Shown: positions 1 to 64,000 of the stretch, piece by piece
Numbering within the stretch: position 1 is the first letter of the stretch
Layout: the number at the start of each line of letters is the position of its first letter
Virus record (IMG/VR): IMGVR_UViG_3300028654_000001
Span: 434,001 to 498,000 of that record
Reading direction: 5' to 3' (one strand)
DNA: 64,000 bases
Translations under genes and position numbers: made by a program
The notes under the pieces: model-generated
Database searches by the model: none
What the model was told of the DNA's origin: nothing
Seen by the model: the letters and a program-made list of their open reading frames with translations, nothing else

Positions 1-762
1 GTGACCATCCCCAAGCAGCCAGCCAACTAAGAACTCTAAGCGATCTATAGCTGATCTATTCCAGATCCAAGACGATAGACTCTTCTGATCAGAAAAACGC
101 CCACTGTGTTCGAGGAAGAAATCAGAAACTTCTTTTCCATAAGCGCATACTTGAACACAAGACCCACTAGTCTTATGGGTATGAGTTTCAAGACCAAAGT
201 GTTCACTCACTAATAGACGAACATCCTCATGTAGGTCTACTTCATCCTCATGAAAACTCCAAGCCACTCCAGCTACAGGAACCTTTTCTCTATTCTCTAT
301 GATGTGCCCCTCTGCTGCGTAGTAACCCAAAAGCCTAGCTAACCCTGAGTATGAAGCTGAATCATTCGGAATCTGTGGAACAGGAATTGCCAGATAATCA
401 CCAATACTAACACTTCCCGCTCTAACCCAAGAAGCTCTAACCTCAGGAGCATTAGGACATACCGAACATGGGTATGAAGAGACTGGCTTATCAGGATGAC
501 ACCTACGTGTAGATCGAGAGGGTACTAAACACCGCATACCCGTAGCAACCCAGTAAGGGTGTTCAGAGGTTACCCCTAAGACTACAGGTGGGACTCCTTC
601 CACATCAAAAGATATAAGATCTTCGTCTACCAATCTAGAAGGGTGGACACACTCAACACTATTACTTGGGTCTCTTCCAACAACAATAGTACCCCCCACA
701 ACCTTCTCAATCAATATAGGCCGATACAGAGAATCTAATACGGGGGTACCTGATGGAAAGCA
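1..762 (-). mobile_element. Intein with LAGLIDADG homing endonuclease (N-terminal part)
   Basis: After host DVW: block A CFPSGTPVL, block B VTSEHPYWV, LAGLIDADG motifs LLGYYAAEGH and FLVGWLLGDGH. Confidence 0.88.
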
Positions 763-1350
763 CCACACATCGGGACCATTACGGCTCACGAGGGACTCGT
801 AAGAGAAAACAGGCTCGTTCCAGAAGTCCTCAACAGCAGAGGGTGGAGTCTTGCAGGCTAGGGCGTGCACAATAGCAACAAGATGAGTGTCACCCTTCTG
901 CTTCTGGATGCTCAGGAGATCAGCCAAAGAGCGGGTTGAACTGTATGGAACCCCAACCACTCGAACCCGAAGGTCCCCATCCTCAAAGACTTGCTCCCGG
1001 AGAAGCTTAAAGGCGTCACTCGCATAGATCACCCCCAGAGGCTGCTTGGCTAAGCTCTCCAAGTTGTTGTATGCTAAGTCATGATTACCCTCAACTCCGA
1101 AGGTTGGGCACCGGTAACCTCTATGGATTCGTATTGTTCTTTCAACAAGGTGATGCGGATTCTTAGAGGAAGCCTTGACGTGAAAGTAGTCTCCTCCATC
1201 AAGAACTGCATTCACCTCATACTTGGCTGCCAGACCACCGATCTGCTCTAGGTTAGAGAATATCTCTGCTGTATAATCCCCCTTCCACGAAATTGGGCTG
1301 TGAGCTGCCAAGTGAGTGTCTGTTCTGAACAAGAATGAGATCCTAGGCAT
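1..1350 (-). CDS. Mre11/SbcD-like metallophosphoesterase nuclease with intein (partial, runs off window)
   Basis: Manual translation from ATG 1350: MPRISFLFRTDTHL...VLDGGDYFH...GVEGNHD...AIVHAL = phosphoesterase motifs; overlaps the stop of the Rad50-like gene. Confidence 0.88.
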   Translation of the reverse strand, partial: MPRISFLFRTDTHLAAHSPISWKGDYTAEIFSNLEQIGGLAAKYEVNAVLDGGDYFHVKASSKNPHHLVERTIRIHRGYRCPTFGVEGNHDLAYNNLESLAKQPLGVIYASDAFKLLREQVFEDGDLRVRVVGVPYSSTRSLADLLSIQKQKGDTHLVAIVHALACKTPPSAVEDFWNEPVFSYESLVSRNGPDVWCFPSGTPVLDSLYRPILIEKVVGGTIVVGRDPSNSVECVHPSRLVDEDLISFDVEGVPPVVLGVTSEHPYWVATGMRCLVPSRSTRRCHPDKPVSSYPCSVCPNAPEVRASWVRAGSVSIGDYLAIPVPQIPNDSASYSGLARLLGYYAAEGHIIENREKVPVAGVAWSFHEDEVDLHEDVRLLVSEHFGLETHTHKTSGSCVQVCAYGKEVSDFFLEHSGRFSDQKSLSSWIWNRSAIDRLEFLVGWLLGDGH

Positions 1351-2584
1351 ACTTTCTCTCTGATGTGTGCTGATGCCCCAAGCTCAATGGCTGGACGCAA
1401 GTAGGACAAACACCAAGAGAAGTAGCCTCCTTCTCTAATTCCCTCTCCTGTAGCTCGTAGGTAGTAATTTCAGCAGTAAGGTCATCGACAAGACTCTTCA
1501 GAGCCGTCAATCGTTGACTGAACTTAGACAAGTTCAGGATCTGGATGTGCAATCGATTCAAGTCATCGATAGGTGGGGGTCTGGACTTGCTAGCCGCGTC
1601 CAGTAATTTGAACTTCTCCTTTAGAACTCGAGCTCTTACAATTAACCCATCGAGTAATCGAATCACGTTAAGATTCTCCTTGATTGGATCAATCTCGGGT
1701 ACAGCCGATGAAAAGGTCTCAACCCAACTGAGATCCTCACAGTCTTCCTCACGTCGTCCAAGGTCATCAGATAACCTTGTGAGTACCCTTACCTTCTCGT
1801 ACGGGGTCTTCACCGCAGTTACTTCTGGCACAGCTACAGAACTAACTGCGGTAAGTGAGCGTACCTGTATAGCTATTGAACGAGTAGACCCTATGAATCC
1901 ATTCAATGCCGAGACAGATGACTCAACAGCGTCAACACTCTCACTTCTATGTGCTAAAGACTCAACCTTCTGTATTGCTTCATCGATCCCATCATACTTT
2001 TGGAGTCGAAGTTTAATAGAAAGAGAGTCCTCCTCACGAAGTTTCCTAGTGGATACAGCTTCCTTTCGATCTTTCTCTACAGCTTTTGAAGCTCGGTTGA
2101 TTCGATCCAACCTGGATACATCAGAGATGGCTTCCGCGATAGCGGGCCCTGACTGGTTCAGCATGAAAATAGGGAAGAACTGGTCTGCAATCTGAATAGA
2201 TCCAGATGTATCCCCTATCCTGACTTGGGAGAACCCACTTGTGACTAAGAATTCAGGGATACCAGTTCCTGGTTTGTCATACTCTTTCTTGTTGAATGTG
2301 TATTTGTTGACAGAGTCACCTTTTTCCCAGAGGAGGTCAAACCCATCCATTACGATGTGAACTGACGCTTGACACTTGCAGGTCTTGTGACCCCTGAGGT
2401 TACGCGCACAATACTCACCGTGACGAACGAATGAGGTTCCAGAGCTATTAGTGAGAGCGCATTTGATCGCTCTCACTACAGAACTCTTCCCGATATTACT
2501 GCCTCCAACAATGGCAGTGAACCTATCGATGTCCAGTTCAACGTTCTCGATAGCCTGGAACCCTTTGACCTCAATCTTGATCAT
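1343..2584 (-). CDS. Rad50/SbcC-like ATPase (N-terminal half, coiled coil, zinc hook)
   Basis: IEVKGFQ start, Walker A GGSNIGKSS, coiled coil, C-terminal CPTC. Confidence 0.8.
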   Translation of the reverse strand: MIKIEVKGFQAIENVELDIDRFTAIVGGSNIGKSSVVRAIKCALTNSSGTSFVRHGEYCARNLRGHKTCKCQASVHIVMDGFDLLWEKGDSVNKYTFNKKEYDKPGTGIPEFLVTSGFSQVRIGDTSGSIQIADQFFPIFMLNQSGPAIAEAISDVSRLDRINRASKAVEKDRKEAVSTRKLREEDSLSIKLRLQKYDGIDEAIQKVESLAHRSESVDAVESSVSALNGFIGSTRSIAIQVRSLTAVSSVAVPEVTAVKTPYEKVRVLTRLSDDLGRREEDCEDLSWVETFSSAVPEIDPIKENLNVIRLLDGLIVRARVLKEKFKLLDAASKSRPPPIDDLNRLHIQILNLSKFSQRLTALKSLVDDLTAEITTYELQERELEKEATSLGVCPTCVQPLSLGHQHTSERKYA

Positions 2585-3816
2585 GGATCCTCTATAATCT
2601 CTTCCAGAGCCGACTCTTCACCGGATGACTCAATTATGTCGTCATCTCCAATATCATGACGCATATCAGACAGGATATCCTCGTCTTCTACATCACCCTC
2701 TATAGCTTTTGGAGCTTCTGATAGAATAGCTGCAGTGACTCTCTCTCGCATTGATTCAAAAGCAGCTGGGTTACCCACAAGGTAACTTCGAAGACGATCT
2801 CGACCTTTGAAGTTCTCACCTCCAAACTCGTAACTAGCCCCCTTCTGAACAACAATCTTCCTAGGTATAGCCCCTTGGATAACGGAGAGGTACTCATCAA
2901 CTCCATAACCATACCGAATGAAAATCTCACCACTATGCCCTTGCTTGCCGTCCATTTTATTCTTGACGGCCTTGACCTGAACCACGTTACCGAAGGGCAT
3001 CTTCTTCTTCCTCATCGTAACTGGATCGGGACGTTCAACGAACTCAGACTTGATTCTAGTGAGCTTGAGGCGAACACTCGCGTAGAACTTGACTGCCTTG
3101 CCACCAGCCGTGTTGTCATCCCCTGGCCCGTGTCCGCCTGTAGAGATAGTAGCTCTAACCTGGTTGATCAAGATGAGGGCTGATTTGTTAGGCTTGAGCC
3201 ATTGAGTCATCTTGGGTAGGTTTGTACTCATCGCCCTGGCTAAAGCTCCAATAGCCGCAGCATCCCCGAGCTTCTTTTCTAGCTCAGCAGCCGGAACCAT
3301 AGCCGCAACCGAGTCAACGACAATTAGACCAACATTCTGCTTGATGGCAACGTAGAGCATCCTGAGACCCTCCTCAAAGGTGCTCGGAGCAAAGTACATC
3401 AAACGTCGAGGGTCAAAGTCAACACCTACAGCTTTCGCGTAACCATGGTGGAGGGAGTTTTCAAAGTCGAGGAACAGAACAGCCTCACTTGCCTTCTGAG
3501 CTTGTACAATGGCAGCAAGGGCCAGCGTTGTCTTACCACTTGACTCAGGGCCATAGATCTCAACTATCCTGCCCTTGGGGAACCCAGGGCACACTAAGCC
3601 AGTCCCATCCGCTAACGGTGTGCCACCAATTAGGTCGTCGACTGCCAAAGCTCCTGATCGAATGTGTGGCCAAGTTTTGATATCTGATCCTAAGGGCTTC
3701 TGCCCAGTAGCTTTCTCAATGAAAGCCCGGGTGGCTTCCATTATCTTGTCTCGCTCGAGATCCTTCTCATTAGAAGGTGTGGCAGATTGCTTCTTACTGG
3801 TGGCTGCTTTGCTCAT
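2581..3816 (-). CDS. recA: RecA recombinase
   Basis: GRIVEIYGPESSGKTTL, IVVDSVAA, LILINQVR, GGKAVKFYASVRL, VKNK. Confidence 0.95.
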   Translation of the reverse strand: MSKAATSKKQSATPSNEKDLERDKIMEATRAFIEKATGQKPLGSDIKTWPHIRSGALAVDDLIGGTPLADGTGLVCPGFPKGRIVEIYGPESSGKTTLALAAIVQAQKASEAVLFLDFENSLHHGYAKAVGVDFDPRRLMYFAPSTFEEGLRMLYVAIKQNVGLIVVDSVAAMVPAAELEKKLGDAAAIGALARAMSTNLPKMTQWLKPNKSALILINQVRATISTGGHGPGDDNTAGGKAVKFYASVRLKLTRIKSEFVERPDPVTMRKKKMPFGNVVQVKAVKNKMDGKQGHSGEIFIRYGYGVDEYLSVIQGAIPRKIVVQKGASYEFGGENFKGRDRLRSYLVGNPAAFESMRERVTAAILSEAPKAIEGDVEDEDILSDMRHDIGDDDIIESSGEESALEEIIEDP

Positions 3817-3823
3817 GGGTGGG

Positions 3824-4465
3824 TTATCCTAACTTTGAAAATCTGAAGAACCTGTCATTCTCGCGGAACAACGTTCCATCCTGATGGGTCTCGCCTTCGT
3901 GCTTTCCTTTTACGAAAGTGTGTGTTCTCAAAAAAGTGTGTGCCTCAGAGGGTAATAGAACGTCCTCAGTAATCTCCCCCTCAAGAAGTAATAAGAACCG
4001 TGCGGCAAATCTAGCTACATGGTAAGCATCAGCCTCATCGTTATTCCACTTGGAGATCCCGGTATCAGCATGGGCCATGGCTATCATGTCAGCCTTGAAC
4101 ATCTTGCCTTTTCGTATGTTGGGGTCTTCCTTGGCAAGGGACTTAACGGTAGAGGGATCAAAGTACACCACATCCTTGCGGTGAGTGTAAATTGCCTCAT
4201 TTACGTATAAAAATAGGCCGTAGAGACCCTCAGACCAACCCTCACCAAAAGGTGGAGACTCGACCCCCACAATTGAAACCTCTGGGTAGTCGGTGAGTAA
4301 GTCATTAAGACATGCTCGGAGACCCATATACCTAGCAATGAAGATTTCATTGCTAGGGCTAGAAAACCGACCCTTATCAATGACACGTTTTTTACCAACA
4401 GCCCAAGGGTCGTGTATGCACCACCCCATGTCAGACATAGAGGGGTCTATTCCTAAAGACAGCAT
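3824..4465 (-). CDS. RuvC-like Holliday junction resolvase
   Basis: LGIDPS, VGVES, PSTVK, NDEADAY acidic motifs. Confidence 0.8.
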   Translation of the reverse strand: MLSLGIDPSMSDMGWCIHDPWAVGKKRVIDKGRFSSPSNEIFIARYMGLRACLNDLLTDYPEVSIVGVESPPFGEGWSEGLYGLFLYVNEAIYTHRKDVVYFDPSTVKSLAKEDPNIRKGKMFKADMIAMAHADTGISKWNNDEADAYHVARFAARFLLLLEGEITEDVLLPSEAHTFLRTHTFVKGKHEGETHQDGTLFRENDRFFRFSKLG

Positions 4466-4504
4466 GATCCACCTGGAGAACGCGGTGTCCCACAGTTAGA
4501 AGTG

Positions 4505-4530
4505 GGGAGGGTGTGTATAACCACCCTCCC
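4505..4530 (-). terminator. Hairpin after SSB gene, possible terminator
   Basis: Inverted repeat gggagggtg...caccctccc. Confidence 0.45.
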
Positions 4531-4549
4531 TAACCCTAGACCTAGCCGC

Positions 4550-5416
4550 TCAAACGCCGTTTAGTACGTTAGAGAAGTCTTCACCAGAGAAGTCAGCACC
4601 AGAGTTGGATCCTCCCCCAACAGGAGGCATCCCAAGCTTCTCACGAAGCTCATCAATGGTAATCTCCTTGAAGGGATTCAACTTCGAGTACAAGGCAACT
4701 GCCTTATCCAAAACAGCCCTCTTCAATTGAGGGTTCTTCAGGTATATAGCCGGCCCTGCAGGGGTGATTGTGATCTTCTGATACTGAGTGTCAATACACG
4801 AGAAGTTTAGGTCAATATGAGAGATCGAAGAACCACTCTCCAGTAGTCCCTTGTTGATCTTCCGGAAGTTGTCGTACTTCTCGGGAGCGAACCTCCAAGG
4901 CATAACCCTGAAGTGCTTCAAGCGCTCTTTCTCAACCTCACCATCACGGTCTGTGGGGTACCACAGAAGAACGGAGATGACATAGTCCTTACGCTCACCG
5001 GCCTTGGCCCAGATTTTCTCCTCAGCAGGAGGGATGTTCTTCGGCCAAGCAACATAACCAATCTCCTTTTTGAAGGAGGCCGTCACGGTCTTGAACCTAG
5101 CCTCTGAGGTGTCTAGCAGGTCAACTTGATCAAGAGCATCTACCGTCTTGCTGAGCTTTTCTGCAAGCTGGGTTCGAACCTTTGCGATCACAGACTTTTG
5201 TTGGTCTATGCTGATATCTGGCTTCTGCTGCAGGATCTTGCGCCGAGCCGTAGCATCAAGGGTATTGAAGTAAACGAGAGCTACACGATCAGTGCGGCCC
5301 TTCTCACCCTTATACCACTCGAGCTGGTTGGTTTGGACTTTGCCCTTGTCCTCATCCCCTAGCCCAATATCAGTATCGACTTCAGGTAACTCATCGAGAT
5401 CAATTTCAGTACTCAT
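4550..5416 (-). CDS. Putative single-stranded DNA-binding protein
   Basis: Position in recombination cluster, aromatic-rich core, Gly/acidic tail ADFSGEDFSNVL. Confidence 0.55.
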   Translation of the reverse strand: MSTEIDLDELPEVDTDIGLGDEDKGKVQTNQLEWYKGEKGRTDRVALVYFNTLDATARRKILQQKPDISIDQQKSVIAKVRTQLAEKLSKTVDALDQVDLLDTSEARFKTVTASFKKEIGYVAWPKNIPPAEEKIWAKAGERKDYVISVLLWYPTDRDGEVEKERLKHFRVMPWRFAPEKYDNFRKINKGLLESGSSISHIDLNFSCIDTQYQKITITPAGPAIYLKNPQLKRAVLDKAVALYSKLNPFKEITIDELREKLGMPPVGGGSNSGADFSGEDFSNVLNGV

Positions 5417-5600
5417 TGTTGTTGTCTCCGTGCAATTGACGTGGCCCCAGATACGTGGAAGGTAGAGCTGGGTGACCTGGTCGGTGCTTTGGTTTACTGC
5501 GGCGCACTACATAGACAGGACAGGGATGGCACTAAGGCCGAGGTCTGGTCTGGTAATGCACCGCTATGATCAGTACACCAATAAGTTATTGAGTTTTGGA

Positions 5601-6554
5601 TCAGAGATTGCTGAGAATATCCGAAAAGTCAAAATCAGAGCTATCCGCAGGTTGAGTCTTTGGTGAGGTCTTATTAGCTTTGGTTTTCTTTGGCTCAACC
5701 GGAGACTGCTCTGGCTCTGTCTCGATAAATCTAACAAGATCTGGATCACTTGGGTCCACAAGATCCCCCTCAACACCGGCGGCAGCTGCTACCTTAGCAG
5801 GTTCTGATTTAGAGGCTGCTTGGGCTGTTTCCTCTATAATAGAAGAAAGTTCGACATCCGAGTCAACTTCGGGGTTAGGTACCTCTAAGTCAAAAGATGC
5901 GATTGCCGCTTGTAGATCAGGGTCTATATCCTCATCAACTACTTTTGGTATTGCTACCGAAGCGGGCTTCTGGGTAGAGATTGCAACAAGAGGAACCTCA
6001 TTCTTCATGAGGTTATTTAGTTCATCCTCATCAATAGTTGACGAACTCGGAGGCGGGTTACTACTCCCGTTTGACTCATCTCCATACCCAGCCCCGGTCA
6101 CACGATCAGCAAACAGCATCTGCCGTTGAGTCTTTATCTCACCAGAAGTGCGTATTAACTCATCATGAACCATTTTCACAGACTTCTCGACAGTCTCCAA
6201 ATCAAGAATCTCGCTCTTAAAAGCTGATATTGAGTTAACCCGATCTCGAAGAAGGGTGTTTACCAAAGCTTCGCGGTCTCGGATATTGGGCTGCCGCTTT
6301 ACATCCTCATTCTCTGATAGCAACCGATCCTTCTCTACACTGAAGAGGGTCTCCTCCCCTCCAAGCTTGCTCATCAGGTCTCGACGCATTCTGCTGAGGT
6401 TCAACCGAATACTCGATATCCTGTTCAAGTAGTTACGGCATTGAGCCATAATACTGTTGATGTAATTGGGGCCGAGTACCGTCGGATCCCGTTCCAACTC
6501 TAGGTGAAGGCCACCTACTTCGTTGAAGATCTTATCTACGAAGGCCTGATCCAT
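5601..6554 (-). CDS. Hypothetical coiled-coil protein with acidic tail (possible recombination mediator)
   Basis: 317-aa ORF, helical N half, tail DFDFSDILSNL resembling that of the SSB. Confidence 0.55.
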   Translation of the reverse strand: MDQAFVDKIFNEVGGLHLELERDPTVLGPNYINSIMAQCRNYLNRISSIRLNLSRMRRDLMSKLGGEETLFSVEKDRLLSENEDVKRQPNIRDREALVNTLLRDRVNSISAFKSEILDLETVEKSVKMVHDELIRTSGEIKTQRQMLFADRVTGAGYGDESNGSSNPPPSSSTIDEDELNNLMKNEVPLVAISTQKPASVAIPKVVDEDIDPDLQAAIASFDLEVPNPEVDSDVELSSIIEETAQAASKSEPAKVAAAAGVEGDLVDPSDPDLVRFIETEPEQSPVEPKKTKANKTSPKTQPADSSDFDFSDILSNL

Positions 6555-6577
6555 ATGGAAGGTTAGTACACCAGTGC

Positions 6578-8761
6578 CTACTCAGTTTTCGGCATCAGCT
6601 CTTGGATTGCTTTACCGAAGCCTGTATTCCTATGAATCACGTGATCGTTATTAATGGCCTTCTGAATTGAACCCCGGTCACCCAACAACCAAACCTTCTT
6701 CTTCGCCCTAGTAACAGCAGTGTAAAACAGGTTTCGTTGTAGCATTCTCCCGTGATTACGGACCATAGGAAGAATTACTGTGTCAAATTCACTACCCTGG
6801 CTCTTATGAACCGTTATGGCGTAAGCCAGCCGTAGCTTCTGGACAACATCATTGCGCGGGATCTCAACCTGAACATCAAGGCCCCCCTCGCCTATTCCGT
6901 GAATCCTAACCGTGAAGGAATCTGAACGAATAGTTATGAGTTTACCCATGTCCCCGTTGTAGATTCCTAAGGTGTAGTCATTCTTGATCACCATCAACCG
7001 ATCACCCTCACGAAATCGCAAGGTACCCATGGTAACCTCTTTTTTACCAGTGGTTGGTGGGTTCAAGACCTCACGAAGTTTGTCGTTCAGGTTGATTACC
7101 CCAACTGTCCCCTCATGTTTAGGTGAAAGAACCTGAAAGTTCTCATCACGACCCTTGAGCTTTTGAGCCATCATTACTACCAACTCAAGTATTTTAGTAT
7201 CCTCGAGTATGGGTACAAATCTGAAGTCTGAGGTGTCGCTCCCTATTACAATAGAATCACCCCTATTTATACGGTGAGAATTTAGAATGATCTCACTCTG
7301 CTGAGCCTGCCTGAAAATCTGAGTCAACCTGACCGTAGGGATTGAAGGGCAACGTACCAGCTCACGTAGGACATTCCCAGGCCCTACTGAGGGTAGTTGG
7401 GCATCATCCCCAACCAGAACCAAGATAGTACCTTCCTCGAGTGCGTCCAGAGTCCTGAAGAATAACTCTTGATCAACCATCGAACACTCGTCAATGATCA
7501 CAACCCCAATCGGATACTTGTTGAAAGCGTGGTACCCCCAGGTATCCCCGTTATACCTGAACGTCCTGTGTATAGTAGCCGCTGGACGACCCGTTACCGA
7601 AGCCATACGCTTCGCAGCAATCCCCGTTGGAGCCATCAAGGAGTAGGTCACCCCAGCTCGCTCAAACAGCTCCACAAAGGCTCTAGTAACCGTTGTCTTG
7701 CCTGTCCCTGGGCCACCCGTCAAAACCAAGACTCGGTTGTTGACTAATTTCTCCACAGCATCTTGTTGAGCATCGGACAGTTTGATCTGTCGTAGTGTCT
7801 CATAGGTCTCAAGAAATGCCTTGTAGTCAACATCAATCTTCAAAGGAGTTATGAATCTGACTAGGTATCTAGCTGAACCGCGCTCGTACTCATACAGACT
7901 AGGGAGGTAAACTCCAACCTCTGGATCAATACGAACCCCCTCACGTTCTTCCAACCGAGCAGTAGCCTTCATGAGGTCTTCGGACAGAGTGTCTCCATCA
8001 AACGGACAAATCTCAGTTGACTTGAGCATCTCGTTGAGTTGAGTTGCCATATCCCCACGTCGAACATACAAGTTTCCTGACTTAGAAGATTCGCGCAGTA
8101 CCCAAAGAACTGCACCCTCAAACCGCCGTGGATCATCCATCTCAAGTCCATTGGCTTGAGCTACTGAATCAGCCTTATCAAATGTAAAACCATCGACTTC
8201 GAGGAGTCGATAGGGGTTCTCAGAGATAATTCGCTTAGAATCAACCCCAAAGGTGCTGAAGAGGGCTGACATCTGCTCAGACGTAACATCGTGATCCGAA
8301 AGGAATGCCGATAAGTCTGAACTGGTCAATAACCCAGCCCAAGCAGTCACAACCCTCTGAATCAATTCTGGATCAAATCCAGGTAACTCAGCGAGTCTGT
8401 TTGGATCCTCACTTATAACCTTGAAGGTATCAATGCCAAAGGTATCAACCAGAGAGGCAGCTTGGAACTCATCAAGGACTTTGAAGCACCCATGTAGGAA
8501 GTTGTCTACTCCAACAACCGACGCCGCCCACGGTGCCCAACCATTGAAGTCAAACTGCCACCCATACTTGGCATTACGAACCCACTTTCCAAACAGCTCT
8601 ATCGGAATACCAGGGGCTATGCCTTCGAGTCCAAACAACCTGCCTTTACAGGTGATCTTACTACTACCATAGGTATCGGCTTCGCTCCGCTCAGCTGATA
8701 TAATGTAGAAATCATCCGTGTTATGGATGATACTATACACCAAGACACGGACAGATCCCAT
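6578..8761 (-). CDS. recD2: RecD2-like SF1B helicase
   Basis: ENPYRL HhH, GGPGTGKTT, DECSMVD, VGDDAQLPSVGPG, AYAITVHKSQGSEF, YTAVTRAK. Confidence 0.93.
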   Translation of the reverse strand: MGSVRVLVYSIIHNTDDFYIISAERSEADTYGSSKITCKGRLFGLEGIAPGIPIELFGKWVRNAKYGWQFDFNGWAPWAASVVGVDNFLHGCFKVLDEFQAASLVDTFGIDTFKVISEDPNRLAELPGFDPELIQRVVTAWAGLLTSSDLSAFLSDHDVTSEQMSALFSTFGVDSKRIISENPYRLLEVDGFTFDKADSVAQANGLEMDDPRRFEGAVLWVLRESSKSGNLYVRRGDMATQLNEMLKSTEICPFDGDTLSEDLMKATARLEEREGVRIDPEVGVYLPSLYEYERGSARYLVRFITPLKIDVDYKAFLETYETLRQIKLSDAQQDAVEKLVNNRVLVLTGGPGTGKTTVTRAFVELFERAGVTYSLMAPTGIAAKRMASVTGRPAATIHRTFRYNGDTWGYHAFNKYPIGVVIIDECSMVDQELFFRTLDALEEGTILVLVGDDAQLPSVGPGNVLRELVRCPSIPTVRLTQIFRQAQQSEIILNSHRINRGDSIVIGSDTSDFRFVPILEDTKILELVVMMAQKLKGRDENFQVLSPKHEGTVGVINLNDKLREVLNPPTTGKKEVTMGTLRFREGDRLMVIKNDYTLGIYNGDMGKLITIRSDSFTVRIHGIGEGGLDVQVEIPRNDVVQKLRLAYAITVHKSQGSEFDTVILPMVRNHGRMLQRNLFYTAVTRAKKKVWLLGDRGSIQKAINNDHVIHRNTGFGKAIQELMPKTE

Positions 8762-8763
8762 AG

Positions 8764-9555
8764 TTAGCCCCGTGCAAGTTCAAGGAACTCTTCTTCTGAC
8801 AAGCACTTGGTGCCATACTTCCTAGCAGTGGCAGCCTTATTCGTAGAAGTGTCAGACATAACAAGATAACTCAACTTTTTGGTGACTCCGGACTTTACCT
8901 CTCCGCCTTGGGACGTCACCATGTCTTCTAAGTCACCACGACTGTTAACCATCTCACCAGTGAAACAGAAGCTCTTCCCGGACAGCTTACCACGAATAGG
9001 TCCCTGTACTTTGACACCTACCGAAAGCAGTTCCTCTACCACACCACTCTGAGTCTTGATCCATTGGAAGATTGTCTCCGCCTTCACAACTCCTATACCG
9101 TTGATTTTACCTAGATCACTAGCGGTAGCAGACCGAAGCCTATCTAGATCATCATAACCATCAACCATCACAGTCTTTATGGTTGATACAGCAATTCCAG
9201 GAATACAAAGTGATCCGAGCATGGTATCGAGGGTGAGTACCTTCTTTTCATGCAGGAGATCTAAAGCCTTGGTGGCCGACGTATCACCCATTCGATCCAA
9301 ACCAGAGAGCTGCTCAACAGTAAGACGATACAAATCTGGAACCGATCTCACCAAACCAGTGGTTACTAGTTTCTCAATTAAAACGTCACCCCACTCGAGG
9401 ACCCCGAGGTTTGCGAGCCATTGGGATACCCGACCAATGATCTGGGCTGGACACCCTTCCTTGTTTGGGCAGATGTGGAACTCCCCATCTTGGATGACAG
9501 TAGATCCACAAGATAGACAGTTAACTGGGGGATAAAAGAACAAGTCAGTGCTCAT
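8764..9555 (-). CDS. ligA: NAD-dependent DNA ligase, C-terminal part (Zn finger, HhH, BRCT)
   Basis: CLSCG...CPNKEGC, DLYRLT, GIGVVKA, GKSFCFTG BRCT. Confidence 0.9.
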   Translation of the reverse strand: MSTDLFFYPPVNCLSCGSTVIQDGEFHICPNKEGCPAQIIGRVSQWLANLGVLEWGDVLIEKLVTTGLVRSVPDLYRLTVEQLSGLDRMGDTSATKALDLLHEKKVLTLDTMLGSLCIPGIAVSTIKTVMVDGYDDLDRLRSATASDLGKINGIGVVKAETIFQWIKTQSGVVEELLSVGVKVQGPIRGKLSGKSFCFTGEMVNSRGDLEDMVTSQGGEVKSGVTKKLSYLVMSDTSTNKAATARKYGTKCLSEEEFLELARG

Positions 9556-10360
9556 AATGGGTTATCTCCTTAGTTGACATTACGGGAGGGGTTTTATATG
9601 GATCGCTTAGATCCACCCAAGGTTCACCCGGTCCAACCCAAGGATGAATACCAACCTGCATCTCCATCCCATAGAGAACCCAAGAGGTTACTAAACAGGA
9701 GTTGAATCCTTTAACCGATACAAGATCATTGAGTGCCTTTTGTTTGGCTAGAGTCTTTGAATCCCACAACAAATAGTCAGCCTTAACTTCCCAAACTTCC
9801 TTGACCCCACCTACCAGAGTAACCAAAAAGTCTGGGATATAGATACGAGTAAACCCTTCGAACGAGTAGGGAATCTGGAAAGGCTCTACCTCTACTTTAG
9901 TAACCTGCGGGTGCAAGTCGAGTACTCTAACCAACCTAAGCTCCCAAGATGAACGTACCCAGGCTTTACCCCCAGGAAGCTTATCGCTTTTGGCGATAGC
10001 CCCATGACCAATAGATTTGACTCTTCCTTCCAAGTAGGCTCTGGAAACACCTATCGAGATCTTCTCTCGAATCTCAATAGTCCGGTCATACTTACCAGCA
10101 ACTCCAATACCCTTACCAGTTCTAGCAAGTTTCATCTTGACTATAGACATTGAGGAATGCCCAACCCCTCGAGTTGGGTTAGATCTAGTCATAAATCTGG
10201 ACTGTCTCAACCTCATCTCATCTGACTTCAAGAAAGTCAATTTGAAAGTAGATTTGAAGTCATCTACGGTATACCCGTGAAGTCTAATATGGTTAGTACT
10301 CAAGAAGTCTGTTACTTTGCCGCAGATAGGACAGGTTAGTTTAGCCATTGGGGTCCTCAC
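9545..10360 (-). CDS. TnsA-like PD-(D/E)XK free-standing endonuclease with N-terminal Zn finger and NUMOD-like repeats
   Basis: RSSWE, EPFQIPY, YIPDFLV, WEVK; CPICG...H...H. Confidence 0.8.
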   Translation of the reverse strand: MRTPMAKLTCPICGKVTDFLSTNHIRLHGYTVDDFKSTFKLTFLKSDEMRLRQSRFMTRSNPTRGVGHSSMSIVKMKLARTGKGIGVAGKYDRTIEIREKISIGVSRAYLEGRVKSIGHGAIAKSDKLPGGKAWVRSSWELRLVRVLDLHPQVTKVEVEPFQIPYSFEGFTRIYIPDFLVTLVGGVKEVWEVKADYLLWDSKTLAKQKALNDLVSVKGFNSCLVTSWVLYGMEMQVGIHPWVGPGEPWVDLSDPYKTPPVMSTKEITHYEH

Positions 10361-11462
10361 TGAGATTGGCTATAACCTTTGGAATAACATCTCCAGCTCG
10401 TACAACAAGGATCTTGCAACCTTTGAATAACCCAAGTTTTTGAATGTACCTCCAATTGTAAAGACTTGCATTCACTACTTTCACCCCAAGGAGATTAACT
10501 TCATCAAAGTTGGCAACAGGAGTAATCCTTCCAGTGCTACCAGTCTGCCAAGTGATCCCTCTAAGAGTACTCTCCCTGGATACAGGAGCGAATTTAAAGG
10601 CTATGGCTCCAATAGGGCGCATGTCCTTCTCGCCTAGAGCAAATTGCTTGTTCAGATCGTTGACCCCTATTACCAACCCGTCAATATCGTAGTCAATCTG
10701 ATCTCTCTTGGTCTTCTGGTACTCAACCCAAACATCCTGAGGGGTACGCGAAGACGTCCACCAGGGAGTCGACAACCCAAGACTCTCGATGAACTGGTAT
10801 TGCTGCTCTTCGGTAAGAGGGGTCGCTAATGAGTAGGTAGGGGGGACCTTCCCATGAATAGTAAGCTTGTAGAACAAAACTGTGAGGTGTTCACACCCGC
10901 GGCCGTCATACCGCTTGGCAAGCCCAGAAGCAGCATTCCTTGTATTGGCATAGACATCCTTGAAGTGGGCCGCAAGGTCACTTCTTCGAAGTATGACCTC
11001 CCCACGGACTGAACAAGAGATCTTCCCAGGAATCTGGTCTGGGACCCCCTTCATCCTCTTTGCATTGACCGTAATGTCCTCACCAATTTTACCATCCCCA
11101 CGGGTCACAGCTTGAGTCAACTTGCCATTGACGTACTTGACCTTGAGAGAGATCCCATCCAGCTTCTCGGAGATGACAACCTTCCCGTCGGGAGCGTAGG
11201 TCTGAAGCCAATCAGCTATCTCCTCTGGGGTGTTCACCTTGTTGAGGGACCCCATGGGGGTGTCGTGCTTGACCTTCAGCCACTCGGAGACAGGGGGAGA
11301 CCCGACTTCAGCTAGAATGGAGCTGAAGGCGTCTAGATCGTTTAGCTCATCCACCCAAGCATCGAAGACCTCATCGGAAACTGTAGGGGTCTTATTGTAG
11401 TAGTCATCACGGGCTTTCTTGATGAGCCCCTGGAGCTCAATAATCCGATCTTCATCAGCCAT
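10341..11462 (-). CDS. ligA: NAD-dependent DNA ligase, N-terminal part (adenylation and OB domains)
   Basis: SDEVFD, PMGSL, EKLDG, TRGDG, RGEV, RNAASG, DGLV, AFKF, TGRITPV, RAGDVIPKV. Confidence 0.93.
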   Translation of the reverse strand: MADEDRIIELQGLIKKARDDYYNKTPTVSDEVFDAWVDELNDLDAFSSILAEVGSPPVSEWLKVKHDTPMGSLNKVNTPEEIADWLQTYAPDGKVVISEKLDGISLKVKYVNGKLTQAVTRGDGKIGEDITVNAKRMKGVPDQIPGKISCSVRGEVILRRSDLAAHFKDVYANTRNAASGLAKRYDGRGCEHLTVLFYKLTIHGKVPPTYSLATPLTEEQQYQFIESLGLSTPWWTSSRTPQDVWVEYQKTKRDQIDYDIDGLVIGVNDLNKQFALGEKDMRPIGAIAFKFAPVSRESTLRGITWQTGSTGRITPVANFDEVNLLGVKVVNASLYNWRYIQKLGLFKGCKILVVRAGDVIPKVIANLSEDPNG

Positions 11463-11465
11463 GGC

Positions 11466-11768
11466 TTAGTTGGCCTCAGACTTACGTGGGTCAAGTACAA
11501 CAACCGGACTCGGCGAGGTCTCAAGCTTATTTGCATACTCCTCTAGGGTTGTCACAGAAGCCAGCGGAGTAATGATCAACCTAACCTCTTGACCCTTGAG
11601 GTGGGCAATAGCTGGAATTGGGTCGAACGAGAGTGGGTTTCCTTGTTGGTCAACAGTTCTAATCGTGACCCTGTCGTCCATGGGATCGATCTCGACAATT
11701 CCTTCTACGAGATGAATGTTGAGCGCCTTGAAGTCCAGCTTGTTTTCATCAGCCACGGATGTCTCCAA
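11466..11768 (-). CDS. Hypothetical protein
   Basis: Co-oriented 100-aa ORF abutting the ligase start. Confidence 0.6.
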   Translation of the reverse strand: METSVADENKLDFKALNIHLVEGIVEIDPMDDRVTIRTVDQQGNPLSFDPIPAIAHLKGQEVRLIITPLASVTTLEEYANKLETSPSPVVVLDPRKSEAN

Positions 11769-11826
11769 AATGAGGAAAGCCCCCTCCTAGTAACACCGGG
11801 AGGGGACTTTACCTGAGATAAATTCG

Positions 11827-13770
11827 TCATCTTATCGGGCATACACCCGAACTGCACTCCTCAGCTTCCATATCTCCGCCACGTACCAGCGGATGGTCAT
11901 GTTGGATCTGAGCGTAGAGTTCTTCATATATATCTTTGCTTACGCTTTCATAGGGTGGCTGTGCATAACCATGAACTTTTGGCAAAGTCGAAGTACTCTT
12001 GAGATAAGGCACATACTCTTTAAGACAAGTGGCAAGTTCACCCCTCTCACTCTCCCCGAATGACAGAGTAGCCGAGACAGCATTGTCTGCCCAGGACTCT
12101 TGAACAGCCTTCTGTCGGTCGAACTGATCCCGAATGGTCTCAGTCTGAACAGTTACCTTTGCATCTGACTTCATTGGAAATGCAAAGGCCCAAGTATGCC
12201 CGCTATTGTCGTAGATGTCATCTTCGAAGGGAACACCTGCTTCCATCATGGCAAGCGCCATTGGGTCATTCTTGGCAATCCTAGTTCTACGAATGTAATA
12301 AGGGGCGTAGGCAGCATGGATGCCTGGACTCGAGCCATTGAGAAGAGATATAGTTCCGGAAGGCTTAACAGTGGTGACCGCAATCGGGTCACTAACCCCA
12401 AGCTCCTTCGAGTATGAAGTTGCCTCATCCCTGCAGAGTTGGTACCAACGGCTGAGTTGGTTGTTGGTCCAATCGAAGTCACAGAGACCCCCGAGACCAA
12501 CCCCAACACGCATGTTCTGCTTTTGAACTGTGTCAGCCTTTAGGTCAGACAACGGAGTTAGCCTCTGCCGTAGGCAGTATCTGGTGATCAGTCGGAACAC
12601 CAAGTCTGAATCAGTCGAATCTTCGAACTTAGCTGGGAAAACTTCAGCAAGGTTACAAGCTTCACGATCATGAAGTGGAACCTCACCACAGGGGTTAACG
12701 CCTTTCGCACCAGGATCAGTTTTCCATACCAATGGTAGATTCAGTATACCTGGCTCACCACTGCCATTCTCGGCCATATCAGCAACAAGTGAATCCCAAT
12801 CGAAGTTCTGTAGCTGTTCCCAAGATCTGAAAGCAATCGAGTTGTTCGAAGTATGGCGGTGAGAGATCACCATATCCATATCCTTCTTAGCATCACGGAA
12901 AGCTTGGTCATAAGCATCTCCGATTGTAATCAAAGCAGATCTACGAACGTTACCAGCCTTAATGCAAAGACCGATATAGTTGGTGATGTCGAGAGCTTCA
13001 ACACTATTAACCCGTCGACCAGCTGCTCCACGTACAATCGACCATGCATTGCGTAGAAGCTTAGTAAGTGGTCCAGGGCCGCAAGCAATTCCACCGAAGG
13101 TTCTAATTGGTAGCCCTCGAGCTCTAACTTCAGATACATCAATTATTAAGTCTTTTGCGTTGAAAGCAGAGGACAGGACTGTTCGAAGAGCCTCTACCCA
13201 ACCCTCACGTGAGTCAGGAACCTTGAATATGGGTGTTTGCCCGTTGAGAAACTCTTTTGGTTCAGGGCTTACTTCAGAGATATTTTCGTGAGTCTCTGAA
13301 CAATGAACTGCAAAACGAACTGCTGGTGTTCGCTGAACTACTGGTAGAGCGTCGACCTCATTCAGCCCAACCCCTACCCCGCCTCCGAGCATTAGTTGAT
13401 TGGCAGTCCAGCACCAATCATCGATCCCGTAGAGGGTTGTGTACCAGCAGTTGTACCGAGCATCCGCCGGAATACCCTCGACCCCACCAGTCCATAAACC
13501 ACGCCCAGGAGGAAGAGCCTGACCCGTCCAGAATAGATGAAAGAGACTCTTGGCTTCACTCTCATTTGTGGAAGCTGCCAACGAGAGATTGGACTCAACA
13601 ACTCTCCGAATGGTATCCGTCCAGGTCTCGTTATCCCTGCAGTACTTCGTCAGGTATGTTGACCTAGCGAGCAGACTCTGAAATGGATCCCCTTTTCTAT
13701 AGTAAGGGCTCAGAAAGTCTACAGAAAAGTGATACCTGGTTGGTTTCAGAGTGGCATTTACGATCAACAT
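11827..13770 (-). CDS. nrdJ: Class II (B12-dependent) ribonucleotide reductase
   Basis: PPGRGLW, YNC, GGGVG, DSREGW, GNVRRSA, NPCGE, CNLAE, TVKPSGT, C-terminal CSSGVCPIR. Confidence 0.92.
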   Translation of the reverse strand: MLIVNATLKPTRYHFSVDFLSPYYRKGDPFQSLLARSTYLTKYCRDNETWTDTIRRVVESNLSLAASTNESEAKSLFHLFWTGQALPPGRGLWTGGVEGIPADARYNCWYTTLYGIDDWCWTANQLMLGGGVGVGLNEVDALPVVQRTPAVRFAVHCSETHENISEVSPEPKEFLNGQTPIFKVPDSREGWVEALRTVLSSAFNAKDLIIDVSEVRARGLPIRTFGGIACGPGPLTKLLRNAWSIVRGAAGRRVNSVEALDITNYIGLCIKAGNVRRSALITIGDAYDQAFRDAKKDMDMVISHRHTSNNSIAFRSWEQLQNFDWDSLVADMAENGSGEPGILNLPLVWKTDPGAKGVNPCGEVPLHDREACNLAEVFPAKFEDSTDSDLVFRLITRYCLRQRLTPLSDLKADTVQKQNMRVGVGLGGLCDFDWTNNQLSRWYQLCRDEATSYSKELGVSDPIAVTTVKPSGTISLLNGSSPGIHAAYAPYYIRRTRIAKNDPMALAMMEAGVPFEDDIYDNSGHTWAFAFPMKSDAKVTVQTETIRDQFDRQKAVQESWADNAVSATLSFGESERGELATCLKEYVPYLKSTSTLPKVHGYAQPPYESVSKDIYEELYAQIQHDHPLVRGGDMEAEECSSGVCPIR

Positions 13771-13786
13771 CTTTGGCCGAGCTCCT

Positions 13787-14764
13787 TCAAGAGGCGAGAT
13801 CCAGTACAGCTAGCTCAATCAAAGTTCTTCGATGGCTAGTCCGCTTCAGGTCTACATCTAATTTACATAGGTTCTGCATTGCTTTGAGTAATCGAGCCAC
13901 AGTCTGCCTCTCAACTTGAGGAAGGAGTGACTTCTTGAATCGATATGGGTGCATACCAATACCGGCTGCAGCTTCATCGGGTGTGGCACCTTTATCTATC
14001 ATTGACCGAGCCACAAATATTCTCTCTACACCCTTGATGAGAGCCCCAAGAATCATTAGAGATGGATCGTCCACTGCATACCGATACAGATCAGACAGCA
14101 TGGATAGTGCCTTCTTAGGGGATCTCATGAAAGCAGCTTCAGCAACATCCCAGGATTCAACAGTGCTAGTTGGTGTCATCACCAACCTAAGGTGATCAAC
14201 TGTAACAGTACCCTTACCAACTAGTAACTTCAGCTTACCTAGCTCACTCGAAAGTCTGTATAGATCACCACCATCAACTTGAAACATTGCTTTGGCAAGT
14301 TGAATATTCAGGTCAAGTCTGATCCGACTAGCCTCTTCCGAGATCCACTTCACTACTTCGTTCTTATCGTCCCAGGTTTTGAACTTCTTGTGCTCAAGGA
14401 GTGTAACCCTAGATCCAAGTTTAGTCCAAAAGGCTGGTACAGACGCGGCTCTCACCACAACTGCCAACACAGATGAAACGTCAGTAGCATCCCGGCCTTC
14501 TAAGTAAGACTTGAGATACTTGTCTGGCTTGATCTTGTGACCGTTATCCAACACAACAACACGAGGTTGAATGTTAGTAGGATCATCATAGTCAATGTGG
14601 TAAGTCTCACACGCTCCGACAACTGTTGCTTCATTTACTAAGGCACCATCCAACCTAGTAATTGCATAACCCTTCTGGTCACGGAACGCATTCAAATCTC
14701 GGTCTAATAGAAAGGGCTCCTCTCCAAAAGACACGACTACTGGGGTTGTGAACCTATATCCCAT
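13787..14764 (-). CDS. holA: DNA polymerase III delta (HolA)-like clamp-loader subunit
   Basis: FGEEPFL, ELGKLKL, GMHPYR, LCKLDVDLK pattern; adjacent to delta'. Confidence 0.8.
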   Translation of the reverse strand: MGYRFTTPVVVSFGEEPFLLDRDLNAFRDQKGYAITRLDGALVNEATVVGACETYHIDYDDPTNIQPRVVVLDNGHKIKPDKYLKSYLEGRDATDVSSVLAVVVRAASVPAFWTKLGSRVTLLEHKKFKTWDDKNEVVKWISEEASRIRLDLNIQLAKAMFQVDGGDLYRLSSELGKLKLLVGKGTVTVDHLRLVMTPTSTVESWDVAEAAFMRSPKKALSMLSDLYRYAVDDPSLMILGALIKGVERIFVARSMIDKGATPDEAAAGIGMHPYRFKKSLLPQVERQTVARLLKAMQNLCKLDVDLKRTSHRRTLIELAVLDLAS

Positions 14765-14767
14765 GAT

Positions 14768-15781
14768 TCACTTCCCGCAAAACGTAGTTGCAAGAGCCGT
14801 TTTGAGCTGAAACCCTAAGTTTATGTAGGCAGACTCATTACGTTCAATCACACTACGGACAGCCACCCATAATTTGATCCAAGTACTCTGGGGGGCTCTA
14901 GCTCTCATAGTTGTTAGGTCTTCTTCTATATCCTGATTGACTACTCGAGACTTATCGACCTCTCCTATGAGCACATCGTGTATGAGGAAGGTCAGAAAAA
15001 GAAGAGCAAGAGATAGCTCTTTAGCTAACTCATCGATTGCAGAAAATGCAGAAGGAACGTCTCCTTGGACGCTGCTGTCCAACATATTGAACACACGATC
15101 TCTAACTGTGAGGCGGCTCGAACCCCAGTACCTAGTGGCCCGGCCTACCGAACCTTCTCCTAGTCTTGAGTAGACAAGGGCTTTACCGGGATCACTCTCG
15201 AACTTGGAGAGTCTCTCGAAAATGAAGGATTCTGGCAATCTACTATAATTGACTCTGCCACACCGTGACCGAATAGTAGGGATCACTCGATCAAAGGATT
15301 CTGCCAGCATGAAAAACCTGGATTGCGCTGGTGGCTCCTCTAACTTCTTGAGAATTGCGTTAGAAGCCGCTGGTGTCATCCTATCTACACCATCAACAAT
15401 GAAAAATCTGTATGGAGCTGAAACTGGGTAGCTTGTAGTCTTGAGCAATAATTCTCGAATCGGCTCAACTCCTATTTCTTTGTCTTCAACAGCAGATACT
15501 ACTAGTACATCAGGGTGACACCCATTATCCAGTTGTAATAGGTCAGGACTCGAAGCCCCGCGTTGAGCTATTAGGAGTTCTCTGATGGTCTCCACCACAG
15601 AAAACTTACGACCTACGCCCTCATCACCCACAAGAAGTAAGGGTTTCTGTGCGGAGCCCTCAATGAACTTCCTGAGATAGATAACGGCCGATTCCTGTCC
15701 AACTACGTCACTTAACACAGTCTTCCGGTGCTGGGAGGAGTGATTCGGGCTTGTCTGGTTCAACTGGATGCAAGACAACAC
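14768..15781 (-). CDS. holB: DNA polymerase III delta' (HolB)-like subunit (true start probably GTG at VLSDVVGQ)
   Basis: DVVGQE, GDEGVGR, HPDV, ASNAILKKLEEPP, PTIRSRC. Confidence 0.88.
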   Translation of the reverse strand: MLSCIQLNQTSPNHSSQHRKTVLSDVVGQESAVIYLRKFIEGSAQKPLLLVGDEGVGRKFSVVETIRELLIAQRGASSPDLLQLDNGCHPDVLVVSAVEDKEIGVEPIRELLLKTTSYPVSAPYRFFIVDGVDRMTPAASNAILKKLEEPPAQSRFFMLAESFDRVIPTIRSRCGRVNYSRLPESFIFERLSKFESDPGKALVYSRLGEGSVGRATRYWGSSRLTVRDRVFNMLDSSVQGDVPSAFSAIDELAKELSLALLFLTFLIHDVLIGEVDKSRVVNQDIEEDLTTMRARAPQSTWIKLWVAVRSVIERNESAYINLGFQLKTALATTFCGK

Positions 15782-15905
15782 GGACTTGATAGTTCTGACC
15801 GCACTTCACACAAACTAACCGTGTTACTTCCTGACCACTTGACCCGAGACTGCCTCCACAACCATCACGAGTACACCGCATCACGCCAGCTGCAGGATTC
15901 ATCAC
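15708..15905 (-). CDS. Small zinc-ribbon protein
   Basis: CxxxxC...CxxC, coupled to neighbours. Confidence 0.5.
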   Translation of the reverse strand: MMNPAAGVMRCTRDGCGGSLGSSGQEVTRLVCVKCGQNYQVRVVLHPVEPDKPESLLPAPEDCVK

Positions 15906-16582
15906 GTCTTCAGTAACCCGCGATTGACCAAAAACTGAAGTACATCCCCATAAATAGGATTATCAATGAGGGTACCAGACCTGACGGATTGCTCAGTAGT
16001 GGCCAACCAAGTATCGATATCAGCTGAGTTCCAGGACATCTTGTAATAAGACCACCCGACAAAGTAGCTCTTGATATTCTGCTTAAACTCAGTAGGTATC
16101 TCATTCGTCAACCAATACCGGACAGCTATAGTCATCGCATACCCACGCTTTTCAAGCTTAGTACGCCAGAAGCTTGGCCAAGGTAGCGCGGAGAGAATAG
16201 TCAGACCCAGTAAGATCAGCGATGACTTACAGGAGATGAAAGATGTAATGAGGGTTAGAATCAAGAAGGGGACAACCAACACTTGAGGTAATAGGTAGGA
16301 AATCCTGAACCATAGGGGTTGTCGTTTAGTGTCTAAGAGATGGACCCTTTCATGAGCCAATACCGAAAAGGATCCAGTAGGATCCTTTTCATACCCGATC
16401 TTTGTCGGAAAATAGACTATAGGGTAATAGGTACTAAAATACTTGGTCATGTAGGTTGGGTTGAAGAATAGCAACTTACCTAATAGTCTTTGACTCCAAG
16501 AATCAGACTTCCAGGCAATTTGAAAGTCGGGGATGAATCGTTTAGTATCTTCCTCAAAAGCTTGGAGATTAGATTGGTCCAT
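15902..16582 (-). CDS. Membrane protein with HExxH motif
   Basis: HERVH, two hydrophobic segments, EKRGY. Confidence 0.6.
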   Translation of the reverse strand: MDQSNLQAFEEDTKRFIPDFQIAWKSDSWSQRLLGKLLFFNPTYMTKYFSTYYPIVYFPTKIGYEKDPTGSFSVLAHERVHLLDTKRQPLWFRISYLLPQVLVVPFLILTLITSFISCKSSLILLGLTILSALPWPSFWRTKLEKRGYAMTIAVRYWLTNEIPTEFKQNIKSYFVGWSYYKMSWNSADIDTWLATTEQSVRSGTLIDNPIYGDVLQFLVNRGLLKT

Positions 16583-16592
16583 TTGTACCTAC

Positions 16593-16838
16593 TCAGAATC
16601 CTGCGTATCCGCCCGTGTTTACTGTCCAGGTATGCAGACACTTAATGCACTGGTAAGTCCTGTGATGGGGCTTTCCCATCACAGGGTTGTTAGCCCCACC
16701 AATCACAACTTCAATAGCTTGAACTGAATCACATTGCATCTCCGAGCGACACTTCATGTGAATGATGTTCTGCTTATTGACTTCAGCTTTGTTTGCTAGC
16801 CCGGGAGATGTACCTGCTGGGTCGAATCGATCTGCCAT
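16593..16838 (-). CDS. Small zinc-ribbon protein
   Basis: C-x5-C ... YQCIKCLHTW. Confidence 0.6.
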   Translation of the reverse strand: MADRFDPAGTSPGLANKAEVNKQNIIHMKCRSEMQCDSVQAIEVVIGGANNPVMGKPHHRTYQCIKCLHTWTVNTGGYAGF

Positions 16839-16849
16839 TTGATCTAATC

Positions 16850-17236
16850 CTAGTATGATGTTGGAAACTCTACAGTGAAGATCCCATTCAATGTATCCAA
16901 GATACGCTTATAGAGGGGATCCGTGATGTCAACGATTGATGCATCAAACACCTGATTAGAGGGGGTGAAGCACCAACTTGACTCAGGAACAATAGTGGTA
17001 TCAAAACTACCATCACTCAAGTAAGGAATGATCTTTACCCAATCATCCCACCTGACTATTACACTGAACAGACCAGGGTTGAATACCCGGACATAGGGAA
17101 CATCATTGAGTACACCTTTGGTAACCGAAGCCTGACGGCGGAAGTATGCCGTCATGGCTTTTGCTAACTCAGGAGTCTCTCGACGAGTCAGCCTCTCTGG
17201 GCGTTGTCCTGCAATGTAGAACAGCCTTTGATCCAC
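16850..17236 (-). CDS. Hypothetical protein
   Basis: Co-oriented 128-aa ORF. Confidence 0.55.
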   Translation of the reverse strand: MDQRLFYIAGQRPERLTRRETPELAKAMTAYFRRQASVTKGVLNDVPYVRVFNPGLFSVIVRWDDWVKIIPYLSDGSFDTTIVPESSWCFTPSNQVFDASIVDITDPLYKRILDTLNGIFTVEFPTSY

Positions 17237-17266
17237 ATCGTGGTGGATAGATAACTAATTTCGTAC

Positions 17267-18913
<1,647 letters not shown>

Positions 18914-18926
18914 TTAATCCTCAGAG

Positions 18927-19310
18927 CTACGTTTTATGAGACTTGTACACCGCTTCAATTTCCGCGGGGTCGAGATCAGGAATCTCTTCTGTCACGTAAG
19001 TTTTCGAGTAAACTAAATCGTGAACCCGTTGAGGGTTCAGGTCCCCTCGTCTTCGAATCCAAGGGCTAGAATCAGAAAGATTGCTGGTACGAACCTCCAA
19101 CCAACCAAGAAGATTCAGTAAAGCTAATTGGGTGGTTAGTGCAACACTTGACCATAATTCGACTTGTTGATCATCAATTATTGACACAACCCATTGTTTT
19201 TGGTCTTCGGTTGAGTTTACCTTGAAACCCCAGCCGGCTGGCAATCTGATAGTAATCTCTTGCTGAAGACGATCAGCATCCCAACTTGAAGCATCAAAGC
19301 CTAGCGACAT
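18927..19310 (-). CDS. Hypothetical protein
   Basis: 127-aa ORF with upstream GGTGTA motif. Confidence 0.6.
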   Translation of the reverse strand: MSLGFDASSWDADRLQQEITIRLPAGWGFKVNSTEDQKQWVVSIIDDQQVELWSSVALTTQLALLNLLGWLEVRTSNLSDSSPWIRRRGDLNPQRVHDLVYSKTYVTEEIPDLDPAEIEAVYKSHKT

Positions 19311-19313
19311 CAG

Positions 19314-19868
19314 CTAGGCTTTAATACACCAGAAGTCTAGCCCCAGAATGTACTTCGGGGGCACTGTTTCAACAAGCCAGACTTGGTTAGTGGATACGCG
19401 AAACAAGTATCCTTCCAGAACCATCTCTCGAGCTTGAACAGTGAGAACCGCTGGCTTGGGTCGCCGCTTGGTGGCTATTTCTAGGGCTTTGTCCTTGTTA
19501 GCAAAGAGATGAACATCGTGACGGTCCATCTTCAGAAGGCCCTTCTCCCTTATAGAATCGAAGTGATTCTTGGAGGTCCCATGATACAGAAACTCTGGGG
19601 GCTCTGAAGCTTCGTACTCGAGGTCTACCTCGATCGAGTGACCCTGACTTGCACGAATCCTCTTCTGATCTTCGCTGAACTCGAACCTTTTCTTGTCGTT
19701 CTTCGAGACTACCTCAGTCAAATCGAAGAACGACCAGCCCACTGCCTTCAGGAGCTCATTCACTGAGGCCCAGCCGGCCGAGTCCAGAGCAAGCCCAACT
19801 TTACCAGGGTTGTGCCGGAGGATTAGGCTCAAGTACTTGCTCTTCTTGACTAATGACTTAGCATCCAT
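19314..19868 (-). CDS. kptA: RNA 2'-phosphotransferase Tpt1/KptA
   Basis: SKYLSLILRH, NDKKRF, IRASQGHS, LYHGT, MDRHDVHL, VWL. Confidence 0.95.
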   Translation of the reverse strand: MDAKSLVKKSKYLSLILRHNPGKVGLALDSAGWASVNELLKAVGWSFFDLTEVVSKNDKKRFEFSEDQKRIRASQGHSIEVDLEYEASEPPEFLYHGTSKNHFDSIREKGLLKMDRHDVHLFANKDKALEIATKRRPKPAVLTVQAREMVLEGYLFRVSTNQVWLVETVPPKYILGLDFWCIKA

Positions 19869-19902
19869 AGGATCTCAGACATTCTTATTCCTTGGGCCTA
19901 AC

Positions 19903-20145
19903 TTAACTCCAAGCTTTCAACCTATGAAAGACAAACGACTCTTCTCCATACTTGTTCCAAGCGGATTGAAGATGAGGTGAGTGATGCCTCCCACTCCTGA
20001 GTAGATGAACATGTAAAACCCATCTTTTCCTGAAGTTACTAGTGCTACTTACATAAAAGTTGTGATTCACCTTATTGTGAATCACGTACACACCACCAAG
20101 AGGTAGAGGATCTTCTTGGTACGTCTTGTAGCACTCACAGGTCAT
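19903..20145 (-). pseudogene. Truncated GIY-YIG endonuclease
   Basis: GVY...FYVSS...RW..H..LL...HHSPHLQSAWNKYG; ends before the catalytic Glu helix. Confidence 0.6.
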
Positions 20146-20705
20146 CGATTACGGGACTCCTGAAGCATTCTAATGAATAAAGCCCCTTGTTCTACGGCAT
20201 CATCCAATGCAACATGAGTGTGCGGAGGAAGCCCCTCAAACCACCTTCGAGGCATGGTCTTCTTCGTGGTTCCTCTAAAGTTGGTCTTTAGTAGTGCCAT
20301 AGCGAAGGTTTTCATATCCAAAGCTGAGAAGCTGAAGATACTAGTACCTAGGAATCGCACCAAATACCAGTGGACGAACTCAAAGTCAAACCCAGCCGGA
20401 TATCCGACAAAAACAGGACTCAACTTAATACGTTTTACCCAATCAGCATACATGCTCATAGCCTCCCTTGGGGGAACAATAGCCTTCCGGCATTCAGCCC
20501 ATTGCTTCGGACGCTCGCTCCACCATTTCATAGTGTCAGGGTGTCCAGAAGCTTCAGGGAGGGTTTCAAGGTTTACAGTGAAAGTACTCACTAAGTCCCC
20601 GTTAGCCCTGTAAGCTGCTGCCCCAAGACTAAGCATTGAATGTGGACCTGGGATAGGCCCGTCGGTTTCCACATCGGTGGAAACATAGATTTCGTCATTA
20701 TACAT
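20142..20705 (-). CDS. DEDDh 3'-5' exonuclease (RNase AS-like)
   Basis: [26 protein letters not shown]. Confidence 0.85.
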
Positions 20706-20722
20706 TTTCCCCTCAAATACAC

Positions 20723-20752
20723 CAAGGGCTCCGATTCACACCGGAGCCCTTG
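20723..20752 (-). terminator. Hairpin after vWA gene
   Basis: caagggctccg/cggagcccttg inverted repeat. Confidence 0.45.
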
Positions 20753-20764
20753 ACTATCACCTTA

Positions 20765-22204
20765 CTACCACTGATTAATTCGACGCTTTGATAGGCTACC
20801 CTTACTCTCCACCTTGATAGGTTCAGGAGGGGTGATCACCGGAGTATTCACTACTGGATCCGGAGCCACGAAGTTGGATACCATGGCTTCCTGAACGTAG
20901 TTCATCCCGCCACCATAACCAGCATCCTTCAGTACAGCTGAATCCTCCACAGCCAGACCAGAGGTACCAACCCGACGGCGCATGGCATTATGTAAACCCA
21001 ATCGATTACCACCACTGGAAGAATACTGATGGGAATCCACGTACATGCCTTGAACGTGAGCTGCAACCGCTGCAACCCCAACGTGACCTCGGTCAGTCAA
21101 ACCAAGCCCGTCGAACATACCTCTGGCCGCAGAGAAGTCACCTCGAGTAGCAGCTTCTTCCGCTCGAGTCTGAACCTTGACCAACTGGGCTCGTGCCACC
21201 AACTCGTCAACAGCTTTGGTTGGAGTCGTCTGCTCCTCCCCAGGCTTCACGAACTGAATCTTGGCGTTAACCTCTTCGTTCTTCTGCTCAAACTGACCAT
21301 CATAACCTAGAACCTTATAGGCCAGCTTCAGACCAATAGCATTAACCTGACGCGGACCCGGTTGCTTCTGAGTAGCCAGCTTCACCGCGATTACGACGTC
21401 CATAGTCTCCTCAGAAAGGATCTGAGGGATCTTAATCAGGGCTTCGCCAGTGGTCTCTTCCTCCACCTCGAGGTCAGAGACGACCTCGATAACCTGGTTG
21501 CCATTATGAGGGGCTACCTCGATGGTCAGGTTCTGAGCATAGCTGCTCAGCAGCCCACCAAGCTCCTTACCGAAGGCCGCGAGGGCATCATCTGGGTTCT
21601 GAACCCAGGCAAAGTTACCCTTACCCTTCTCAGCGAGGTTGGACAGCAGGGAGTGCACAACATCCTGACCGTAACCAAAAGCGGAGACAGTTGCTCGACC
21701 CGCTTGCTTCTCAACCAACGTACAGATTCCATCTGCGTTGGTCACCCCGTGCGTGGGTTGCCCGTCGGTGAACATGATCACTCGAACGAGGGTGGTAGTC
21801 GACACATCGAGCTCATTGGCAGTCTTAAACCCAAGGAGCATCCCATCTGAGAAATTGGTGCACCCTTGTACCTGGTACTGATTGATGATGCTCTTAGCCT
21901 TAGCTTTGAACTCAGCTGTCACCTTTTCAGGTGGAAGATCGACCTTGGCCGTATCAGAAAAGCTCACCAAGCCAAAAGTATCTTCACTAGTCAGATTCTC
22001 AACCATCTTGTGGAGAGAACGCTTTGCATACTCGAGCTTGCTACCCCTCATCGAGGTTGAAGTATCGAGGACTGGGATTATGCAGAGTGGGGGCCGTTTA
22101 GCCTGCCAATCACTTCGCGGGGCCGTAAGGCTCAAAACGAGGTGAAGGTTATTGTCTTGGTCAAAACGGACTTTTTCAAATGTAAATTGGGGATTTAGTT
22201 TCAT
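20765..22204 (-). CDS. von Willebrand factor A domain protein
   Basis: MIDAS DTSTSM, GCTN, FTDGQP, AFGYG. Confidence 0.9.
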   Translation of the reverse strand: MKLNPQFTFEKVRFDQDNNLHLVLSLTAPRSDWQAKRPPLCIIPVLDTSTSMRGSKLEYAKRSLHKMVENLTSEDTFGLVSFSDTAKVDLPPEKVTAEFKAKAKSIINQYQVQGCTNFSDGMLLGFKTANELDVSTTTLVRVIMFTDGQPTHGVTNADGICTLVEKQAGRATVSAFGYGQDVVHSLLSNLAEKGKGNFAWVQNPDDALAAFGKELGGLLSSYAQNLTIEVAPHNGNQVIEVVSDLEVEEETTGEALIKIPQILSEETMDVVIAVKLATQKQPGPRQVNAIGLKLAYKVLGYDGQFEQKNEEVNAKIQFVKPGEEQTTPTKAVDELVARAQLVKVQTRAEEAATRGDFSAARGMFDGLGLTDRGHVGVAAVAAHVQGMYVDSHQYSSSGGNRLGLHNAMRRRVGTSGLAVEDSAVLKDAGYGGGMNYVQEAMVSNFVAPDPVVNTPVITPPEPIKVESKGSLSKRRINQW

Positions 22205-22380
22205 GGGGCACTTTCGCTAATGCAATGGGTTTTGCTTCAGATGTGGAACCTGGACAGTGGTTCCCAAATCCAAAACGATCCGATTACGTCCGCGACTTTG
22301 CCCAAACCCCTCAGGGTGCGACTAGGTCGATTCAAGAGACCCAAGCGTGAGCGCGGTCTCGGTACTGACTATTACACCAA

Positions 22381-22659
22381 TCATGTCTTTGGCAAGACCA
22401 GAATTAGCTCTTCAGCTTCAAGAATAGCTTTGGCCACACAGCCAATGCAATAAGGTTCCATGGCTGATGACTCATTGGTAACTTGAAGGAGAAGAAATTT
22501 CTCACCCTTTCGAATGTGAATACCACACTCGTGACAACTTGTGTCCCAAGCTATGACTTCAGTAAGACCTCTTCTAGTAAGCATGAGGTACCTACTAGGA
22601 AGAGTCTTAGAAAAGAAAAGGTGGGCTCCCCACCCATGGGAAACCCCACCTACTTGCAT
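22381..22659 (-). CDS. Small Zn-binding hypothetical protein
   Basis: CHECG...IRKGE...YCIGC. Confidence 0.5.
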   Translation of the reverse strand: MQVGGVSHGWGAHLFFSKTLPSRYLMLTRRGLTEVIAWDTSCHECGIHIRKGEKFLLLQVTNESSAMEPYCIGCVAKAILEAEELILVLPKT

Positions 22660-23222
22660 TATGCCGCGTTAGAAGTCACTAGGTAGTAACCATTGCCATG
22701 AGGTTGAGCTTTTGCCCAATCAAGGTAAGGCTCCCACACGGGCGGGATTTTACCTGCTTCGATAAAGACCGCATGAAGGGGGAGAGCGTGTGGTCGAGCC
22801 GGCTTCCTAAGAAGCTTCATACCGGCTTGCTCAGGTGTCCTGCCTGCTTTTCTCTCATTGCAAGGATAGCAGCACGTGGCAATATTATCCCAAGTAGTGA
22901 CCCCACCTTGCTTCCGAGGGATTACGTGGTCGTAGTTCAGTTCACGCATGGTGAACCTCTCACCACAGTACTGACACTTGAAGCCATCACGGGTGAAGAT
23001 ATTGATACGTGAAAACTTGACACCCTTCTTCATCGTGGCAACCGCGTGTTTAAGCTGAGCTACCGCTGGAATGAAGTATGATATCGATGGGGAGCTGATG
23101 ATCTCATCATACTCCTCCATGACTGTTACTTTACCTTGGTAGGCCAGGCAGATCGCGTCCTGCCAACAGAGGATTGCATGAGGCAAACCCCAAGAATTCA
23201 AGAGAAGTGTTCGAGTTTCCAT
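22659..23222 (-). CDS. HNH endonuclease (McrA-like)
   Basis: FSRINIFTRDGFKCQYCG, DHVIPR, WDNIATCCYPCN. Confidence 0.9.
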   Translation of the reverse strand: METRTLLLNSWGLPHAILCWQDAICLAYQGKVTVMEEYDEIISSPSISYFIPAVAQLKHAVATMKKGVKFSRINIFTRDGFKCQYCGERFTMRELNYDHVIPRKQGGVTTWDNIATCCYPCNERKAGRTPEQAGMKLLRKPARPHALPLHAVFIEAGKIPPVWEPYLDWAKAQPHGNGYYLVTSNAA

Positions 23223-23274
23223 TGTGCACCTTTACCTTCGCCGTCTCTTTTTCATGGCTTTCTCCACTAACAGT

Positions 23275-23880
23275 TTACAAACCATCGATAGCACTGGGTT
23301 CAATAACCGAAGCAGGCCTAACTGCACGGCGAACCACTACAAATCCGTGTCTTTGTGCAACTAGATCCTTAGCTTGATCCACTATACACTGTTGGCTCCC
23401 AGAATGGTAGGGGCCGTCGAACTCCACGAGGATGTTAGCATCAAGTAGAGCCAGATCAAAAACATAAGACTCAAGTTCATATTCGAACTGATGAGGCCTA
23501 CCCACAAGATACCCCTGAAGAGCCAGATACTTCCAGCCTTCCCTCCTACGAAGGACTTCTTCTTGGCTCAGCAAATTACCAACTTGTTGGAGTCCGCCTT
23601 GACGTTGAGCCTCACGTCGCTCTTCGCTCATGCTGTACCTACTGGAACAAGAGGGCGAACAATGCCGAGCAGCTTTCTCTTTGAGTGTAGTAGTGAACCT
23701 ATTACCACAGGGGCAAGTCAGAACTACCTCAGCCTTTCTGGTCCTCAAAGCCGCATACAACCCAGAACAAGTAAGGTTGCAGAAGTGTCCTGACCCCTTC
23801 TTGTTGGACCGGTTGATCTCTCGATTCTCTTTAGGGAATGGTTTTCCGCAGTAGGTACAACTAACAATACTCGTCGCCAT
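23275..23880 (-). CDS. DUF559/Vsr-like endonuclease with Zn fingers
   Basis: CTYCG, FCNLTC, HCSPSC; YVFDL, LVEFDGPYH, D..KD. Confidence 0.8.
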   Translation of the reverse strand: MATSIVSCTYCGKPFPKENREINRSNKKGSGHFCNLTCSGLYAALRTRKAEVVLTCPCGNRFTTTLKEKAARHCSPSCSSRYSMSEERREAQRQGGLQQVGNLLSQEEVLRRREGWKYLALQGYLVGRPHQFEYELESYVFDLALLDANILVEFDGPYHSGSQQCIVDQAKDLVAQRHGFVVVRRAVRPASVIEPSAIDGL

Positions 23881-23934
23881 CGTCCCCACTACACCAAGGT
23901 GGAGACGATGGGACTTGCTAATTGTGGAGGTGGT

Positions 23935-24281
23935 TGGAAGTGCGGGGAATCGAACCCCGGTCCTTCAGTCGTCTGAGATCTCTTTCATTCACGTGCGTAG
24001 TTGCCACATCCCTGGCAACTGAGTTCGTGGATTCGGCCTACGACCTATTCTCCTGTTGATTTCATCAGAGGCTCCGGTGACCCGAGCCCCAAACTATCCC
24101 TAGTGGTTGGCAATCTTACCCGCTACCAAGACTATCTCGCGGAAGATCGGCCACAGTTACTCACGCAACCGCAGCATATGCGTTATCGTTCGCAATCACG
24201 TTTGCTTGATTGATCAAAGCGGGTCAAGCACCGCTTACACGCAAAAGATCCTTCCTTCCAAAGTCGAAACCTATCACTCCC
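23935..24281 (-). ncRNA. ssrA: tmRNA; tag peptide (A)ANDNAYAAVA*
   Basis: 5' GGGAGTGATAGGTTTCGAC; 3' GGTTCGATTCCCCGCACTTCCA with G3:U70; tag ORF at 24193-24161. Confidence 0.93.
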
Positions 24282-24292
24282 ATACAATGACA

Positions 24293-24321
24293 CGTATACA
24301 CCTGCTTTCTCCTAGGGTCAA
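24293..24321 (-). promoter_or_regulatory. Sigma70-like promoter of tmRNA
   Basis: TTGACC-17bp-TATACG with GGTG just before the -10. Confidence 0.65.
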
Positions 24322-24366
24322 CAAAAAGGTCAAGCACCCAAGCTTTTGACCAGGGTGCCTGATAAC

Positions 24367-24543
24367 GGTGAGGGAGATCAGATTCGAGATATGGCTTCAG
24401 TCTAAACTGGTAGTCGACTTAGCGGCCCTTCAACTCGAGCAAAAGTTGCCCTGATCCAGGTTTGAGTGCAATTAGTGGACTCCACGCAGAACTGATTCCG
24501 TACCAATGCCTCTCAGCATAAATTTTGTGGGGCCTCTCTCACC
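24367..24543 (-). ncRNA. Unclassified ~177-nt RNA closed by a terminal stem
   Basis: GGTGAGAGAG/CTCCCTCACC ends; no plausible ORF. Confidence 0.4.
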
Positions 24544-24565
24544 AACAAGGTCTCGCGACCTTGCT

Positions 24566-25144
24566 CTAATCCGACACCTCAGTGATGAGGGTCGAATCAA
24601 AGTCCAATTCGATCTCCGTAGCATTAGCCGTAGCTATCGCCGCCCGGAGACGTCCAGCCTTCCTCGCCAGTTTTGACGAGAGAGTGGCTGCATCCTTCTG
24701 GCTGATCTGAGCCTCAGCCCGTTCCTTAGTCGGGTCTCGCTCCCGATCTGAGTCATCGTAGCCGTACCGATCCTTCTTCGGGGAAGCGACCGACCGCCAC
24801 ATCTTCTCGGCTCGAGCCAGACCCCCAATCATCTTGACCGCTTGGGTCAAAGAGATCTGGGAGCCGTCAACAGTCAGGAATACCTTAAGGTTATACTCGG
24901 CTTGGACGGTTTGAAGCCTGGCAACAGCCAACTCAGAGGCCAGGAAACGGTCAACCACTTCCTGGGGCTTGTCCTTCAACCCCTTCTCGATCTCACTCGG
25001 GAAAGCTCGGAGGGTTCGATCAAAGCCGGTTGCCGCCGCACTTGACCGAAGTTCGTACTCTTTGATCGCTTCTCGAAGAGTGTATCCTGAAACTTTCATC
25101 TTCATACCATCCGATTGTCGGTGCTTTACACCGGAAATAATCAA
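24566..25144 (-). CDS. Hypothetical helical protein (start probably MKMKV)
   Basis: TLREA, ISLTQA, AAIATAN pattern. Confidence 0.65.
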   Translation of the reverse strand: MIISGVKHRQSDGMKMKVSGYTLREAIKEYELRSSAAATGFDRTLRAFPSEIEKGLKDKPQEVVDRFLASELAVARLQTVQAEYNLKVFLTVDGSQISLTQAVKMIGGLARAEKMWRSVASPKKDRYGYDDSDRERDPTKERAEAQISQKDAATLSSKLARKAGRLRAAIATANATEIELDFDSTLITEVSD

Positions 25145-25160
25145 AGGTCAATACATTTTG

Positions 25161-25233
25161 TGAGAGACATGGGACTCGAACCCATCATCAACGCCGTGTC
25201 ACAGCGTGCTCAACACCCGTAGAGAGGTCTCCC
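25161..25233 (-). tRNA. tRNA-Val(GAC), atypical D arm
   Basis: acgct-GT GAC AC-ggcgt; T loop TTCGAGT. Confidence 0.6.
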
Positions 25234-25243
25234 ATAATGAGCA

Positions 25244-25320
25244 TGGTAGGTTCACTCGGGTTCGAACCGAGAACAACCCGGTTATGAGCCGGGGGCTCTG
25301 ACCAATTGAGCTATGAACCT
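25244..25320 (-). tRNA. tRNA(CAT), Ile2-like or Met
   Basis: Cloverleaf, CT CAT AA, CCA encoded. Confidence 0.88.
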
Positions 25321-25321
25321 G

Positions 25322-25432
25322 CTAGTCCGAGTGCCCGGGATTGAACCGGGAGCAGAGATTTATAAGAACTCCTGTGGCTACCAGCCCCACACCCGGAGAG
25401 GTGTTTGATGGTAGCCATCGTATCTTGAACAT
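25322..25432 (-). CDS. Mini-ORF MFKIRWLPSNTS... read across tRNA-Ile(TAT)
   Basis: SD AAGGAG; ATA at codon 4. Confidence 0.4.
   Translation of the reverse strand: MFKIRWLPSNTSPGVGLVATGVLINLCSRFNPGHSD
25326..25396 (-). tRNA. tRNA-Ile(TAT)
   Basis: CT TAT AA loop; acceptor CCGGGTG/CACTCGG. Confidence 0.72.
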
Positions 25433-25453
25433 AACACTAACTCCTTGTTGAGT

Positions 25454-25541
25454 TGGTGCACCAGAAAGGAATCGAACCTTCACGAGTGTAACCTCTCCAG
25501 ATCCTAAATCTGGCGCGTCTGCCTAGTTCCGCCACTGGTGC
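25454..25541 (-). tRNA. tRNA-Leu(TAG)
   Basis: Class II cloverleaf, CCA. Confidence 0.92.
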
Positions 25542-25543
25542 AT

Positions 25544-25620
25544 TGGTAGCCCCGATACGACTTGAACGTACAAAACCTCCCGCTTGTAGGGCGGGCGCTC
25601 TACCCTTGAGCTACGGGGCC
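25544..25620 (-). tRNA. tRNA-Val(TAC)
   Basis: CC TAC AA loop, CCA. Confidence 0.88.
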
Positions 25621-26399
25621 GTAAGTGATTGAGCTTGATTTGGTAAATGGTGTCTACCCCCTGACCAGTACCCGCGAGGTGGGGTCTTTATATTAAACCG
25701 CGTACACATGCGCTTCACAGCAACACCTGAAACACCAATAAGTTTTGAAACTTTAGCTACTGGATTTGACCAGACCAAGTTCCGGAGAACTTCAGGACTC
25801 GGCCAACTTCCCTTTCTTGGACGTCTAGGTGATCCATTAGAGTTCCTACAAGAAGACGAGCAGTACTCAGTAGTAACTTGACCGTTCTGCCTCTGCTTGG
25901 CCTGAAACTCAGAATGGCATACAACACAACCTATCGTAATATACTTAGAATTACTAGAAGTTGGCATCTGAGAGTGGCAGTTAGGGCATAGGAACCTGAG
26001 GTTAGAAGGAACATTATTAGCCCAAATCCCATCAATATGATCAACCTCCAGAGTCAACTTCTTCCCTTTCCAAACAGGAGAGCAGTTACACTCACTACAA
26101 ATGTAGGGAACCCCAGATTCAATCAGAGCGTTCCGTAACCTACGCCCACTCTGGCGATACTTGGCGTTGTAGACCAAGATGGCTTTCCAGTCTTTCCGGG
26201 CATGGAGTCCTCTTTCACAATAACGATTACCAACGAAATGTGAATGGTCTATCTCAAACAAATCAAGTCTACCACGTAAGTAGGTGCTCATCCCCCCTGA
26301 GTAAGATCCAATACCCAGATAACGAAGAACATCTGCCATATTATGAGACCTCAGAGCCGCTTCAGTTAGTAACTCTTTGGTGTACTGGGATCGTTTCAT
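25611..26399 (-). CDS. HNH homing endonuclease; stop lies inside tRNA-Val
   Basis: LEVDHIDG...NNVPSNLRFLCPNCH; C-terminal HTH. Confidence 0.88.
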   Translation of the reverse strand: MKRSQYTKELLTEAALRSHNMADVLRYLGIGSYSGGMSTYLRGRLDLFEIDHSHFVGNRYCERGLHARKDWKAILVYNAKYRQSGRRLRNALIESGVPYICSECNCSPVWKGKKLTLEVDHIDGIWANNVPSNLRFLCPNCHSQMPTSSNSKYITIGCVVCHSEFQAKQRQNGQVTTEYCSSSCRNSNGSPRRPRKGSWPSPEVLRNLVWSNPVAKVSKLIGVSGVAVKRMCTRFNIKTPPRGYWSGGRHHLPNQAQSLTAP

Positions 26400-26463
26400 A
26401 GTAGAGATCCTAGCACAAGAGAAGATATGTTTCTACTCTCAGAAGTTAGCAGTATTAGTGTAG

Positions 26464-26537
26464 TGCTGAAAGAGGGACTCGAACCCTCAACCTACGGCTT
26501 ATGAAACCGTCGCTCTAGCCTGTTGAGCTACATCAGC
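26464..26537 (-). tRNA. tRNA(CAT), elongator Met or Ile2
   Basis: TT CAT AA loop. Confidence 0.88.
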
Positions 26538-26548
26538 ATGAAGAGAGG

Positions 26549-26737
26549 TTACGCCAAACCTCTACTCTTTAGCTTGAATATCACCTGCATGACAGCAGGG
26601 TCATCCTTGCTTGGTAACTTGATCTTGTGCAGGATCTTGTACTTACCACTAGAATCAGTGGTATCTTGACGTTCGTCACTAGGACTCGACTGGCCTCGCA
26701 GCCAAGAGTCATTCTTTGGGTCAAACTTAATGTTCAT
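26549..26737 (-). CDS. Hypothetical protein
   Basis: Coupled to upstream gene by ATGA overlap. Confidence 0.5.
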   Translation of the reverse strand: MNIKFDPKNDSWLRGQSSPSDERQDTTDSSGKYKILHKIKLPSKDDPAVMQVIFKLKSRGLA

Positions 26738-27924
26738 ATAACCCGCCCCTCATGAGCCCCACCCACAACCAATATTTCAGCCTCAGTCTCGAGCTCTGGG
26801 TGTGTGATATTTGACATCAAGACTTTTTCTACTGGGATCTTAAATTCAAGTGCGGTGCCAAAGGCGGATGCACGAGAAGAATCGTAACTGAAAGACGAGA
26901 TGGACCTTGTGTCCAAACTGGCTTCCTGCCCTTTTTTAGACTTCTCGAGCCCTTGACCTTGAACCCCTCTGAACAGAGTTAGCTCTTTGATCCCCAAGTG
27001 CTTGTAGTAGGCCTGAGAGAAGTCATAGGCATCTTGTAGGTACTTCTTGAGTTCTTTGCTTTTAGCCCCATCCTCACGGAATCCCTTAGCTTCATCCTCA
27101 TCCTCTTTTGGAGTACGAGATCCACTAACCCCCCAGGATTCAACCGCTCCAACCATATTCTGAACAGACTCTGAATCAGCAAAGTCTCCCGCGATCCTCC
27201 ACCCAGCAACAGCACCCCTACCGACTTTTTGAGCCTCAGCATCCTTTTTCGACAGGTATTGCTGGAAGTACTCGCCGAGTTTATCGCCACCAGCCCATAG
27301 AGCTTGTTCCTGAGGGCTGAGACGATCAAAGGCCTTCTTAAACTTGTTAGGATACTGATCCCCAGGAGATCTCTTCTTCATATGGGCACTCTTGAAGGAC
27401 TTGACTGCCTTAGTCATCTCAGCAGTGATCCTATCAAAGTGCTCCTTGTTTTCTGCTATGATCGCATCAAGTTTTTTGGCATCAGGCTTAAATGGATTGG
27501 TTGATACCTCTTCGTCGGAGTCACCCTTTGGTTTTGCCTCTGAAACTGGTTCCTTAGTTTCAGGCTTTTTATCATCCTGATCTTCAGGATCCTTTGACCT
27601 GCCACCAGAGGTGTCCTCTTCCTTCTGCTTGCCAAGCCACTCATAGTACTCTTTTATGGCCTTAGAGTAGAAGCTAGGGTTCTTCAAAGCAGTACTAAAG
27701 GAGACTTCCTTGTTCTTCTTACGAGAATCAGAATCGGAGCTCGGGTTGGGTACTCTTCGCTTACCACCCTCTTGAGTGGAATCTAACCACTCTTTCCACC
27801 TAGGAGGGATCTTACCCTTCTTTGAAGACTCTTCACCTTCCTCCTCACCAGTGCTAAACGCAAGCTTGGTTTGGGCTCGAGCGTATCGAGCGGCAACACG
27901 AAGGATCAGGGCAGCTTCTGACAC
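26734..27924 (-). CDS. Protein with C-terminal ADP-ribosyltransferase-like (R-S-E) domain
   Basis: LFRGV, SISSFS, ETEAEILV; N-terminal RVAARY motif. Confidence 0.7.
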   Translation of the reverse strand: MSEAALILRVAARYARAQTKLAFSTGEEEGEESSKKGKIPPRWKEWLDSTQEGGKRRVPNPSSDSDSRKKNKEVSFSTALKNPSFYSKAIKEYYEWLGKQKEEDTSGGRSKDPEDQDDKKPETKEPVSEAKPKGDSDEEVSTNPFKPDAKKLDAIIAENKEHFDRITAEMTKAVKSFKSAHMKKRSPGDQYPNKFKKAFDRLSPQEQALWAGGDKLGEYFQQYLSKKDAEAQKVGRGAVAGWRIAGDFADSESVQNMVGAVESWGVSGSRTPKEDEDEAKGFREDGAKSKELKKYLQDAYDFSQAYYKHLGIKELTLFRGVQGQGLEKSKKGQEASLDTRSISSFSYDSSRASAFGTALEFKIPVEKVLMSNITHPELETEAEILVVGGAHEGRVI

Positions 27925-27953
27925 ACAAGTTCAACCCTATAAGTCAATTAGAT

Positions 27954-28030
27954 TGGCACCCCCAGAAGAACTCGAATCTTCAACCTCTGGCTTCGAAGGC
28001 CAACGCTCTATCCAATTGAGCTATAGGGGC
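27954..28030 (-). tRNA. tRNA-Arg(TCG)
   Basis: Cloverleaf, CCA. Confidence 0.9.
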
Positions 28031-28034
28031 ATGA

Positions 28035-28367
28035 CTAACGGGAACGATTACTACAGTGGATGCTACCACCGGCATTGGCATTCCCATGAATATCTTGACA
28101 GTTGACGCTACCACCCGCGCTAGCTGATCCCTGGATGTTCTCAGCATGAACACTCCCTCCAGCACTCACGTTACCCGCGACATCTCCACAAGTGACAGAC
28201 CCGTCAGCACGAAGGTTGACGAGAGGGGCTTCCCAGTTGATGTTGACAACACCTTGAAGACCACCCTCTACCACCACCCCATCGATAGAGACTACCCCGT
28301 CGATTACCGAAAGGTTGGAGCCAGAGGGGCTTTCTATACGCTTACCGTTGATTACAATTACAGGCAT
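28035..28367 (-). CDS. Gly-rich beta-helix-like small protein
   Basis: AGGSV repeats; ATG 28367 preceded by GGTGTA. Confidence 0.7.
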   Translation of the reverse strand: MPVIVINGKRIESPSGSNLSVIDGVVSIDGVVVEGGLQGVVNINWEAPLVNLRADGSVTCGDVAGNVSAGGSVHAENIQGSASAGGSVNCQDIHGNANAGGSIHCSNRSR

Positions 28368-28387
28368 AGCCAGTAATACACCGTAGT

Positions 28388-28464
28388 TGGCGATCCTGGG
28401 GAGACTCGAACTCCCGACGTTTTGATTCGGAATCAAAGACTCTATCCAACTGAGCTACAGGATC
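28388..28464 (-). tRNA. tRNA-Arg(CCG)
   Basis: TT CCG AA, CCA. Confidence 0.9.
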
Positions 28465-28466
28465 AT

Positions 28467-28542
28467 TGGTGTCCACAGGTGGGATCGAACCACCGGCCTC
28501 TCGGTTCGCAGCCGAACGCTCTATCCTCTGAGCTATGCGGAC
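28467..28542 (-). tRNA. tRNA-Arg(GCG)
   Basis: ttcgg-CT GCG AA-ccgag, CCA. Confidence 0.9.
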
Positions 28543-28579
28543 ATGTTAGTAACGGGGTACCGCTACTAACTTGACCTAG

Positions 28580-29089
28580 CTAGTAGCGGTAGAGTTGAGC
28601 CTCTAGGGGAACAGTATCCTTACTGAAGGTTCCCTCTTGACCCTCAGGAATCAGTACAATACTGAGATCTGGAATACTCCTCGAGAGGAACACCTCGGTA
28701 CTCCAAAGGAGACCTTGCAGACCAGACCTCAGGAACTCTATCTTCGTCTCTGGGGTGAAGATATCCCTACAATGCTTACGAACATTGCAGAAAGTACTTG
28801 CAGTCATCCAAACCCGGCTCACTCTCTTATCTAACCGCTCAACTGAAAGGAAAGCGTCAGCAATTAAGTCAGGAGTGAGTAGGGTAGGAGTTGTAAGAGA
28901 TCTCTCGAAACAATGAAGGGCTTCCTTCAAGTGTTCGAGACCCTTATCTTGCATCGGGTTCTTGTTGGTCTTCTTACCAACATTAGTAGCCAGCAAGAGG
29001 AAGTCCCCTCTCATCTGATTGATGATCTCGAGCTGGCTGTCAGTGAATAACTTCTTCGGGCCAAAAACAGACTGAATATCTAAAGGCAT
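28580..29089 (-). CDS. Hypothetical protein
   Basis: SD GGAGG, 169 aa. Confidence 0.7.
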   Translation of the reverse strand: MPLDIQSVFGPKKLFTDSQLEIINQMRGDFLLLATNVGKKTNKNPMQDKGLEHLKEALHCFERSLTTPTLLTPDLIADAFLSVERLDKRVSRVWMTASTFCNVRKHCRDIFTPETKIEFLRSGLQGLLWSTEVFLSRSIPDLSIVLIPEGQEGTFSKDTVPLEAQLYRY

Positions 29090-29116
29090 GATAACCTCCA
29101 GAACTCAAATACACCA

Positions 29117-29192
29117 TGGTACCTCCGGCAGGATTCGAACCTGCAATAAACAGTTTAGAAAACTGCGAGTCTATCCGTTGACCTACGGAGGC
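29117..29192 (-). tRNA. tRNA-Arg(TCT)
   Basis: TT TCT AA, CCA. Confidence 0.9.
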
Positions 29193-29198
29193 ATGAAC

Positions 29199-29756
29199 TC
29201 AAACAACGAATCCGCCCAGGTTCCCAGCCATGAGCTCTTCATAGTCATACGTCTTTCCAAGACAATCCTTGATGGTAACATCCTTGGTTCCGAACCCCAT
29301 GAGATGCCCATCGTAGATTAGGATCTTGTCCGGTACCTTGGACTCACACCGAACGAACTTCTGACCTCTCTCGGTGATTCGGTACCGACCCGTCATGTCG
29401 ACAACGGGCTTGTTACTCAAGACCGACTTCTTCACCGGCTGGTGCTCTTCAATGAGCTTCCAGCACTTGAGCTTGGACCACTCTCCGCCACGGACCTCAG
29501 ACCCGACTGCAGCCATGTTCTCGAGGTACTTGGACACGTGAAGCCAATCCTCCGGAGTGTCCAGGAAGTGTCGGTACATCAAGATGAGTACGTAGGCCAT
29601 CGTTGGGGATAAGTCCTTCTCGAGCACCCTCACCAACTGCTTGCAACAAGGGCAGATGACTCCAGAGCCCCGGACCCTTTGCTGCATCTGCTCCTGAGCT
29701 TTTGCAACCGTAGTGGTCTTAGGGTCAAGGTTGATCTCGAAGGGCTTCTTCGGCAT
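29199..29756 (-). CDS. Hypothetical protein (CPCC, winged-helix-like YRITERG)
   Basis: 185-aa ORF, upstream GGTGTA. Confidence 0.7.
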   Translation of the reverse strand: MPKKPFEINLDPKTTTVAKAQEQMQQRVRGSGVICPCCKQLVRVLEKDLSPTMAYVLILMYRHFLDTPEDWLHVSKYLENMAAVGSEVRGGEWSKLKCWKLIEEHQPVKKSVLSNKPVVDMTGRYRITERGQKFVRCESKVPDKILIYDGHLMGFGTKDVTIKDCLGKTYDYEELMAGNLGGFVV

Positions 29757-29781
29757 GCGATGTGATTACACCTAAAAGATC

Positions 29782-29883
29782 AGGAGAGACAAGAAGAGCG
29801 AAAAGAGTGCTCACCTAATGAGCTACCCACCCGAAGGCGGCTACGGAGTTGAACCATTGTACTTCTCGCGGGCATTCTCCCCT
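29782..29883 (-). ncRNA. Y RNA-like (YrlA-type) gene with permuted tRNA domain
   Basis: GGAGAAUGC...AGUACAAU...CUUGUCUCUCC; T arm, UUCG-closed acceptor, D arm. Confidence 0.75.
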
Positions 29884-29887
29884 TTAG

Positions 29888-29959
29888 AGCGGGTAACCAG
29901 ACTCGAACTGGTGACATTCAACTTGGAAGGATGACGTTCTACCACTGAACTATACCCGC
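29888..29959 (-). tRNA. tRNA-Gly(TCC)
   Basis: Cloverleaf. Confidence 0.9.
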
Positions 29960-29964
29960 ATTAG

Positions 29965-30036
29965 AGTCGAGGATGAGATTCGAACTCACATACAACGGTT
30001 TTGCAAACCGCCCCCTGACCATTCGGGCACCTCGAC
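29965..30036 (-). tRNA. tRNA-Cys(GCA)
   Basis: TT GCA AA, U73. Confidence 0.9.
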
Positions 30037-30047
30037 GTAATGTATAG

Positions 30048-30120
30048 AGCGGGCGATCGGGATCGAACCGACCAGATCCTGATTGGCAACCAGGTACCTC
30101 ACCGTTGAGGAGTCACCCGC
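30048..30120 (-). tRNA. tRNA-Gly(GCC)
   Basis: Cloverleaf. Confidence 0.88.
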
Positions 30121-30122
30121 AC

Positions 30123-30157
30123 AAAAAGAAGGAAGCCCGGTTCTCACTAGGCTTCCT
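30123..30157 (-). terminator. Intrinsic terminator inside the array
   Basis: GGAAGCCT/GGGCTTCC stem followed by TTCTTTTT. Confidence 0.55.
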
Positions 30158-30228
30158 ACAGGGGCGAACCGGTTTCCCAGTTTTGCCCTCCACCACGGAT
30201 TACCCACGTTTTACGGGGTTATCTCCGG

Positions 30229-30301
30229 AGCCCACACCCGGACTTGAACCGGGCACCCCGTCCTTACCAAGGACGTGCTCTACCAAATGAGCTATGCGGG
30301 C
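30229..30301 (-). tRNA. tRNA-Thr(GGT)
   Basis: Cloverleaf. Confidence 0.9.
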
Positions 30302-30302
30302 A

Positions 30303-30617
30303 TTATGACTTACGGTTAGGGAACTTTGACTTGGGGTTGACTGAGAACCCCAAAAGAAGGTTGTGGTCATTATCATCGTAGTTCCCGCAAAGGTACCCAA
30401 CCTCGGTACCCGGGATGGTCCCTATGACCCCATTGAGGAGGCCTAGGATGCTAAGAGTGGTTCGGTTAGCCACCCGAACTTGAACCGTAGGGTGATCTGC
30501 TAGGACCTCATTCGCCGGAACTCGATGGGCGAACAAGGCCTTGATGGCCTCAGGATCAATCTGAAAGTATTCATTGAGGCACTTCACAATGTGCTCTGCT
30601 AGCTCTATCTGATCCAT
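30303..30617 (-). CDS. Hypothetical phage protein (LADHPTVQV, LGLLNG)
   Basis: ATG 30617 after GGTGTA. Confidence 0.7.
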   Translation of the reverse strand: MDQIELAEHIVKCLNEYFQIDPEAIKALFAHRVPANEVLADHPTVQVRVANRTTLSILGLLNGVIGTIPGTEVGYLCGNYDDNDHNLLLGFSVNPKSKFPNRKS

Positions 30618-30635
30618 GATAACCAGATACACCAG

Positions 30636-30708
30636 AGCGGGAAAAGGGACTCGAACCCTCGACATTTTGGTTGGGAACCAAGTACTCTACCAACTGAGTT
30701 ACTCCCGC
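30636..30708 (-). tRNA. tRNA-Gly(CCC)
   Basis: Cloverleaf. Confidence 0.9.
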
Positions 30709-30712
30709 AAAA

Positions 30713-31264
30713 TCAGATCTTCTTCTCGATCTCTTCCCACACCTCGAGTGCGGCCTGAGTCCTCTTCATATCAGCTTCTGACTCAGGCCTAGGTATGCCA
30801 TTGATCTCAAAGACAGCGGTAGCGGAGATCAATGCTTTGAGCAACTTGATTTTCTGCTTGGTGAAAGCCTTGAGAACCTTGAAGTCAGCTTTGGGGAAAG
30901 CTTCTACGAAGTCCAGGACATCCGTCTCGTCCGTGTACTCAGTGATGGCTGCCCAAGTCACATGCTCCTGATTGTCCAAGTACATGCACGCGGCTATCAT
31001 CACGTAGGTACTTGCCTTGGGCTTGTTCCACGTACCAGGACGAGCCTTCGGATTCATTGTCTGACTACAGAATCGCCACCCTTTCTTTGGAGCATACTCG
31101 AGCCAGTAACGAATGGTTGTTCGAAGCTTGAACCCATAGGGGTAGTCATTGACGAAGTACCCATTCTCCTTGCTGTCGTAGCCATACAGGGGCTTGCCAA
31201 ACTTGTTGGCAAGCTTGACTGTTTGCAGATACCCCTTTATGACCCGAGCAACTAGAAGATCCAT
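30713..31264 (-). CDS. Hypothetical protein (DYPYGFKLRT)
   Basis: 183-aa ORF between tRNAs; N-terminal RV motif. Confidence 0.7.
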   Translation of the reverse strand: MDLLVARVIKGYLQTVKLANKFGKPLYGYDSKENGYFVNDYPYGFKLRTTIRYWLEYAPKKGWRFCSQTMNPKARPGTWNKPKASTYVMIAACMYLDNQEHVTWAAITEYTDETDVLDFVEAFPKADFKVLKAFTKQKIKLLKALISATAVFEINGIPRPESEADMKRTQAALEVWEEIEKKI

Positions 31265-31292
31265 ACCTGATTGATTGAGATAAGAGGATTAG

Positions 31293-31366
31293 AGCTGACG
31301 AGGAGAATCGAACTCCTAACCCCTGGTTTACAAAACCAGAGCTCTACCGGATTGAGCTACATCAGC
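31293..31366 (-). tRNA. tRNA-Thr(TGT)
   Basis: Cloverleaf. Confidence 0.9.
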
Positions 31367-31501
31367 ATTGGGTTACTATTGCCAGTGGATTATCCCCGTT
31401 CTGGCCCGGAGTAACCACCGGTATTGGCAGCGATTGTACATTACTCTCTAGGTTCACGCGTAGTACCCAGATCATCTGGCCTAAGGCATTGCCAGATCCA
31501 G

Positions 31502-31574
31502 TGGATCGGAGGAGAGTTGAACTCCTGCTCTCTCCCGTGCGAGGGGAGCGTTTTCCCAATTAAACTACCGACCC
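31502..31574 (-). tRNA. tRNA-Ala(CGC)
   Basis: CT CGC AC; G3:U70. Confidence 0.88.
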
Positions 31575-31586
31575 CATGAAGTTTAG

Positions 31587-31686
31587 TGCCGAGTGCATTG
31601 CCGAGTCGAACGGCTTCTCAATCCAGAGCGAGGGAGGAAATGAACCTCCACAGGGCGTCCCCTGCACGACCAATCATACACTCGAC
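31587..31686 (-). ncRNA. Unclassified tRNA-like RNA
   Basis: Long terminal stem GTCGAGTGTAT/ATGCACTCGGC, T arm gccg-TTCGACT-cggc, two internal hairpins. Confidence 0.5.
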
Positions 31687-31687
31687 A

Positions 31688-31764
31688 TGGTGGAAGTGAA
31701 GGGACTCGAACCCTCAACCTTTGGCTTGCAAAGCCACTGCTCTCCCAAATTGAGCTACACCCCC
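31688..31764 (-). tRNA. tRNA-Ala(TGC)
   Basis: Cloverleaf, G3:U70, CCA. Confidence 0.92.
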
Positions 31765-31767
31765 ATA

Positions 31768-31977
31768 TTACTGGTCAACAATCTCTACTTCACTCTCTTT
31801 CCACCAGTAGAGTGGAAAGTCCAACATCACATACCCTATGTAAGGTGGGTGATTTGGCATACTTGTAACAACTCGTGTACTGGGTAATGGCTTTTCGATA
31901 TCAAGCCCATTACGTAACAGGTAGTTATTCCAGGCCTCGGGTTTAATCTTTACGAGTGTACCTACTGAAAGATCCAT
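31768..31977 (-). CDS. Hypothetical protein
   Basis: GGTGTA upstream. Confidence 0.6.
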   Translation of the reverse strand: MDLSVGTLVKIKPEAWNNYLLRNGLDIEKPLPSTRVVTSMPNHPPYIGYVMLDFPLYWWKESEVEIVDQ

Positions 31978-32175
31978 ACGGATCTATACACCATATCAGT
32001 GATAATTATCAGGACGCTGACAACTACTATCATGATGAAGATACTCACCTTGATAGCACCAAGAATCACAGTAACCACAGACTTGAACGGTGGGTTCCTT
32101 TTTGGGTTCCGACTTATGTTCCTTCAAAATCTCTGCTTCCATGGTAACCTCAACTGAGTCACAAAAAAAGAAGAT

Positions 32176-32419
32176 TGGTGGACAGGATCGGAATCGAACC
32201 GACAATCAACACATTGACCTCTTAGGACAACACGCTTCCCTAGCGACCTGGGGTCTCCATGCCATTCGGTGCTTCTGAAACCTTGGTCAAACCTTCCAGA
32301 GTTGTCAAGGCCCGAGCCGCGCCCTGCCTCGCTCCCCTCTTTCCAGCTATGCGTTGGGGAGTCAACCCAATCACAACCTTGTTTTTAGTGGTGCCTTCCC
32401 AATTTAGGCTATCCAGCCC
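32176..32419 (-). ncRNA. tRNA-Ala-like RNA with ~170-nt structured insert replacing the anticodon arm
   Basis: GGGCTGG/CCTGTCC-ACCA with G3:U70, D arm and T arm intact. Confidence 0.6.
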
Positions 32420-32901
32420 ATAGTGGAACATGCCGGACTCGAACCGGCCACCTCTTGCCTGCCAGGCAAGCGCTCTCCCAGATGAGCTAATGCCCCATTC
32501 TTTCTACCGTGACCTACGTTAAGAGACCCAAATGTTGGGGTAAGCGAGTGACAGTTTGGACATAAGAAGGTCAGGTTGGTTTCGATTGAGTTGTGAGGAT
32601 TTCCGTCTAGGTGCTCAACATTCACAGGGACCTTACCTGTTACCGGGTTCTTCTCAGCCCAATCACACCTAGTACAGTTTTCTCCGTACTTACTTATGAG
32701 GTACCTGCGAACATGACTTGAGACCCTAAGGTCTCGGCCATGACTGATGTTACCTGTTTCAAGACCCGACTTCCATCGATCAATGTACTCAAGGTACTGT
32801 TGCTCAAGCTGGCAGTAGTTCGAACAGTACTTGCTCCTGAGGTTGGTGACAGATTTGCCGCATATTGGGCATGGTTTTCTATCCCTACGGGGTCTAGCCA
32901 T
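32404..32901 (-). CDS. HNH endonuclease reading through tRNA-Ala(GGC)
   Basis: CPICG, YCSNYC, VEHLDGN...NLTFLCPNCHSLT. Confidence 0.85.
   Translation of the reverse strand: MARPRRDRKPCPICGKSVTNLRSKYCSNYCQLEQQYLEYIDRWKSGLETGNISHGRDLRVSSHVRRYLISKYGENCTRCDWAEKNPVTGKVPVNVEHLDGNPHNSIETNLTFLCPNCHSLTPTFGSLNVGHGRKNGALAHLGERLPGRQEVAGSSPACSTMGWIA
32424..32496 (-). tRNA. tRNA-Ala(GGC)
   Basis: Cloverleaf, G3:U70. Confidence 0.9.
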
Positions 32902-32943
32902 GCTTTATGGAGAGCATAGGTGAATTACCAGACCGCTCTCACA

Positions 32944-33432
32944 TTACTTACGAATCTTGGACATGAGCTTTCGACCCATGTTCATCATGTGCATACCTAC
33001 AACCTCTGGATCAGCTACAATCTCTTTCAATTCAACTAGCTTTGAAAAGTCTGGCTTACCACTGATTGTGAATGGTATGTATGACATGCTGATAGTTGTC
33101 ATCTCTCCACGAATCCCTAGGTGCATCGCTATTGAGTCAACGGGTTGGGGTGGGGCAAAAAAGTAATAGATCTCATGTAAACGCGCTGAAGCGTTCACTG
33201 AGTATTTATCCCCAAGAGTCTTCCGAAACAAGTTCAGCAAATTAGGTAGGAGTAAGTTTACGGACTCCTTAGCCAGAGCAAAAATAGGTTTATCACCAGA
33301 GGGGGCAAAAGCTAGCTTGTCCTGAAACCTAGAGAAAACCCAATCAGGGATTGGTGGGTTCCACCCTGACATGGCTACCCGGAAGTTCCAGCTGGCGACA
33401 ACTCTTCTAACTAGAGGATCCATTCTAGCCAA
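32944..33432 (-). CDS. Hypothetical protein with RVVASW motif
   Basis: 162-aa ORF. Confidence 0.65.
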   Translation of the reverse strand: MARMDPLVRRVVASWNFRVAMSGWNPPIPDWVFSRFQDKLAFAPSGDKPIFALAKESVNLLLPNLLNLFRKTLGDKYSVNASARLHEIYYFFAPPQPVDSIAMHLGIRGEMTTISMSYIPFTISGKPDFSKLVELKEIVADPEVVGMHMMNMGRKLMSKIRK

Positions 33433-33451
33433 GGAAGGCTATAGATAGTTC

Positions 33452-33667
33452 CTACTTGCTGTACTTCCGGATGTGATGCACAACCCCTTGAGGGTCATAT
33501 TGATCAAAGTAATCAGCAACTTGCTCACGCTCCGTGTGAAGTTCAGCAAGCTCTTTGATTGTCAACTTGCGGTGATTGCGAATGCCATCCGTTGTTTGGA
33601 GCATACACATTCCACAGCAGCCCTTGATTCCAGCTCTACGCCGGTGATTCCGTTTGAAGTTTGCCAT
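33452..33667 (-). CDS. Small basic Cys-containing protein
   Basis: MANFKR...CCGMC; SD GGAG. Confidence 0.6.
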   Translation of the reverse strand: MANFKRNHRRRAGIKGCCGMCMLQTTDGIRNHRKLTIKELAELHTEREQVADYFDQYDPQGVVHHIRKYSK

Positions 33668-33713
33668 GAGATCTCCGTGCCGCCGTCAGCGGCTTGAACG
33701 TGATCTCAGACAA

Positions 33714-33789
33714 TGGTTGGGATGCAGGGATTCGAACCCCGATACACGGCACCAGAAACCGCGGCCCTAGCCAGTTAGACGACATCCCA
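33714..33789 (-). tRNA. tRNA-Gln(CTG)
   Basis: Cloverleaf, CCA. Confidence 0.9.
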
Positions 33790-33794
33790 ATGCG

Positions 33795-34031
33795 TTATGA
33801 ACCTTGAAGGAAGCCAGCGAGTAAGTCAAGTTGATTTGTTCTAGGTAGTGGCTTGAGTAACTCGAGCTCCGCCTCGAACTCCCTCAAGGGGGCTAGAGCT
33901 GCTTCTAGATCCACATCCACTACATCTTCGGACACTGCCCTTAGTGAAGAGGCCCAGCAGGCATAGCTGCAGTATTCGGCTCTAGGATAGACAACCGGTC
34001 TGACACCACACCACGGACAAGGTCTCTTCAT
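33795..34031 (-). CDS. Small Zn-finger protein
   Basis: CPWCG...YCSYAC. Confidence 0.55.
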   Translation of the reverse strand: MKRPCPWCGVRPVVYPRAEYCSYACWASSLRAVSEDVVDVDLEAALAPLREFEAELELLKPLPRTNQLDLLAGFLQGS

Positions 34032-34041
34032 AGGACATTAG

Positions 34042-34114
34042 CAGGGGCACAGAGACTCGAACTCATGATTGGCGGTTTTGGAGACCGCTTTCCTACCAAT
34101 TGAAAGATACCCCT
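34042..34114 (-). tRNA. tRNA-Trp(CCA)
   Basis: CT CCA AA. Confidence 0.9.
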
Positions 34115-34150
34115 AGAGTTACACCAAGTAATTGAAACAAGTAAAAAGGT

Positions 34151-34229
34151 TGGCGGAGCTGATGGGATTCGAACCCACGATCTATACCTTGACAGGGTAC
34201 TGGGGACGGCCGGACTCCCCTACAGCTCC
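34151..34229 (-). tRNA. tRNA-Asp(GTC)
   Basis: CT GTC AA, G73, CCA. Confidence 0.9.
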
Positions 34230-34264
34230 GTAGTATCACCACAATCGCCAGAATCGCTATCCAT
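34220..34264 (-). CDS. Asp-rich mini-ORF MDSDSGDCGDTTEL* ending inside tRNA-Asp
   Basis: Strong SD AAAGGAG; four GAT codons. Confidence 0.5.
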   Translation of the reverse strand: MDSDSGDCGDTTEL

Positions 34265-34283
34265 AAAGCATCTCCTTTCGTTT

Positions 34284-34820
34284 TCAGTAATCGTAATAGG
34301 AACTCTCCCTAGGGAGTTCCAGGTGGTAAAGCTTCAACTTCGCAACATTAGAGGGTGCGTGAGTGTACTTCGAGAACAGGTCCCAGGCATGAGTAAGCCC
34401 GCAACCAGGACGTTTCTCTGGCCAGGGTTGGATATTATCCCAGATCCTCTCGAGACGAGTAGGTGGAGGGATATGTTCCTCGTGGAACAATAGAAGGAAC
34501 TCTGGCTTGAGCAAAGGATCACTTGGCTCATTGTAGATCTTCATCCCGTAGCCGCCGAACATCCCAGTGCAGGTCATCTCGATGGGAGGGTCATACTCTT
34601 CAATGAGTCGGATCACCCTCTCGAACTCTGCGGTCTCGTAGGCCTGAACAACAGGCTTGGAGAACCCACCCTTCTCGTAAGGGTAGTACTTGTTGTGAAG
34701 CTCTTTGAGCCACACCACAGCTTCATCAGGGAAGGTGCTCAATACAGAGTGTCCATTGAGAAAAGGTCTCCGTACTTTGAGTCCCTCACCATACAGTAAG
34801 GAGGCGTAGGGTGCCCGCAA
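34284..34820 (-). CDS. Hypothetical protein (start uncertain)
   Basis: Long ORF between RNA genes. Confidence 0.55.
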   Translation of the reverse strand: MRAPYASLLYGEGLKVRRPFLNGHSVLSTFPDEAVVWLKELHNKYYPYEKGGFSKPVVQAYETAEFERVIRLIEEYDPPIEMTCTGMFGGYGMKIYNEPSDPLLKPEFLLLFHEEHIPPPTRLERIWDNIQPWPEKRPGCGLTHAWDLFSKYTHAPSNVAKLKLYHLELPRESSYYDY

Positions 34821-35008
34821 TTGCAGATTGGAGCAACCAAGCCCCTCATTGTACCCTGTACGAAAGGGATCGTAGTCTCAGTCATCTTTCCACATTTGTA
34901 ACAGGGGTAGCTAAATGGTTCTAGGTCATAACGCTTTGCCCAGAGCTTAGGGTCTACCCCGTAGCAGATCAACCGATGAGGTATTGGAGGGTAGCGTCTA
35001 CGTGCCAT
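34739..35008 (-). CDS. Small Zn-ribbon protein
   Basis: CYKCG...CNCGH from ATG 35008. Confidence 0.55.
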   Translation of the reverse strand: MARRRYPPIPHRLICYGVDPKLWAKRYDLEPFSYPCYKCGKMTETTIPFVQGTMRGLVAPICNCGHPTPPYCMVRDSKYGDLFSMDTLY

Positions 35009-35017
35009 AAGAGTTAC

Positions 35018-35148
35018 GCGGAGACAAGAAGTGCAGGGACTGTTTTGGGACCATTGCTCTGCCAGTTGAGCTACGCCTGCCAAAGCTGACGACGGGAATC
35101 GAACCCGCAACCCACGGTTTAGATTGTAGTCTCTACGATATTCTCCGC
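35018..35148 (-). ncRNA. Y RNA-like gene with permuted tRNA domain
   Basis: GCGGAGAAUAUC...GACUACAAUC...CUUGUCUCCGC; T arm then D arm. Confidence 0.78.
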
Positions 35149-35152
35149 ATAG

Positions 35153-35224
35153 TACCCCCGACAGGAGTCGAACCTGTGACCTTGAACTTAGGAAGTTCCT
35201 GCTCTTCCTCTGAGCTACGAGGGC
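35153..35224 (-). tRNA. tRNA-Arg(CCT)
   Basis: TT CCT AA. Confidence 0.88.
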
Positions 35225-35347
35225 GTTATTTAAGTGAGTAGAAAGAATTAAGCCACCTCGAAGATGGTGGTTCTTGAACTTTACCAAAAGGTTTGGCGGT
35301 CACCCAGATAGAGGCTGACTTTTTACCATCAACCTCAGAATAAGGTA

Positions 35348-35686
35348 CTACATATACACCGTCGTTTCGAGGCAAGGGTTTTTGTAAAGAACCGCAGGGA
35401 TAGCCTCTAACCACCCGTGCATGATAGCAGGCCTCAATCTCTTTAGGTCTAATCGACGGGCAAAGTGCTTTTCATCAACGTAGATAAACTCATCATCACC
35501 ACCCGTTCTATAAAGGATGGCTCCCTGCTCCAAGGTTGTGTCCTCATGCCCAACATGGAAGGTTTTCGTAACACGAAAGGCTGCAGTCTTGGACAACCTA
35601 ATGCCCCATGTTGGGTCGAGTCCTGGGACTCGATTCACATCAGGTGGGATGAAACTAGGCATCGTAGGCAGTTTGAATCTTATCAA
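35348..35686 (-). CDS. Hypothetical protein
   Basis: Co-oriented ORF. Confidence 0.5.
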   Translation of the reverse strand: MIRFKLPTMPSFIPPDVNRVPGLDPTWGIRLSKTAAFRVTKTFHVGHEDTTLEQGAILYRTGGDDEFIYVDEKHFARRLDLKRLRPAIMHGWLEAIPAVLYKNPCLETTVYM

Positions 35687-36008
35687 ACCGATCCCAATCA
35701 GTCCAGGGGAGATACCCTTTTGCGAGAGCCCAGCCTATTTTGGCTCGGCCTAAGACCTCCCTCGTCACGAGGGATAGTCGATCAAGGTCTTCCTTCGGAA
35801 GGGTTCCCTTGGAGATTGACTCCCTGAGATCTTTGAGCTTGATCACCCACCACGGGTACGGGTCCTCCTCGTTGTCAGTGACGTACCCAATCTCTAGGAG
35901 CTTGGGGTCATCATTGAGGAGGATGTTACCACCGTGCTGCTTGACATACTCCAAGATGGAGTTGCACATCTCGAAGAAGTCAGTGCATCTAGTCTGAGTC
36001 ATTGGCAT
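35655..36008 (-). CDS. Hypothetical protein
   Basis: ATG 36008 after GGTGTA. Confidence 0.6.
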   Translation of the reverse strand: MPMTQTRCTDFFEMCNSILEYVKQHGGNILLNDDPKLLEIGYVTDNEEDPYPWWVIKLKDLRESISKGTLPKEDLDRLSLVTREVLGRAKIGWALAKGYLPWTDWDRFDKIQTAYDA

Positions 36009-36129
36009 ACCTAGAACCAGTACACCAAAAGAAGTATGTGGATTGAACCCCACGACGCATCTCAAGCCACCCCTCACCACTCTTCACCCAGACCCTGATG
36101 ATGTCTCCTTTGGCTAGAGGACTTTTAGG

Positions 36130-36420
36130 TTACCTATTAGGCTTACTCTTGAACTTTGCAGCAAGTCTTCGAGCTGCATCCAAGAAAGAATTATCGTTAT
36201 TGTCTGAAGTCTCTGTTTTACCTTTACACTCTAATAGATAACCATCAGTAACTGAGGTGACTTTGGTTGGTCCAATAACGATTTGAAGTGCTTGCTTGGC
36301 CGCCTCCCGGATCCCCTTGCTCCGTCGAATAACCTCATACTCCTGATCGAACGTTGTCTCTAGGTTATGCTTAGCTGCAAACCTAGAGACAACGTTGGAG
36401 ATACTAACCACGTCTTCCAT
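36130..36420 (-). CDS. Hypothetical protein with NVVSRFAA motif
   Basis: CTTATAGG motif upstream. Confidence 0.6.
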   Translation of the reverse strand: MEDVVSISNVVSRFAAKHNLETTFDQEYEVIRRSKGIREAAKQALQIVIGPTKVTSVTDGYLLECKGKTETSDNNDNSFLDAARRLAAKFKSKPNR

Positions 36421-36463
36421 AACAAGGAAATCCTATAAGTGAGAAATTGACTGAACCATAAGT

Positions 36464-36541
36464 TGGGGTGATGTACGGGTATCGAACCCGCCAATATAAG
36501 GGCCACGACCTTACCCCGTCACCATGCTGGGTCACACCACC
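36464..36541 (-). tRNA. tRNA-His(GTG)
   Basis: G-1:C73, CCA. Confidence 0.88.
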
Positions 36542-36563
36542 ATAAAGTTGTTAGGGATTAATC

Positions 36564-37433
36564 TCAGGGGTTGAGCCCAAGACGTTCTGGATGAGGTTCC
36601 CAAGAAGTTAGTTTACTGCTAACCAAAGCACGGACACTGGATACCTCTCGAATCTGAGCTTTTTCATGGCTTATAACCATCTCCCGGTAGCGTTCCCAAT
36701 CTACAGGAGAGGTATCTTTTCTAGTGTAGGCCTTCAGGAATCCGATGACTAAAGTGTCTTCCTCATCTCGTTCAAGTCTGCCGAGTCGAACATTGAGATC
36801 CTTCAGAAAAGAGTCCAATTGGATGAGGTACTCTTTGGTTCCTTCAGCACTAAGCTCGAAAGGTGGCCACCCGTTACCGAAACACTCCCCTTGAAGGTAC
36901 CCTGTCCCAGGACGTTTGTATCCGTGAAGAACGACCCCGGGCATTGACCGATCACCCTTCTTGGCTCTTGGAAGCAGCATGAAGGGTCTGAAACAACACG
37001 GACAGGTTGCCCTGCCAACTCGAGCCCTCTCCTCACGCTCTTGCTTCTTCCTCTCGGTCTCAGCTTCGTAGGACTCCATCTGCAGAGCTTCGAGTACTTG
37101 ATCCTGGAAGTGATTCTTCGTCAACCACTTCTCTAGGGTCTCACCCTCAGCGTTTCGAATGATGAATAGGTACTCCCTCCCGATGTAATCGAAGAAGACT
37201 CCAGTCTCGAATACAGCTCCGTTTGGGGCAGTGAACTTGGTTCCTCCCCTGAGGGGCTCGATTGTCCAACCAAGATAGTCGAAGACTGGCCATAGCTCCT
37301 TGAGTGTTTTCCCTAGCTTTGGATTCTTTCGAACCCAGAGTAAGAGCTTTGTCATCTTCTCTGGATCCAGAGGTCTCTTACGAGCAGCCGCTTGAAAACG
37401 ACGGGCCACTCTCTGGACAATAGGATCTTCCAC
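36564..37433 (-). CDS. Hypothetical protein (CPCC...HGY...C) with RVARRF motif
   Basis: 289 aa, CTTATAGG upstream. Confidence 0.7.
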   Translation of the reverse strand: MEDPIVQRVARRFQAAARKRPLDPEKMTKLLLWVRKNPKLGKTLKELWPVFDYLGWTIEPLRGGTKFTAPNGAVFETGVFFDYIGREYLFIIRNAEGETLEKWLTKNHFQDQVLEALQMESYEAETERKKQEREERARVGRATCPCCFRPFMLLPRAKKGDRSMPGVVLHGYKRPGTGYLQGECFGNGWPPFELSAEGTKEYLIQLDSFLKDLNVRLGRLERDEEDTLVIGFLKAYTRKDTSPVDWERYREMVISHEKAQIREVSSVRALVSSKLTSWEPHPERLGLNP

Positions 37434-37471
37434 ACCAAGAAGTACCCTATAAGTGAAACTTGATCAAGTAG

Positions 37472-37554
37472 CGGAAGAGAGCAGAGTCGAACTGCGGTCC
37501 TTACGGGCATCCAGGTTTCCAAGCTGGCGGGCGACCACTCACCCCATCCCTTCC
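37472..37554 (-). tRNA. tRNA-Ser(GGA)
   Basis: Class II, TT GGA AA. Confidence 0.8.
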
Positions 37555-38061
37555 ATTTGTCCGATTACCCACACCACAAGTCCAAGAACCAAATAAACCA
37601 GACTCTCGAACTAATCGAAGAAATGGACTCAATAGAATCCAAGCCTCATAAGGCATATCTCTTCTTATGTAGTTACATCGTATACAACACGGTATTACAT
37701 TGGACTCAAGATGCCCAAGTGAGTTACCTCTACGATCCAAAGTCATTTTAAGTGAGGTCTCACCACAATACTGACACTCTTGTGAGATTAACTTCTCGAT
37801 AATCTCTTTGGTCAAGTCATTTGACCGCCCTGCCCTCCTATCTGACTGTTTAGAGTCCTTGAGTATGAACCCGGATCTGAATCTAGGATTAGCTCTTCGA
37901 TCCCGATCAAGTCTATTATACATATCCCTAATTCGTTGGTTATCTCGATAGATCTTAGCAGTACCCTCCTTCTTCAAGTAGTAGCACTTCCTACAGACAG
38001 CACTCTTATCGTAAAAAGGCTCATCTGGGGTTTCTTCTTTACCACAAGAGCAGACTCGCAT
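37501..38061 (-). CDS. HNH-like endonuclease ending inside tRNA-Ser(GGA)
   Basis: CQYCG, LDR...GH...NVIPCCIRCN; ATG 38061 after GGTGTA. Confidence 0.8.
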   Translation of the reverse strand: MRVCSCGKEETPDEPFYDKSAVCRKCYYLKKEGTAKIYRDNQRIRDMYNRLDRDRRANPRFRSGFILKDSKQSDRRAGRSNDLTKEIIEKLISQECQYCGETSLKMTLDRRGNSLGHLESNVIPCCIRCNYIRRDMPYEAWILLSPFLRLVRESGLFGSWTCGVGNRTNGRDGVSGRPPAWKPGCP

Positions 38062-38077
38062 ACTAAAGTTACACCAG

Positions 38078-38162
38078 CGGAAGGCAGACGATTCGAACGC
38101 CATAGTGTTACCTACGCACCGCTCAGCAGGCGGGCTCCAGACCAGATCCAGATTTACCTTCC
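38078..38162 (-). tRNA. tRNA-Ser(GCT)
   Basis: Class II, CT GCT GA. Confidence 0.82.
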
Positions 38163-38335
38163 ATAAAGTTTGGCAGGATCTCATTATTGGGTGCGCACCC
38201 TCAGAAATCTTGCTGGATCGGACCCTCAAGACCGACTGCCATTCAGCTTCCGCTTCCCTCATCTTACAAGAGTTCAGCAGCTTCAGCCCAAGTCAGGTAA
38301 CAGAGGTAAGATGATCCCTGATGATTCGGGCTTAG

Positions 38336-38423
38336 CGGAAAGTGTAGGAATCGAACCCTTACCCCTTACGAGGTACCCACCAGTTTTCGAAGCTGGTTGC
38401 CATCCGGTTAGCTGGCACCTTCC
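38336..38423 (-). tRNA. tRNA-Ser(CGA)
   Basis: Class II, TT CGA AA. Confidence 0.85.
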
Positions 38424-38436
38424 GTAAAATTGTGAT

Positions 38437-39207
38437 CTAAATCTCGAGATCATCTAAAAGAGACTCTAGGTCACCTTGGATGTACTCGAAGATCGACTGG
38501 TTGCCATCAAAGTACTTAGTCACACCCTGACCAACCTTGGTCTCTACTACATCAGTGCTAATCTCTTCAAAGTTAGATGGAAGTGCATCCTCCCACTCAT
38601 CATAGTTAGTAGGAAGGTTGTGTATCCACTCCTTGAAGAAAGCGAAACTACCGTAATCATGGTCAGAAGGTGAGAAGTCTGGGATGTAGCTATGAACCTG
38701 ATCCAGAGCCCTCTGTTGTTTAGAGAAGTCTAATGACTTCAACCAACTTAGATCCTCCTCTGTAGGAGCATCCTCAGGGAATGACCCAATACGATCTATC
38801 AGATCGTTCCGATCAAAATCAACAAGTACTTTGGCTATAGGAGAATCATCAATATCACTGTAGATATCGTCAGCATTGAAGTCATATCGTTGAAGAAGAA
38901 GCCCGATTAGCTTAAGTTCTCGCTTGAGTTCTTTTTGTAGGTTGGGTAAGTCAGAGGGATCATCTATTAAAGACTTGAATCGATGAGTGTATTCCTTGTC
39001 TAACTTCTTCAACCTAGAATCAATGTCCAGGAGTTTTCTGGTCTTATCACTCAAGGGTTTCGAGTCGAACGCTTTACTCATGGTATCTAATAAAGAGAGA
39101 GGCCCCGATAGATTCCACTCCTTGAATGTATACCAAGCTAGATTGAGTCTTCGGACATCAACCGCAGCTTTATACCTAGCAACCACCCGAGAAACTAGAG
39201 AACTCAT
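38437..39207 (-). CDS. Acidic hypothetical protein with RVVARYKAA motif
   Basis: 256-aa ORF. Confidence 0.7.
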   Translation of the reverse strand: MSSLVSRVVARYKAAVDVRRLNLAWYTFKEWNLSGPLSLLDTMSKAFDSKPLSDKTRKLLDIDSRLKKLDKEYTHRFKSLIDDPSDLPNLQKELKRELKLIGLLLQRYDFNADDIYSDIDDSPIAKVLVDFDRNDLIDRIGSFPEDAPTEEDLSWLKSLDFSKQQRALDQVHSYIPDFSPSDHDYGSFAFFKEWIHNLPTNYDEWEDALPSNFEEISTDVVETKVGQGVTKYFDGNQSIFEYIQGDLESLLDDLEI

Positions 39208-39235
39208 ATTGTAGATCTGAATACGAAAAGAATAG

Positions 39236-39307
39236 TCGGGGTGGTCAGACTTGAACTGACGGCCTCATGCTCCCAAAGCACGCGATCTACCACTGATCTA
39301 CACCCCG
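39236..39307 (-). tRNA. tRNA-Pro(TGG)
   Basis: Cloverleaf. Confidence 0.9.
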
Positions 39308-39370
39308 GTAACGATTACTCTTCTAGCACTTGGAGGGCAGGGTACCACATTACCCATCAAGTGGTATTAG

Positions 39371-39454
39371 TGCATCAGAGAGGACTTGAACCTCCACGGG
39401 TATTACCCCACTTGCACCTCAAGCAAGCGTGTTTGCCAGTTACACCACTGATGC
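39371..39454 (-). tRNA. tRNA-Leu(GAG)
   Basis: Class II. Confidence 0.9.
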
Positions 39455-39511
39455 ATATGTTAGTAAGATATGTCTAGGAAACCAAAGGTTTAACCCAAAC
39501 AAAAAAAATTC

Positions 39512-39620
39512 AAGGAAAAAGCCGCTAAGTCACCCCTGACAAGGGGTGCATAAGACTCGTTTTCAACCATAGAATGTAGTCCCACACAGTATTCAGGGGC
39601 TACTTAGCGGCTATTTCCTT
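39512..39620 (-). ncRNA. Minimal Y RNA-like gene with extended stem followed by a U tract
   Basis: CCCCUGAAUAC...GGACUACAUUC...CUUGUCAGGGG inside a ~19-bp outer stem. Confidence 0.68.
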
Positions 39621-39624
39621 AAAA

Positions 39625-39860
39625 GTTTGACCTCGACAAGTGGTGACAGAGAGGGTTTTTGTGGCCTACACATTGATGGCCCATCTTTCGATGGGTGACA
39701 TCCGTTCGTCCCGAGCCTTCGGCTCCCGACTAGTCTAAGTAGACGAGAGTCTCTGAGCCCTTGTTAAAGGGGCTACTGGCTCCATCGCTAGTCCCTCACG
39801 GGGCATCGCTACCTTAGGACCGTTATCGATTGTACTCCTTGTCGGTATTCGAGGTCGAAC
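39625..39860 (-). ncRNA. Large (236 nt) Y RNA-like gene with multi-hairpin domain
   Basis: GACCUCGAAUAC...GGAGUACAAUC...CUUGUCGAGGUC; own GGTGTATA promoter. Confidence 0.72.
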
Positions 39861-39940
39861 GAGATATACACCGATCTGATACCCAAGTGCAATAGGGAAA
39901 GTTGTCGGGGTGAAAGGATCTTCAACCTAGGTCAGCTAAT

Positions 39941-40017
39941 TGGTCAGGGCAGCCAGAGTTGAACTGGCGATCTTGTGTTCCCGAAACACACGCTTTACCA
40001 GGCTAAGCTATACCCTG
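39941..40017 (-). tRNA. tRNA-Pro(CGG)
   Basis: TT CGG GA, CCA. Confidence 0.88.
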
Positions 40018-40527
40018 AAGAGATAATTTCCCCTCGTGCACCCCAGCGTGACAGTTTCTACATAAGAGCACACAATTTTGAAGTTCTTGCTCTATCCGTT
40101 GCCAAGACCAACCCCTCCAACCTGAAAAGTTTGGGTCTTTCTTGCTAGGATCAAGGTGGTGCATATCTAGAGCTGACTTAAAAACATCAAACCCACAAAT
40201 ACGACAGTTACCACCGAGGTAAGCTATAACCTTACCCTTCTTTTCTTGACCCTTAGTTATGCAGTAATTATTGTGACACCTACCGCACACTTTTAGCTTA
40301 TGCCCATAAAACTTGGTGAGGTCGTCTTCACCACAGTATATACACTTGCGGGGTTTCCCATTAGGGTTTGGATCATTCGGAAGTTTTCCATATGGGCCTC
40401 GTTTGGTATGAAGCTCATACTTATTAAGCCAATATCTAACATTTGTGAAAGAGGTGTTTAGATCTATGGCAATCTGCCTTACACTCTTCCATTGCTGAAG
40501 ATGTAGGATAAGAACTTCTTTTTCCAT
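40003..40527 (-). CDS. HNH endonuclease ending inside tRNA-Pro(CGG)
   Basis: N-terminal HTH, GGNCRICG, ALDMHHLDP, CVLLCRNCH. Confidence 0.85.
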   Translation of the reverse strand: MEKEVLILHLQQWKSVRQIAIDLNTSFTNVRYWLNKYELHTKRGPYGKLPNDPNPNGKPRKCIYCGEDDLTKFYGHKLKVCGRCHNNYCITKGQEKKGKVIAYLGGNCRICGFDVFKSALDMHHLDPSKKDPNFSGWRGWSWQRIEQELQNCVLLCRNCHAGVHEGKLSLQGIA

Positions 40528-40588
40528 TATTCAGAGTGTAGCTCAGATTAGTAAAGGTACCAGATTGAGCTATACCCTGATGAAAGTT

Positions 40589-40748
40589 GGCCGCTACTGG
40601 CGGGTTTCCCCGGCCAGTTACCAGAGCTTGCCTCTATCCGCTGCTTGCAACGGGGTCTACGGCAAGATGCCCAAGCCCGCGGTCTTTGCCAGGCTTGGAG
40701 ATTCAGCTAGCCCGGTCCTTGTAGAGGCCCGGATGATCATTGCTAGCC
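40589..40748 (-). ncRNA. Unclassified GC-rich multi-hairpin RNA
   Basis: Intergenic, GGCTAGC/GCGGCC ends, several stems including CGGG-GAAA-CCCG. Confidence 0.4.
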
Positions 40749-41111
40749 TTATGAAAGTTCTTTGGAATCGTGTAGTCGACGCATCTGAATCTCGGCAGTA
40801 TTCAGGGCGGCTTGGTAAACTGTGGATTCCCAGGGACTCAAGGACGCTTTATTTGGCTTGAACAAAGCCTTCTTCAAGAAGATCCCATCCATGCGGCCAC
40901 ATCTCTTGAGCTCGATTGGATTATCGATGATGAGGCCCAGAATGCCCATCGAGGCGTCCGAGGCCCCGCACCAAGAGTCATCCCCACTGTTATTGAAGAT
41001 GGCCCCAGAGAGGGCTATCTTACCGCACTGGAGGATGGTCAGGTGCCTCACCACAGGGGCGGGCATCCTAGCCAGGGTATCACCGATGAGGGTTCCTCGT
41101 TTGAGTGACAT
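40749..41111 (-). CDS. Hypothetical protein
   Basis: ATG 41111 after GGTGTATTAT. Confidence 0.6.
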   Translation of the reverse strand: MSLKRGTLIGDTLARMPAPVVRHLTILQCGKIALSGAIFNNSGDDSWCGASDASMGILGLIIDNPIELKRCGRMDGIFLKKALFKPNKASLSPWESTVYQAALNTAEIQMRRLHDSKELS

Positions 41112-41128
41112 GCTGAATAATACACCAG

Positions 41129-41202
41129 TCAGGGTAAATGGACTCGAACCATCGACCTCTTGCTCCCCGAGCAAGCGCTCTACCAAACTGAGCTACACCC
41201 TG
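41129..41202 (-). tRNA. tRNA-Pro(GGG)
   Basis: TC GGG GA. Confidence 0.88.
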
Positions 41203-41205
41203 ATA

Positions 41206-41349
41206 GTCACGAAGACAAGAATTCGAAAGAGAAACGTACGGCGTCTTGACCGCTAGACGACCCCCGCATAGGCTTGAGCGGAGGGAGGGATTCGAACCCC
41301 CGATATCCGGCTTGGATGGCAATGTACTCCTTCAGGCATTCTTCGTGGT
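41206..41349 (-). ncRNA. Y RNA-like gene with permuted tRNA domain
   Basis: CACGAAGAAUGC...GGAGUACAUU...CUUGUCUUCGUG; T arm, closed acceptor, D arm. Confidence 0.78.
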
Positions 41350-41955
41350 GGTTGGAGGCGGAGTTGAACCGCCGACACCTTGATTTTCAGTCAAGTGCTC
41401 TACCGACTGAGCTATCCAACCGTTAGGCAAATCAAAGTCAAGAAGATCTCCTTCATACCTCTCTGCCTCAGCAATAAGCAATGAGTCCTCTCTGGTTGAA
41501 TGCTCTATTCTGTGGCAACAAGAGCAGAGCAACTCACACTTCTCAAGTTCTTTCTTCAGTACACTCCAACTCTTGTTAGCTAAACCACCAAAGTTGAAGT
41601 CCTTATCACGTAGGTGGTGGAACTCAAAGGCTGACTGATGCCCAGACCACCCACACCTAATACATTTCCCACCCAGCATCTTGATCCCAGTAGCTTTAGC
41701 TCGATATCTACGGATCTTGGTGTTGCAAGAGTTGCATCTACGTCTACGACTACTCCCATTAAGTCTACCGCAAATCACACATGAGTCATACGTTGGTGAT
41801 TGAATCAACTCGACCCTAAGACCTGACTTGAATGGGACACAAGTAAGGCAAGCTCTTCTCCTGTTGAGAACCCTAATGGTACCATCAACAATGACCCGAT
41901 TAGGGAAGTTTACCTTGCATACTCGACAGGTAGGCATACCAAAAATATAGCACAA
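41332..41955 (-). CDS. HNH endonuclease reading through tRNA-Phe
   Basis: GGKCIRCG, FEFHH, KCELLCSCCH. Confidence 0.85.
   Translation of the reverse strand: MCYIFGMPTCRVCKVNFPNRVIVDGTIRVLNRRRACLTCVPFKSGLRVELIQSPTYDSCVICGRLNGSSRRRRCNSCNTKIRRYRAKATGIKMLGGKCIRCGWSGHQSAFEFHHLRDKDFNFGGLANKSWSVLKKELEKCELLCSCCHRIEHSTREDSLLIAEAERYEGDLLDFDLPNGWIAQSVEHLTENQGVGGSTPPPTTTKNA
41346..41421 (-). tRNA. tRNA-Phe(GAA)
   Basis: Cloverleaf, CCA. Confidence 0.92.
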
Positions 41956-41956
41956 T

Positions 41957-42042
41957 TGGTATCGGAGGAGGGACTCGAACCCTCAAGGGATTTCTCCCAG
42001 CAGTATTTGAAGCTGCCGCGTTTGCCTTTTCGCCACTCCGGC
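41957..42042 (-). tRNA. tRNA-Leu(CAA)
   Basis: Class II, CCA. Confidence 0.88.
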
Positions 42043-42048
42043 ATGTAG

Positions 42049-42130
42049 TACCCAAGGAGAGACTTGAACTCTCACGTCACAAGGACCACCGGTTCTGAGC
42101 CGGCGCTGTACGCCATTCCAGCACTTGGGC
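42049..42130 (-). tRNA. tRNA-Leu(CAG)
   Basis: Class II. Confidence 0.88.
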
Positions 42131-42132
42131 AT

Positions 42133-42205
42133 GGACCAGAGACAAGAAGTGCAGAGAGGGTGTTTTCTCCAATTGAATTGTACTCCCCACGAGCATTCTC
42201 TGGTT
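42133..42205 (-). ncRNA. Minimal Y RNA-like gene
   Basis: ACCAGAGAAUGC...GGAGUACAAU...CUUGUCUCUGGU. Confidence 0.72.
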
Positions 42206-42280
42206 TGGTCGGCCGAGGTGGACTTGAACCACCGTTACACGCGTATCAGGCGTAGATCCTAACCATTAGAAGACCGGCCG
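42206..42280 (-). tRNA. tRNA-Ile(GAT)
   Basis: tacgc-CT GAT AC-gcgtg, CCA; Gln/Glu-like D arm. Confidence 0.8.
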
Positions 42281-42664
42281 TCGTCGCATCCCATTGGTTC
42301 GATACCTGTGACAGAGAGCGCAAACAAGCTCACACTTGGCGATCTCCTCAAGTAATCTTTCAACGGAGGTGCATTTTGAATTTGCACGAGCTATCTCAAA
42401 AGACTTTGTTGTTGGGTCAAGATGATCAAAGTCCATAGCCCAGTAAGGGTGTGGCTCTCCACAATCTGTACAAGGCTTGCCACTCTTGGCCTCCTGGATG
42501 ACCCTCTTGATTTCAGCTCTGATCTTTACCTTATCCTTTCTAACTCTGGCACATTGACACAACTTGCAGTACCCCATGAGGTACTTACCCCTCCCGTGAA
42601 ACTCACGTTCGGACTTAGTTTGAGTGCAAGCCGGGCAATACTTGGTGCGCTTAGCTTTCGGTAT
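42266..42664 (-). CDS. HNH endonuclease ending inside tRNA-Ile; frame extends upstream to an ATA
   Basis: KYCPAC...YCKLC, PCTDCG, MDFDHLDP, KCELVCALCH. Confidence 0.75.
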   Translation of the reverse strand: MPKAKRTKYCPACTQTKSEREFHGRGKYLMGYCKLCQCARVRKDKVKIRAEIKRVIQEAKSGKPCTDCGEPHPYWAMDFDHLDPTTKSFEIARANSKCTSVERLLEEIAKCELVCALCHRYRTNGMRRRPVF

Positions 42665-42702
42665 ACTGGTGATAACTACACCAATGAGTTATCACCGAAA
42701 GT

Positions 42703-42842
42703 GAGCGAAGACAAGAGAGTGAAAGACAAGGGAACCCTTCTAAATACCACTCGTGAAGCTTTCACTTCACGGCAGGATCTGCCCCTGCAAAGCTCCCGGG
42801 CGTAAGCCCCCGGATAATGAAGTCCTTCTTGCATTCTTCGCT
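42703..42842 (-). ncRNA. Y RNA-like gene with three-hairpin domain
   Basis: GCGAAGAAUGC...GGACUUCAUU...CUUGUCUUCGC. Confidence 0.72.
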
Positions 42843-42929
42843 TGGTAGCCCCTCCCGGACTCGAACCGGGACGTCACGAAGGACAGGAGGGTTTAAGCCT
42901 CCCCCGTCTGCCAGTTCCAGCAAGGAGCC
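42843..42929 (-). tRNA. tRNA-Leu(TAA)
   Basis: Class II, CCA. Confidence 0.88.
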
Positions 42930-42932
42930 ATG

Positions 42933-43121
42933 TTAGTCTTTGGTCTTCCAGATCTCGTCTGTAATTGGAGGGAGCAGCTCGCCAGCCTCAAGGGCTCTTC
43001 GACGGTCTTCCTCCATACGAATCTTCATCTCTTCATAACGGAGGCGATCCTCCTCCGTCTCCTCGGGCTCTGGGATGATCCCACCCTCTTCAGCTATCAC
43101 CCTAGTCTGAACTATAACCAT
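42933..43121 (-). CDS. Small acidic hypothetical protein
   Basis: Co-oriented ORF. Confidence 0.45.
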   Translation of the reverse strand: MVIVQTRVIAEEGGIIPEPEETEEDRLRYEEMKIRMEEDRRRALEAGELLPPITDEIWKTKD

Positions 43122-43290
43122 CGGAGGCCCAACCCTTCCCTTGAAGTTGAAAACCTGTGCCGCCGCTTATGAGCCTCTTGGCTTCTGGCTTGTCGCACTT
43201 GGGGCAATCCGTCAACGGAGGCTCCGTAATCTTCTGGTCAGCCTCCCAGGTGTGTTGGCAGGCCTTGCATTGGTACTCGTAAGTCGGCAC
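43102..43290 (-). CDS. FmdB-family zinc-ribbon protein
   Basis: PTYEYQCKAC...CPKC...RLIS...FQLQGKGW...Y from GTG 43290. Confidence 0.85.
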   Translation of the reverse strand: MPTYEYQCKACQHTWEADQKITEPPLTDCPKCDKPEAKRLISGGTGFQLQGKGWASDGYSSD

Positions 43291-43300
43291 TTGATTACCC

Positions 43301-43762
43301 TTAGGATGGCATTGGGCCTGGGCCAATGTTGACTTCGTGTTTGACCCGGGTGAACCTATCGAACAGCGGCTTACCACCAAGGAGTTTGATGAGTCGGCAC
43401 CGGGTCTTGAAGATGATCCTATGAAGACGGTTTGGATCTGGAGGTGGTGGTGGCTCATACTTGTGCCAATGATTTCTTGCAGAACTCAAAGATGCTATTA
43501 GACATTGAACACCACCAGGGTCAGGTATCGCATCCGGGTACCCAGCTTCGACCTTGGTAGTACTAATCACCGAGGTTCCCCAAAGGTGCCCTACTAAATT
43601 ACCACCCCACTCTGGTCTGGGTTCTGACTTACCAAGTAACTCATAGTCACCATGAGCAGCAAGAACTGGTACATCTTCTGGGTGAACAAGAAGTACTGCT
43701 ACTCGCAGATCTTCACATTCAACCCTAGACAAGGTATCAGAAACATCATGAAGCGTGATCAT
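43301..43762 (-). CDS. Hypothetical protein
   Basis: ATG 43762 after GGTGTA; GHLWGT segment similar to GLLWST in 28580-29089. Confidence 0.6.
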   Translation of the reverse strand: MITLHDVSDTLSRVECEDLRVAVLLVHPEDVPVLAAHGDYELLGKSEPRPEWGGNLVGHLWGTSVISTTKVEAGYPDAIPDPGGVQCLIASLSSARNHWHKYEPPPPPDPNRLHRIIFKTRCRLIKLLGGKPLFDRFTRVKHEVNIGPGPMPS

Positions 43763-43781
43763 AAAGATCACTACACCGAAG

Positions 43782-44291
43782 CTATCGAATACTAGAACCA
43801 AGGAACCTGAACGCCACCCGTGTTTCAACAGAAGCCTCTTTGGCCTTCTGCACGAATTGACGCATCTTTCCCTTGAGGATATCTATGTCGTCTTGAGTAG
43901 CTGGACGTCCAAGTTGAGTACTCAGAGCCTTACTCCACTGTTGAACGAATGGATCCTTGGGGTCAGGCTTCGGAGCATCCTTGGGCTTCTTATCGAAGAC
44001 TGGGGCATCTTTGGCCTTCTCCTTTTGGACAAACTGCTTCATCTGTCCTTTGAGAATGTCGATATCGGCCTCCGTTGCAGGCCTACCAAGATTATCACTA
44101 AGCGCCTTCTGCCACTGATTCTTAAAGTGGTCATCCTTGCCACCTTCAGACTTAGGAGCTGGAGGCTTACCCTTGTTCTCAACCACCCGGTGCTTGTGCT
44201 TGTCAGCTTTCGGGTGAGCTTTCAGATAGGTATCCAAAGCCTCTTGAGTTGGGAACTCCTTAGCAAGTTTGGTATCTTCCATAATGACCAC
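43782..44291 (-). CDS. Hypothetical protein with internal ~35-aa duplication
   Basis: QW.KALS..LGRPAT..DIDILKG.M.QFVQK occurs twice. Confidence 0.7.
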   Translation of the reverse strand: MVIMEDTKLAKEFPTQEALDTYLKAHPKADKHKHRVVENKGKPPAPKSEGGKDDHFKNQWQKALSDNLGRPATEADIDILKGQMKQFVQKEKAKDAPVFDKKPKDAPKPDPKDPFVQQWSKALSTQLGRPATQDDIDILKGKMRQFVQKAKEASVETRVAFRFLGSSIR

Positions 44292-44338
44292 ACTCAGGAC
44301 AAGAATAAGAACTATACCGTGATCTCAAAGAAGAGTTT

Positions 44339-44412
44339 TGGTGACCCCACCGGAATTTGAATCCGGACCACGGCCTTGAAAGGGCCGTCACCTACCGTTA
44401 GTGTATGGGGCC
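44339..44412 (-). tRNA. tRNA-Glu(TTC)
   Basis: CT TTC AA, CCA. Confidence 0.85.
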
Positions 44413-44417
44413 GTTAG

Positions 44418-44492
44418 CGTCCCTGAGGGGCGATGATCCCCTTTCAGCAGCTTGAGAGGCTACTATCCTAACCAAACGTAGACGACAGGGAC
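44418..44492 (-). tRNA. tRNA-Glu(CTC)
   Basis: CT CTC AA; atypical T loop. Confidence 0.8.
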
Positions 44493-44498
44493 ATGATA

Positions 44499-44565
44499 GG
44501 TGAGACAAGGGACAAACTAGAGAGGTTCAATTATCGAGATTGTACTCCAGTTCAGCATTCTCACC
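44499..44565 (-). ncRNA. Minimal Y RNA-like gene
   Basis: GGUGAGAAUGC...GGAGUACAAUC...CUUGUCUCACC. Confidence 0.72.
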
Positions 44566-44567
44566 GG

Positions 44568-44651
44568 CGGAAGGAGCGGGATTCGAACTCGCAGAGCTGT
44601 TACGCTCGATTGTTTTCAGGACAATTCCCCTCACCAATAGGGAGCCCTTCC
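44568..44651 (-). tRNA. tRNA-Ser(TGA)
   Basis: Class II, CC TGA AA. Confidence 0.82.
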
Positions 44652-44662
44652 GTAAAGTAGAG

Positions 44663-44739
44663 TGGATGCAGGAATTGGATTTGAACCAATGACCTCCAGC
44701 TTATGAGGCTGGCAAGCTACCGGGCTGCTCTATCCTGCG
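44663..44739 (-). tRNA. tRNA-Met(CAT), initiator-like acceptor (C1:A72)
   Basis: fMet-like D arm; lacks the 3 G-C anticodon-stem pairs. Confidence 0.85.
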
Positions 44740-44740
44740 G

Positions 44741-44812
44741 AGCTGATGAGGGGACTTGAACCCGCAACCGCTGGTTTACGAAACCAGTGCTCTACCATTG
44801 AGCTACATCAGC
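44741..44812 (-). tRNA. tRNA-Thr(CGT)
   Basis: Cloverleaf. Confidence 0.9.
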
Positions 44813-44894
44813 ATGGGGCACTCCCGGCTGTGCCAGGCGCCCAGGGGATCTCTACTTCCCCCACTCGTCTCCCGTAGAGATGAGGAAAACGAGT

Positions 44895-44972
44895 TGGTTG
44901 CGGAGCCTTGGATTTGAACCAAGAACCTTCGGGTTATGAGCCCGACGCGCTACCGGGTTGCGCCAGCCCGCA
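44895..44972 (-). tRNA. tRNA-fMet(CAT)
   Basis: tcGGG-CT CAT AA-CCCga, CCA. Confidence 0.85.
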
Positions 44973-45016
44973 ATGCTGACCCTACCAGAGTGACTTGGAA
45001 GGGTCAAGAGACTTTG

Positions 45017-45089
45017 CTCCAGAGAAGGGACTCGAACCCCTAACACCGCGGTTAACAGCCGCGTGCTCTACCAATTGAGCTACACTGGA
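45017..45089 (-). tRNA. tRNA-Asn(GTT)
   Basis: Cloverleaf, G73. Confidence 0.9.
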
Positions 45090-45355
45090 ATATGGAGGCT
45101 GTTTCAAGCCTCCCCCGACACGAGTTGGTGCTCGCGCCGTCGGCACTGTGCTTGCCCCTACGGGGCTTGCCAATGCCTTACTTCATTACGGTCAGGAATG
45201 AACAACTACCCCACAGGCACGGTCGCTGCAGCCCTCGGTTTACTTGAGGTCGATCACGGCACGTCTGCTACCCTGGCCCACAACAGACCAGTAGAATCAG
45301 AATTCATTCACTGTTTAGATTGTCAAGGATCTAGAAAGCAAGGTGCCTTCTTGAT

Positions 45356-45430
45356 TGGTTCCGACACCTGGACTCGAACCAGGATAACGGGATTCAAAGT
45401 CCCGTGCCCTAACCATTGGACGATATCGGA
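45356..45430 (-). tRNA. tRNA-Gln(TTG)
   Basis: Cloverleaf, CCA. Confidence 0.9.
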
Positions 45431-45442
45431 TCAATTACTTAG

Positions 45443-45513
45443 TGGGACATCACAGATTCGAACTGAAATCTACGGTTTAAGAGACCGCTGCTCTACCATT
45501 GAGCTAATATCCC
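45443..45513 (-). tRNA. tRNA-Lys(CTT)
   Basis: CT CTT AA. Confidence 0.9.
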
Positions 45514-45519
45514 ATTGAG

Positions 45520-45593
45520 TGGTAGAGGCAGAGAGATTCGAACTCACATTAACGGGTTAAAAGCCCGCTGGTCTACCGTTGACCTATACCTCC
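45520..45593 (-). tRNA. tRNA-Lys(TTT)
   Basis: CT TTT AA, CCA. Confidence 0.88.
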
Positions 45594-45659
45594 ATATCGT
45601 TTTGGCCCGTCTTCCACGGGCTTGTTCTTGCGTTTCATTCTGGCCTTCTTCTTTCTCAT
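45573..45659 (-). CDS. Lys-rich mini-ORF MRKKKARMKRKNKPVEDGPKRYGGIGQR* running into tRNA-Lys
   Basis: 7 Lys codons; weak SD. Confidence 0.45.
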   Translation of the reverse strand: MRKKKARMKRKNKPVEDGPKRYGGIGQR

Positions 45660-45676
45660 CTCATCTAGTGTCTTTG

Positions 45677-45759
45677 TGGGGCATGGTGGAGTTGAACCAC
45701 TTAACCTGAGGCGACAGTTTTACAGACTGCTACTACTTCCGCGTAGTTAATCACACCCC
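45677..45759 (-). tRNA. tRNA-Tyr(GTA)
   Basis: CT GTA AA, long variable arm. Confidence 0.8.
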
Positions 45760-45813
45760 ATAGAGATTGGGTCTAGCTGCGGTTACGAGTCGATAGCGAT
45801 CTGTGATTCCCAT
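45751..45813 (-). CDS. Mini-ORF MGITDRYRLVTAARPNLYGV* ending inside tRNA-Tyr
   Basis: AAAGGA close upstream; two TAT codons. Confidence 0.35.
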   Translation of the reverse strand: MGITDRYRLVTAARPNLYGV

Positions 45814-45930
45814 TGTCCTTTGCTTTCCTAACGAACTGACAAACCTATCCTGATGCCACTGTGTGTGGCAGACGAAACTCTAGTTTGCACACAGTCTCTG
45901 TGTGGTGTGTTTTATTGGAAAAAGAGCCCT

Positions 45931-46009
45931 AAAACGACTGAAGCCACCGTGGGTTCTCCCAGGGCGGCTTCTGTTTACGGACATTCCGTATGTTCAGTCT
46001 AGCCGCCCT
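45931..46009 (-). terminator. Attenuator: mutually exclusive antiterminator and terminator
   Basis: AGGGCGGCU (46009-46001) pairs with AGCCGCCCU, which is also the 5' arm of hairpin 45971-45940 followed by AGUCGUUUU. Confidence 0.7.
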
Positions 46010-46160
46010 ATTTTCCCACCTCTTCTGGACGCATTGTATGATAAGAGGTGGGTGCCCAAGGCTTTGCAATAAAAAGTCCACTATTACCCTGGGCGCACGT
46101 ATCCAATAGCGATAATCTCGCTGATTTGGATTGTGATATGAGCCTGGATAGAGAGGACAC
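46008..46160 (-). CDS. 50-aa leader peptide using all 20 amino acids and 41 distinct codons
   Basis: GTG start after AGGTAGGT; stop overlaps the antiterminator arm. Confidence 0.65.
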   Translation of the reverse strand: MSSLSRLISQSKSARLSLLDTCAQGNSGLFIAKPWAPTSYHTMRPEEVGK

Positions 46161-46206
46161 GTTTACCTACCTGTGGGGCACACCTAAACGATGCGCCAAC
46201 TCAAGA

Positions 46207-46235
46207 ACCATACACCGAAGGAACAAGGGGGTCAA
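46207..46235 (-). promoter_or_regulatory. Sigma70-like promoter at the head of the RNA array
   Basis: TTGACC-17bp-TATGGT. Confidence 0.7.
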
Positions 46236-46325
46236 GGGGGTCAAGCACTTTTTTGAAAATTCTTTTTTTTGACCACATGCCCGCCCCTCGGGGACAGAAA
46301 GTTCTTATCCAACTTCCTAGAAAGG

Positions 46326-46931
46326 ATGCTCACTCCGATCACACCCAAGACGGCTTCTGTAAAGGCTAGCTCAGAAAACACCAAGAAATTCAAAAGCTTG
46401 GTGTTCAATTCTGATTGGGACAAGTTCGTCGAAGAGTGGACACCCAAGATCTACTACTACCTTATAGGGGCTCTAGGCCCCTTTGGACGCGAACCTCTTC
46501 CCACAATCCTCCCCATGAGTGATGGTCCACACATGAGTGGGGCGACCGCCTCCTTCAACATGGATACGGGTCAGGTGAGGCTTTGTCCTTCTGTTGAGGG
46601 TAACCCAGGGCAAACTCTCGAGAAGCTTACTCATGAGTTTACACACGGAAGTTATGCTCTCTTTCCTTCCAATGACGAGTTCTATGACGAGGGTTATGTC
46701 GACTTCTCGACCTGGGTTTTAGTGCACGCACCTACCTATGGTGAATACCGACAACAAGCTATTGATGCTGCTGCTTACAATATCAAGATGCGCCGAGAGA
46801 GGGCAATGAAGAACCTCTCCAACTATGATCGGAAAAGGTGGGCAGGAGGGTGTTATGCCTCTATGTTCCTAGGGCCTATGATCCTACATCGAATGAGAAT
46901 GAAAAAGTCTGAGGGTGACTACACTTGGTAG
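46326..46931 (+). CDS. HExxH (zincin-like) protein
   Basis: LTHEFTH...DEG. Confidence 0.65.
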   Translation: MLTPITPKTASVKASSENTKKFKSLVFNSDWDKFVEEWTPKIYYYLIGALGPFGREPLPTILPMSDGPHMSGATASFNMDTGQVRLCPSVEGNPGQTLEKLTHEFTHGSYALFPSNDEFYDEGYVDFSTWVLVHAPTYGEYRQQAIDAAAYNIKMRRERAMKNLSNYDRKRWAGGCYASMFLGPMILHRMRMKKSEGDYTW

Positions 46932-46935
46932 TTCT

Positions 46936-47214
46936 ATGTCAAGTCTAACCATAATATCCAATGTTGTTAGAAGATATTCGAATAAGTCAAAGGATCAGGA
47001 CGAGGATTACATACCATTCGGCCCTGTTGCACGTGGAAAACTGAACAATCAAGCTCAATATGCCAGGCACTGGTTAAAAGACCCTGAAGTGAATGATGGT
47101 ATTCGATGGAGGGGTGACTTCTCTAATTACCATACCCTTGAGATTCACAGGGATGATGTAGAGGATCTAGTAAAACGAGTCAAAGATAAAGAGAAGGAAC
47201 GAGGGATTAGGTAG
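46936..47214 (+). CDS. Hypothetical protein with NVVRRY motif
   Basis: Follows the HExxH gene. Confidence 0.55.
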   Translation: MSSLTIISNVVRRYSNKSKDQDEDYIPFGPVARGKLNNQAQYARHWLKDPEVNDGIRWRGDFSNYHTLEIHRDDVEDLVKRVKDKEKERGIR

Positions 47215-47227
47215 TACCTAGGGTAGT

Positions 47228-47806
47228 TCACATCTCGAGCATCATTCTAAATGCATCCGTGTACTCAGGTCTAGACCCCAAGAATATCTTCTTCTGATCC
47301 GGATTCCCATCGAGTCCAGCGAGTACCCCTCTCCACAGACCGTCTTCGGAATCGAAGGCTAGTGATTTGATCCCATGCATCACACTAGTTGACTCCCAAA
47401 TGGATAACTTCTCAGATGGGTAGTTGTCCATTAAGTAAGCTAGTTTTCTCAGGTCAAAACCAACCTTGAACATCTTACCCTGCAGCTTACTAACAGGGTC
47501 ATCATCAAACCCAATCAATCCAGGGTTAGATACTCCAGCCCACTCAAGAAGCTCTTTTCGAGAAGCTTGAATGCCGTTAGAGTCTCTAGTAACCCATAAG
47601 AATGGGAGTTTTGGGGAGCCTAACATTGGCTCAGCCACTCTCCCCTTATAGGCCATCAGTGTATGACCACAGGTGCCAACTGACCAAAAGACATCAGCAT
47701 CTTGTAATGGAAACTCAGGTTCGGCCAAGAAAGGTCTGTCCCTCCAAGGATCTGAGAATCCCTTGAAGATTCCAACAAACTTGCTGAGTACTTCAATTGG
47801 TTCCAT
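47228..47806 (-). CDS. Hypothetical protein
   Basis: 192-aa ORF. Confidence 0.6.
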   Translation of the reverse strand: MEPIEVLSKFVGIFKGFSDPWRDRPFLAEPEFPLQDADVFWSVGTCGHTLMAYKGRVAEPMLGSPKLPFLWVTRDSNGIQASRKELLEWAGVSNPGLIGFDDDPVSKLQGKMFKVGFDLRKLAYLMDNYPSEKLSIWESTSVMHGIKSLAFDSEDGLWRGVLAGLDGNPDQKKIFLGSRPEYTDAFRMMLEM

Positions 47807-48098
47807 ATGGAATGTCTACATTATTCAGAGCGAGATCTCTGGTAAGCTTTACACCGGAATCACCAACAACCCACAAAAAAGGCTTAAAGCCCATAACCAA
47901 GGGACTGGAGCCAAGGCTACCCGATCTGGAAGGCCCTGGCACTTCGTTTACCTCGAGGTTGTTCCAGATAAGGGGTCTGCCCTTCGAAGGGAACTAGCAA
48001 TCAAGAAGCTTACTCGTCTGAAGAAGCTTACTCTGATTCAAGCTCAAGCATCAAGTCAAAAGCTTCCCGTTGAAGCTCTTCTTCGTTGCGTTCCTTAA
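47781..48098 (+). CDS. GIY-YIG nuclease (YhbQ-like); start uncertain
   Basis: VYII, LYTGIT, RLKAHN, GAKATR, ALRRE..IKKL. Confidence 0.8.
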   Translation: MLSTSIGSIWNVYIIQSEISGKLYTGITNNPQKRLKAHNQGTGAKATRSGRPWHFVYLEVVPDKGSALRRELAIKKLTRLKKLTLIQAQASSQKLPVEALLRCVP

Positions 48099-49419
48099 GG
48101 GCATGATCAACCCTCACTTGGGCGGTATAAGCTGAAGCAGATTCCTTTTCGATCCCAATGAAGTCGAAGCCCTTATGGACAGCAGCCACGCACGTAGTAC
48201 CTGATCCACAATAAGGGTCGAGTATCAAACCCTTCACAGGAGTAGCCATGGTGACCAAGTACTCCATTAACCTAACGGGCTTTACCGTCGCATGCTCGTT
48301 CTCATCATCCTGTTCAAGACCCTCATTCTTTTCAGCCTGACTCGGCTTTGGAACATAGAAGAAAGTTGACTCAGGGTCGATGTTGACGAAGTACTTTGAG
48401 GCACCATTAGGAGACTTAGTAGGAGCTATAGATTTGGACCCCTTCCTAGCTCTAGTAGGCTTCCCAATAGCTCCACTATGAAAGTGAAGCCAACGGATCG
48501 GACAGGAGTGGTGACAATCCCAGATCTCTATCTCTTCATCGTCTCTCGTAATGGTCGTATACTTGTGTCCAGCTCCACCACCAAATGGTTTAGCACCATC
48601 ATCAAATCGATTGATGGGTGGCATAGCAACCATCTCGGACCCGACTTTACGACACAAATCGGAGTGAACCATGATGAGGTTTGGGGGAAACCTACCAGAC
48701 GTCTTTACGTCATTGGCTCCAGAGAGATCTGAACTATTCTTCCAACTATTGCCCATCTTCCCCCCGCGGGCCTTGATAGCATCTACGCCTGCTTTATGCT
48801 TCTCAAAGTCCTCTGGGGATGAGTGCTTAACTCGAGAAGACTCGATGTTGATCCCGCCGGTACCCGTCTTCTTGATCTGCTCAATCACTGAGCTCTCTTT
48901 GACTGGCTTGCGGAACATCAAGATGGGTTCCCAGTAAGGCTTCAAAGCTGTACCAAAACCATCCCATTGCTCAAGAAGATCATCGAGATTGAGTTCTCGC
49001 ATCTTCTTTCCAATGTCTGAACTCTTCGGCATCCCTTGAGCTCGAATCCACCTCAAGATAGGCGGACCCATCTCAGCTGGAATCACATCCCTGTTCTCAA
49101 ACCCTGCAGCTCGAATCCCAATCGACAAGATGTCTTGGGTACGAGTACCGGCGAAGCAGAAGAGAAAAGCTCCTGGTTTGAGTACTCGGAAGCATTCCTT
49201 CCAAACCGCAACAGAAGGTAAATCCCAATCCTTGTGCATGAACTCGCCCATATCGAGTTCTGAACCCAATAGGTAAGCAACAATCTCCTCAATTGTTGGG
49301 TCTCGGTCACCTAGGCCATAAGGAGGGTCTGTGACAATAGAGTCAACCGACTCATTAGGGATCAGCTTGAGAGTGGGTAGACAAAGGCCATGGACGATGG
49401 TGTTGTTTGGTACTGTCAC
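48028..49419 (-). CDS. DNA N6-adenine/N4-cytosine methyltransferase (beta class)
   Basis: TDPPY, HATVKP, ILDPYCGSGTT. Confidence 0.92.
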   Translation of the reverse strand: MTVPNNTIVHGLCLPTLKLIPNESVDSIVTDPPYGLGDRDPTIEEIVAYLLGSELDMGEFMHKDWDLPSVAVWKECFRVLKPGAFLFCFAGTRTQDILSIGIRAAGFENRDVIPAEMGPPILRWIRAQGMPKSSDIGKKMRELNLDDLLEQWDGFGTALKPYWEPILMFRKPVKESSVIEQIKKTGTGGINIESSRVKHSSPEDFEKHKAGVDAIKARGGKMGNSWKNSSDLSGANDVKTSGRFPPNLIMVHSDLCRKVGSEMVAMPPINRFDDGAKPFGGGAGHKYTTITRDDEEIEIWDCHHSCPIRWLHFHSGAIGKPTRARKGSKSIAPTKSPNGASKYFVNIDPESTFFYVPKPSQAEKNEGLEQDDENEHATVKPVRLMEYLVTMATPVKGLILDPYCGSGTTCVAAVHKGFDFIGIEKESASAYTAQVRVDHALKERNEEELQREAFDLMLELESE

Positions 49420-49439
49420 AAGGTTGACTTACACCAGAG

Positions 49440-50243
49440 TCACAAGTCAAAGTGCTGTTCTAAGACGTTTTTGATAGTTCGCTTGTATTTGTCCAATCGG
49501 CTATCAGCCCTGTTATCAGGAAACTCTTTACCCTCTAGGTAGGGAAGCATTCTACCACGTGTAATCTCGACATCACTATACCCATCTAGAATCAACTTGA
49601 AGTAAAGGCCAATGTCTTCCGCGTAATCAGAACTAACCGAACTCTCGAGCTCAGTTATGATCTGCTGCTGTTCTGATTGAGGTATCAAATCCCCAAGGTT
49701 ATCCCAAGCTGACGGTTGCTCAACAACGTCGTCGAGGGTGTCGTGTTCCCTAAGCTTCTCACGCCTAAGTGTGTTGATGGTCTCATTCTTTACAGCGCTC
49801 AATGTGTAGTTCTCGGCATAGCTCAAGGACTGCCCTTGAATCTTGTTCTTGAAGTTCTTGTCCGAATAGAGCTTGAGAGACACTCTCGAGAGTACATCCT
49901 CGATAGCATCGTCCCTGGTAAAGGAGTTCTGGGATCTGGTTCGGAAGTCATTCTTCAAGTACCTGAACGCGGCTCCTCTGGCTCTCTTACCAAAGTCTAG
50001 ACCGTAACCCTTTAGCCGAGTGATCTCCCTTGTATTCTTCGGCATGAATGGAGCCGGTGGCATATCCGTCACGCCATACAACAAGAAAAGTCCATACATG
50101 AGCTGACCGAACTCAGCTGGCTCAGTAGCAAACTTGACTCGATGAAGTAGTCTGGCTACTCGCAGCCCCCAAGGTAGAGAGGCAGCAACCTTTGCCCGAA
50201 GATCTCTGGTAGCTCGCACTAAACGAGGAAGGGTGTCCATCAC
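49440..50243 (-). CDS. Putative ECF-like sigma factor
   Basis: Region 2-like AIEDVLS...YTLSAVKNETINTLRR; region 4-like LILDGYSDVEI. Confidence 0.6.
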   Translation of the reverse strand: MMDTLPRLVRATRDLRAKVAASLPWGLRVARLLHRVKFATEPAEFGQLMYGLFLLYGVTDMPPAPFMPKNTREITRLKGYGLDFGKRARGAAFRYLKNDFRTRSQNSFTRDDAIEDVLSRVSLKLYSDKNFKNKIQGQSLSYAENYTLSAVKNETINTLRREKLREHDTLDDVVEQPSAWDNLGDLIPQSEQQQIITELESSVSSDYAEDIGLYFKLILDGYSDVEITRGRMLPYLEGKEFPDNRADSRLDKYKRTIKNVLEQHFDL

Positions 50244-50267
50244 ACCAGATTTCGAATAAAGAGATCC

Positions 50268-51422
50268 TCAATTCAAGTGAGCGAGTACTTTGAGTACTCG
50301 CTTCGGAAGCCTCATCCTGCTAACAATCTCTTCTGCAGTAAGCCCTCGAGCGACAAGTGACAGGATCTCCTCATGCTTTGCAGCAATTAGGTCTTCTTTC
50401 CCGTTGAAAAAGAACCCTAGTGCTTCATGTAGGGCATACATATTCTCTTGGCGAGGCCCATAGTTGTCAACCAGAGTGTCTTCCCAGGACTTGCCAGTAT
50501 CCAAGTCCATACCTGGGAAGTGCTCCTTGTACTTCCGATCTCTAGTGCGGCACCAATTAGCGTAAATGTTGTGAACTGACCTAGCTAAGTACAACTTGAA
50601 GTAAGGTTTTGGTTGAAGCTTGAGAGGTTGGACACTTGGATTACTCTTGCAACGAGGGTTGGTGTCCCGCTCACTCTTGAGCCGTTCAACGTCAGCCGTG
50701 TGGTAAGTGGCCACTCTGGAGCCATAAGTACCGCTAGCTGGAGTCAAGCACGGGCGCTCAGGAGGGCTATTTACAATTAGCAGTTCCTCTGGAACACCTC
50801 CGAACACCTTCACCACACAAGATGGGCAGAACACCTTGTATCTGACCTTGAAGGTATCGCCTTTCTTAAAGGAGATGGTCTCATCTAGGCCGACGTAACA
50901 GAATACTCGGTGGTTGCTTGGAACCCACATCCTGGCCATGACCTTTGCGTACTTGGCTCTATCGGAATACAACCAATGGTCATCGAGGACGTGTTGAAGT
51001 TTCTTAGTGCTGTTCCCGCAGCAGTGACAATCAGGACCATCTCTCAGGAGTACTTCGTCTTTTAGGGTAGGGGAGGCTTGTCTAAAATACCCATTACTCT
51101 TACTTCGCGGATCGCCGTTCATACCTCTAATCTGCATGTACTTGAAACCCTCCCAGGTCATACCCAGAAAGGAGCAAGTTTGATCCGTGGTCAGAACTTT
51201 AGGGATTGAACCTGTAGACGAATTATACTTTGTTATTAAATCTACCCTGAGTATCTCGAGCCAGACATGTTGGAGTAGGTCATCGAAGTTGGCCGACACA
51301 CGATTGTAACGAGTTACCAAACGAGTCACAAACGGTGCATATGACTTGTAAAGATCATCCCCGTTCTTAGGCACATAGTCGTCAGGTAAGCCAAAAGTAG
51401 CCTGATTAGCAGAATTAACCAC
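50268..51422 (-). CDS. Putative sigma-like factor with inserted HTH and HNH/Zn-like segment
   Basis: FDDLLQHVWL; FKLYLARSVHN; LVARGLTAEEI; insert VLLRDGPDCHCCG...CPSC. Confidence 0.55.
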   Translation of the reverse strand: MVNSANQATFGLPDDYVPKNGDDLYKSYAPFVTRLVTRYNRVSANFDDLLQHVWLEILRVDLITKYNSSTGSIPKVLTTDQTCSFLGMTWEGFKYMQIRGMNGDPRSKSNGYFRQASPTLKDEVLLRDGPDCHCCGNSTKKLQHVLDDHWLYSDRAKYAKVMARMWVPSNHRVFCYVGLDETISFKKGDTFKVRYKVFCPSCVVKVFGGVPEELLIVNSPPERPCLTPASGTYGSRVATYHTADVERLKSERDTNPRCKSNPSVQPLKLQPKPYFKLYLARSVHNIYANWCRTRDRKYKEHFPGMDLDTGKSWEDTLVDNYGPRQENMYALHEALGFFFNGKEDLIAAKHEEILSLVARGLTAEEIVSRMRLPKRVLKVLAHLN

Positions 51423-51553
51423 AAGACCTCTGTTGGTTTCTACACTAGAAGTTGTTTCTTGAATTAGGTACCAAGCCTAACCCCACATTGGTACACATAG
51501 GTGGTGAGGGGCTTAGTGTAATAACCCACTGGGTCGACCGGTGTCAATACTAA

Positions 51554-52246
51554 ATGAGAGAGCCAATGCACGAAAATATTCTCCCTGGAGGTAGGAGGAA
51601 AACCCCTACCAAAATATTTGGATCTCACTCAAAGAGTAGTAGCTCTAACCCGATTAGTTCTACATATAAAATCACTGAGAGCGGAGAGTATGACCTTGAT
51701 TTACCGGATGATTCTGAAAATGTAGAGTCAATTCTTGCTGAAATGGAGGCTCAAAGATCTTTGTTCGATGTTGCCTTCCAAAGAGGATCACTTGAAAGAG
51801 CCATCTCTCTAGTGAGGGATGCTTTGAACCTTCAATCAGAGAACCCAGAGAAGTTCGAAACCAAACTTCTGGTTTTCTGTTTGAATCATTGCCTAGGTAA
51901 CATCAGAAGTGAGTTAATCCCACATTCCCCAAGAGGAGCCAGTTGGTCCCAACTGGCTTTTGAGTCTTTAGCAATTGGTTGGATGCGCTGGATGTCTAAT
52001 GGAGACAAAGGGGTCCTTAACTACATCAACCACATGAGCGAAGATGAACCCGAAGAGGGTGACAAGGCTGTCGAGACCCTCAGCTTGAACTTCTGGGCTA
52101 AAGCGATCGAGATGCTTGTGATTGGACGATCTGAAGATTCTCGAAGATTCTTCGAACGAGCTAATGAAGTTGGAGCCAACTACGGTACTCGAACCAATCC
52201 TTCTATCTGTTGGACTTATGCTACAAGCTTCTTTATGACTATCTGA
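51554..52246 (+). CDS. Hypothetical protein
   Basis: 230-aa ORF. Confidence 0.65.
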   Translation: MREPMHENILPGGRRKTPTKIFGSHSKSSSSNPISSTYKITESGEYDLDLPDDSENVESILAEMEAQRSLFDVAFQRGSLERAISLVRDALNLQSENPEKFETKLLVFCLNHCLGNIRSELIPHSPRGASWSQLAFESLAIGWMRWMSNGDKGVLNYINHMSEDEPEEGDKAVETLSLNFWAKAIEMLVIGRSEDSRRFFERANEVGANYGTRTNPSICWTYATSFFMTI

Positions 52247-52380
52247 CTCGGGATTACTGATACTACTAAGAGGGGTGATTACTACTGATACAGTTGCGAC
52301 TGGGGTTGCGATTAGGATTGTGATTGAGATTAGGATTCAGATATTAGTGATTGTTTGAGTTCTCAACTTCACTACTACAT

Positions 52381-52465
52381 ACATACTCTATATAGAGTAT
52401 GTTAAGAAGGATCTTAATCGATCGATCAATAATTCTGATCGATCGATCAATAGTTCTGATCGATC
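52381..52465. repeat. 22-bp palindrome plus 21-bp tandem repeat with 8 GATC sites
   Basis: acatactctatatagagtatgt; (gatcgatcaataRttctgatc)x2. Confidence 0.75.
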
Positions 52466-52871
52466 TTGAGCTACTTGGGTCATAGGATTGGACAAGGTAG
52501 AACGAATACCAAACCAATCTTCCCTAGGGATACCATTCGAGGTCACTAACTCCCTCTCAAATGGAAGAGCAACTTCTGAAGCCAACAAACTTCTGAAGCC
52601 TAGGGTACAATCCCGAGAGACCATTCTTGAGGAATGGGTGTCCAGTTCTCGAGTTGAGACACGGAAGTTTTTCAAGAGCTGGCCTGAGGAGTAATTCAGG
52701 GTCTCTTGTACCTTCTTCAGCTCAATGTTATGTGCGCTGATTACGGTCATGGAGCAGGGAACCAACCTCAACGGACACGTGAGGGTCTGTTGATATACAC
52801 CGCTCAGATCACTCTGTCCAGTGTATTGTGAATGAAGTAATTTGACCAGCCACCTCGTAGGTAACTGTTAC

Positions 52872-53198
52872 ATGAACCACCCCACACTTCTCAAATTAGA
52901 AGACTTCGATGACCTAGCACCAATTAGAATTAGTCTTCCAGCGCCTCTTCACATCGGAACCAAATTGAAACTTAGATTTCCAGTTCAACGAAAGAATGGA
53001 GGCAGAACAGAAGTGTTGAATGTCGACGGTGAGTTCAAGGTGACCGCGGTTGTAATCGATGCTCGTGGGAATGCAAAGCAATTGATCTCGGTTGCTGCTG
53101 TCGGAGCTGCACCCACCTGGAAGTCGATCAAGAATCCTGCTACACGGAAGTTGAATCCAACTTCCCGAGCTAAGATCAAAAAGACAGAAGTCACATGA
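52872..53198 (+). CDS. Hypothetical protein
   Basis: Coupled to next gene by ATGA overlap. Confidence 0.6.
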   Translation: MNHPTLLKLEDFDDLAPIRISLPAPLHIGTKLKLRFPVQRKNGGRTEVLNVDGEFKVTAVVIDARGNAKQLISVAAVGAAPTWKSIKNPATRKLNPTSRAKIKKTEVT

Positions 53199-53494
53199 AC
53201 GACGTCAACCACTTCATTGATGGGAAGCAAGTGCTACCGATATCTGTCTGGTCACAATTTAGTGACTTCAACATCTATCGGGGCACCCCTTCCGAGATGG
53301 TTCTGGAGATGATTGGCAGGGGACACCAGGGATCTGTGCGGGAAGCTCTTGAGCAGCTGGTGAATCATGTCTCTCAAACACGGAACATTCAGATTCAACT
53401 TCCTTGGCAGGTCCCCGATGACGAGATCTTAGCCAACTTGTTCATCTACACACTTCTGCAGGCCGGAATAGTTCACCCGACCCCACTCGCCTAG
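53195..53494 (+). CDS. Hypothetical protein
   Basis: 99-aa ORF. Confidence 0.6.
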   Translation: MNDVNHFIDGKQVLPISVWSQFSDFNIYRGTPSEMVLEMIGRGHQGSVREALEQLVNHVSQTRNIQIQLPWQVPDDEILANLFIYTLLQAGIVHPTPLA

Positions 53495-54075
53495 GACCAT
53501 CGCCGGCACAATTCTTTGGCCCAGGAATTCATCCAACCGCCCTTATCCAGATAGGTTCGGAATCGGCGCTCGAGTTTTGTCATCTGGTTCCGGTTGCTTA
53601 GACAGATGTTCGGCCAAATGTCGAAGTATATGGTCTGAAACTTAGCACCCTTGGCAGGCTTCCAAGAGTAGATGTCTCCGCAGATGATCTGAAGACGGTC
53701 GTCTTTGAAGTTGGGTGCAATTAGGTCGACCACATCTTGATGAAGCTCAACCACGGTGACGCTTCTCACATTGGTTTTGGCCAAGATAGGCACAAGGATG
53801 AGTCCGATGCCGAGCCCAGCTATCAGAATGTCACCAGAGGCCTTCCAAACCACCGTCTGATTGGTGTCATGCTCGAGCCTGGTGTCACTCATCATTAGTT
53901 CTCCGGCAACAATGAGCTGGCAGTAATCCCCAGGTGAGGTTGCTTTCTCACGTCCGTGGGTAATCAGCTCTCGGAGAAGCATACTCTTGGCTGCCTGTTC
54001 GGTGATGGTAATGTGCCTGACTTTGGCAACACCTTTGACGCCAGGGGAAACTAGCTTGACCATTGGTTCGAACAT
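53491..54075 (-). CDS. Class I SAM-dependent methyltransferase (spermidine synthase-like fold)
   Basis: MMSDT, ILIAGLGIG, VTVVE, GD, YFDIW. Confidence 0.8.
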   Translation of the reverse strand: MFEPMVKLVSPGVKGVAKVRHITITEQAAKSMLLRELITHGREKATSPGDYCQLIVAGELMMSDTRLEHDTNQTVVWKASGDILIAGLGIGLILVPILAKTNVRSVTVVELHQDVVDLIAPNFKDDRLQIICGDIYSWKPAKGAKFQTIYFDIWPNICLSNRNQMTKLERRFRTYLDKGGWMNSWAKELCRRWS

Positions 54076-54356
54076 ATTTGGCTCCAAGTTACTGGTTTGT
54101 GGTTGACAGATACTACACTTGGCGAGGCTGGATCTCCCCAAAACCTACAAGTTATCTGAGCAGTCTCCTACACGTAAGTGTTCATGAGAGGATCTGAATC
54201 TCAGATCTATTTTCGAACTGGCTTAAAATAAGCACCGGCCTTCTACTACTGAACATGGGAATTACGTCTTAAATTCAATTATTTTCTGGTATAGTTGTAG
54301 TAATCAACCTTGTCAGTAAAACCAACTCATAAGTCAGGGCGGTGTACTAATGCCTC

Positions 54357-54971
54357 ATGTCGATTGGTCTGCTCTCAAAAAGCGTCACAAATTTGATCAG
54401 GTCAGCCAAGGCTGCCTGGGGTCAGAGGTCAACCGGGATACTCTCCGGTAGGGCGATAGCCGCGGCCATCGACGATGGGTCGATCATCATCGACCCATAC
54501 GACCGGAAGCATTTGAACCCAGCCTCCTACGACTTGACTTTAGGTGATGAGGTTAAGATTTACGACATAAACTCCATAGGAAACTGCACATTGGATTCGA
54601 AGAAGGCCAATCCGACCAGAGAGCTGAAGATCCCTCCAGAGGGGATTCGTCTCCTACCCGGTACTGGCTACTTGATGCACACGCGCGAGAGGGTAGGGAC
54701 CAAGAAGTTTGTCCCAATCATCGACGGAAAGTCAAGTATCGGTAGGCTTTTTGCTCTAATCCACTATACGGCCGGGTACGGTGACCCTGGGTTCTTCGGC
54801 CAATACACACTAGAGGTTTCGGTAGTACACTCTATCATCCTCTATGCGGGTATGCAGATTTGTCAGATTAGATTCCAAACTATTAGTGGTGAAGTTGATC
54901 TTTACAACGGGCACTACAAGGGTGAAACAGCACAAGGAGCTGTAGCCTCTCACGCATATGAGCAGTTTTAG
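54357..54971 (+). CDS. dcd: dCTP deaminase
   Basis: NPASYDLTLG, DGKSSIGRL, AGYGDPGF.GQYTLE, ICQI. Confidence 0.9.
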   Translation: MSIGLLSKSVTNLIRSAKAAWGQRSTGILSGRAIAAAIDDGSIIIDPYDRKHLNPASYDLTLGDEVKIYDINSIGNCTLDSKKANPTRELKIPPEGIRLLPGTGYLMHTRERVGTKKFVPIIDGKSSIGRLFALIHYTAGYGDPGFFGQYTLEVSVVHSIILYAGMQICQIRFQTISGEVDLYNGHYKGETAQGAVASHAYEQF

Positions 54972-55011
54972 TACTCGTTGAAACAACATGGTACATGAAA
55001 GGCACAAATAA

Positions 55012-55740
55012 ATGAACTTTCGTAACCCTATCGTCGCTGACTACATGTTCCACCAACCCAAAGACCACGCTACAGAAGCGGGACCCGACGAACACACCCA
55101 CGATGTCGACTGCGCTTGTGAAGAGAAGCTCAAGATCCTAACCCTCCGATACTTTCCAGACGAGATCCTGAAGAAGAAGTGCAACCCCATCCCCGAGGTT
55201 ACTGAGGACATCGTAAGGTTGGCCAAGAACATGGTCTACACGATGATGATCGAAGGTGGTGTGGGTTTGTCTGGTCCCCAGGTGGGCAAGCTGCTCAAGA
55301 TCTTCGTAGTTGACGTCTCGTGGCACGGGAAGGCCGAGGATGCTGACCCTCAAATCTTCATCAACCCCGAGGTTGAACCCTTTACGGAAGAAGCTGACGC
55401 TCTTGGGACCGACGTGGATTACTCCAAGGCAACCCCACGGATCACTTCTACCGAAGGATGCCTATCCTTCCCCGGCGGGCGCGGGAAGGTCGAACGGTAT
55501 GAATCCATTCGGGTGAAGTACCTCGATATTGATGGGAAGCCCTGTACCATGAATGCCCAAGGGTATCTTGCCAGAGCTATCCAACACGAGAATGATCACC
55601 TAGATGGGATCACTATTCAGTCGAGTATCCCCGCTTTCGATATGCGGAATGTCCATGAGAACGTCAAGATACTCCTCCGCAAGCGGGTCCGCGATCTGAA
55701 GCCGGCACCCAAGAAAACGAAGGCTAAGACCCACCGTTAG
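55012..55740 (+). CDS. def: Peptide deformylase
   Basis: GVGLSGPQVG, EGCLS, QHENDHLDG. Confidence 0.95.
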   Translation: MNFRNPIVADYMFHQPKDHATEAGPDEHTHDVDCACEEKLKILTLRYFPDEILKKKCNPIPEVTEDIVRLAKNMVYTMMIEGGVGLSGPQVGKLLKIFVVDVSWHGKAEDADPQIFINPEVEPFTEEADALGTDVDYSKATPRITSTEGCLSFPGGRGKVERYESIRVKYLDIDGKPCTMNAQGYLARAIQHENDHLDGITIQSSIPAFDMRNVHENVKILLRKRVRDLKPAPKKTKAKTHR

Positions 55741-56954
55741 TGTTGGTGATTCTTGTACTGATCTAAAAAGTAAAAGGCCCAAGCCAACTTATCCAGTACA
55801 CGTTGACCAGTAGGTTGACTTTTTGACCATAACTCTAAGTTATCCGGATGATTATCCAACCGGTCTCCATTTTTATGGTGGACACTCTCATGTTTTAATA
55901 GGGGTCTCCCAATAATGGCTTCCATTACAACACGGTGCTCTAGTACTTGTTTACCGCCAACAGTAACGAGCCAATAACCATCCACATGTAAGGTACCAGT
56001 TCCTTTTGCACGACGATCTTGTCTGGGTTTGATCCCACCACTCCTGGATTGATTGTAGTGGTAGCAACACATACCCTTTGCTTGGTAGGTCCCATTACAA
56101 CCAGGCATCTCACAAACACGCTTAACCCTAACCGTTAGAATACCTGCTAGTACCAGCTTACTATAGTGCTTGCGGCAAAAACCTTGTGCATGAGTAGGCC
56201 GCGAGCAAATACTCATAGCACAAAATCCATCTGGGTTTACCTTGAGGGTATAGCCTGATTCGTCCTTCACTGATGTTGGTTTATACTTTGGAAGGTTAGC
56301 GAGCCCTGTTTGAGGAAGGTTACTTCCAAATAAGTGGTTGTAAGTAACCACAAGCTCCTCAGCATACCTGATCTTGTCCTGCACTCGCTGTCCGCTTGGT
56401 TGGTAATTAGACCACAACTCTAGATTCCCTGGTCGATTATCTGATCTGTCACCATTTATGTGATGTACGGACTCACCTCTGATGAGTTTCCTGTCTAAAA
56501 TAGACTCCATCACGCAACGGTGTTCACTCTTTCCGTTGATGAGTCTATACCCGCTTGGGGTGGTATAACCGGAACCTTTTCTTGCTCGAAGCCTAACTAA
56601 CGGATCTCCGTATCGCTTCCATTGGTCATAGTGTTCTAAGCAGAACCCCTTTGAGGCATAAAGGTTGGGACAGCCCTCAACACTACATTGTTTCTTTTCT
56701 TGTACTCGTATTTTACCTAATCTCCAAAGTTCTTGGTTAAAGCAACCACAACTATAGAAGGCCCCTTTCTTAAAGTGTTCCGTGGGTAGAACCCTCTCTT
56801 GCCCACAATCACATCGACAAGCCCAAGCAGTAACAACCCTACCACCATACAAGACGTTCTCCGCTGGTTTAATAGCGGTCCAATGGTGACTCCTCAAACC
56901 TGTGATATTGATGCGAGCAGGCATACCTAAAGCAAGGCATAAGTACAATACCAA
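55737..56954 (-). CDS. Homing endonuclease with two HNH domains
   Basis: EHR.VME..L.R.L...ESVHH.NGDR.DN...NLELWS occurs twice. Confidence 0.88.
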   Translation of the reverse strand: MVLYLCLALGMPARINITGLRSHHWTAIKPAENVLYGGRVVTAWACRCDCGQERVLPTEHFKKGAFYSCGCFNQELWRLGKIRVQEKKQCSVEGCPNLYASKGFCLEHYDQWKRYGDPLVRLRARKGSGYTTPSGYRLINGKSEHRCVMESILDRKLIRGESVHHINGDRSDNRPGNLELWSNYQPSGQRVQDKIRYAEELVVTYNHLFGSNLPQTGLANLPKYKPTSVKDESGYTLKVNPDGFCAMSICSRPTHAQGFCRKHYSKLVLAGILTVRVKRVCEMPGCNGTYQAKGMCCYHYNQSRSGGIKPRQDRRAKGTGTLHVDGYWLVTVGGKQVLEHRVVMEAIIGRPLLKHESVHHKNGDRLDNHPDNLELWSKSQPTGQRVLDKLAWAFYFLDQYKNHQH

Positions 56955-56966
56955 ACTTTGGTTTGT

Positions 56967-57362
56967 CTACTTAAGATCTGGAAAGATTGGTTCAACCTCT
57001 TGCATTGCTTCGTTCACTGCTCGTTCTTTCACATCCGCCCTCCACAACTTGAATAAGCCGAACGTCTTTGGTTGCTTTCTTCCTAGAGGGATTGGTTCAA
57101 CCGTTACAGTGGGGTTTCCCCACTTATCCTGTCCAAAACCAAGAATCCGACCACGGTGATTCTTATACTTCCCGTAGAGAACAATATCCCCCGGTGAAAA
57201 GTAGCTAGCCCTAATGAATCGCTCAGCAACTCTTGAGATCAGAGTGCTTGTCTTCGATTCCTCAGCAAAACTACTTGCTACTTTATGGACAAGGAGATCT
57301 TGGTCAGACACGGGGTTCCACTTCACTAGGGATTGGAATATTAGAAGCTTATTGATGCTCAC
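56967..57362 (-). CDS. SH3-like hypothetical protein with RVAERF motif
   Basis: GDIVLYGKYKN..GRI. Confidence 0.65.
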   Translation of the reverse strand: MSINKLLIFQSLVKWNPVSDQDLLVHKVASSFAEESKTSTLISRVAERFIRASYFSPGDIVLYGKYKNHRGRILGFGQDKWGNPTVTVEPIPLGRKQPKTFGLFKLWRADVKERAVNEAMQEVEPIFPDLK

Positions 57363-57398
57363 CTATCAATAAACTTTTGACGGTCACCACCTATTAGG

Positions 57399-58793
57399 AT
57401 GACTGTATCACCGCTTGTTAGAGTTCAGTTCTCTTCCGATCTCTCCCACGCTTGGAACCCTACGTCAGGAGGGGTGGATGTTACTCCTGGGGATACTGTT
57501 AGTATCCAGCTGGATGACACCCTCGGAGTTGGATCTTGGTATCTAACGGTGGTGGGTGTTGATGAAGTCACGGCTAACCCTCCAGTCCTTGTCAATGTAT
57601 TGACGAGCCCAGACACTCCTGGGCTCGTTGTCAGTCCAACCTCTATTGTATCCTTTACAGTTCCAGTTGGACGTGGTCAAGCATACATACTAAGATCTTC
57701 AGTCAATGGCCCAAGTATCACCACTACTTTCGGGATATTCGTCAGAACTGCTGCTGGTTTTAGGGTAGGAGCTGTCGGAGAAAGGTTCGAGGGGGATCCA
57801 GTCTTTGGTTGGACCACAACCCTAAACCAATTCATTCGTAATGGAGGTGGTGGGGGTGGGGGGCCTGCAGCAGCCCTCCAAACAACAACGGGGAACGTAG
57901 ATGTCTCCGGGGCAGCAGCCCCCTCTACTGGAGAGGTTCTCACAGCGGTTGATTCAACTCATGCTACCTGGCAACCAGGAGGCAGTGCACCCGCTCTGCC
58001 TTGGTCGGCAACCGGTAATAACCCAGGCGACGATATACTACCCAGTGAGATTTTTCCTGAACCTATCTACAGTCTCTTCTTTGACACCGCTGGTGATGGT
58101 AACCCGCTCGGGATAATGACGGATAGGCTAAGTGTTAGGGCTGTGGCTCTTAAATCATCCCCCGACCCAACCATCCCATCAAACTTCGATGGAGTAACTT
58201 TGGTTGACTTCGATCGGGTTCTACTAACTAGAGAGTCCTCTGGTAACAATGGTATCCGCTTCTTTTTCAGAGGTTCTTTAGTTGCTTGGACCCCACCGTG
58301 GATGACATGTGGGTTCCAAGTTTATGTAACCGATGGTGAGATCTATAAAGGAAAGACCTTCAGACAGATAACACCAGGAAATCCAGCCCCACCTTCGTCA
58401 TTTGGTGCCCAGGTTTGGGAATGCGATATTGGACCTCACATTGCACCCCCACTTTCCACGTACAATGGTTCAGGAGACGCTGTTACCTGGCACCTACTTG
58501 ACACTATTCCTGGACCTCCAGCAAATGGTTATGACCTGATTGTTGTAACAGACAGTGTTGCAACCAACACAGGTACTGGGGACAATCTCCAGAGAGAACG
58601 CGGAGCGGTCACCTACCACTTCGCAGGAGGGACTCTAACATTATCCGATGATAGTCGATCCCTCACATCAACTGACTACTTCAAACAGGTGATCAACGTT
58701 AACACTGTTCAACTCCAGGTTGGCCAACAGACAACTGGAAACAATTACAGCTTCAGAGTCCGAGCTTGGTTTGAGTATGTGAGGTCGATCTAA
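57399..58793 (+). CDS. Putative virion/tail fibre protein
   Basis: Gly linker, PSTGEVLTA...ATWQ fibre motif, beta-rich. Confidence 0.65.
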   Translation: MTVSPLVRVQFSSDLSHAWNPTSGGVDVTPGDTVSIQLDDTLGVGSWYLTVVGVDEVTANPPVLVNVLTSPDTPGLVVSPTSIVSFTVPVGRGQAYILRSSVNGPSITTTFGIFVRTAAGFRVGAVGERFEGDPVFGWTTTLNQFIRNGGGGGGGPAAALQTTTGNVDVSGAAAPSTGEVLTAVDSTHATWQPGGSAPALPWSATGNNPGDDILPSEIFPEPIYSLFFDTAGDGNPLGIMTDRLSVRAVALKSSPDPTIPSNFDGVTLVDFDRVLLTRESSGNNGIRFFFRGSLVAWTPPWMTCGFQVYVTDGEIYKGKTFRQITPGNPAPPSSFGAQVWECDIGPHIAPPLSTYNGSGDAVTWHLLDTIPGPPANGYDLIVVTDSVATNTGTGDNLQRERGAVTYHFAGGTLTLSDDSRSLTSTDYFKQVINVNTVQLQVGQQTTGNNYSFRVRAWFEYVRSI

Positions 58794-60616
58794 TGCGCAC
58801 AATTGCAAGGGCCCCTGAGTGGGTTCTAGGAAGCAAACCTCCACTAAGTGGAGGTCATATGTGGGTTCCACTTGGATCGACAGATCTAGTACCGCGCATC
58901 AATACCACTACTGGAATTATTGACAGCACAATTACAGTAGTAGGTGACCCTCAAGCAATAGTATGGGATGGGGGATCCTACATGTATGTGGCTGAAAAGG
59001 ATAGTCAACTAGTCCAAAGAGTTAGTATCTTCAGATTAGCTATGGACACTACTACTAACATTGGGTCCCATCCGGTTGAACTGGCTTGTGACGCCAACTT
59101 TGTGTATGCGGTTGGCGATGAGAACACACTCACCAGAATAAATATACTATCGGGGACCATCTTAGAGTCGGCTATCAATTTTAGTGGTAGTGATGGTGTC
59201 CCCAACAAAGTGGCCTGGGGCGGCAGCGATAGCATGTATGTCACTGCCAATAATATTAACCCAAACACGAATAACCTCCTGAAAGTCTCGACGTCAAGCT
59301 GGCTTGACTTTTCTTCAATACGTTTACTGAACGCCCCCAACCCGTGGGGTGTTGCACGGGATGGATCAGATCACATATACACAGCGAATTTTGGTCAAGG
59401 AACTGTCTCGAGGATCATTGCCTCCACTGGGGTCCTTGACCTGGTCATTCCTGTTGGTCAATCTCCAATTGACCTTACATGGGATGGGGGTTCCTACATC
59501 TATGTAGTGGACCAGAGTGGGTCAGTTTACAGAATTCTGATCTCAACGGGAGTTGTTGACTCAATCATTCCTGTTGGAGAAAACTCATATAGGATCGCGT
59601 GGGATGGTGCAGATCATATGTATGTCACTAACAGTGGCACCAACACGGTATCACGTATCCTGATCTCTTCAGGAGCTGTTGATGCAACCATTAGTTTGGG
59701 TACCTCTAGCCCCTCAGGTATTGCATGGGATGGTGGTTCCTACATGTATGTTGCCTTTGAAAGCCCTGCAAACATAGTCAAAAGGATTTTGATCTCTTCC
59801 GGTGCCGTAGTAGGTGGGTCTATCCCTGTGGGTAACGAACCAGTTGTTATTGCATGGGATGGTGGTTCCTACATGTATGTTGTTAACCAAAATGACAACA
59901 CAGTTACCAGGATAGCTATATCAGACTTGAGTACCACTACGATCATTAGTGCTGAAACCAACCCCTTCGGTGTTGCATGGGATGGTGGTTCCTACATGTA
60001 TGTCGTTGGTCGTGGTGGGAATACTGCTCACCGGATTCAAGTATCGACGGGTTCTCTACTTGGCACTGCAATAACACTTGGGAACTCTCCACGTGCTATC
60101 ATGTGGGATGGTGGAACCCAGATGTTCGCTGTCAATAGTGTTGACGCTACAGTGTCCAGAATAGATATTACCGGAACACCCTCAGTTGACATGACCATCC
60201 CGCTTCTCAACGACTTTGAGGGTGTTGCATGGGATGGCTCAGATCACATTTATGTGGTTAGTTCATTAACCAACCAAGTGATCAGAATCACATTGTTAGA
60301 TAGTATTGATGCTAGGATCTCTGTAGGGAGTACTCCAAGGAAAGCCGCGTGGGATGGTGCAGATCATATGTATATTACCAACTCAGGTGACGGAACCGTT
60401 TCACGTATACTAATCTCTTCAGGAGAGGTTGACGCCACTATCACTGTTGGGACAAGCCCAGATGAGATCGCATGGGACGGAGCGGATCATATGTATGTGA
60501 ACAACAGAGGTAGTAACAATGTTTCACGTATACTAATCTCCTCTGGAACGGTTGATGCCACTATTAGTGTGGCTGGTGTCCCGAGTGGCCTCGCATGGGA
60601 TGGCCCTCTAAGGTAA
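58793..60616 (+). CDS. Beta-propeller repeat (YVTN-like) protein, putative receptor-binding
   Basis: ~14 repeats of P..IAWDG...MYV.N....TVSRI. Confidence 0.8.
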   Translation: MRTIARAPEWVLGSKPPLSGGHMWVPLGSTDLVPRINTTTGIIDSTITVVGDPQAIVWDGGSYMYVAEKDSQLVQRVSIFRLAMDTTTNIGSHPVELACDANFVYAVGDENTLTRINILSGTILESAINFSGSDGVPNKVAWGGSDSMYVTANNINPNTNNLLKVSTSSWLDFSSIRLLNAPNPWGVARDGSDHIYTANFGQGTVSRIIASTGVLDLVIPVGQSPIDLTWDGGSYIYVVDQSGSVYRILISTGVVDSIIPVGENSYRIAWDGADHMYVTNSGTNTVSRILISSGAVDATISLGTSSPSGIAWDGGSYMYVAFESPANIVKRILISSGAVVGGSIPVGNEPVVIAWDGGSYMYVVNQNDNTVTRIAISDLSTTTIISAETNPFGVAWDGGSYMYVVGRGGNTAHRIQVSTGSLLGTAITLGNSPRAIMWDGGTQMFAVNSVDATVSRIDITGTPSVDMTIPLLNDFEGVAWDGSDHIYVVSSLTNQVIRITLLDSIDARISVGSTPRKAAWDGADHMYITNSGDGTVSRILISSGEVDATITVGTSPDEIAWDGADHMYVNNRGSNNVSRILISSGTVDATISVAGVPSGLAWDGPLR

Positions 60617-60634
60617 ACCAACCAAACTTGTGAC

Positions 60635-61102
60635 TTACTTTTGGAATGGTAGCACTCTAACTAAAACCTCTTGAAACTGTGGGTTACTTAATGCCCCAAA
60701 TCTCTTCAATCTAATGAGTCTCATACAAGTACAACCTGAGTTCCCAGTAAGAAAGTGAAGGGCGAGGGCATTTACGAGACCTGACCGGTTAAGTCCAGCC
60801 ATGCACGTTGTCAAAACATTTTTCCCACTATGAACCGCGGCAGCAATCTCTTTACTTGTACTGATAGCCCTTAGAAGCTCATTACGGGTTGGCTCTCTGA
60901 AGGGGTCATCAGCATTAGGGGAGTAGATCACCGAAACGGAATCAGGAAATAGTGATCTTGGGGGCTGCCATTCCTCAGCACACAAAACTAATACATTGAA
61001 GTTATACCTAACCAAGTATTTTGAGATGGAATGCCTGGAACCTTGCCATAGGTTTGGTACAATCTCGCTTAGGTCTTCAATCTTACCCATGCCAACTACC
61101 AT
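60635..61102 (-). CDS. Dual-specificity protein phosphatase
   Basis: CMAGLNRSG (Cx5R), NLWQGS, NPQF. Confidence 0.88.
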   Translation of the reverse strand: MVVGMGKIEDLSEIVPNLWQGSRHSISKYLVRYNFNVLVLCAEEWQPPRSLFPDSVSVIYSPNADDPFREPTRNELLRAISTSKEIAAAVHSGKNVLTTCMAGLNRSGLVNALALHFLTGNSGCTCMRLIRLKRFGALSNPQFQEVLVRVLPFQK

Positions 61103-61183
61103 ACTAACACTCTAGATACTAGGTATCAACTGAGCCCTTGTTAAGAGAACAATTTTTCAATAAACCTTTGACATAAGGTTGTT

Positions 61184-61807
61184 GTGACAGAACCAAAAGC
61201 ACCCCCACCGCGGCCAATGAACCAGTTTAGAGCTACAGGTACCCACTATGATTTACCTAAAAGGGAACCAGATCTTGAGATTGTTGATGTAGGGGCTCGT
61301 CAGGAATTACAAGAGCTCAACAGACAACTTGAGTTAGTCAGAGAGAATAACGAAGAGCTAGAGAGAGAGAACAAGGATCTTGAGCACAAGGTTGACATAC
61401 TCACAATCCGCCTCAATAACTTTGAATTCTCTACACTTGAGCGCCTGGCTAAGCCAAGTCAAAGCTCGCTGCCGGCCTCAACCAGAATCAAGAAGTGGAC
61501 AGTAATAGGAAGTATCATTGCAGCTCTGATAGCAGCAGGCGGAGCAGTCACCTCTTCGGTCATCAATAGTAGGTCGAACACTCTAAGCAAAGCTCAATTG
61601 GCTACTCAAGCTGATGAGACCAGAAGACTCATTTCAGCCGCACAAAAAAGTACAGAAGAGTCATTCAATGCGGGTGCTCGAGAAGGTGCTCGTTTGACTG
61701 CGATTGATTATGAAAAGAACAAACCCATCCCACCCATCAAGAAACCACCAACACCTGTAAAAAAGAGAGTGGCACCAAAGCCTCCGGTAGTAATCCAGGT
61801 ACCTTGA
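61184..61807 (+). CDS. Coiled-coil single-pass membrane protein
   Basis: Coiled coil, TM segment VIGSIIAALIAAGG, Pro-rich tail. Confidence 0.65.
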   Translation: MTEPKAPPPRPMNQFRATGTHYDLPKREPDLEIVDVGARQELQELNRQLELVRENNEELERENKDLEHKVDILTIRLNNFEFSTLERLAKPSQSSLPASTRIKKWTVIGSIIAALIAAGGAVTSSVINSRSNTLSKAQLATQADETRRLISAAQKSTEESFNAGAREGARLTAIDYEKNKPIPPIKKPPTPVKKRVAPKPPVVIQVP

Positions 61808-61832
61808 TGCCACTCGTCACTTAGTCAACTCG

Positions 61833-63482
61833 TTAGAGTTGAACTTGATTGATAGTCTCGATCCAGTGCCCATTGCCTGTACCAGTGATGAACGCGTTCA
61901 TCACTTTGAACACCTCATCGCTAAAACCCCCGATGTTGAGAACATCAACATTATCCTTCACTTGGGTGGTCGTGTGCGGGGTGATGTCAATGCAAACGAG
62001 CTTTGCATTCGGGTTACGGGTCTTGAGCTTCTCCCATTCGTCAGCCATTGAAGTCGGCTTCGGGCCTCGACTCCCCCAGTAGGATTCATAGACCCTACCC
62101 ATCCCGCCACCATGACTCCATGACTCATAATCGGAAACGAAGATCACAACATCTACCTTCCTATTATCTTTGTTCATCACCTGTAGAGGAGAGGCACAGT
62201 TCGTGGACCCACCGCCGACTGCCGCAAGAATCCCGGCGTTCTTCATGATGGTGTTGTTTGAGTTCAACTTCACATCAGTCCGAACATCACCTTCGAACGG
62301 GTACACTTGAGCACGAGGATTCTTCCTCAGCAAGCAGGAAGAGATCAAAGCTGCCACATCGACACACATTACGGTGGTTGTTGAGCCCTTTCGCTCACCC
62401 GTAACCGGGCTCCGCATTGACCCAGAGACGTCCGTGCAGATAGCTACCTCGAGACCCTCGAAGGCAGGAACGTTAACCGTTGCCACCTCCATAGCTACCT
62501 CGAGAGCATGCTCAATCTCCTTGGGCATGTTGACCGGCTTCTCATCCTTGTGCCAGGTGCTACCCTCATTGATGGCTTTGTAAGCCGTCATGATCTGGTA
62601 TGGAAAGACATTCGCCTTCCTGATGAGATCCGTATGGTTTAGCTTCTCTACCACTAGCTTCACCATCTTGGGATCAGTGAAGACACCGTGACGAGCAAAG
62701 GTGTTGAGACTCCTGAAAGTCTGGAACCAAGAAGCCTTAGTAGCCACAGCTTTCCAGTCCTCCGGGCTTAACTGGAGACCGAGCAGCATCTCGAAAGGTG
62801 CGTTCGGTATCTCACCTACCGGGGAAGCCTTGAAGGCCTCATACGAGGCAATCAGAGCTGGCACGGCCTCACTCACAGTGAAGGGCAGACCTTCGAACTT
62901 ACCCTCCTTCTTACCGATCAGGTAAGCATAGAGGGCAGACCTCTGAGCGGACGTCGGGGCTACCCGAGCCATCTTTACGATATCACCCAGGGTCGGTTTA
63001 TCACCAACTGACTGGAAGAAGATCTGCTCATCAGTCCTGGAATTAAACCAGGCCGTGACCATTCTCTTGAGCCGCTGAGCTGACAGATTATGCCGCCCAA
63101 AAGACCCAGACCGGATCATCTGCGCGAAGTTACGCAGCATCTTGCCATTATTGATGACCCTCGGGAACACCTGAGCACAGAGGTCAGGATCCCTAGCTGC
63201 TAGGTAGGAGACCAGGGCTGCCGGCATGTCCTTCATGAACCCACTCTCGCGGGCATAGACTGCCACCTTGGCCAGGAACAATGGATGTGCCTGACGTGCA
63301 AGGGTCAGAACCTGAGCCAACTGATCTTCGGCCTTCGTGTAATAAGTGTTGTTAAAACAACCAGTTACACTTAACTGTGCAAGAGCCGCTTCAGCTTCCA
63401 TGCTGTAGGCCGCCGCCCCAGCATAGTTCACTACCGTCGCATCTTGGACAGACTTACGCCCTGCTTTCTTCGACGACTTCAT
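61833..63482 (-). CDS. rsr: Ro60/Rsr TROVE-domain RNA-binding protein
   Basis: VNYAGAAAY, GCFNNTYY, AVYARE..FMKD, VFPYQ, vWA DVSGSM, GGSTN, VSDYE, IGGFSD. Confidence 0.92.
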   Translation of the reverse strand: MKSSKKAGRKSVQDATVVNYAGAAAYSMEAEAALAQLSVTGCFNNTYYTKAEDQLAQVLTLARQAHPLFLAKVAVYARESGFMKDMPAALVSYLAARDPDLCAQVFPRVINNGKMLRNFAQMIRSGSFGRHNLSAQRLKRMVTAWFNSRTDEQIFFQSVGDKPTLGDIVKMARVAPTSAQRSALYAYLIGKKEGKFEGLPFTVSEAVPALIASYEAFKASPVGEIPNAPFEMLLGLQLSPEDWKAVATKASWFQTFRSLNTFARHGVFTDPKMVKLVVEKLNHTDLIRKANVFPYQIMTAYKAINEGSTWHKDEKPVNMPKEIEHALEVAMEVATVNVPAFEGLEVAICTDVSGSMRSPVTGERKGSTTTVMCVDVAALISSCLLRKNPRAQVYPFEGDVRTDVKLNSNNTIMKNAGILAAVGGGSTNCASPLQVMNKDNRKVDVVIFVSDYESWSHGGGMGRVYESYWGSRGPKPTSMADEWEKLKTRNPNAKLVCIDITPHTTTQVKDNVDVLNIGGFSDEVFKVMNAFITGTGNGHWIETINQVQL

Positions 63483-63670
63483 GATTATCTCTCCATTTCC
63501 ACCGAAGTGGAACAAGTTGCCCCAATAATTGAGGACCGTCACTTATACACTACCTTTTGAGACGTGCAAGGTAAAATCGACAGGAACCTCAAAAAGGGTT
63601 ATCCCACAATGTGGCCAAGTTATGAAAATTACTTGACTTTTTGAGACGCCCTTCGGTGTAGAGAGTGGAC

Positions 63671-64000
63671 ATGGCTGAAGATCCGTCCACCCTGATAGGC
63701 CAGGGAGTTGCTGACGCTTTAGGAATGCCCTTCGAAACCCGGAAACCGGATGATCCTTTCCTGGTCAACTGGGATGGTACTTATCAGGCTAGTGAGTATC
63801 ATCAACTAAGACCTGGACAGTGGACTGACGATACAATGATGGCCAAGATCGTCATGGAGAGCCTATACATCTGTGGTGGGTTTTACCCAAGGGACATCGC
63901 CCAAAGGTACCAACACTGGTACCTCGCTGGTCCTCTACGAGGCATGGGGACTACCACAAAGAAGGCAATGCAGAACCTTCGAGCTGGAATGTCTTGGAGC
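63671..64000 (+). CDS. ADP-ribosylglycohydrolase (partial)
   Basis: Manual translation: LIGQGVADALGMPFE...GQWTDDTMMA...RGMGTTT. Confidence 0.88.
   Translation, partial: MAEDPSTLIGQGVADALGMPFETRKPDDPFLVNWDGTYQASEYHQLRPGQWTDDTMMAKIVMESLYICGGFYPRDIAQRYQHWYLAGPLRGMGTTTKKAMQNLRAGMSWS

What the first reader, a model, noticed from the sequence alone, without database searches (positions are those of the whole stretch)
8764..11462. NAD-dependent DNA ligase split into two genes by a free-standing endonuclease
Seen: LigA is cut in the linker between the OB fold (GDVIPKV...) and the Zn finger (FYPPVNCLSC). A TnsA-like nuclease ORF fills the gap and overlaps both halves, leaving no non-coding room for an intron, and there are no intein motifs. 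Both halves look intact. Known precedent: mobE splitting nrdA in phage Aeh1. Inference: a two-subunit ligase created by nuclease invasion.
Basis: partly seen in the sequence, partly recalled or inferred. Interest (0 to 1): 0.7.

Follow-up and report, generated by a model that had tools for sequence, protein, structure and literature searches.

The report
Homing nuclease splits megaphage DNA ligase
In a 512-kb soil phage, a selfish nuclease gene has inserted precisely into the NAD-dependent DNA ligase gene and cut it into two separately translated halves; this is a new example of the known "genes in pieces" effect, and close relatives with and without the insertion are available for comparison.

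Summary
On the minus strand lie LigA-N (10341-11462; adenylation and OB domains), a nuclease with a TnsA-like fold (9545-10348) and LigA-C (8764-9555; Zn finger, HhH, BRCT). The three ORFs use three different frames and overlap by 8 and 11 nt. The closest relatives (88%, 84% and 67% identical) carry an uninterrupted 630-aa ligA in the same gene order, so a cassette of about 791 nt was inserted.

All seven nuclease homologs whose context I examined (68-41% identity) sit at this same ligA site, in otherwise different phage neighbourhoods. On a LigA tree the split alleles are scattered, each next to an intact sister. They all share one flanking signature that their intact sisters lack. In the window this flanking tract is about 370 nt of ligA and is foreign to its L005-like backbone (p about 6e-12). 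I read it as co-conversion during homing.

The cassette supplies a stop codon for the N half, its own ATG, and a Shine-Dalgarno sequence that restarts translation of the C half. In a split-split pair, dN/dS is 0.07-0.12 for both halves and for the nuclease. A complex model places the OB domain against the Zn finger (0.65 against 0.01 for controls).

No intron or intein signal was found. T5-like phages already have a LigA split at the same point. Cleavage and ligation have not been tested.

The parts
10341..11462 (-). ligA N-terminal half (373 aa): Ia region, adenylation (nucleotidyltransferase) domain with KxDG lysine K100, and OB fold. It ends 6-9 residues after the RAGDVIPKV motif.
   Evidence: The invariant catalytic columns E99, K100, D102, G103, R121, E155 and K290 are all present in the window row of alignment A2.
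9545..10348 (-). Free-standing nuclease gene (267 aa from the ATG at 10348). It has an N-terminal CxxC...H...H zinc finger of Ros/MucR type, NUMOD3-like DNA-binding repeats, and a C-terminal PD-(D/E)xK nuclease domain with a TnsA-like fold (E136, P172-D173, E187-x-K189).
   Evidence: Pfam PF08722 in 20 of 20 family members, NUMOD3 in 10 of 20, ROS_MUCR in 7 of 20. Invariant residues. AF2 model with pLDDT 83.7. Best Foldseek PDB hits are TnsA 1t0f/1f1z, E 7e-7.
8764..9555 (-). ligA C-terminal half (263 aa): Cys4 zinc finger (C13, C16, C29, C35), HhH domain and BRCT domain.
   Evidence: Invariant columns of alignment A3.
9558..10348 (-). Inserted cassette, about 791 nt, borders good to about 2 nt. 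It is absent from intact alleles and is entirely coding for the nuclease. Its 5' end creates the stop codon of the N half (TAA 10341-10343). The nuclease reading frame only stops (TGA 9545-9547) inside native ligA sequence.
   Evidence: Nucleotide alignment with the intact alleles L014 and L005 and the split alleles L006 and L007.
9566..9571 (-). Shine-Dalgarno AAGGAG inside the 3' end of the nuclease ORF, 10 nt upstream of the ligA-C start ATG (9553-9555). In the intact allele L014 the corresponding codon is an internal GTG (Val).
   Evidence: A purine-rich SD plus a start codon overlapping or abutting the nuclease stop is present in all six split loci.
10354..10358 (-). GAGGA ribosome-binding site 5 nt upstream of the nuclease ATG (10346-10348), lying within the last codons of ligA-N.
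9468..10631 (-). Mosaic (co-conversion-like) tract: the cassette plus about 280 nt of ligA upstream and about 90 nt downstream. In this stretch the window stops resembling its L005-like backbone and resembles other split alleles instead (signature LFKGCKIL..RAGDVIPKV.ANLS).
   Evidence: Inside the tract there are 46 split-like and 24 L005-like informative sites; outside there are 58 and 212. Fisher p = 6e-12 for the best window, not corrected for the scan. The signature is shared by split alleles and absent from their intact sisters.

Best explanation
A compact, free-standing homing-endonuclease cassette of about 791 nt has inserted into the linker between the OB fold and the zinc finger of the phage's only NAD-dependent DNA ligase gene. 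The enzyme it encodes has a zinc finger, NUMOD3 repeats and a PD-(D/E)xK nuclease domain with a TnsA-like fold.

Inferred mechanism of spread: in a mixed infection the nuclease cuts the uninterrupted ligA of a related phage near this site. Repair from the nuclease-bearing genome then copies in the cassette together with a few hundred bases of flanking ligA.

The cassette appears built to do little harm. Its first bases create a stop codon for the upstream half, it carries its own ATG, and its last bases carry a Shine-Dalgarno sequence that restarts translation at a ligA codon. The locus therefore becomes three tightly overlapping cistrons: ligA-N, nuclease, ligA-C.

The two ligase polypeptides then reassemble without a covalent link, through the OB/zinc-finger packing that intact LigA has within one chain. 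This would restore a clamp-like enzyme in which the N half adenylates and seals and the C half binds DNA.

Shown here: the insertion, its borders, its presence/absence among relatives, its restriction to this site, the mosaic flanks, the conserved translation signals, and purifying selection. Inferred: DNA cleavage, the homing pathway, and ligase activity of the two-piece enzyme.
For: (1) The closest relatives carry an intact 630-aa ligA in the same RNR / small ORF / ligA / RecD-helicase order: L005 at 88%, L013 at 84%, L004 at 67%.
(2) Exact borders come from an intact allele with matching flanks (L014...ANLSRGTL|VNSDLFFQPP...) aligned to L006, L007 and the window.
(3) Seven of seven nuclease homologs examined (68-41% identity) lie between LigA-N and LigA-C in contigs with different neighbouring genes.
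(4) On a LigA tree built from residues 1-285, outside the tract, nine split alleles need 6-7 state changes. Five of them pair with an intact sister; support reaches both cut-offs for four pairs (window P0049 with P0050 99/93; P0055 with P0062 100/97; P0093 with P0108 100/87; P0148 with P0110 100/98), while P0054 with P0071 is 97/77.
(5) Five split alleles of this clade, the window included, share the flank signature RAGDVIPK. 89 of 114 intact alleles have RANDVIPR, including three of those intact sisters (P0050, P0062 and, as RANDVVPR, P0073); P0071 and P0108 read RANDVIPK. The window's tract is significantly mosaic.
(6) There is no Rfam intron hit, the ORFs use three frames, there is no Hint domain, and no non-coding DNA lies within the insert.
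(7) Stop/start overlaps and an SD before the C half are conserved in all six split loci.
(8) For the split-split pair L006-L007, dN/dS is 0.066 (N half), 0.093 (nuclease) and 0.121 (C half), with dS 1.1-1.6. All catalytic and zinc-binding residues are retained.
(9) The complex model scores 0.65 (three runs: 0.63-0.68) against 0.01 for the best of 3 controls. In the tool's calibration that mark was reached by 58 of 80 solved complexes and 2 of 110 mismatched pairs; the counts hold only roughly because my own alignments were used. Runs agree in at least 55% of contacts and partner pLDDT is at least 83. The interface is OB residues 302-348 with zinc-finger residues 4-45.
(10) This is the only ligA and the only copy of this nuclease in the 512,571-bp genome.
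Against: There is no biochemical evidence: neither cleavage by the nuclease nor nick sealing by the two halves has been tested. No RNA data exist for this phage.

The complex score may simply reflect the model's memory of solved single-chain LigA structures, as the tool itself warns. The host's own LigA could cover for a dead phage ligase, although the low dN/dS argues against that.

dS is above 1, so the dN/dS values are rough. The tract p-value comes from a scanned best window; after correcting for about 6e4 windows it is still roughly 4e-7.

The donor allele has not been found: the nearest nuclease is only 68% identical. One intact allele with split-type flanks (P0057/L014) could be either a product of precise loss or the ancestral target, and I cannot tell which.
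Confidence: 0.8

Rival explanations
1. The insert is a group I or group II intron carrying the nuclease ORF. The intron is spliced from the mRNA, so a single full-length LigA is made.
For: Many phage homing endonucleases are intron-encoded. The insertion lies in a conserved gene at a domain linker.
Against: A permissive Rfam search of 8000-12000 finds no intron family. The whole 791-nt insert is nuclease coding sequence, with no non-coding core. The insert creates a stop codon for the N half. All six split loci keep an SD and a start codon for the C half, which a spliced gene would not need. The intact-allele comparison shows the borders fall at translation signals, not at intron-like splice contexts.
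Confidence: 0.03
2. The phage ligase is a decaying pseudogene. The insertion killed ligA, the phage relies on the host's LigA, and the two halves are leftovers.
For: Bacterial hosts all have LigA. No activity data exist. In relative L013 the ligA is frameshifted near the BRCT domain.
Against: Both halves stay open with every catalytic and zinc-binding residue retained. dN/dS is 0.07 and 0.12 over a divergence with dS above 1 between two split genomes. The split arrangement persists in lineages whose nucleases are only 41-68% identical. The restart signals are conserved.
Confidence: 0.07
3. The nuclease is no longer mobile. It has been domesticated, for example as an exclusion nuclease against competing phages or as a repair or packaging factor, and the split arrangement is simply inherited vertically.
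For: The nuclease is under purifying selection (dN/dS 0.09), whereas a fixed selfish nuclease gene is expected to decay. In the L006-L007 pair the nuclease and its flanks show similar dS, which fits co-inheritance in that pair.
Against: Split alleles are scattered among intact sisters on the LigA tree and carry a shared foreign flank. That requires repeated horizontal movement of the cassette with its flanks. Exclusion of competitors and homing are not mutually exclusive.
Confidence: 0.08
4. The insert is a split intein or a Tn7-like transposon rather than a homing endonuclease cassette.
For: The Pfam hit is to the TnsA N-terminal domain. Relative L009 does have Hint/intein hits elsewhere in its ligA.
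Against: At this junction the N half ends 6-9 residues after the OB fold and the C half begins about 10 residues before the zinc finger, which leaves no room for intein halves. Neither half has a Hint hit. The insert is a single 267-aa ORF with no TnsB/TnsC genes, and there is no other copy in the genome. Insertion is always at the same ligA codon in different phages.
Confidence: 0.02

Closest known systems
mobE insertion in nrdA of Aeromonas phage Aeh1 ('genes in pieces' ribonucleotide reductase; Friedrich et al. 2007, as reviewed in PMC2988022). The same review describes mobA in T4 topoisomerase gene 39/60 and seg43(25) in gene 43 of phage 25.
   Same: A free-standing homing endonuclease gene sits inside an essential DNA-metabolism gene of a phage. 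The gene is split into two polypeptides that must reassemble, and related phages carry the uninterrupted gene.
   Different: The target is LigA rather than NrdA, topoisomerase or polymerase. The nuclease has a PD-(D/E)xK TnsA-like fold with a zinc finger and NUMOD3 repeats, not HNH or GIY-YIG. The cassette has no intergenic DNA at all: it makes the upstream stop and carries the SD for the downstream half. Function of the split enzyme was shown for Aeh1 and is only inferred here.
Two-subunit NAD-dependent DNA ligase of T5-like phages (ligA/ligB, AAU05253/AAU05254; PHROGs 3359 and 3498).
   Same: The break point is the same. In Salmonella phage L6jm, subunit A ends ...RAGGVIPCIVERVYD* just after the OB motif and subunit B starts MMKIEIPTQCPSCGS just before the zinc finger. 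The window's halves match these PHROGs at 2.7e-54 and 5.3e-29.
   Different: T5-like phages have about 200 nt of non-coding, promoter-like DNA between the halves and no nuclease gene. I found no remnant of this nuclease family there. The ligases are only about 29-33% identical to the window's. The origin of the T5 split is unknown.
I-Ssp6803I, the characterised PD-(D/E)xK homing endonuclease (PF11645; listed in PMC3424549).
   Same: A restriction-enzyme-like PD-(D/E)xK catalytic core used for homing.
   Different: I-Ssp6803I is intron-encoded in a tRNA gene, belongs to a different Pfam family, and has no NUMOD3 or zinc-finger modules. The window's enzyme is free-standing, and its nearest solved structure is TnsA.
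'Fractured genes' (Dassa et al. 2009, PMC2677866): a split intein plus a free-standing endonuclease gene inside phage replication genes, including one DNA ligase.
   Same: A free-standing endonuclease gene sits between two pieces of a phage DNA-metabolism gene, and the arrangement was found in metagenomes.
   Different: In fractured genes the halves carry split-intein parts and are rejoined by protein trans-splicing. Here there are no intein parts, so rejoining cannot be covalent. An arrangement that looks like a fractured gene does occur at a second, more N-terminal site of ligA in relative L009/L010.
Tn7 TnsA (PDB 1t0f, 1f1z).
   Same: The fold of the catalytic domain (Foldseek E 7e-7; Pfam PF08722).
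   Different: There is no TnsB/C/D, no TnsC-binding C-terminal domain, no transposon ends, a different N-terminal DNA-binding region, and a fixed insertion site in ligA.

Membership tests
Free-standing homing endonuclease gene (functional class) | The nuclease ORF is not embedded in an intron or intein | tested here: met
   No Rfam intron hit. The three ORFs use three different frames and there is no Hint domain. The insert is entirely ORF.
Free-standing homing endonuclease gene (functional class) | Presence/absence polymorphism at one and the same site among close relatives | tested here: met
   L005, L013, L004 and most of the 120 nearest LigA proteins are intact. Split alleles are scattered on the tree, needing 6-7 changes.
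Free-standing homing endonuclease gene (functional class) | Co-conversion of flanking host-gene sequence together with the nuclease gene | tested here: met
   Mosaic tract at 9468-10631. A flank signature is shared by split alleles and absent from their intact sisters.
Free-standing homing endonuclease gene (functional class) | Site-specific cleavage of the allele that lacks the nuclease gene, and resistance of the allele that carries it | not testable with these tools
   This needs purified enzyme and DNA substrates. So far there is only the inference that the flank differences (RANDVIPR against RAGDVIPK...ANLS) could confer immunity.
PD-(D/E)xK nucleases, TnsA-like N-terminal domain (PF08722) | Profile match above the curated cut-off, matching fold, and catalytic E...PD...ExK residues | tested here: met
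   32.7 bits against a cut-off of 26.5. All 20 family members match. E136, D173, E187 and K189 are invariant. TnsA is the top PDB hit, E 7e-7.
Tn7-like transposon (TnsA as part of a heteromeric transposase) | Partner genes tnsB/tnsC and transposon ends | tested here: not met
   The insert is one 267-aa ORF of about 791 nt. Its neighbours are the ligA halves, a helicase and RNR. It is single-copy in the genome.
NAD-dependent DNA ligase LigA | Ia, adenylation (KxDG), OB, Cys4 zinc finger, HhH and BRCT domains, all present and co-linear | tested here: met
   Pfam and PHROG coverage of 5-382 plus 392-651 out of 656 profile positions. Invariant catalytic and zinc-binding residues are present.
NAD-dependent DNA ligase LigA | A single polypeptide | tested here: not met
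   A stop codon at 10341-10343 and a separate start at 9553-9555 in another frame.
T5-type two-subunit LigA (PHROG 3359 + 3498) | Break between the OB fold and the zinc finger, with separate A and B genes | tested here: met
   phrog_3359 at 2.7e-54 and phrog_3498 at 5.3e-29. The break point is the same as in phage L6jm. Whether the two splits share an origin is not shown (one search found no remnant).
Group I / group II intron | A structured ribozyme core detectable by covariance models, with non-coding sequence | tested here: not met
   The only hit is a chance miRNA match at E 0.17 outside the insert. The insert contains no non-coding DNA.
Intein or split intein | An in-frame Hint domain, or N- and C-intein parts at the junction | tested here: not met
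   No Hint or Intein_splicing hits in any of the three ORFs at E up to 0.1. Only 6-10 residues lie beyond the conserved LigA domains at the junction.

The most novel reading that the evidence does not exclude
The zinc finger + NUMOD3 + TnsA-fold enzymes are a previously uncharacterised structural family of free-standing homing endonucleases dedicated to one codon position of phage ligA. Their cassette has evolved into a self-contained 'gene splitter' that supplies the stop, start and ribosome-binding signals. On this reading the split state is effectively neutral or even useful, for example by allowing separate control or separate roles for the sealing half and the DNA-binding/BRCT half. The long-known two-subunit ligase of T5-like phages would then be the fossil of an equivalent invasion.
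Probability: 0.3. Interest if true: 0.75.

Novelty: new variant of a known kind. Interest (0 to 1): 0.6.

Why it matters
Three things make this useful.

First, it offers a concrete and testable origin for split NAD-dependent ligases. These have been annotated in T5-like phages since 2005 without any explanation.

Second, it points to a homing-endonuclease architecture that has not been characterised: a PD-(D/E)xK core with a TnsA-like fold attached to NUMOD3 and Ros/MucR-type zinc-finger modules. It has a well-defined natural target, and cognate "empty", "occupied" and "probably reverted" alleles are all available. That is an unusually complete natural data set for studying target recognition, self-immunity and the gain-and-loss cycle of homing genes.

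Third, it shows how small such an element can be while still keeping its host gene working, since the stop, start and SD are all built into the ORF's ends. It also gives a natural design for a two-piece LigA that reassembles through the OB/zinc-finger interface.

It is not a new principle. Gene splitting by free-standing homing endonucleases is established from Aeh1 nrdA, T4 gene 39/60 and phage 25 gene 43.

Tried and rejected
- **Intron.** A permissive Rfam scan of 8000-12000 gave only a chance miRNA hit. Rejected.
- **Intein or split intein.** There are no Hint hits, the frames differ, and there is no room at the junction. Rejected.
- **Tn7-like element.** There are no partner genes, the ORF is single, and the site is fixed. 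Rejected.
- **Close cultured relatives.** Megablast of 8500-11800 against 50,697 phage records found nothing. The best protein matches to the N half are only 37% identical. tblastn of the nuclease against isolates found only distant nuclease-domain homologs (24-39%), none in a ligA context.
- **Paralogs.** There is no second copy of the nuclease or of ligA in the 512-kb genome.
- **Expression.** No RNA run holds this sequence. Read laying could only use DNA contigs, so nothing can be said about transcripts. No joined, nuclease-less form of this phage was seen in four other samples, but contigs drop rare variants, so this is weak evidence.
- **T5 link.** I searched the roughly 200-340 nt gap between ligase subunits A and B of phage L6jm for remnants of the nuclease family. 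The only hits were insignificant matches to the CPxCG of the ligase's own zinc finger, so common origin is unsupported.
- **Own promoter or terminator for the nuclease.** Consensus sites in 6400-14000 are no more frequent than in shuffled sequence.
- **dN/dS of window against L006/L007.** dS is saturated (about 2 or more, or undefined), so only the L006-L007 pair is usable.
- **Literature.** Searches for a published LigA-splitting homing endonuclease, or for a TnsA/NUMOD3 homing endonuclease, found none in the held library. That library is incomplete, so this is not proof of absence.
Full report
**What the window is.** The window is bases 434001-498000 of a 512,571-bp virus record with direct terminal repeats, that is, a complete "megaphage" genome. 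The sequence occurs in rhizosphere and soil metagenomes. Contigs from four further rhizosphere samples are identical to it over 8000-12500 and bridge both junctions of the feature.

**The observation.** Three consecutive minus-strand ORFs fill 8764-11462 without any gap.
- ORF 1 (10341-11462, 373 aa) has the LigA adenylation domain (1e-42) and OB fold (1e-21).
- ORF 2 (9545-10360 as listed; more likely from the ATG at 10348, 267 aa) matches the TnsA-like endonuclease N-terminal domain above Pfam's cut-off.
- ORF 3 (8764-9555, 263 aa) has the LigA zinc finger (weak match), HhH and BRCT domains.

Against the full-length phage LigA profile phrog_3869, the two halves cover positions 5-382 and 392-651 of 656, so together they make a complete ligase. 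The ORFs use three different frames. The overlaps are ATGGCTAA (LigA-N stop with nuclease start) and ATGAGCACTGA (LigA-C start with nuclease stop). GAGGA lies 5 nt before the nuclease ATG and AAGGAG 10 nt before the LigA-C ATG.

**It is an insertion.** A scan of viral contigs with LigA-N returned two relatives, L005 (88% identity) and L004 (67%). Both have an uninterrupted 630-aa ligA between the same class II ribonucleotide reductase, small ORF and RecD-like helicase. A third close relative, L013 (84%, on a 473-kb contig), is also uninterrupted at this site. Among the 120 nearest LigA proteins in the large protein collection, only about six are N-half-only. The rest are about 630 aa, many on contigs of 300-530 kb. 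Nucleotide alignment places the extra DNA at about 9536-10367.

**Exact borders and what the cassette carries.** One intact allele (P0057, locus L014, 635 aa) has the same flanking sequence as the split alleles, joined in frame (...ANLSRGTL|VNSDLFFQPP...). Aligning it with the split loci L006 and L007 and with the window fixes the borders to within about 2 nt. In L006, intact ...ACGC|TTGTGAAC... becomes ...ACTC|TATGACTATG...nuclease...GGAGCATA|TTGTGAAC....

Four consequences follow from these borders:
- The first bases of the insert create the stop codon of the N half.
- The insert carries the nuclease ATG.
- The last bases of the insert carry the SD.
- The C half restarts at what is an internal Val (GTG) codon in the intact gene (ATG in the window), and the nuclease frame stops only inside native ligA sequence.

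In the window the cassette is about 9558-10348 (791 nt), and all of it codes for the nuclease. The same layout is seen in all six split loci for which I had DNA, even where the nucleases are only 41-48% identical: the stop and start codons overlap or lie within 2 nt at both junctions, and a purine-rich SD precedes the C half.

**The nuclease family is specific for this site.** A search of about 5.8 billion proteins found 20 relatives (68-38% identity), all with PF08722. I looked up the genomic context of seven of them. Every one lies between a LigA-N gene (adenylation + OB) and a LigA-C gene (HhH + BRCT), although the surrounding genes differ from contig to contig: NAD kinase, peptide deformylase, a LAGLIDADG ORF, a metallophosphatase, or anaerobic or class II RNR. 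In cultured phages only distant homologs of the nuclease domain exist. Some of these lie beside other conserved genes, such as the major capsid protein in Bacillus phage SP-15 and the terminase large subunit in Pseudomonas phage PspYZU05, and none is in ligA.

**What the nuclease looks like.** The family alignment has these features:
- a CxxC...H...H motif at the N terminus;
- a GKGIGxxGKYxRT region;
- invariant E136, P172-D173-F174, E187 and K189, which form a classical E...PD...ExK active site.

Member-by-member Pfam scans give TnsA-like in 20 of 20, T7 endonuclease I in 11 of 20, NUMOD3 in 10 of 20 and Ros/MucR zinc finger in 7 of 20. The AlphaFold model (pLDDT 83.7) has its best PDB matches to TnsA (1t0f and 1f1z; E 7e-7 and 3e-6). 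Extended DNA-binding modules tethered to a small nuclease domain are the usual plan of free-standing phage homing endonucleases. That comparison rests on my own knowledge of I-TevI and I-HmuI-type enzymes and was not tested here.

**Evidence that the cassette moves and drags its flanks along.**
1. Along ligA, the window is 75-92% identical in nucleotides to L005 everywhere except about 80 codons upstream and 30-40 codons downstream of the insert. There identity falls to 54-70% and the window becomes as close or closer to the split alleles L006 and L007.
2. I counted sites where L006 = L007 but L005 differs. Inside codon columns 287-412 (window 10631-9468) the window sides with the split alleles at 46 sites and with L005 at 24. 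Outside it sides with them at 58 and 212 sites. Fisher p is 6e-12 for the best window, or roughly 4e-7 after allowing for the scan.
3. A maximum-likelihood tree was built from LigA residues 1-285, which lie outside the tract. On it, the nine split alleles need 6-7 changes of state. Five split alleles have an intact allele as nearest neighbour: window P0049 with P0050 (99/93), P0055 with P0062 (100/97), P0054 with P0071 (97/77, below the tool's second support cut-off), P0093 with P0108 (100/87), and P0148 with P0110 (100/98).
4. Despite their different backbones, five split alleles of this clade, the window included, carry LFKGC(K/R)IL..RAGDVIPKV..NLS next to the insert. Their intact sisters carry LD.G..(I/V)LVARANDVIP(R/K)VV. 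Overall 89 of 114 intact alleles have RANDVIPR and only two have the split-type motif.
5. One of those two is P0057, whose sister P0073 has the ordinary intact motif. P0057 is therefore best read as an allele that received the tract and then lost the nuclease gene precisely, or else as a descendant of the original target. I cannot distinguish the two.

Together these are the classic footprints of homing with co-conversion, and of a gain-and-loss cycle.

**Is the two-piece ligase functional?** This is inferred, not shown. Five lines of evidence bear on it:
- All invariant LigA residues are present in the window: motif I E99-K100-x-D102-G103, R121, E155, K290; zinc ligands C13, C16, C29, C35; the HhH and BRCT motifs.
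- Between two split genomes (L006 and L007) dN/dS is 0.066 for the N half, 0.121 for the C half and 0.093 for the nuclease, with dS of 1.1-1.6. Both halves and the nuclease have therefore been under purifying selection while split. dS is near saturation, so the ratios are approximate.
- The conserved overlaps and SD argue for coupled translation of the three cistrons. No excess of promoter-like or terminator-like sites interrupts the region.
- A complex prediction of the two halves scored 0.65 (three runs: 0.63-0.68) against 0.01 for the best of three controls. In the tool's calibration that mark was reached by 58 of 80 solved complexes and 2 of 110 mismatched pairs; those counts hold only roughly because my own alignments were used. 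The runs agree in at least 55% of contacts and partner pLDDT is at least 83. The confident interface joins OB residues 302-348 to zinc-finger residues 4-45 and HhH residues 117-120. Solved single-chain LigA structures exist, so this may be recall of the intramolecular domain packing. It shows that a ready-made interface exists, not that the halves bind.
- This is the only ligA in the genome.

**Rivals.**
- An intron is excluded as far as sequence can exclude it. There is no Rfam hit, there is no non-coding DNA, and the translation signals would be pointless in a spliced gene.
- Inteins are excluded by frame, by the absence of Hint domains, and by the 6-10 residue stubs at the junction.
- A Tn7-type element is excluded by the single ORF and the fixed site.
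- A dead ligase is unlikely given the selection data.
- A domesticated, immobile nuclease conflicts with the scattered distribution and the shared foreign flanks.

**Relation to what is known.** Splitting of essential phage genes by free-standing homing endonuclease genes is established: mobE in Aeh1 nrdA (where the split enzyme was shown to be active), mobA in T4 gene 39/60, and seg43(25) in gene 43 of phage 25 (PMC2988022). A two-gene LigA is annotated in T5 and its relatives (PMC3632103; PMC4319617). In phage L6jm the break is at the same point, with subunit A ending ...RAGGVIPCIVERVYD* and subunit B starting MMKIEIPTQCPSCGS. However, about 200 nt of promoter-like non-coding DNA lies between the subunits, with no nuclease gene, and I could detect no remnant of this nuclease family there.

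The characterised PD-(D/E)xK homing endonuclease, I-Ssp6803I, is intron-encoded and belongs to a different family (PMC3424549). I found no paper describing a LigA-splitting homing endonuclease or a TnsA-fold/NUMOD3 homing endonuclease, but the searchable library is incomplete.

**Verdict.** This is a new variant of a known kind. The target is new and its site is documented at single-codon resolution. The nuclease architecture is uncharacterised. The cassette is unusually economical. Several independent pairs of occupied and empty alleles are available for comparison. Cleavage, homing and ligase activity all remain to be tested at the bench.

Noticed in passing
L009:1443-3999 and L010:155-2711: In this more distant phage, ligA is broken a second time nearer the N terminus. 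A 215-aa ORF has Nlig-Ia plus weak Hint/Intein_splicing hits. It is followed by a 314-aa ORF with a faint MTES_1575 hit, and then by a 312-aa ORF with the adenylation and OB domains. After that come the TnsA-like nuclease and LigA-C. This looks like the 'fractured gene' arrangement (split intein plus free-standing endonuclease) of Dassa et al. 2009, giving a ligase in at least three pieces.
   Followed up: no
L006:1-2235: In the 465-kb relative that also has the split ligA, the class II ribonucleotide reductase is called as two ORFs (551 aa running off the locus, plus 389 aa), followed by a 304-aa HNH ORF. In the window the same enzyme is one 647-aa ORF (11827-13770). This may be a second gene disrupted by a homing endonuclease, or an intein, in that genome.
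   Followed up: no
L013:2682-3626 and L013:4001-5894: The 473-kb relative with 84% identical LigA has an extra 314-aa ORF of unknown function between the RNR gene and the small ORF. Its ligA is read as 574 + 76 aa because of a frame change just before the BRCT domain. This could be a real frameshift or an assembly error.
   Followed up: no
L014:3001-4908 (P0057): An intact 635-aa ligA carries the split-type flanks joined in frame, while its sister allele P0073 has ordinary flanks. It is a candidate product of precise loss of the nuclease gene, that is, the 'empty but possibly resistant' stage of the homing cycle.
   Followed up: partly
L017:1465-4456 (Pseudomonas phage Phabio, MF042360.1): The jumbo phage's LigA is annotated as two overlapping 'putative DNA ligase' CDSs (PHABIO_331 and PHABIO_332). 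The window's N half matches it in two pieces spread over 2.1 kb, which suggests a different interruption inside the adenylation/OB region.
   Followed up: no
window 9545-10348; phage records KT624200.1 and KY971610.1: Distant homologs of the nuclease domain in cultured phages sit beside the major capsid protein (Bacillus phage SP-15) and the terminase large subunit (Pseudomonas phage PspYZU05). The nuclease also hits PHROGs labelled 'head closure' (phrog_218, phrog_14892). Those labels are probably mis-annotations of free-standing endonucleases that lie next to head genes.
   Followed up: partly
window 11465-11502: The window has 38 nt between the 100-aa small ORF (11466-11768) and the ligA start that L005 lacks. 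In L005 the small ORF overlaps the ligA start codon.
   Followed up: no
window 1-64000 (G000:C1:434001-498000): The host genome is a complete 512.6-kb phage with terminal repeats from rhizosphere soil. Many of the nearest LigA relatives lie on contigs of 300-530 kb, so this appears to be a sizeable clade of soil megaphages with no close cultured relative (best isolate match 37% protein identity).
   Followed up: partly

What the first reader, a model, noticed from the sequence alone, without database searches (positions are those of the whole stretch)
25161..45759. Near-complete one-tRNA-per-anticodon set that avoids host wobble modifications
Seen: 47 tRNAs with all 16 G34, all 14 sense U34 and 14 of 15 sense C34 anticodons (only Val-CAC not found); only CAT is repeated (4 copies). 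It includes Arg(GCG) instead of the usual ACG, and Ile(TAT). Known: most bacteria use TadA-made ICG for Arg and TilS lysidine for AUA. Inference: the set is built to replace the whole host pool with little dependence on modification enzymes, rather than to tune codon bias. Several anticodon loops are atypical (C33 in Val-TAC, Pro-GGG, His, Ser-TGA), which might confer resistance to anticodon nucleases.
Basis: partly seen in the sequence, partly recalled or inferred. Interest (0 to 1): 0.68.

Follow-up and report, generated by a model that had tools for sequence, protein, structure and literature searches.

The report
Near-complete tRNA set of a megaphage
A 512-kb soil phage carries 47 tRNA genes that cover 44 of the 45 usual sense anticodons, each once except four CAT genes; its relatives have similar sets, so it is an extreme but recognisable example of a huge-phage tRNA array.

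Summary
All 47 tRNA genes lie on the minus strand at 25161-45759. Of these, 41 come from ARAGORN defaults (37 also above Rfam's threshold), 3 from relaxed ARAGORN, and 3 from manual parsing confirmed by synteny with a relative. They give 44 of the 45 non-A34 sense anticodons; only CAT is repeated (4 copies) and only Val-CAC is missing from the whole genome. C33 in Val-TAC, Pro-GGG, His and Ser-TGA is real.

The window belongs to a complete tailed-phage genome from rhizosphere metagenomes. The phage has its own CCA-adding enzyme and tmRNA. No TilS or TadA was found, and neither of the two tRNA-synthetase core families searched.

Five relatives (255-448 kb) carry colinear or similar arrays covering 39-42 of 45 anticodons. 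All five keep Arg-ACG (A34) and have duplicated genes. Near-full coverage is therefore a clade trait, while "A34-free, one gene per anticodon" is peculiar to this genome.

Most sub-threshold Ser calls and Tyr are explained by an 8/4 acceptor/T-stem architecture, already described for phage Ser tRNAs.

Independence from host modification enzymes and nuclease resistance through C33 remain untested. C33 is enriched in Val tRNAs across the clade. No RNA data exist.

Verdict: new member of a known kind, moderately interesting.

The parts
23932..24281 (-). tmRNA gene at the downstream end of the array
   Evidence: Rfam RF00023 at 96.1 bits, full length. By alignment with the tmRNAs of G001 and G003 the tag reads ANDNAYAAVA.
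25161..25620 (-). Five tRNA genes: Val-GAC 25161-25233, Met-CAT 25244-25320, Ile-TAT 25325-25396, Leu-TAG 25454-25541, Val-TAC 25544-25620 (C33)
   Evidence: ARAGORN. Rfam scores are 66.9, 54.1 and 56.6 bits for Met, Leu and Val-TAC. Val-GAC was parsed by hand and scores 24.8 bits on the Sec model. Ile-TAT has no Rfam hit, but its G001 orthologue is 83% identical with compensatory stem changes.
26463..26537 (-). tRNA Met-CAT, elongator-like; its acceptor stem GCTGATG is shared with the Thr tRNAs
   Evidence: ARAGORN; Rfam 66.3 bits.
27954..29192 (-). Four Arg tRNA genes: TCG 27954-28030, CCG 28388-28464, GCG 28467-28542, TCT 29117-29192
   Evidence: Rfam 61.7-65.5 bits. G001 has ACG and GCG at the same place in the same gene order.
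29887..30708 (-). Gly-TCC 29887-29959, Cys-GCA 29964-30036, Gly-GCC 30047-30120, Thr-GGT 30227-30301, Gly-CCC 30635-30708
   Evidence: Gly-GCC is only just above threshold (31.5 bits). U73 is present in all Gly and Cys genes.
31292..32496 (-). Thr-TGT 31292-31366, Ala-CGC 31501-31574, Ala-TGC 31688-31764, Ala-GGC 32423-32496
   Evidence: Rfam 58.5-68.4 bits. G3:U70 is present in all three Ala genes.
31592..31682 (-). Conserved structured RNA of unknown kind between two Ala genes; not a tRNA
   Evidence: The syntenic copy in G001 has compensatory changes in the outer stem. No Rfam hit.
33714..35224 (-). Gln-CTG 33714-33789, Trp-CCA 34041-34114, Asp-GTC 34151-34229, Arg-CCT 35152-35224
   Evidence: Rfam 43.4-60.2 bits.
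35015..35148 (-). YrlA-like (Y RNA-like) element just 3' of Arg-CCT
   Evidence: RF02553 at 41 bits, below the threshold of 69. G001 has a syntenic hit after its Arg-cct.
36464..38423 (-). His-GTG 36464-36541 (with G-1, C73, C33, G8), Ser-GGA 37471-37554, Ser-GCT 38078-38162, Ser-CGA 38335-38423
   Evidence: The three Ser genes have an 8-bp acceptor stem and a T stem of 4 bp or fewer. The order Ser-cga, Ser-gct, Ser-gga, His is the same in G001.
39235..40017 (-). Pro-TGG 39235-39307, Leu-GAG 39370-39454, Pro-CGG 39941-40017
   Evidence: Rfam 54.9-67.1 bits. A co-occurring strain variant skips 39368-41041.
40003..40527 (-). HNH endonuclease ORF inside the array; its stated end overlaps Pro-CGG by a few bases
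   Evidence: Pfam HNH, E = 1e-5.
41128..42280 (-). Pro-GGG 41128-41202 (C33), Phe-GAA 41346-41421, Leu-CAA 41957-42042, Leu-CAG 42048-42130, Ile-GAT 42206-42280
   Evidence: Rfam 42.6-74.6 bits; anticodon loops.
41206..41346 (-). Second YrlA-like element, between Phe and Pro-GGG
   Evidence: RF02553 at 36.3 bits, below threshold. G001 has a syntenic hit after its Phe gene.
42843..42929 (-). tRNA Leu-TAA, with a weak D stem
   Evidence: ARAGORN default only, no Rfam hit. Syntenic with G001 Leu-taa.
44339..45759 (-). Glu-TTC 44339-44412, Glu-CTC 44417-44492, Ser-TGA 44566-44651 (C33), Met-CAT 44663-44739 (C1xA72), Thr-CGT 44739-44812, Met-CAT 44895-44972, Asn-GTT 45016-45089, Gln-TTG 45356-45430, Lys-CTT 45442-45513, Lys-TTT 45520-45593, Tyr-GTA 45677-45759
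   Evidence: Glu-CTC has the unusual T loop ATCATCG and no Rfam hit. Tyr folds with an 8-bp acceptor and a 4-bp T stem.
25611..26399 (-). ORF with a weak HNH_3 match inside the array
   Evidence: Pfam E = 4.8e-4, below the curated cut-off.
26734..27924 (-). ORF with a DRAT-like ADP-ribosyltransferase domain inside the array
   Evidence: Pfam PF07357, E = 1.1e-10.
61833..63542 (-). Ro60-like protein (TROVE plus vWA), the likely partner of the YrlA-like RNAs
   Evidence: Pfam vWA_Ro60 E = 5e-16 and TROVE 27.5 bits.

Best explanation
This is the tRNA array of a complete 512-kb tailed phage from rhizosphere soil. It is a working, near-complete decoding set. With G34, U34 and C34 tRNAs in almost every codon box, 60 of the 61 sense codons can be read by a Watson-Crick or G:U pair. 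GTG, the exception, is left to U:G wobble by Val-UAC.

The genes are presumably transcribed from the minus strand together with small ORFs and homing-endonuclease genes, then trimmed by host RNases. The 26 genes that lack an encoded CCA would be finished by the phage's own CCA-adding enzyme. Charging would be by host synthetases, because the tRNAs carry bacterial identity elements and neither synthetase core family searched was found in the phage. The adjacent tmRNA completes a translation-support module.

The most likely benefit is that phage translation does not depend on what the host tRNA pool offers, or on what is left of it during infection. Shown: the genes, their anticodons, their identity elements, their conservation across a clade, and the CCA-adding enzyme. 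Inferred: expression, charging, and the selective reason.
For: Phage identity: direct terminal repeats and a CheckV estimate of 100% complete; terminase, portal, protease and tail fibres.

Genes.

Bacterial identity elements: G3:U70 in all 3 Ala genes; G-1 with C73 in His; C1:G72 in all 3 Pro; U73 in Gly and Cys; G73 in all 4 Ser; A73 in all 5 Leu; C1xA72 in one Met-CAT.

Clade conservation: five relatives by terminase carry 35-50 Rfam tRNA hits each and cover 39-42 of 45 anticodons. Gene order is colinear with G001, yet orthologous tRNAs are only 50-83% identical and their stems are kept.

CCA: a CCA-adding enzyme with PolyA_pol, RNA-binding, HD and tRNA_NucTran2_2 domains, while only 21 of the 47 genes encode CCA.

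Synthetases: no class IIa or class Ia core found.

Codon usage: even, with no codon avoided.

Literature: huge phages with up to 67 tRNAs (PMC7162821); tRNA arrays as a counter to host attacks on tRNA (PMC7824862; PMC10264068).
Against: There is no RNA evidence: no RNA run holds the sequence. Ten of the 47 genes are non-canonical or low-scoring. Leu-TAA, Glu-CTC, Ile-TAT and Val-GAC have weak D arms or an odd T loop and could be impaired. The host is unknown, so neither codon mismatch nor tRNA depletion can be shown. The array is polymorphic between co-occurring strains: a variant skips 1.67 kb that holds Leu-GAG, Pro-CGG and the HNH ORF, so single genes may be dispensable. Only two synthetase core families were searched.
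Confidence: 0.7

Rival explanations
1. The set is shaped to be independent of host wobble-modifying enzymes: Arg-GCG removes the need for TadA, Ile-UAU removes the need for TilS, and a full G/U/C complement removes the need for expanded wobble.
For: This genome has no A34 tRNA, and it has GCG and TAT. No TadA-like or TilS-like gene was found in the phage. Ile-TAT is present in 5 of the 6 clade genomes.
Against: All five relatives keep Arg-ACG, and G001 has both ACG and GCG. They also lack TadA and TilS, so the clade tolerates dependence on host TadA. Whether this genome's GCG gene arose from an ACG gene cannot be resolved. E. coli IleRS charges a UAU tRNA about 360-fold worse than the lysidine form, and UAU misreads AUG on E. 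coli ribosomes (PMC3575796). No class Ia synthetase core, which would include IleRS, was found in the phage. From established knowledge, restrictive U34 modifications in split boxes and modifications at position 37 would still matter.
Confidence: 0.15
2. Codon-usage compensation or host-range breadth. A 49% GC phage with even codon use infects hosts, perhaps several, whose tRNA pools are skewed, and the array supplies whatever is scarce in any of them.
For: Codon use is even: ATA is 16% of Ile, AGA plus AGG are 44% of Arg, and CTA and TTA are both used. The phage was seen in at least 15 rhizosphere samples. This is the classical explanation for phage tRNAs (PMC10264068 introduction).
Against: The set also includes tRNAs for codons that are unlikely to be limiting in a host, and it covers nearly every anticodon rather than a biased subset. 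The host is unknown, so no mismatch can be measured.
Confidence: 0.3
3. Counter-defence. The phage tRNAs are replacements that resist host tRNA-cleaving defences, and C33 and the 8/4 architecture are escape features.
For: C33 occurs in 14 of 305 clade tRNAs and in 7 of 16 Val tRNAs (Fisher p = 7e-7, not corrected for relatedness), at a position that is almost invariant U in cellular tRNAs (established knowledge). Val-TAC and Pro-GGG with C33 still score 56.6 and 61.3 bits. The published hypothesis and experiments are in PMC10264068 and PMC11555353.
Against: No nuclease is known to be blocked by C33, and none was tested. The host tRNAs are unknown, so no phage-versus-host loop comparison is possible. 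RtcB-type repair is absent. Mutations in phage tRNAs can also make them more sensitive to cleavage (PMC13056530).
Confidence: 0.3
4. A largely selfish or neutral accumulation. The array grows and turns over through homing endonucleases and horizontal transfer, and many members are decaying copies.
For: HNH ORFs lie inside the array. Strains differ by an indel. Relatives carry duplicates and odd extra calls. Mobile long tRNA arrays associated with a homing endonuclease are known (PMC8421152), as is T4 SegB.
Against: Coverage of 39-44 of 45 anticodons in six genomes is far above the random expectation. Identity elements and stems are kept although sequences have diverged to 50-83% identity.
Confidence: 0.1

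Closest known systems
tRNA arrays of huge phages (Al-Shayeb et al. 2020, PMC7162821)
   Same: A phage genome above 200 kb with dozens of tRNAs, a tmRNA and tRNA-processing genes. The published maximum is 67 tRNAs per genome.
   Different: No tRNA synthetase was found in the two core families searched. The set here is non-redundant and covers 44 of 45 anticodons. That paper's main text does not use the word anticodon (0 occurrences).
Mycobacteriophage cluster C1 arrays (for example Rizal, 36 tRNAs; van den Berg et al. 2023, PMC10264068)
   Same: A large same-strand tRNA array whose anticodon-loop deviations have been proposed to evade anticodon nucleases.
   Different: No DNA similarity to any GenBank phage beyond a 73-nt match. 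The host is unknown. The deviation seen here is C33, which that paper's main text does not mention.
(8/4) tRNA-Ser of phage tRNA clusters, allo-tRNA group (Mukai et al. 2017, PMC5389517)
   Same: An 8-bp acceptor stem, a 4-bp T stem, a long D stem with a short loop, a long variable arm, G73 and serine anticodons, found inside phage tRNA clusters.
   Different: His here is the ordinary bacterial type with G-1 and C73, not the 8/4 His with A73 of that paper. Ser-TGA is 7/5. Tyr also appears to be 8/4, and the passages of the paper that were read do not mention that.
Phage T4 tRNA cluster
   Same: tRNA genes interspersed with a homing endonuclease (SegB) and small stable RNAs that are not tRNAs.
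   Different: T4 has eight tRNAs, seven with U34, and its Ile gene carries CAT, so it depends on host TilS. This phage uses TAT and has a full set.
Mycoplasma mobile tRNA-Ile(UAU) decoding of AUA (Taniguchi et al. 2013, PMC3575796)
   Same: A UAU anticodon for AUA in place of the lysidine route.
   Different: There the IleRS and the ribosome are co-adapted. Here no class Ia synthetase core (the family of IleRS) was found in the phage, and the host enzyme is unknown.
Bacterial long tRNA arrays (L-arrays; PMC8421152)
   Same: Up to 43 same-strand tRNA genes, mobile, and associated with a homing endonuclease.
   Different: Those sit in bacterial chromosomes and mostly add isodecoder redundancy. 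This array is in a phage and adds anticodon breadth.

Membership tests
tRNA (Rfam RF00005, canonical cloverleaf) | Score at or above the gathering threshold of 29 bits | tested here: met
   Met by 37 of the 47 genes. Not met by 10. Five of those hit only the Sec model at 24.8-39.1 bits, and five have no hit at all.
tRNA (functional, bacterial type) | Isotype identity elements: G3:U70 for Ala, G-1:C73 for His, C1:G72 for Pro, U73 for Gly and Cys, G73 plus a long arm for Ser, A73 for Leu | tested here: met
   Present in every gene of those isotypes.
tRNA (functional) | Mature, CCA-ended, aminoacylated RNA is produced | not testable with these tools
   No RNA run holds the sequence.
Huge-phage tRNA array | The array lies on a bona fide phage genome | tested here: met
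   Terminal repeats and a 100% completeness estimate; terminase, portal, protease and tail fibre matches.
(8/4) tRNA-Ser (Mukai 2017) | An eighth acceptor pair (8:65) replaces the outermost T-stem pair (49:65) | tested here: met
   Across the clade, 16 of 20 Ser tRNAs have a Watson-Crick 8:65 pair, found as both A-T and G-C, and 17 of 20 are mismatched at 49:65. Most tRNAs of the other isotypes pair 49:65 and not 8:65; Tyr is the exception. In this window Ser-GGA, Ser-GCT and Ser-CGA meet the feature and Ser-TGA does not.
(8/4) tRNA-Ser (Mukai 2017) | Long D stem with a short loop, long variable arm, G73 | tested here: met
   The minimum-energy folds of Ser-GGA and Ser-GCT show 6-7 bp D stems with 3-4 nt loops. 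G73 is present in all four Ser genes.
Bacterial initiator tRNA | C1xA72 mismatch, A11:U24, and three G:C pairs at the base of the anticodon stem | tested here: inconclusive
   Met-CAT 44663-44739 has C1xA72 and, read from its sequence, A11:T24, but its anticodon stem is CCAGC. Met-CAT 44895-44972 has the GGG:CCC stem but not the other two features.
TilS-independent AUA decoding (M. mobile type) | A tRNA-Ile gene with anticodon TAT | tested here: met
   25325-25396, with orthologues in G001, G003, G004 and G005.
TilS-independent AUA decoding (M. mobile type) | An IleRS adapted to UAU, and no tilS in the translating cell | not testable with these tools
   The host is unknown. No class Ia synthetase core and no TilS were found in the phage.
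Anticodon-nuclease-resistant phage tRNAs (van den Berg 2023) | Loop differences from the host's tRNA at known cleavage sites, and resistance in a cleavage assay | not testable with these tools
   The host tRNAs are unknown. Only the deviation itself (C33) is shown.
Ro60 / Y RNA module | A Ro60 (TROVE) protein and a YrlA RNA at family threshold | tested here: inconclusive
   The protein is above the Pfam cut-offs. The RNA hits score 27-41 bits against a threshold of 69, but two of them are syntenic in G001.
Stop-codon recoding with a suppressor tRNA | A suppressor tRNA together with in-frame use of that stop codon | tested here: not met
   A tRNA with anticodon CTA exists at genome 498602-498674. 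However, TAG ends 37 of 177 long ORFs, and reading TAG as sense does not lengthen ORFs.

The most novel reading that the evidence does not exclude
A clade of rhizosphere megaphages maintains a self-sufficient decoding set in which almost every codon is read by a Watson-Crick or G:U pair. Its structurally deviant members (C33 loops, 8/4 Ser and Tyr) would make phage translation insensitive both to host tRNA-cleaving defences and to the host's wobble-modification state. In this reading the A34-free genome studied here is the most advanced stage of that trend.
Probability: 0.2. Interest if true: 0.75.

Novelty: new member of a known kind. Interest (0 to 1): 0.5.

Why it matters
Large tRNA arrays in huge phages are known, but why they exist is still debated: codon tuning, replacement of a degraded pool, or escape from tRNA-cleaving defences.

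This genome and its five relatives form a natural series in which anticodon coverage stays near the maximum while single genes turn over quickly. Arg-ACG or Arg-GCG, U33 or C33, and 7/5 or 8/4 architecture all vary between close relatives. That gives concrete, paired substrates for cleavage, charging and modification assays.

A set of 47 tRNAs that reads 60 of the 61 sense codons by a Watson-Crick or G:U pair (GTG needs U:G wobble) may also interest people who build cell-free translation systems from unmodified transcripts.

Tried and rejected
- Megablast of the array against GenBank phages found only a 73-nt match to Vibrio phages, so there is no close cultured relative.
- Searching viral contigs with the DRAT-like ORF found no relatives. 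The terminase worked instead.
- TAG recoding, suggested by the tRNA with anticodon CTA, has no support. ORF statistics do not improve, and TAG ends 21% of long ORFs.
- The orthology of Arg-GCG could not be resolved. It is 64% identical to both the ACG and the GCG gene of G001, and 69% to an ACG gene of G002.
- The promoter and terminator consensus scan of the array gave counts no higher than shuffled sequence.
- Expression could not be tested: only DNA contigs are available and no RNA run.
- Laying contigs of four samples on 36400-42300 showed no differences over 37023-39368 in the long X2 contig, which spans three Ser genes and Pro-TGG. It revealed only a diverged strain variant with a 1.67-kb skip.
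- Fold-energy z-scores of the ten weak tRNAs were not significant, from -0.2 to -2.2. That is usual for tRNAs and is not used as evidence.
- ARAGORN at -ps85 and below floods the genome with false calls, including a 100-nt 'Val-cac'. These were rejected.
- ARAGORN's 'Thr-cgt' at 35084-35165 and its 4-base-anticodon call at 25160-25255 were rejected as artefacts that overlap a YrlA-like element and Val-GAC respectively.
- No RtcB was found.

Full report
**1. The observation**

ARAGORN with default settings finds 41 tRNA genes and one tmRNA in the window. All are on the minus strand, between 23935 and 45593. Rfam confirms the tmRNA (96 bits) and 37 tRNAs above the gathering score.

- Relaxing ARAGORN to 90% of its thresholds adds His-GTG, Ser-CGA and Ser-TGA. 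At that setting the remaining ~490 kb of the genome gives about a dozen calls, most of them spurious (one is the tRNA-CTA gene of section 9), so about half a false call is expected in the 21-kb array.
- A scan for a T arm followed by a matching acceptor stem, plus reading by eye, adds Val-GAC (25161-25233), Ser-GCT (38078-38162) and Tyr-GTA (45677-45759).

The full list is 47 genes: 16 G34, 14 U34 and 14 C34 anticodons, with CAT four times and no A34. That is 44 of the 45 sense anticodons that do not start with A. Val-CAC is absent from the whole 512,571-bp genome at any credible threshold.

The loops of Val-TAC, Pro-GGG, His and Ser-TGA do have C at position 33. A random draw of 47 anticodons from 45 gives 29 distinct on average and never more than 39 in 200,000 trials.

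**2. What carries it**

The window is bases 434001-498000 of a single 512,571-bp IMG/VR virus record. The record has direct terminal repeats, an estimated completeness of 100% and 49% GC. It has no rRNA.

It encodes a large terminase, portal, head protease and tail fibres. The window also holds:
- a GroEL-like chaperonin, a class II ribonucleotide reductase and a Ro60-like protein;
- a RecD/Dda-like helicase-nuclease;
- a DNA methylase and a vWA protein.

No GenBank phage resembles the array at the DNA level. The sequence occurs in at least 15 rhizosphere metagenomes. No RNA run holds it.

Apart from a tRNA with anticodon CTA about 600 nt beyond the window end, every tRNA of the genome lies in this array.

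**3. Are the weak calls real?**

Ten of the 47 genes fall below Rfam's tRNA threshold. Five of them match the selenocysteine-tRNA model better than the tRNA model, and five have no hit at all. Two lines of evidence argue that most are genuine.

*Synteny.* The closest relative found, G001 (407 kb, terminase 78% identical), has an array in almost the same gene order. Tyr is at one end. Ser-cga, Ser-gct, Ser-gga and His run in a row. Arg-tct, Arg-(acg, gcg), Arg-ccg, Arg-tcg, Met, Val-tac, Leu-tag, Ile-tat and Val-gac run to the other end. All three hand-parsed genes, and all four genes that only ARAGORN called, have a counterpart there. Orthologues are only 50-83% identical, yet their stems are kept. 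For example, Ile-TAT has G:T to T:A and C:G to T:A exchanges in the acceptor and T stems.

*Architecture.* In 16 of the 20 Ser tRNAs of the six genomes, base 8 forms a Watson-Crick pair with base 65, as A-T in some and G-C in others. In 17 of 20, the canonical 49:65 pair is mismatched. In the other isotypes (Tyr aside) most tRNAs pair 49:65 and not 8:65. These Ser tRNAs therefore have an 8-bp acceptor stem and a 4-bp T stem. They also have a long D stem with a short loop, which is the minimum-energy fold of Ser-GGA and Ser-GCT.

This is the (8/4) tRNA-Ser that Mukai et al. described from phage tRNA clusters (PMC5389517). It explains why these genes score on the Sec model. Tyr of this phage folds the same way. 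Ser-TGA is an ordinary 7/5 tRNA.

The remaining odd genes could be impaired:
- His has G8.
- Val-GAC has C8 and a poor D arm.
- Ile-TAT has a short D loop and a T:T mismatch in the anticodon stem.
- Leu-TAA has a weak D stem.
- Glu-CTC has the T loop ATCATCG.

**4. Signs of function**

The isotype identity elements of bacterial tRNAs are all present:
- G3:U70 in the three Ala genes;
- G-1 opposite C73 in His;
- C1:G72 in the three Pro genes;
- U73 in Gly and Cys;
- G73 in the four Ser genes;
- A73 in the five Leu genes;
- a long variable arm with G1:C72 in Tyr;
- a C1xA72 mismatch in one Met-CAT.

Only 21 genes encode the 3' CCA. Twenty of the other 26 have C-T after the discriminator.

The phage encodes a full-length CCA-adding enzyme at genome 197441-198793. 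I found no TilS, no TadA-type deaminase, no RtcB, and no class IIa or class Ia synthetase core. Charging would therefore be by host enzymes.

Codon use in 177 long ORFs is even. No codon is avoided, and GTG, the only codon without a Watson-Crick tRNA, makes up 19% of Val codons.

**5. The clade**

Five relatives found through the terminase give 35 to 50 Rfam tRNA hits each. They are G001 at 407 kb, G002 at 448 kb, G003 at 363 kb, G004 at 393 kb and G005, a 255-kb fragment. ARAGORN on their arrays gives 39-42 of the 45 anticodons. Near-full coverage is thus a property of the clade, not of this genome alone.

- All five have Arg-ACG. G001 has ACG and GCG side by side, and G002 to G005 have no GCG.
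- All have duplicated genes (Asp, Gln, Asn, Phe, Tyr and others).
- G002 and G004 have Val-CAC.

None encodes TadA or TilS. Ile-TAT is present in five of the six genomes.

**6. The modification argument**

A set with G34, U34 and C34 in every box can in principle read every codon without inosine and without expanded U wobble. This genome has that property; GTG is the one codon that needs U:G wobble. That much is a correct reading of the anticodon list.

The relatives show that the lineage lives with an A34 tRNA that needs the host's TadA, or else reads poorly. I could not tell from sequence whether GCG here arose from ACG by one transition or whether ACG was lost from an ACG-plus-GCG pair.

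For Ile-UAU, the only studied bacterial case needs a changed IleRS and a ribosome that rejects AUG. E. coli IleRS prefers the lysidine form about 360-fold (PMC3575796). No class Ia synthetase core, the family that includes IleRS, was found in the phage.

Phage T4 shows the other solution: its annotated tRNA-Ile gene carries CAT. One of the four CAT genes here could be of that kind, and I could not classify them. One has C1xA72 and A11:T24, another has the three G:C pairs of initiators, and two look like elongators.

I therefore rate "built to avoid modification enzymes" as possible but weakly supported.

**7. C33**

Across the six genomes, 14 of 305 tRNAs have C33 and 2 have A33. Seven of the 14 are Val tRNAs, out of 16 Val tRNAs in total. 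They include both TAC and GAC anticodons and have different acceptor stems. The Fisher test gives p = 7e-7, but the genes are related, so this number overstates the evidence.

Val-TAC and Pro-GGG with C33 are otherwise high-scoring tRNAs. From established knowledge, U33 is nearly invariant in cellular elongator tRNAs.

The pattern fits selection on the Val anticodon loop and fits the hypothesis that phage tRNAs carry loop changes that defeat anticodon nucleases (PMC10264068). Nothing here shows which nuclease, if any, is involved, and such changes can also increase sensitivity (PMC13056530).

**8. Most likely function**

I take the array to be a working translation-support module: tRNAs, tmRNA and CCA-adding enzyme. 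It would make phage protein synthesis independent of the host's tRNA supply.

The main reasons are that coverage is kept near the maximum in six genomes while individual genes diverge, duplicate and are lost, and that identity elements are kept. Whether the pressure is a mismatch with host codon use, loss of host tRNAs during infection, or cleavage by defence systems cannot be decided without the host. These explanations are not exclusive.

Homing endonucleases inside the array and a strain variant lacking 1.67 kb with two tRNAs and the HNH gene account for the turnover. T4 SegB and bacterial long arrays show the same association.

**9. Other things seen**

- Two YrlA-like elements sit at conserved syntenic places in the array, and a Ro60-like protein is encoded 17 kb away.
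- A 91-nt structured RNA between two Ala genes is more conserved than the tRNAs around it and has compensatory changes in its closing stem.
- ARAGORN's tag for the tmRNA is probably wrong. By homology the tag reads ANDNAYAAVA.
- A tRNA with anticodon CTA lies just outside the window, and relatives have TCA calls. The genome shows no sign of stop-codon recoding.

**10. Verdict**

The thing is a new member of a known kind, the tRNA array of a huge phage. It stands out for a coverage of 44 of 45 anticodons with only CAT repeated, for lacking any A34 tRNA, and for a notable share of non-canonical tRNAs.

Noticed in passing
window 37471-37554, 38078-38162, 38335-38423, 45677-45759; relatives L027, L029, L030, L032, L034: Ser tRNAs of this phage clade have an 8-bp acceptor stem and a 4-bp T stem, with A-T to G-C covariation at the eighth pair and a long D stem. 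The Tyr tRNA of this phage folds the same way. 8/4 Ser is published for phage clusters; I did not find 8/4 Tyr in the passages I read.
   Followed up: partly
window 31592-31682 (-); L027 10246-10345: A conserved 91-nt structured RNA between Ala-TGC and Ala-CGC. It has a closing stem with compensatory changes, one GACG-loop hairpin and two T-arm-like hairpins. It has no Rfam family and no anticodon arm.
   Followed up: partly
window 35015-35148, 41206-41346, 29780-29882 (-); protein at 61833-63542 (-): Sub-threshold YrlA (Y RNA-like) matches lie inside the tRNA array. Two of them are at syntenic places in G001. A Ro60-like TROVE plus vWA protein is encoded nearby. Together they look like a phage Ro60/Y RNA module.
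   Followed up: partly
genome 498602-498674 (-), about 600 nt past the window end (locus L006): A tRNA with anticodon CTA (amber suppressor type) lies apart from the array. Relatives G003 and G004 have TCA-anticodon calls. ORF statistics and stop-codon use give no sign of recoding in this genome.
   Followed up: partly
3' ends of the tRNA genes, 25161-45759: Only 21 of the 47 genes encode CCA. Twenty of the other 26 have C-T after the discriminator (16 CTA, 4 CTG). The phage has its own CCA-adding enzyme at genome 197441-198793.
   Followed up: partly
window 39368-41041: A co-occurring strain, abundant in one sample, lacks this 1.67-kb stretch (Leu-GAG, Pro-CGG and the HNH ORF). Its neighbouring Pro tRNA region is diverged, with 35 differences in 225 nt.
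   Followed up: no
window 26734-27924 (-): An ORF with a DRAT-like ADP-ribosyltransferase domain sits in the middle of the tRNA array. No relatives were found in viral contigs with the pattern search.
   Followed up: partly
window 23932-24281 (-): ARAGORN reports the tmRNA tag as VADLPRDSLGSG. Alignment with the tmRNAs of G001 and G003 puts the tag at ANDNAYAAVA, a proteobacterial-looking tag.
   Followed up: yes
clade-wide: L027, L029, L034 and window 25544-25620: C33 is concentrated in Val tRNAs (7 of 16, both TAC and GAC) in four of the six related genomes. It is rare in the other isotypes.
   Followed up: partly
window 26463-26537: This Met-CAT gene shares its first 15 bases, including the acceptor strand GCTGATG, with Thr-TGT and Thr-CGT. 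It may have arisen from a Thr gene by an anticodon change.
   Followed up: no
genome 126405-126551 (-), locus L008: Two adjacent elements of about 70 nt, each with a perfect 7-bp closing stem and a TTCAATG loop. They are not called as tRNAs.
   Followed up: no
window 37501-38262 (-): A 253-aa ORF with no family match overlaps both Ser-GCT and Ser-GGA. In G001 these two tRNAs are adjacent, so the ORF is either much shorter than listed or spurious.
   Followed up: no

What the first reader, a model, noticed from the sequence alone, without database searches (positions are those of the whole stretch)
25611..42664. Six HNH-type nucleases whose coding sequence ends in or reads through the next tRNA
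Seen: nuclease ORFs overlap Val(TAC), Ala(GGC), Ser(GGA), Pro(CGG), Phe and Ile(GAT), whereas ordinary cargo genes stop before the tRNA. Known: T4 SegB promotes homing of tRNA regions. Inference: each nuclease travels with a cleavage-resistant allele of its target tRNA gene, and tRNA processing would truncate the nuclease mRNA and limit its expression.
Basis: partly seen in the sequence, partly recalled or inferred. Interest (0 to 1): 0.6.

Follow-up and report, generated by a model that had tools for sequence, protein, structure and literature searches.

The report
Homing nucleases wedged against phage tRNAs
Six selfish HNH nuclease genes sit flush against tRNA genes in the tRNA array of a 512-kb soil phage, each running into the next tRNA before it meets a stop codon; this is a larger, well-documented example of an arrangement already present in phages T5 and T4.

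Summary
All six minus-strand ORFs are HNH or EndoVII-type nucleases. Each has its stop codon inside the downstream tRNA (Val, Ser, Pro-cgg, Ile-gat) or beyond it (Ala-ggc, Phe). All 13 non-nuclease ORFs that precede a tRNA stop 1-54 nt before it (Fisher p = 4e-5).

Syntenic arrays in related jumbo phages show that the six are mobile insertions:
- Four slots have HNH-free versions (Ile, Ala, Phe, Val). In phage B the Phe slot instead holds an unrelated antisense HNH.
- The Ala insertion lies exactly in the 2-nt spacer between a stop codon and the tRNA.
- HNH-Pro is missing from phage B together with Pro(cgg) and Leu(gag).
- A 2,348-bp tract around HNH-Ser/tRNA-Ser is 100% identical in a co-occurring phage that is otherwise about 80% identical.

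The "resistant tRNA allele" idea is not supported at Ala. It has only one hint, at Pro.

The "tRNA processing limits expression" idea is plausible but untested. It was already proposed for T4 SegB and the T5 F-Tfl nucleases. The T5 record itself annotates F-TflI and F-TflII as overlapping tRNAs.

Verdict: a real feature and a new member of a known kind.

The parts
23935..45593 (-). tRNA array: 41 ARAGORN tRNAs plus a tmRNA (23935-24281), all on the minus strand. It is the only array in the 512,571-bp phage genome.
25611..26399 (-). HNH-Val nuclease (262 aa). It matches phrog_10822 and is homologous to T5 F-TflIV. Its TAG stop is formed by tRNA-Val(tac) positions 8-10.
25544..25620 (-). tRNA-Val(tac). 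In relative L068 it lies 22 nt after tRNA-Met with no nuclease between.
32404..32901 (-). HNH-Ala nuclease (165 aa; the last ~30 aa are encoded by tRNA-Ala(ggc) and its trailer).
32499..32943 (-). Insertion of about 445 nt carrying HNH-Ala. Phage B has only 2 nt here, between the TAA of the upstream ORF and the tRNA 5' end.
32423..32496 (-). tRNA-Ala(ggc). It is 96% identical to the HNH-free allele and differs only at positions 32, 38 and 69.
37501..38262 (-). HNH-Ser nuclease (253 aa, endonuclease VII-like, phrog_1035). Its stop lies in the variable arm of tRNA-Ser(gga).
37471..37554 (-). tRNA-Ser(gga), a weak Rfam tRNA match (29.8 bits).
38337..38423 (-). tRNA-Ser(cga)-like gene missed by ARAGORN in the window. 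It lies 74 nt upstream of HNH-Ser. ARAGORN calls it tRNA-Ser(cga) in L064 and L071.
37023..39370 (-). 2,348-bp tract that is 100% identical to phage B. It covers Pro(tgg), ORF256, the Ser(cga)-like gene, HNH-Ser, Ser(gga) and the 5' part of ORF289. The next-longest exact match in 20.8 kb is 80 bp.
40003..40527 (-). HNH-Pro nuclease (174 aa, phrog_2255; Pfam HNH above its cut-off). Its TAG stop is at tRNA-Pro(cgg) positions 13-15.
39941..40017 (-). tRNA-Pro(cgg). It is absent from phage B, together with HNH-Pro and Leu(gag).
39371..41040 (-). Block of about 1.67 kb present here and skipped in phage B contigs. It holds HNH-Pro, Pro(cgg), a 486-nt ORF-less stretch and Leu(gag).
40558..40579 (-). 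22-nt copy of tRNA-Pro positions 1-22 (19/22 identical). It forms the 5' arm of a strong hairpin (z = -4.6) that ends 4 nt before the HNH-Pro ATG.
41332..41955 (-). HNH-Phe nuclease (207 aa from TTG; likely start ATG 41937). It fills the whole Leu(caa)-Phe spacer and reads through tRNA-Phe.
41346..41421 (-). tRNA-Phe(gaa). In L068 it lies 4 nt after Leu(caa). In phage B the same spacer holds an unrelated antisense HNH.
42266..42685 (-). HNH-Ile nuclease open frame (139 codons, phrog_2255). It has no canonical start before 42577. Its TAA stop is at tRNA-Ile(gat) positions 13-15.
42668..42696 (-). 9-bp-stem hairpin at the 5' end of the HNH-Ile frame. A shorter version sits before the ATG of the L032 homologue.
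42206..42280 (-). tRNA-Ile(gat). Phage B has a different Ile(gat) (67% identical) 8 nt after Leu(taa), with no nuclease.

Best explanation
The six ORFs are free-standing HNH-type homing endonuclease genes from at least three families. They have colonised the spacers of this jumbo phage's tRNA array.

Each sits flush against the 5' end of a tRNA gene and has no stop codon of its own. Translation therefore ends at the first chance stop inside or beyond the tRNA.

Shown here: the nuclease identity, the overlaps, presence/absence among syntenic relatives, the exact insertion point at Ala, and a recent transfer tract around HNH-Ser between two phages that share samples.

Inferred:
- They cut HNH-free arrays at or near the adjoining tRNA gene and are copied in by repair.
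- Immunity of the carrier comes mainly from the insertion splitting the target, not from a changed tRNA.
- If the array is transcribed as a precursor, RNase P cleavage at the tRNA 5' end removes the stop codon. The resulting non-stop message would be poorly expressed, which keeps nuclease levels low.
For: Identity and overlap:
- PHROG/Pfam matches and intact motifs.
- HNH-Val and HNH-Ala are homologous to T5 F-TflIV (E = 5e-13 and 1e-12).
- Overlap contrast of 6/6 against 0/13, p = 3.7e-5.
- HNH-like genes are concentrated in the array: about 8 of about 15 lie in 4.5% of the genome, p = 8e-8.

Mobility:
- Phage B (L030/L031/L063) lacks HNH-Ile, HNH-Ala and the HNH-Pro block.
- L068 has none of the six. 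There, Leu(caa) and Phe are 4 nt apart, and Met and Val(tac) are 22 nt apart.
- L067 and L071 lack HNH-Ser. L064 has a copy with a 57-nt deletion over the start and two 1-nt indels.
- The Ala insertion sits exactly in the 2-nt spacer between the stop codon and the tRNA.
- A 2,348-bp exact tract surrounds HNH-Ser, against 66-89% identity in the other aligned segments; the next exact match is 80 bp.
- Both phages occur in the same rhizosphere samples.

Link to tRNAs:
- The three closest relatives of HNH-Phe all sit next to tRNA-Phe.
- Two of the top three relatives of HNH-Ile sit next to Ile(gat). One, L032, has the same HNH-into-tRNA overlap.
- Relatives of HNH-Val sit next to Val or Leu(tag).

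Stop codons and regulation:
- The stops fall as expected for random frames: 32% of tRNA-frame combinations read through, and 2 of 6 do here. So the ORFs simply lack their own stop.
- Hairpins at or before the start codon occur in 4 of 6, as reported for T4 homing endonuclease genes.
Against: - No cleavage, transcript or protein data exist. No RNA run holds the phage.
- Promoter and terminator scans were no different from shuffled sequence, so co-transcription is assumed, not shown.
- In other phage arrays the contrast is weaker. There, 13/25 homing-nuclease ORFs and 7/31 other ORFs overlap the next tRNA, p = 0.03. Overlap is therefore not exclusive to nucleases.
- Homologues of HNH-Pro and HNH-Ala show no link to the same isoacceptor.
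- HNH relatives lie on either side of the cognate tRNA, so the cut site cannot be placed.
- HNH-Ile lacks a canonical start and may be inactive.
Confidence: 0.7

Rival explanations
1. Neutral by-product. The nucleases are mobile, but the run-on into the tRNA has no function. In an array where every spacer is trimmed to a few bases, an inserted gene whose tail is dispensable loses its stop and ends at the next chance stop.
For: - Non-nuclease ORFs stop only 1-6 nt before tRNAs in 8 of 13 junctions, so compaction is extreme.
- Stop positions match random-frame expectation.
- The tRNA-encoded tails are not conserved. HNH-Pro and HNH-Ile end about 10 codons after the CxxCH motif, and their PHROG matches stop near profile position 173 of 211.
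- In other arrays, 7/31 non-nuclease ORFs also overlap a tRNA.
Against: - Within this genome, 13 of 13 ordinary ORFs keep their stop just upstream of the tRNA. This argues that losing it is selected against for genes the phage needs.
- The HNH-into-Ile(gat) junction is kept between homologues that are only 57% identical.
Confidence: 0.35
2. Each nuclease targets the adjoining tRNA gene and is protected because it travels with a sequence-variant, uncuttable allele of that tRNA.
For: - The upstream 22-nt tRNA-Pro fragment differs from the live Pro(cgg) at three D-loop bases.
- The Ile(gat) linked to HNH-Ile is only 67% identical to the HNH-free Ile(gat) of phage B.
- HNH-Pro is present or absent together with Pro(cgg).
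Against: - The Ala(ggc) alleles with and without HNH are identical in the 5' 31 nt and differ at 3 of 74 positions.
- tRNAs beside homologous HNHs in other phages are no more alike than random pairs.
- Divergence of 63-93% is typical of all tRNAs in these arrays.
Confidence: 0.2
3. Domesticated helpers. The nucleases are kept because breaks in tRNA genes drive duplication, shuffling and amplification of array segments. This would let the phage adjust its tRNA supply or escape tRNA-targeting defences, as shown for SegB in T6.
For: - SegB cuts within tRNA genes and promotes segmental amplification of the tRNA locus under Septu pressure (PMC13096335).
- The arrays of this phage group are highly mosaic, with duplicated isoacceptors and patches of 100% identity among 63-90% neighbours.
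- One HNH (22659-23222) is conserved at 80% in L068.
Against: The six array nucleases are sporadic among relatives. One has lost its start codon, and one relative's copy is disrupted. This pattern fits selfish elements in an invade-and-decay cycle better than retained helpers.
Confidence: 0.15
4. Artefact or dead genes. The overlaps come from assembly errors, wrong tRNA boundaries or decayed pseudogenes.
For: - HNH-Ile lacks a canonical start.
- tRNA-Ser(gga) scores only 29.8 bits.
Against: - Two independent tRNA finders agree on the 5' ends.
- Contigs from other samples match the junctions exactly.
- Five of six ORFs have canonical starts and intact catalytic motifs.
- The same arrangement is annotated in phage T5.
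Confidence: 0.05

Closest known systems
Phage T5 HNH endonucleases F-TflI (hegC), F-TflII (hegD) and F-TflIV (hegA) in the T5 tRNA gene region
   Same: - They are free-standing HNH nuclease genes scattered among tRNA genes.
- In record AY543070, hegC ends 14 nt inside tRNA-Ser(GGA) and hegD ends 23 nt inside tRNA-Gln(CUG).
- F-TflIV is a sequence homologue of HNH-Val and HNH-Ala (E = 5e-13 and 1e-12).
- Lowering of expression through precursor processing was proposed for them (PMC2330249).
   Different: - Here there are six genes from at least three families, all six overlap, and two read through a whole tRNA.
- The host is a 512-kb environmental jumbo phage.
- Empty-site alleles and a transfer tract are documented here.
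- F-TflI and F-TflII show no significant similarity to the window's proteins, apart from a weak F-TflI match to HNH-Ala (E = 0.004).
Phage T4 SegB (GIY-YIG homing endonuclease in the tRNA cluster)
   Same: - It lies between tRNA genes.
- It cuts inside tRNA genes of the segB-less phage T2L and drags neighbouring tRNA genes along.
- Its authors proposed that tRNA-Arg maturation separates the last sense codon from the stop, and that a 5' hairpin hides the start (PMC2330249).
   Different: - It belongs to a different nuclease fold (GIY-YIG, not HNH).
- In T4 the stop codon lies 5 nt upstream of tRNA-Arg, so there is no overlap with the tRNA itself.
- There is one gene per array, not six.
Nuclease genes at boundaries of genetic exchange between phages (Barth et al. 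2023, PMC10448857)
   Same: A nuclease gene sits within a patch of very high identity between otherwise diverged phages. Here this is the 2,348-bp tract around HNH-Ser.
   Different: That study's text mentions tRNAs only as satellite integration sites and in citing the SegB paper.
tRNA punctuation of mitochondrial transcripts
   Same: ORFs abut or overlap tRNA genes, and tRNA excision defines the mRNA end. This comparison rests on my own knowledge and was not tested here.
   Different: In mitochondria this is the normal route to functional mRNAs. Here only the selfish genes cross the tRNA boundary, and the expected result is a message without a stop.

Membership tests
HNH / His-Me finger nuclease | beta-beta-alpha-metal motif with catalytic His, Asn and zinc-binding CxxC pairs | tested here: met
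   PHROG HNH or endonuclease VII matches for all six. Pfam HNH is above its cut-off for HNH-Pro. The motif is read directly in five. HNH-Ser is an endonuclease VII-like variant.
Free-standing homing endonuclease gene | Sporadic presence or absence at the same site in otherwise syntenic relatives | tested here: met
   Nuclease-free slots were found for Ile, Ala, Phe and Val. HNH-Ser is absent from three relatives whose local layout differs. The HNH-Pro block is absent in phage B.
Free-standing homing endonuclease gene | Gene-conversion tract that carries flanking markers | tested here: met
   A 2,348-bp exact tract surrounds HNH-Ser against 66-89% identity in the other aligned segments. One edge is abrupt and the other is graded. 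This was seen for one of the six only.
Free-standing homing endonuclease gene | Site-specific cleavage of the nuclease-free allele and biased inheritance in mixed infection | not testable with these tools
   This needs purified protein or a cultured phage and host.
tRNA-gene-targeting nuclease (SegB-like behaviour) | The recognition or cut site lies within a tRNA gene | tested here: inconclusive
   Relatives keep the same isoacceptor as a neighbour for Phe, Ile and Val, but not for Pro or Ala. There is one upstream tRNA-Pro 5' fragment. No such fragments were found at 24 other loci.
Processing-limited expression (model proposed for segB and F-Tfl) | The stop codon lies 3' of the tRNA 5' processing site | tested here: met
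   All six stops lie at tRNA position 8 or later.
Processing-limited expression (model proposed for segB and F-Tfl) | The nuclease ORF and tRNA are on one precursor, and processing lowers protein yield | not testable with these tools
   No RNA runs hold this phage. The promoter and terminator scan was uninformative.

The most novel reading that the evidence does not exclude
A general rule for phage tRNA arrays. Homing nuclease genes that invade them settle exactly at tRNA 5' ends and give up their own stop codons. tRNA maturation then automatically turns their mRNAs into non-stop messages, possibly cleared by the phage's own tmRNA. This would be a built-in throttle that lets many nucleases coexist in one array. 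Their breaks would in turn drive the mosaic turnover and expansion of jumbo-phage tRNA arrays.
Probability: 0.25. Interest if true: 0.6.

Novelty: new member of a known kind. Interest (0 to 1): 0.4.

Why it matters
tRNA arrays of large phages are strikingly mosaic, and how they are built is not well understood. This locus offers a natural series of filled and empty sites. It also has one fresh transfer tract between two phages that share rhizosphere samples. Together these tie array mosaicism to homing nucleases.

The locus gives six independent test cases, in three nuclease families, for an old and untested idea from T4 and T5: that tRNA maturation throttles selfish nuclease genes. If the nucleases prove to recognise specific tRNA genes, they would add new DNA specificities to the HNH family.

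Tried and rejected
- Megablast of the array against GenBank phages gave no match. A ribonucleotide-reductase-sized ORF gave only distant hits of 35% identity or less.
- The DRAT-like ORF 26734-27924 found no relatives in viral contigs.
- Sequence searches of HNH-Val, HNH-Ser and HNH-Phe against solved structures gave nothing below E = 0.3.
- I searched for tRNA 5' fragments upstream of the other five nucleases and of 24 nuclease ORFs in other phages. Only the Pro case stood out; the two other hits were T-arm similarities.
- I tested whether HNH-adjacent tRNAs are unusually diverged or travel with their nuclease. There was no such pattern.
- Start-region hairpins are strong for Pro and Val and present for Phe and Ile. 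They are not exceptional for Ala and Ser, and some ordinary ORFs also score low.
- The promoter and terminator scan did not differ from shuffles.
- Amber-codon recoding, suggested by a suppressor-type tRNA, has no support. TAG ends 23% of long ORFs.
- No strain-level HNH-minus variants of this same phage were seen in four other samples.

Full report
**Context.** The window is bases 434001-498000 of a 512,571-bp virus record with direct terminal repeats. Its GC content is 49%. The same contig is a JGI metagenome record (L062). It occurs in at least 15 rhizosphere metagenomes. The genome has a single tRNA array, with 41 tRNAs and a tmRNA, all on the minus strand at window 23935-45593. Rfam adds several tRNA-like genes that ARAGORN missed, and it confirms every tRNA 5' end used below.

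**Observation.** Six minus-strand ORFs match PHROG HNH or endonuclease VII families at E = 1e-14 to 1e-42. They fall into three groups by mutual similarity: Val with Ala; Pro, Phe and Ile together; and Ser alone. Five show the full zinc-knuckle plus His-Asn-His pattern.

None has a stop codon before the next tRNA. The stops are:
- TAG at Val positions 8-10.
- TAA at Ser positions 52-54.
- TAG at Pro(cgg) positions 13-15.
- TAA at Ile(gat) positions 13-15.
- For Ala(ggc) and Phe, the frame crosses the whole tRNA and stops 12-19 nt beyond it.

The 13 other ORFs that directly precede a tRNA or tRNA-like gene all stop 1-54 nt upstream of it, and eight of them stop within 6 nt. The contrast is 6/6 against 0/13, Fisher p = 3.7e-5. 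Across all tRNAs and frames in the array, 68% of frames meet a stop inside the tRNA and 32% read through. The six stops are therefore simply the first chance stops. The real peculiarity is that these ORFs lack a stop of their own. Contigs from other samples reproduce the Ser, Pro, Phe and Ile junctions exactly.

**Relatives.** Protein-guided scans recovered three kinds of syntenic array:
- Phage B (L030, L031 and L063, a 443-kb contig).
- A more distant relative, L068 (a 197-kb contig).
- Several fragments (L064, L066, L067, L071).

Slot by slot, the comparison gives the following.

*Ala.* In phage B the upstream ORF ends in TAA, followed by 2 nt and then the tRNA. The window has about 445 extra bases exactly there, carrying HNH-Ala. 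The two tRNAs differ at only 3 of 74 positions (32, 38 and 69).

*Ile.* Phage B has Leu(taa), 8 nt, then a different Ile(gat) that is 67% identical, with no nuclease.

*Pro.* A block of about 1.67 kb is absent from phage B. It holds HNH-Pro, Pro(cgg), an ORF-less 486 nt and Leu(gag). It is seen as a skip in phage B contigs from three samples.

*Phe.* L068 has Leu(caa), 4 nt, then Phe. Phage B has an unrelated, antisense HNH of the Val type in the same spacer.

*Val.* L068 has Met, 22 nt, then Val(tac). L066 has a tRNA-like 3' end about 7 nt before Val(tac).

*Ser.* HNH-Ser is identical in phage B and absent in L067, L068 and L071. In L064 it is disrupted by a 57-nt deletion over the start and by two 1-nt indels. 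The indels could be assembly errors.

**Recent transfer.** Where the window and phage B align, they are 66-89% identical across the array. The exception is window 37023-39370, which is identical at all 2,348 positions. The next-longest exact match in 20.8 kb is 80 bp. The tract begins abruptly at the 3' end of Leu(gag). It ends in a graded run of third-codon differences inside ORF289. It contains Pro(tgg), ORF256, the Ser(cga)-like gene, HNH-Ser and Ser(gga). Both phages occur in the same samples, with phage B about 30 times deeper in one of them. This is what a homing event with co-conversion of flanks would leave. Ordinary recombination cannot be excluded.

**Link to particular tRNAs.**
- The three closest viral-contig relatives of HNH-Phe all lie beside tRNA-Phe. 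Two are on its 3' side and one is antisense. My rough chance estimate for this is about 0.007.
- The best relative of HNH-Ile (L032, 57% identical, a 363-kb contig) also runs 35 nt into an Ile(gat). Another relative (L034) follows an Ile(gat).
- Relatives of HNH-Val adjoin Val(tac), Val(gac) or Leu(tag).
- Relatives of HNH-Pro and HNH-Ala show no such link.

The tRNAs next to homologous nucleases are not themselves similar to each other. Syntenic tRNAs between relatives vary from 63% to 100% identity regardless of nuclease neighbours. So I find no general support for a co-travelling resistant tRNA allele.

The one hint is at Pro. Thirty bases upstream of the HNH-Pro ATG lies a copy of tRNA-Pro positions 1-22. 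Its three D-loop differences from the live tRNA are the bases that form the nuclease's TAG. The copy also forms the 5' arm of a strong hairpin. This would fit a break in the D-loop region repaired with one-sided homology. However, no similar fragment was found at 24 other nuclease-tRNA junctions.

**Generality.** Among 61 fetched loci, which were chosen by HNH homology, homing-nuclease ORFs overlap the next tRNA in 13 of 25 cases and other ORFs in 7 of 31 (p = 0.03). Two of the "other" overlapping ORFs turned out to belong to a different homing endonuclease family, phrog_314. The overlap is thus common in phage arrays and enriched, but not exclusive, for nucleases.

**What is known.**
- The T5 record AY543070 annotates hegC (F-TflI) as ending 14 nt inside tRNA-Ser(GGA) and hegD (F-TflII) as ending 23 nt inside tRNA-Gln. 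F-TflIV is a homologue of HNH-Val and HNH-Ala.
[quoted passage not shown] It proposes that tRNA-Arg maturation cuts between the last sense codon and the stop codon. It notes that a similar control was proposed for T5 F-TflI and F-TflII, and it describes a start-occluding hairpin (PMC2330249).
- In T4 itself the stop lies 5 nt before the tRNA.
- A 2026 study shows that SegB breaks in tRNA genes drive amplification of the tRNA locus (PMC13096335).
- I found no paper that describes the overlap as a systematic feature.

**Mechanism.** I judge it most likely (about 0.7) that these are mobile homing nuclease genes lodged at tRNA 5' ends.

The expression throttle is geometrically sound. RNase P cleavage would leave a non-stop message, and the phage's tmRNA may then come into play. 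That every ordinary ORF keeps its stop just upstream of the tRNA suggests the boundary matters. Even so, the throttle rests on assumed co-transcription and has no direct evidence here. I give that step about 0.4. A neutral compaction by-product is the main rival.

**Verdict.** This is a real feature and a new, unusually rich member of a known kind. It is of moderate interest.

Noticed in passing
genome 498602-498674, about 600 nt beyond the window's right end: A lone amber-suppressor-type tRNA (anticodon CTA) lies outside the array. TAG still ends 23% of long ORFs, so there is no sign of recoding.
   Followed up: partly
window 35015-35148, 41206-41346, 29780-29882 (minus strand): Sub-threshold matches to the Y RNA-like family YrlA (41, 36 and 27 bits; gathering score 69). 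Each lies directly after a tRNA and fills an otherwise empty spacer.
   Followed up: no
window 36467-36541, 44569-44651, 45677-45760, 25162-25233 (minus strand): Further tRNA-like elements that ARAGORN did not call (weak tRNA-Sec-model matches, 25-39 bits). The array may hold more than 41 tRNA genes.
   Followed up: partly
window 26734-27924 (minus strand): A 396-aa ORF inside the array has a C-terminal match to the DRAT ADP-ribosyltransferase family (Pfam E = 1e-10). No relatives were found in viral contigs.
   Followed up: partly
window 27936-27944, 36432-36440, 37446-37454 (minus strand): The motif ACTTATAGG occurs three times (0.44 expected). Each copy lies just after a tRNA or tRNA-like gene and 12-20 nt before an ORF start. 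It may be a phage promoter or processing signal.
   Followed up: partly
window 39455-39940: A 486-nt stretch between Pro(cgg) and Leu(gag) with no minus-strand ORF of 45 aa or more and no convincing RNA family match. It belongs to the block missing from phage B.
   Followed up: no
immediately upstream of most tRNA 5' ends across 25244-45593: Positions -2 and -1 are AT (or AC) before most tRNAs. This fits a preferred RNase P context. The stops of ordinary ORFs sit just 5' of this dinucleotide.
   Followed up: no
window 22659-23222 and L068:19039-19584: An HNH gene just past the tmRNA is conserved at 80% amino-acid identity in the distant relative L068, unlike the six sporadic array nucleases.
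   Followed up: no
window 23935-24281: A phage-encoded tmRNA (96 bits) with an unusual predicted tag, VADLPRDSLGSG. It sits at the 3' end of the array that holds six ORFs with no stop codon before the predicted tRNA processing site.
   Followed up: no
L063 vs L062 and L066 vs L062 (tRNA by tRNA): Syntenic tRNAs of related phages range from 63% to 100% identity in a patchwork. For example, Arg(gcg) is 100% and Gly(gcc) 97% identical to L066. This suggests frequent small-scale exchange throughout the array.
   Followed up: partly
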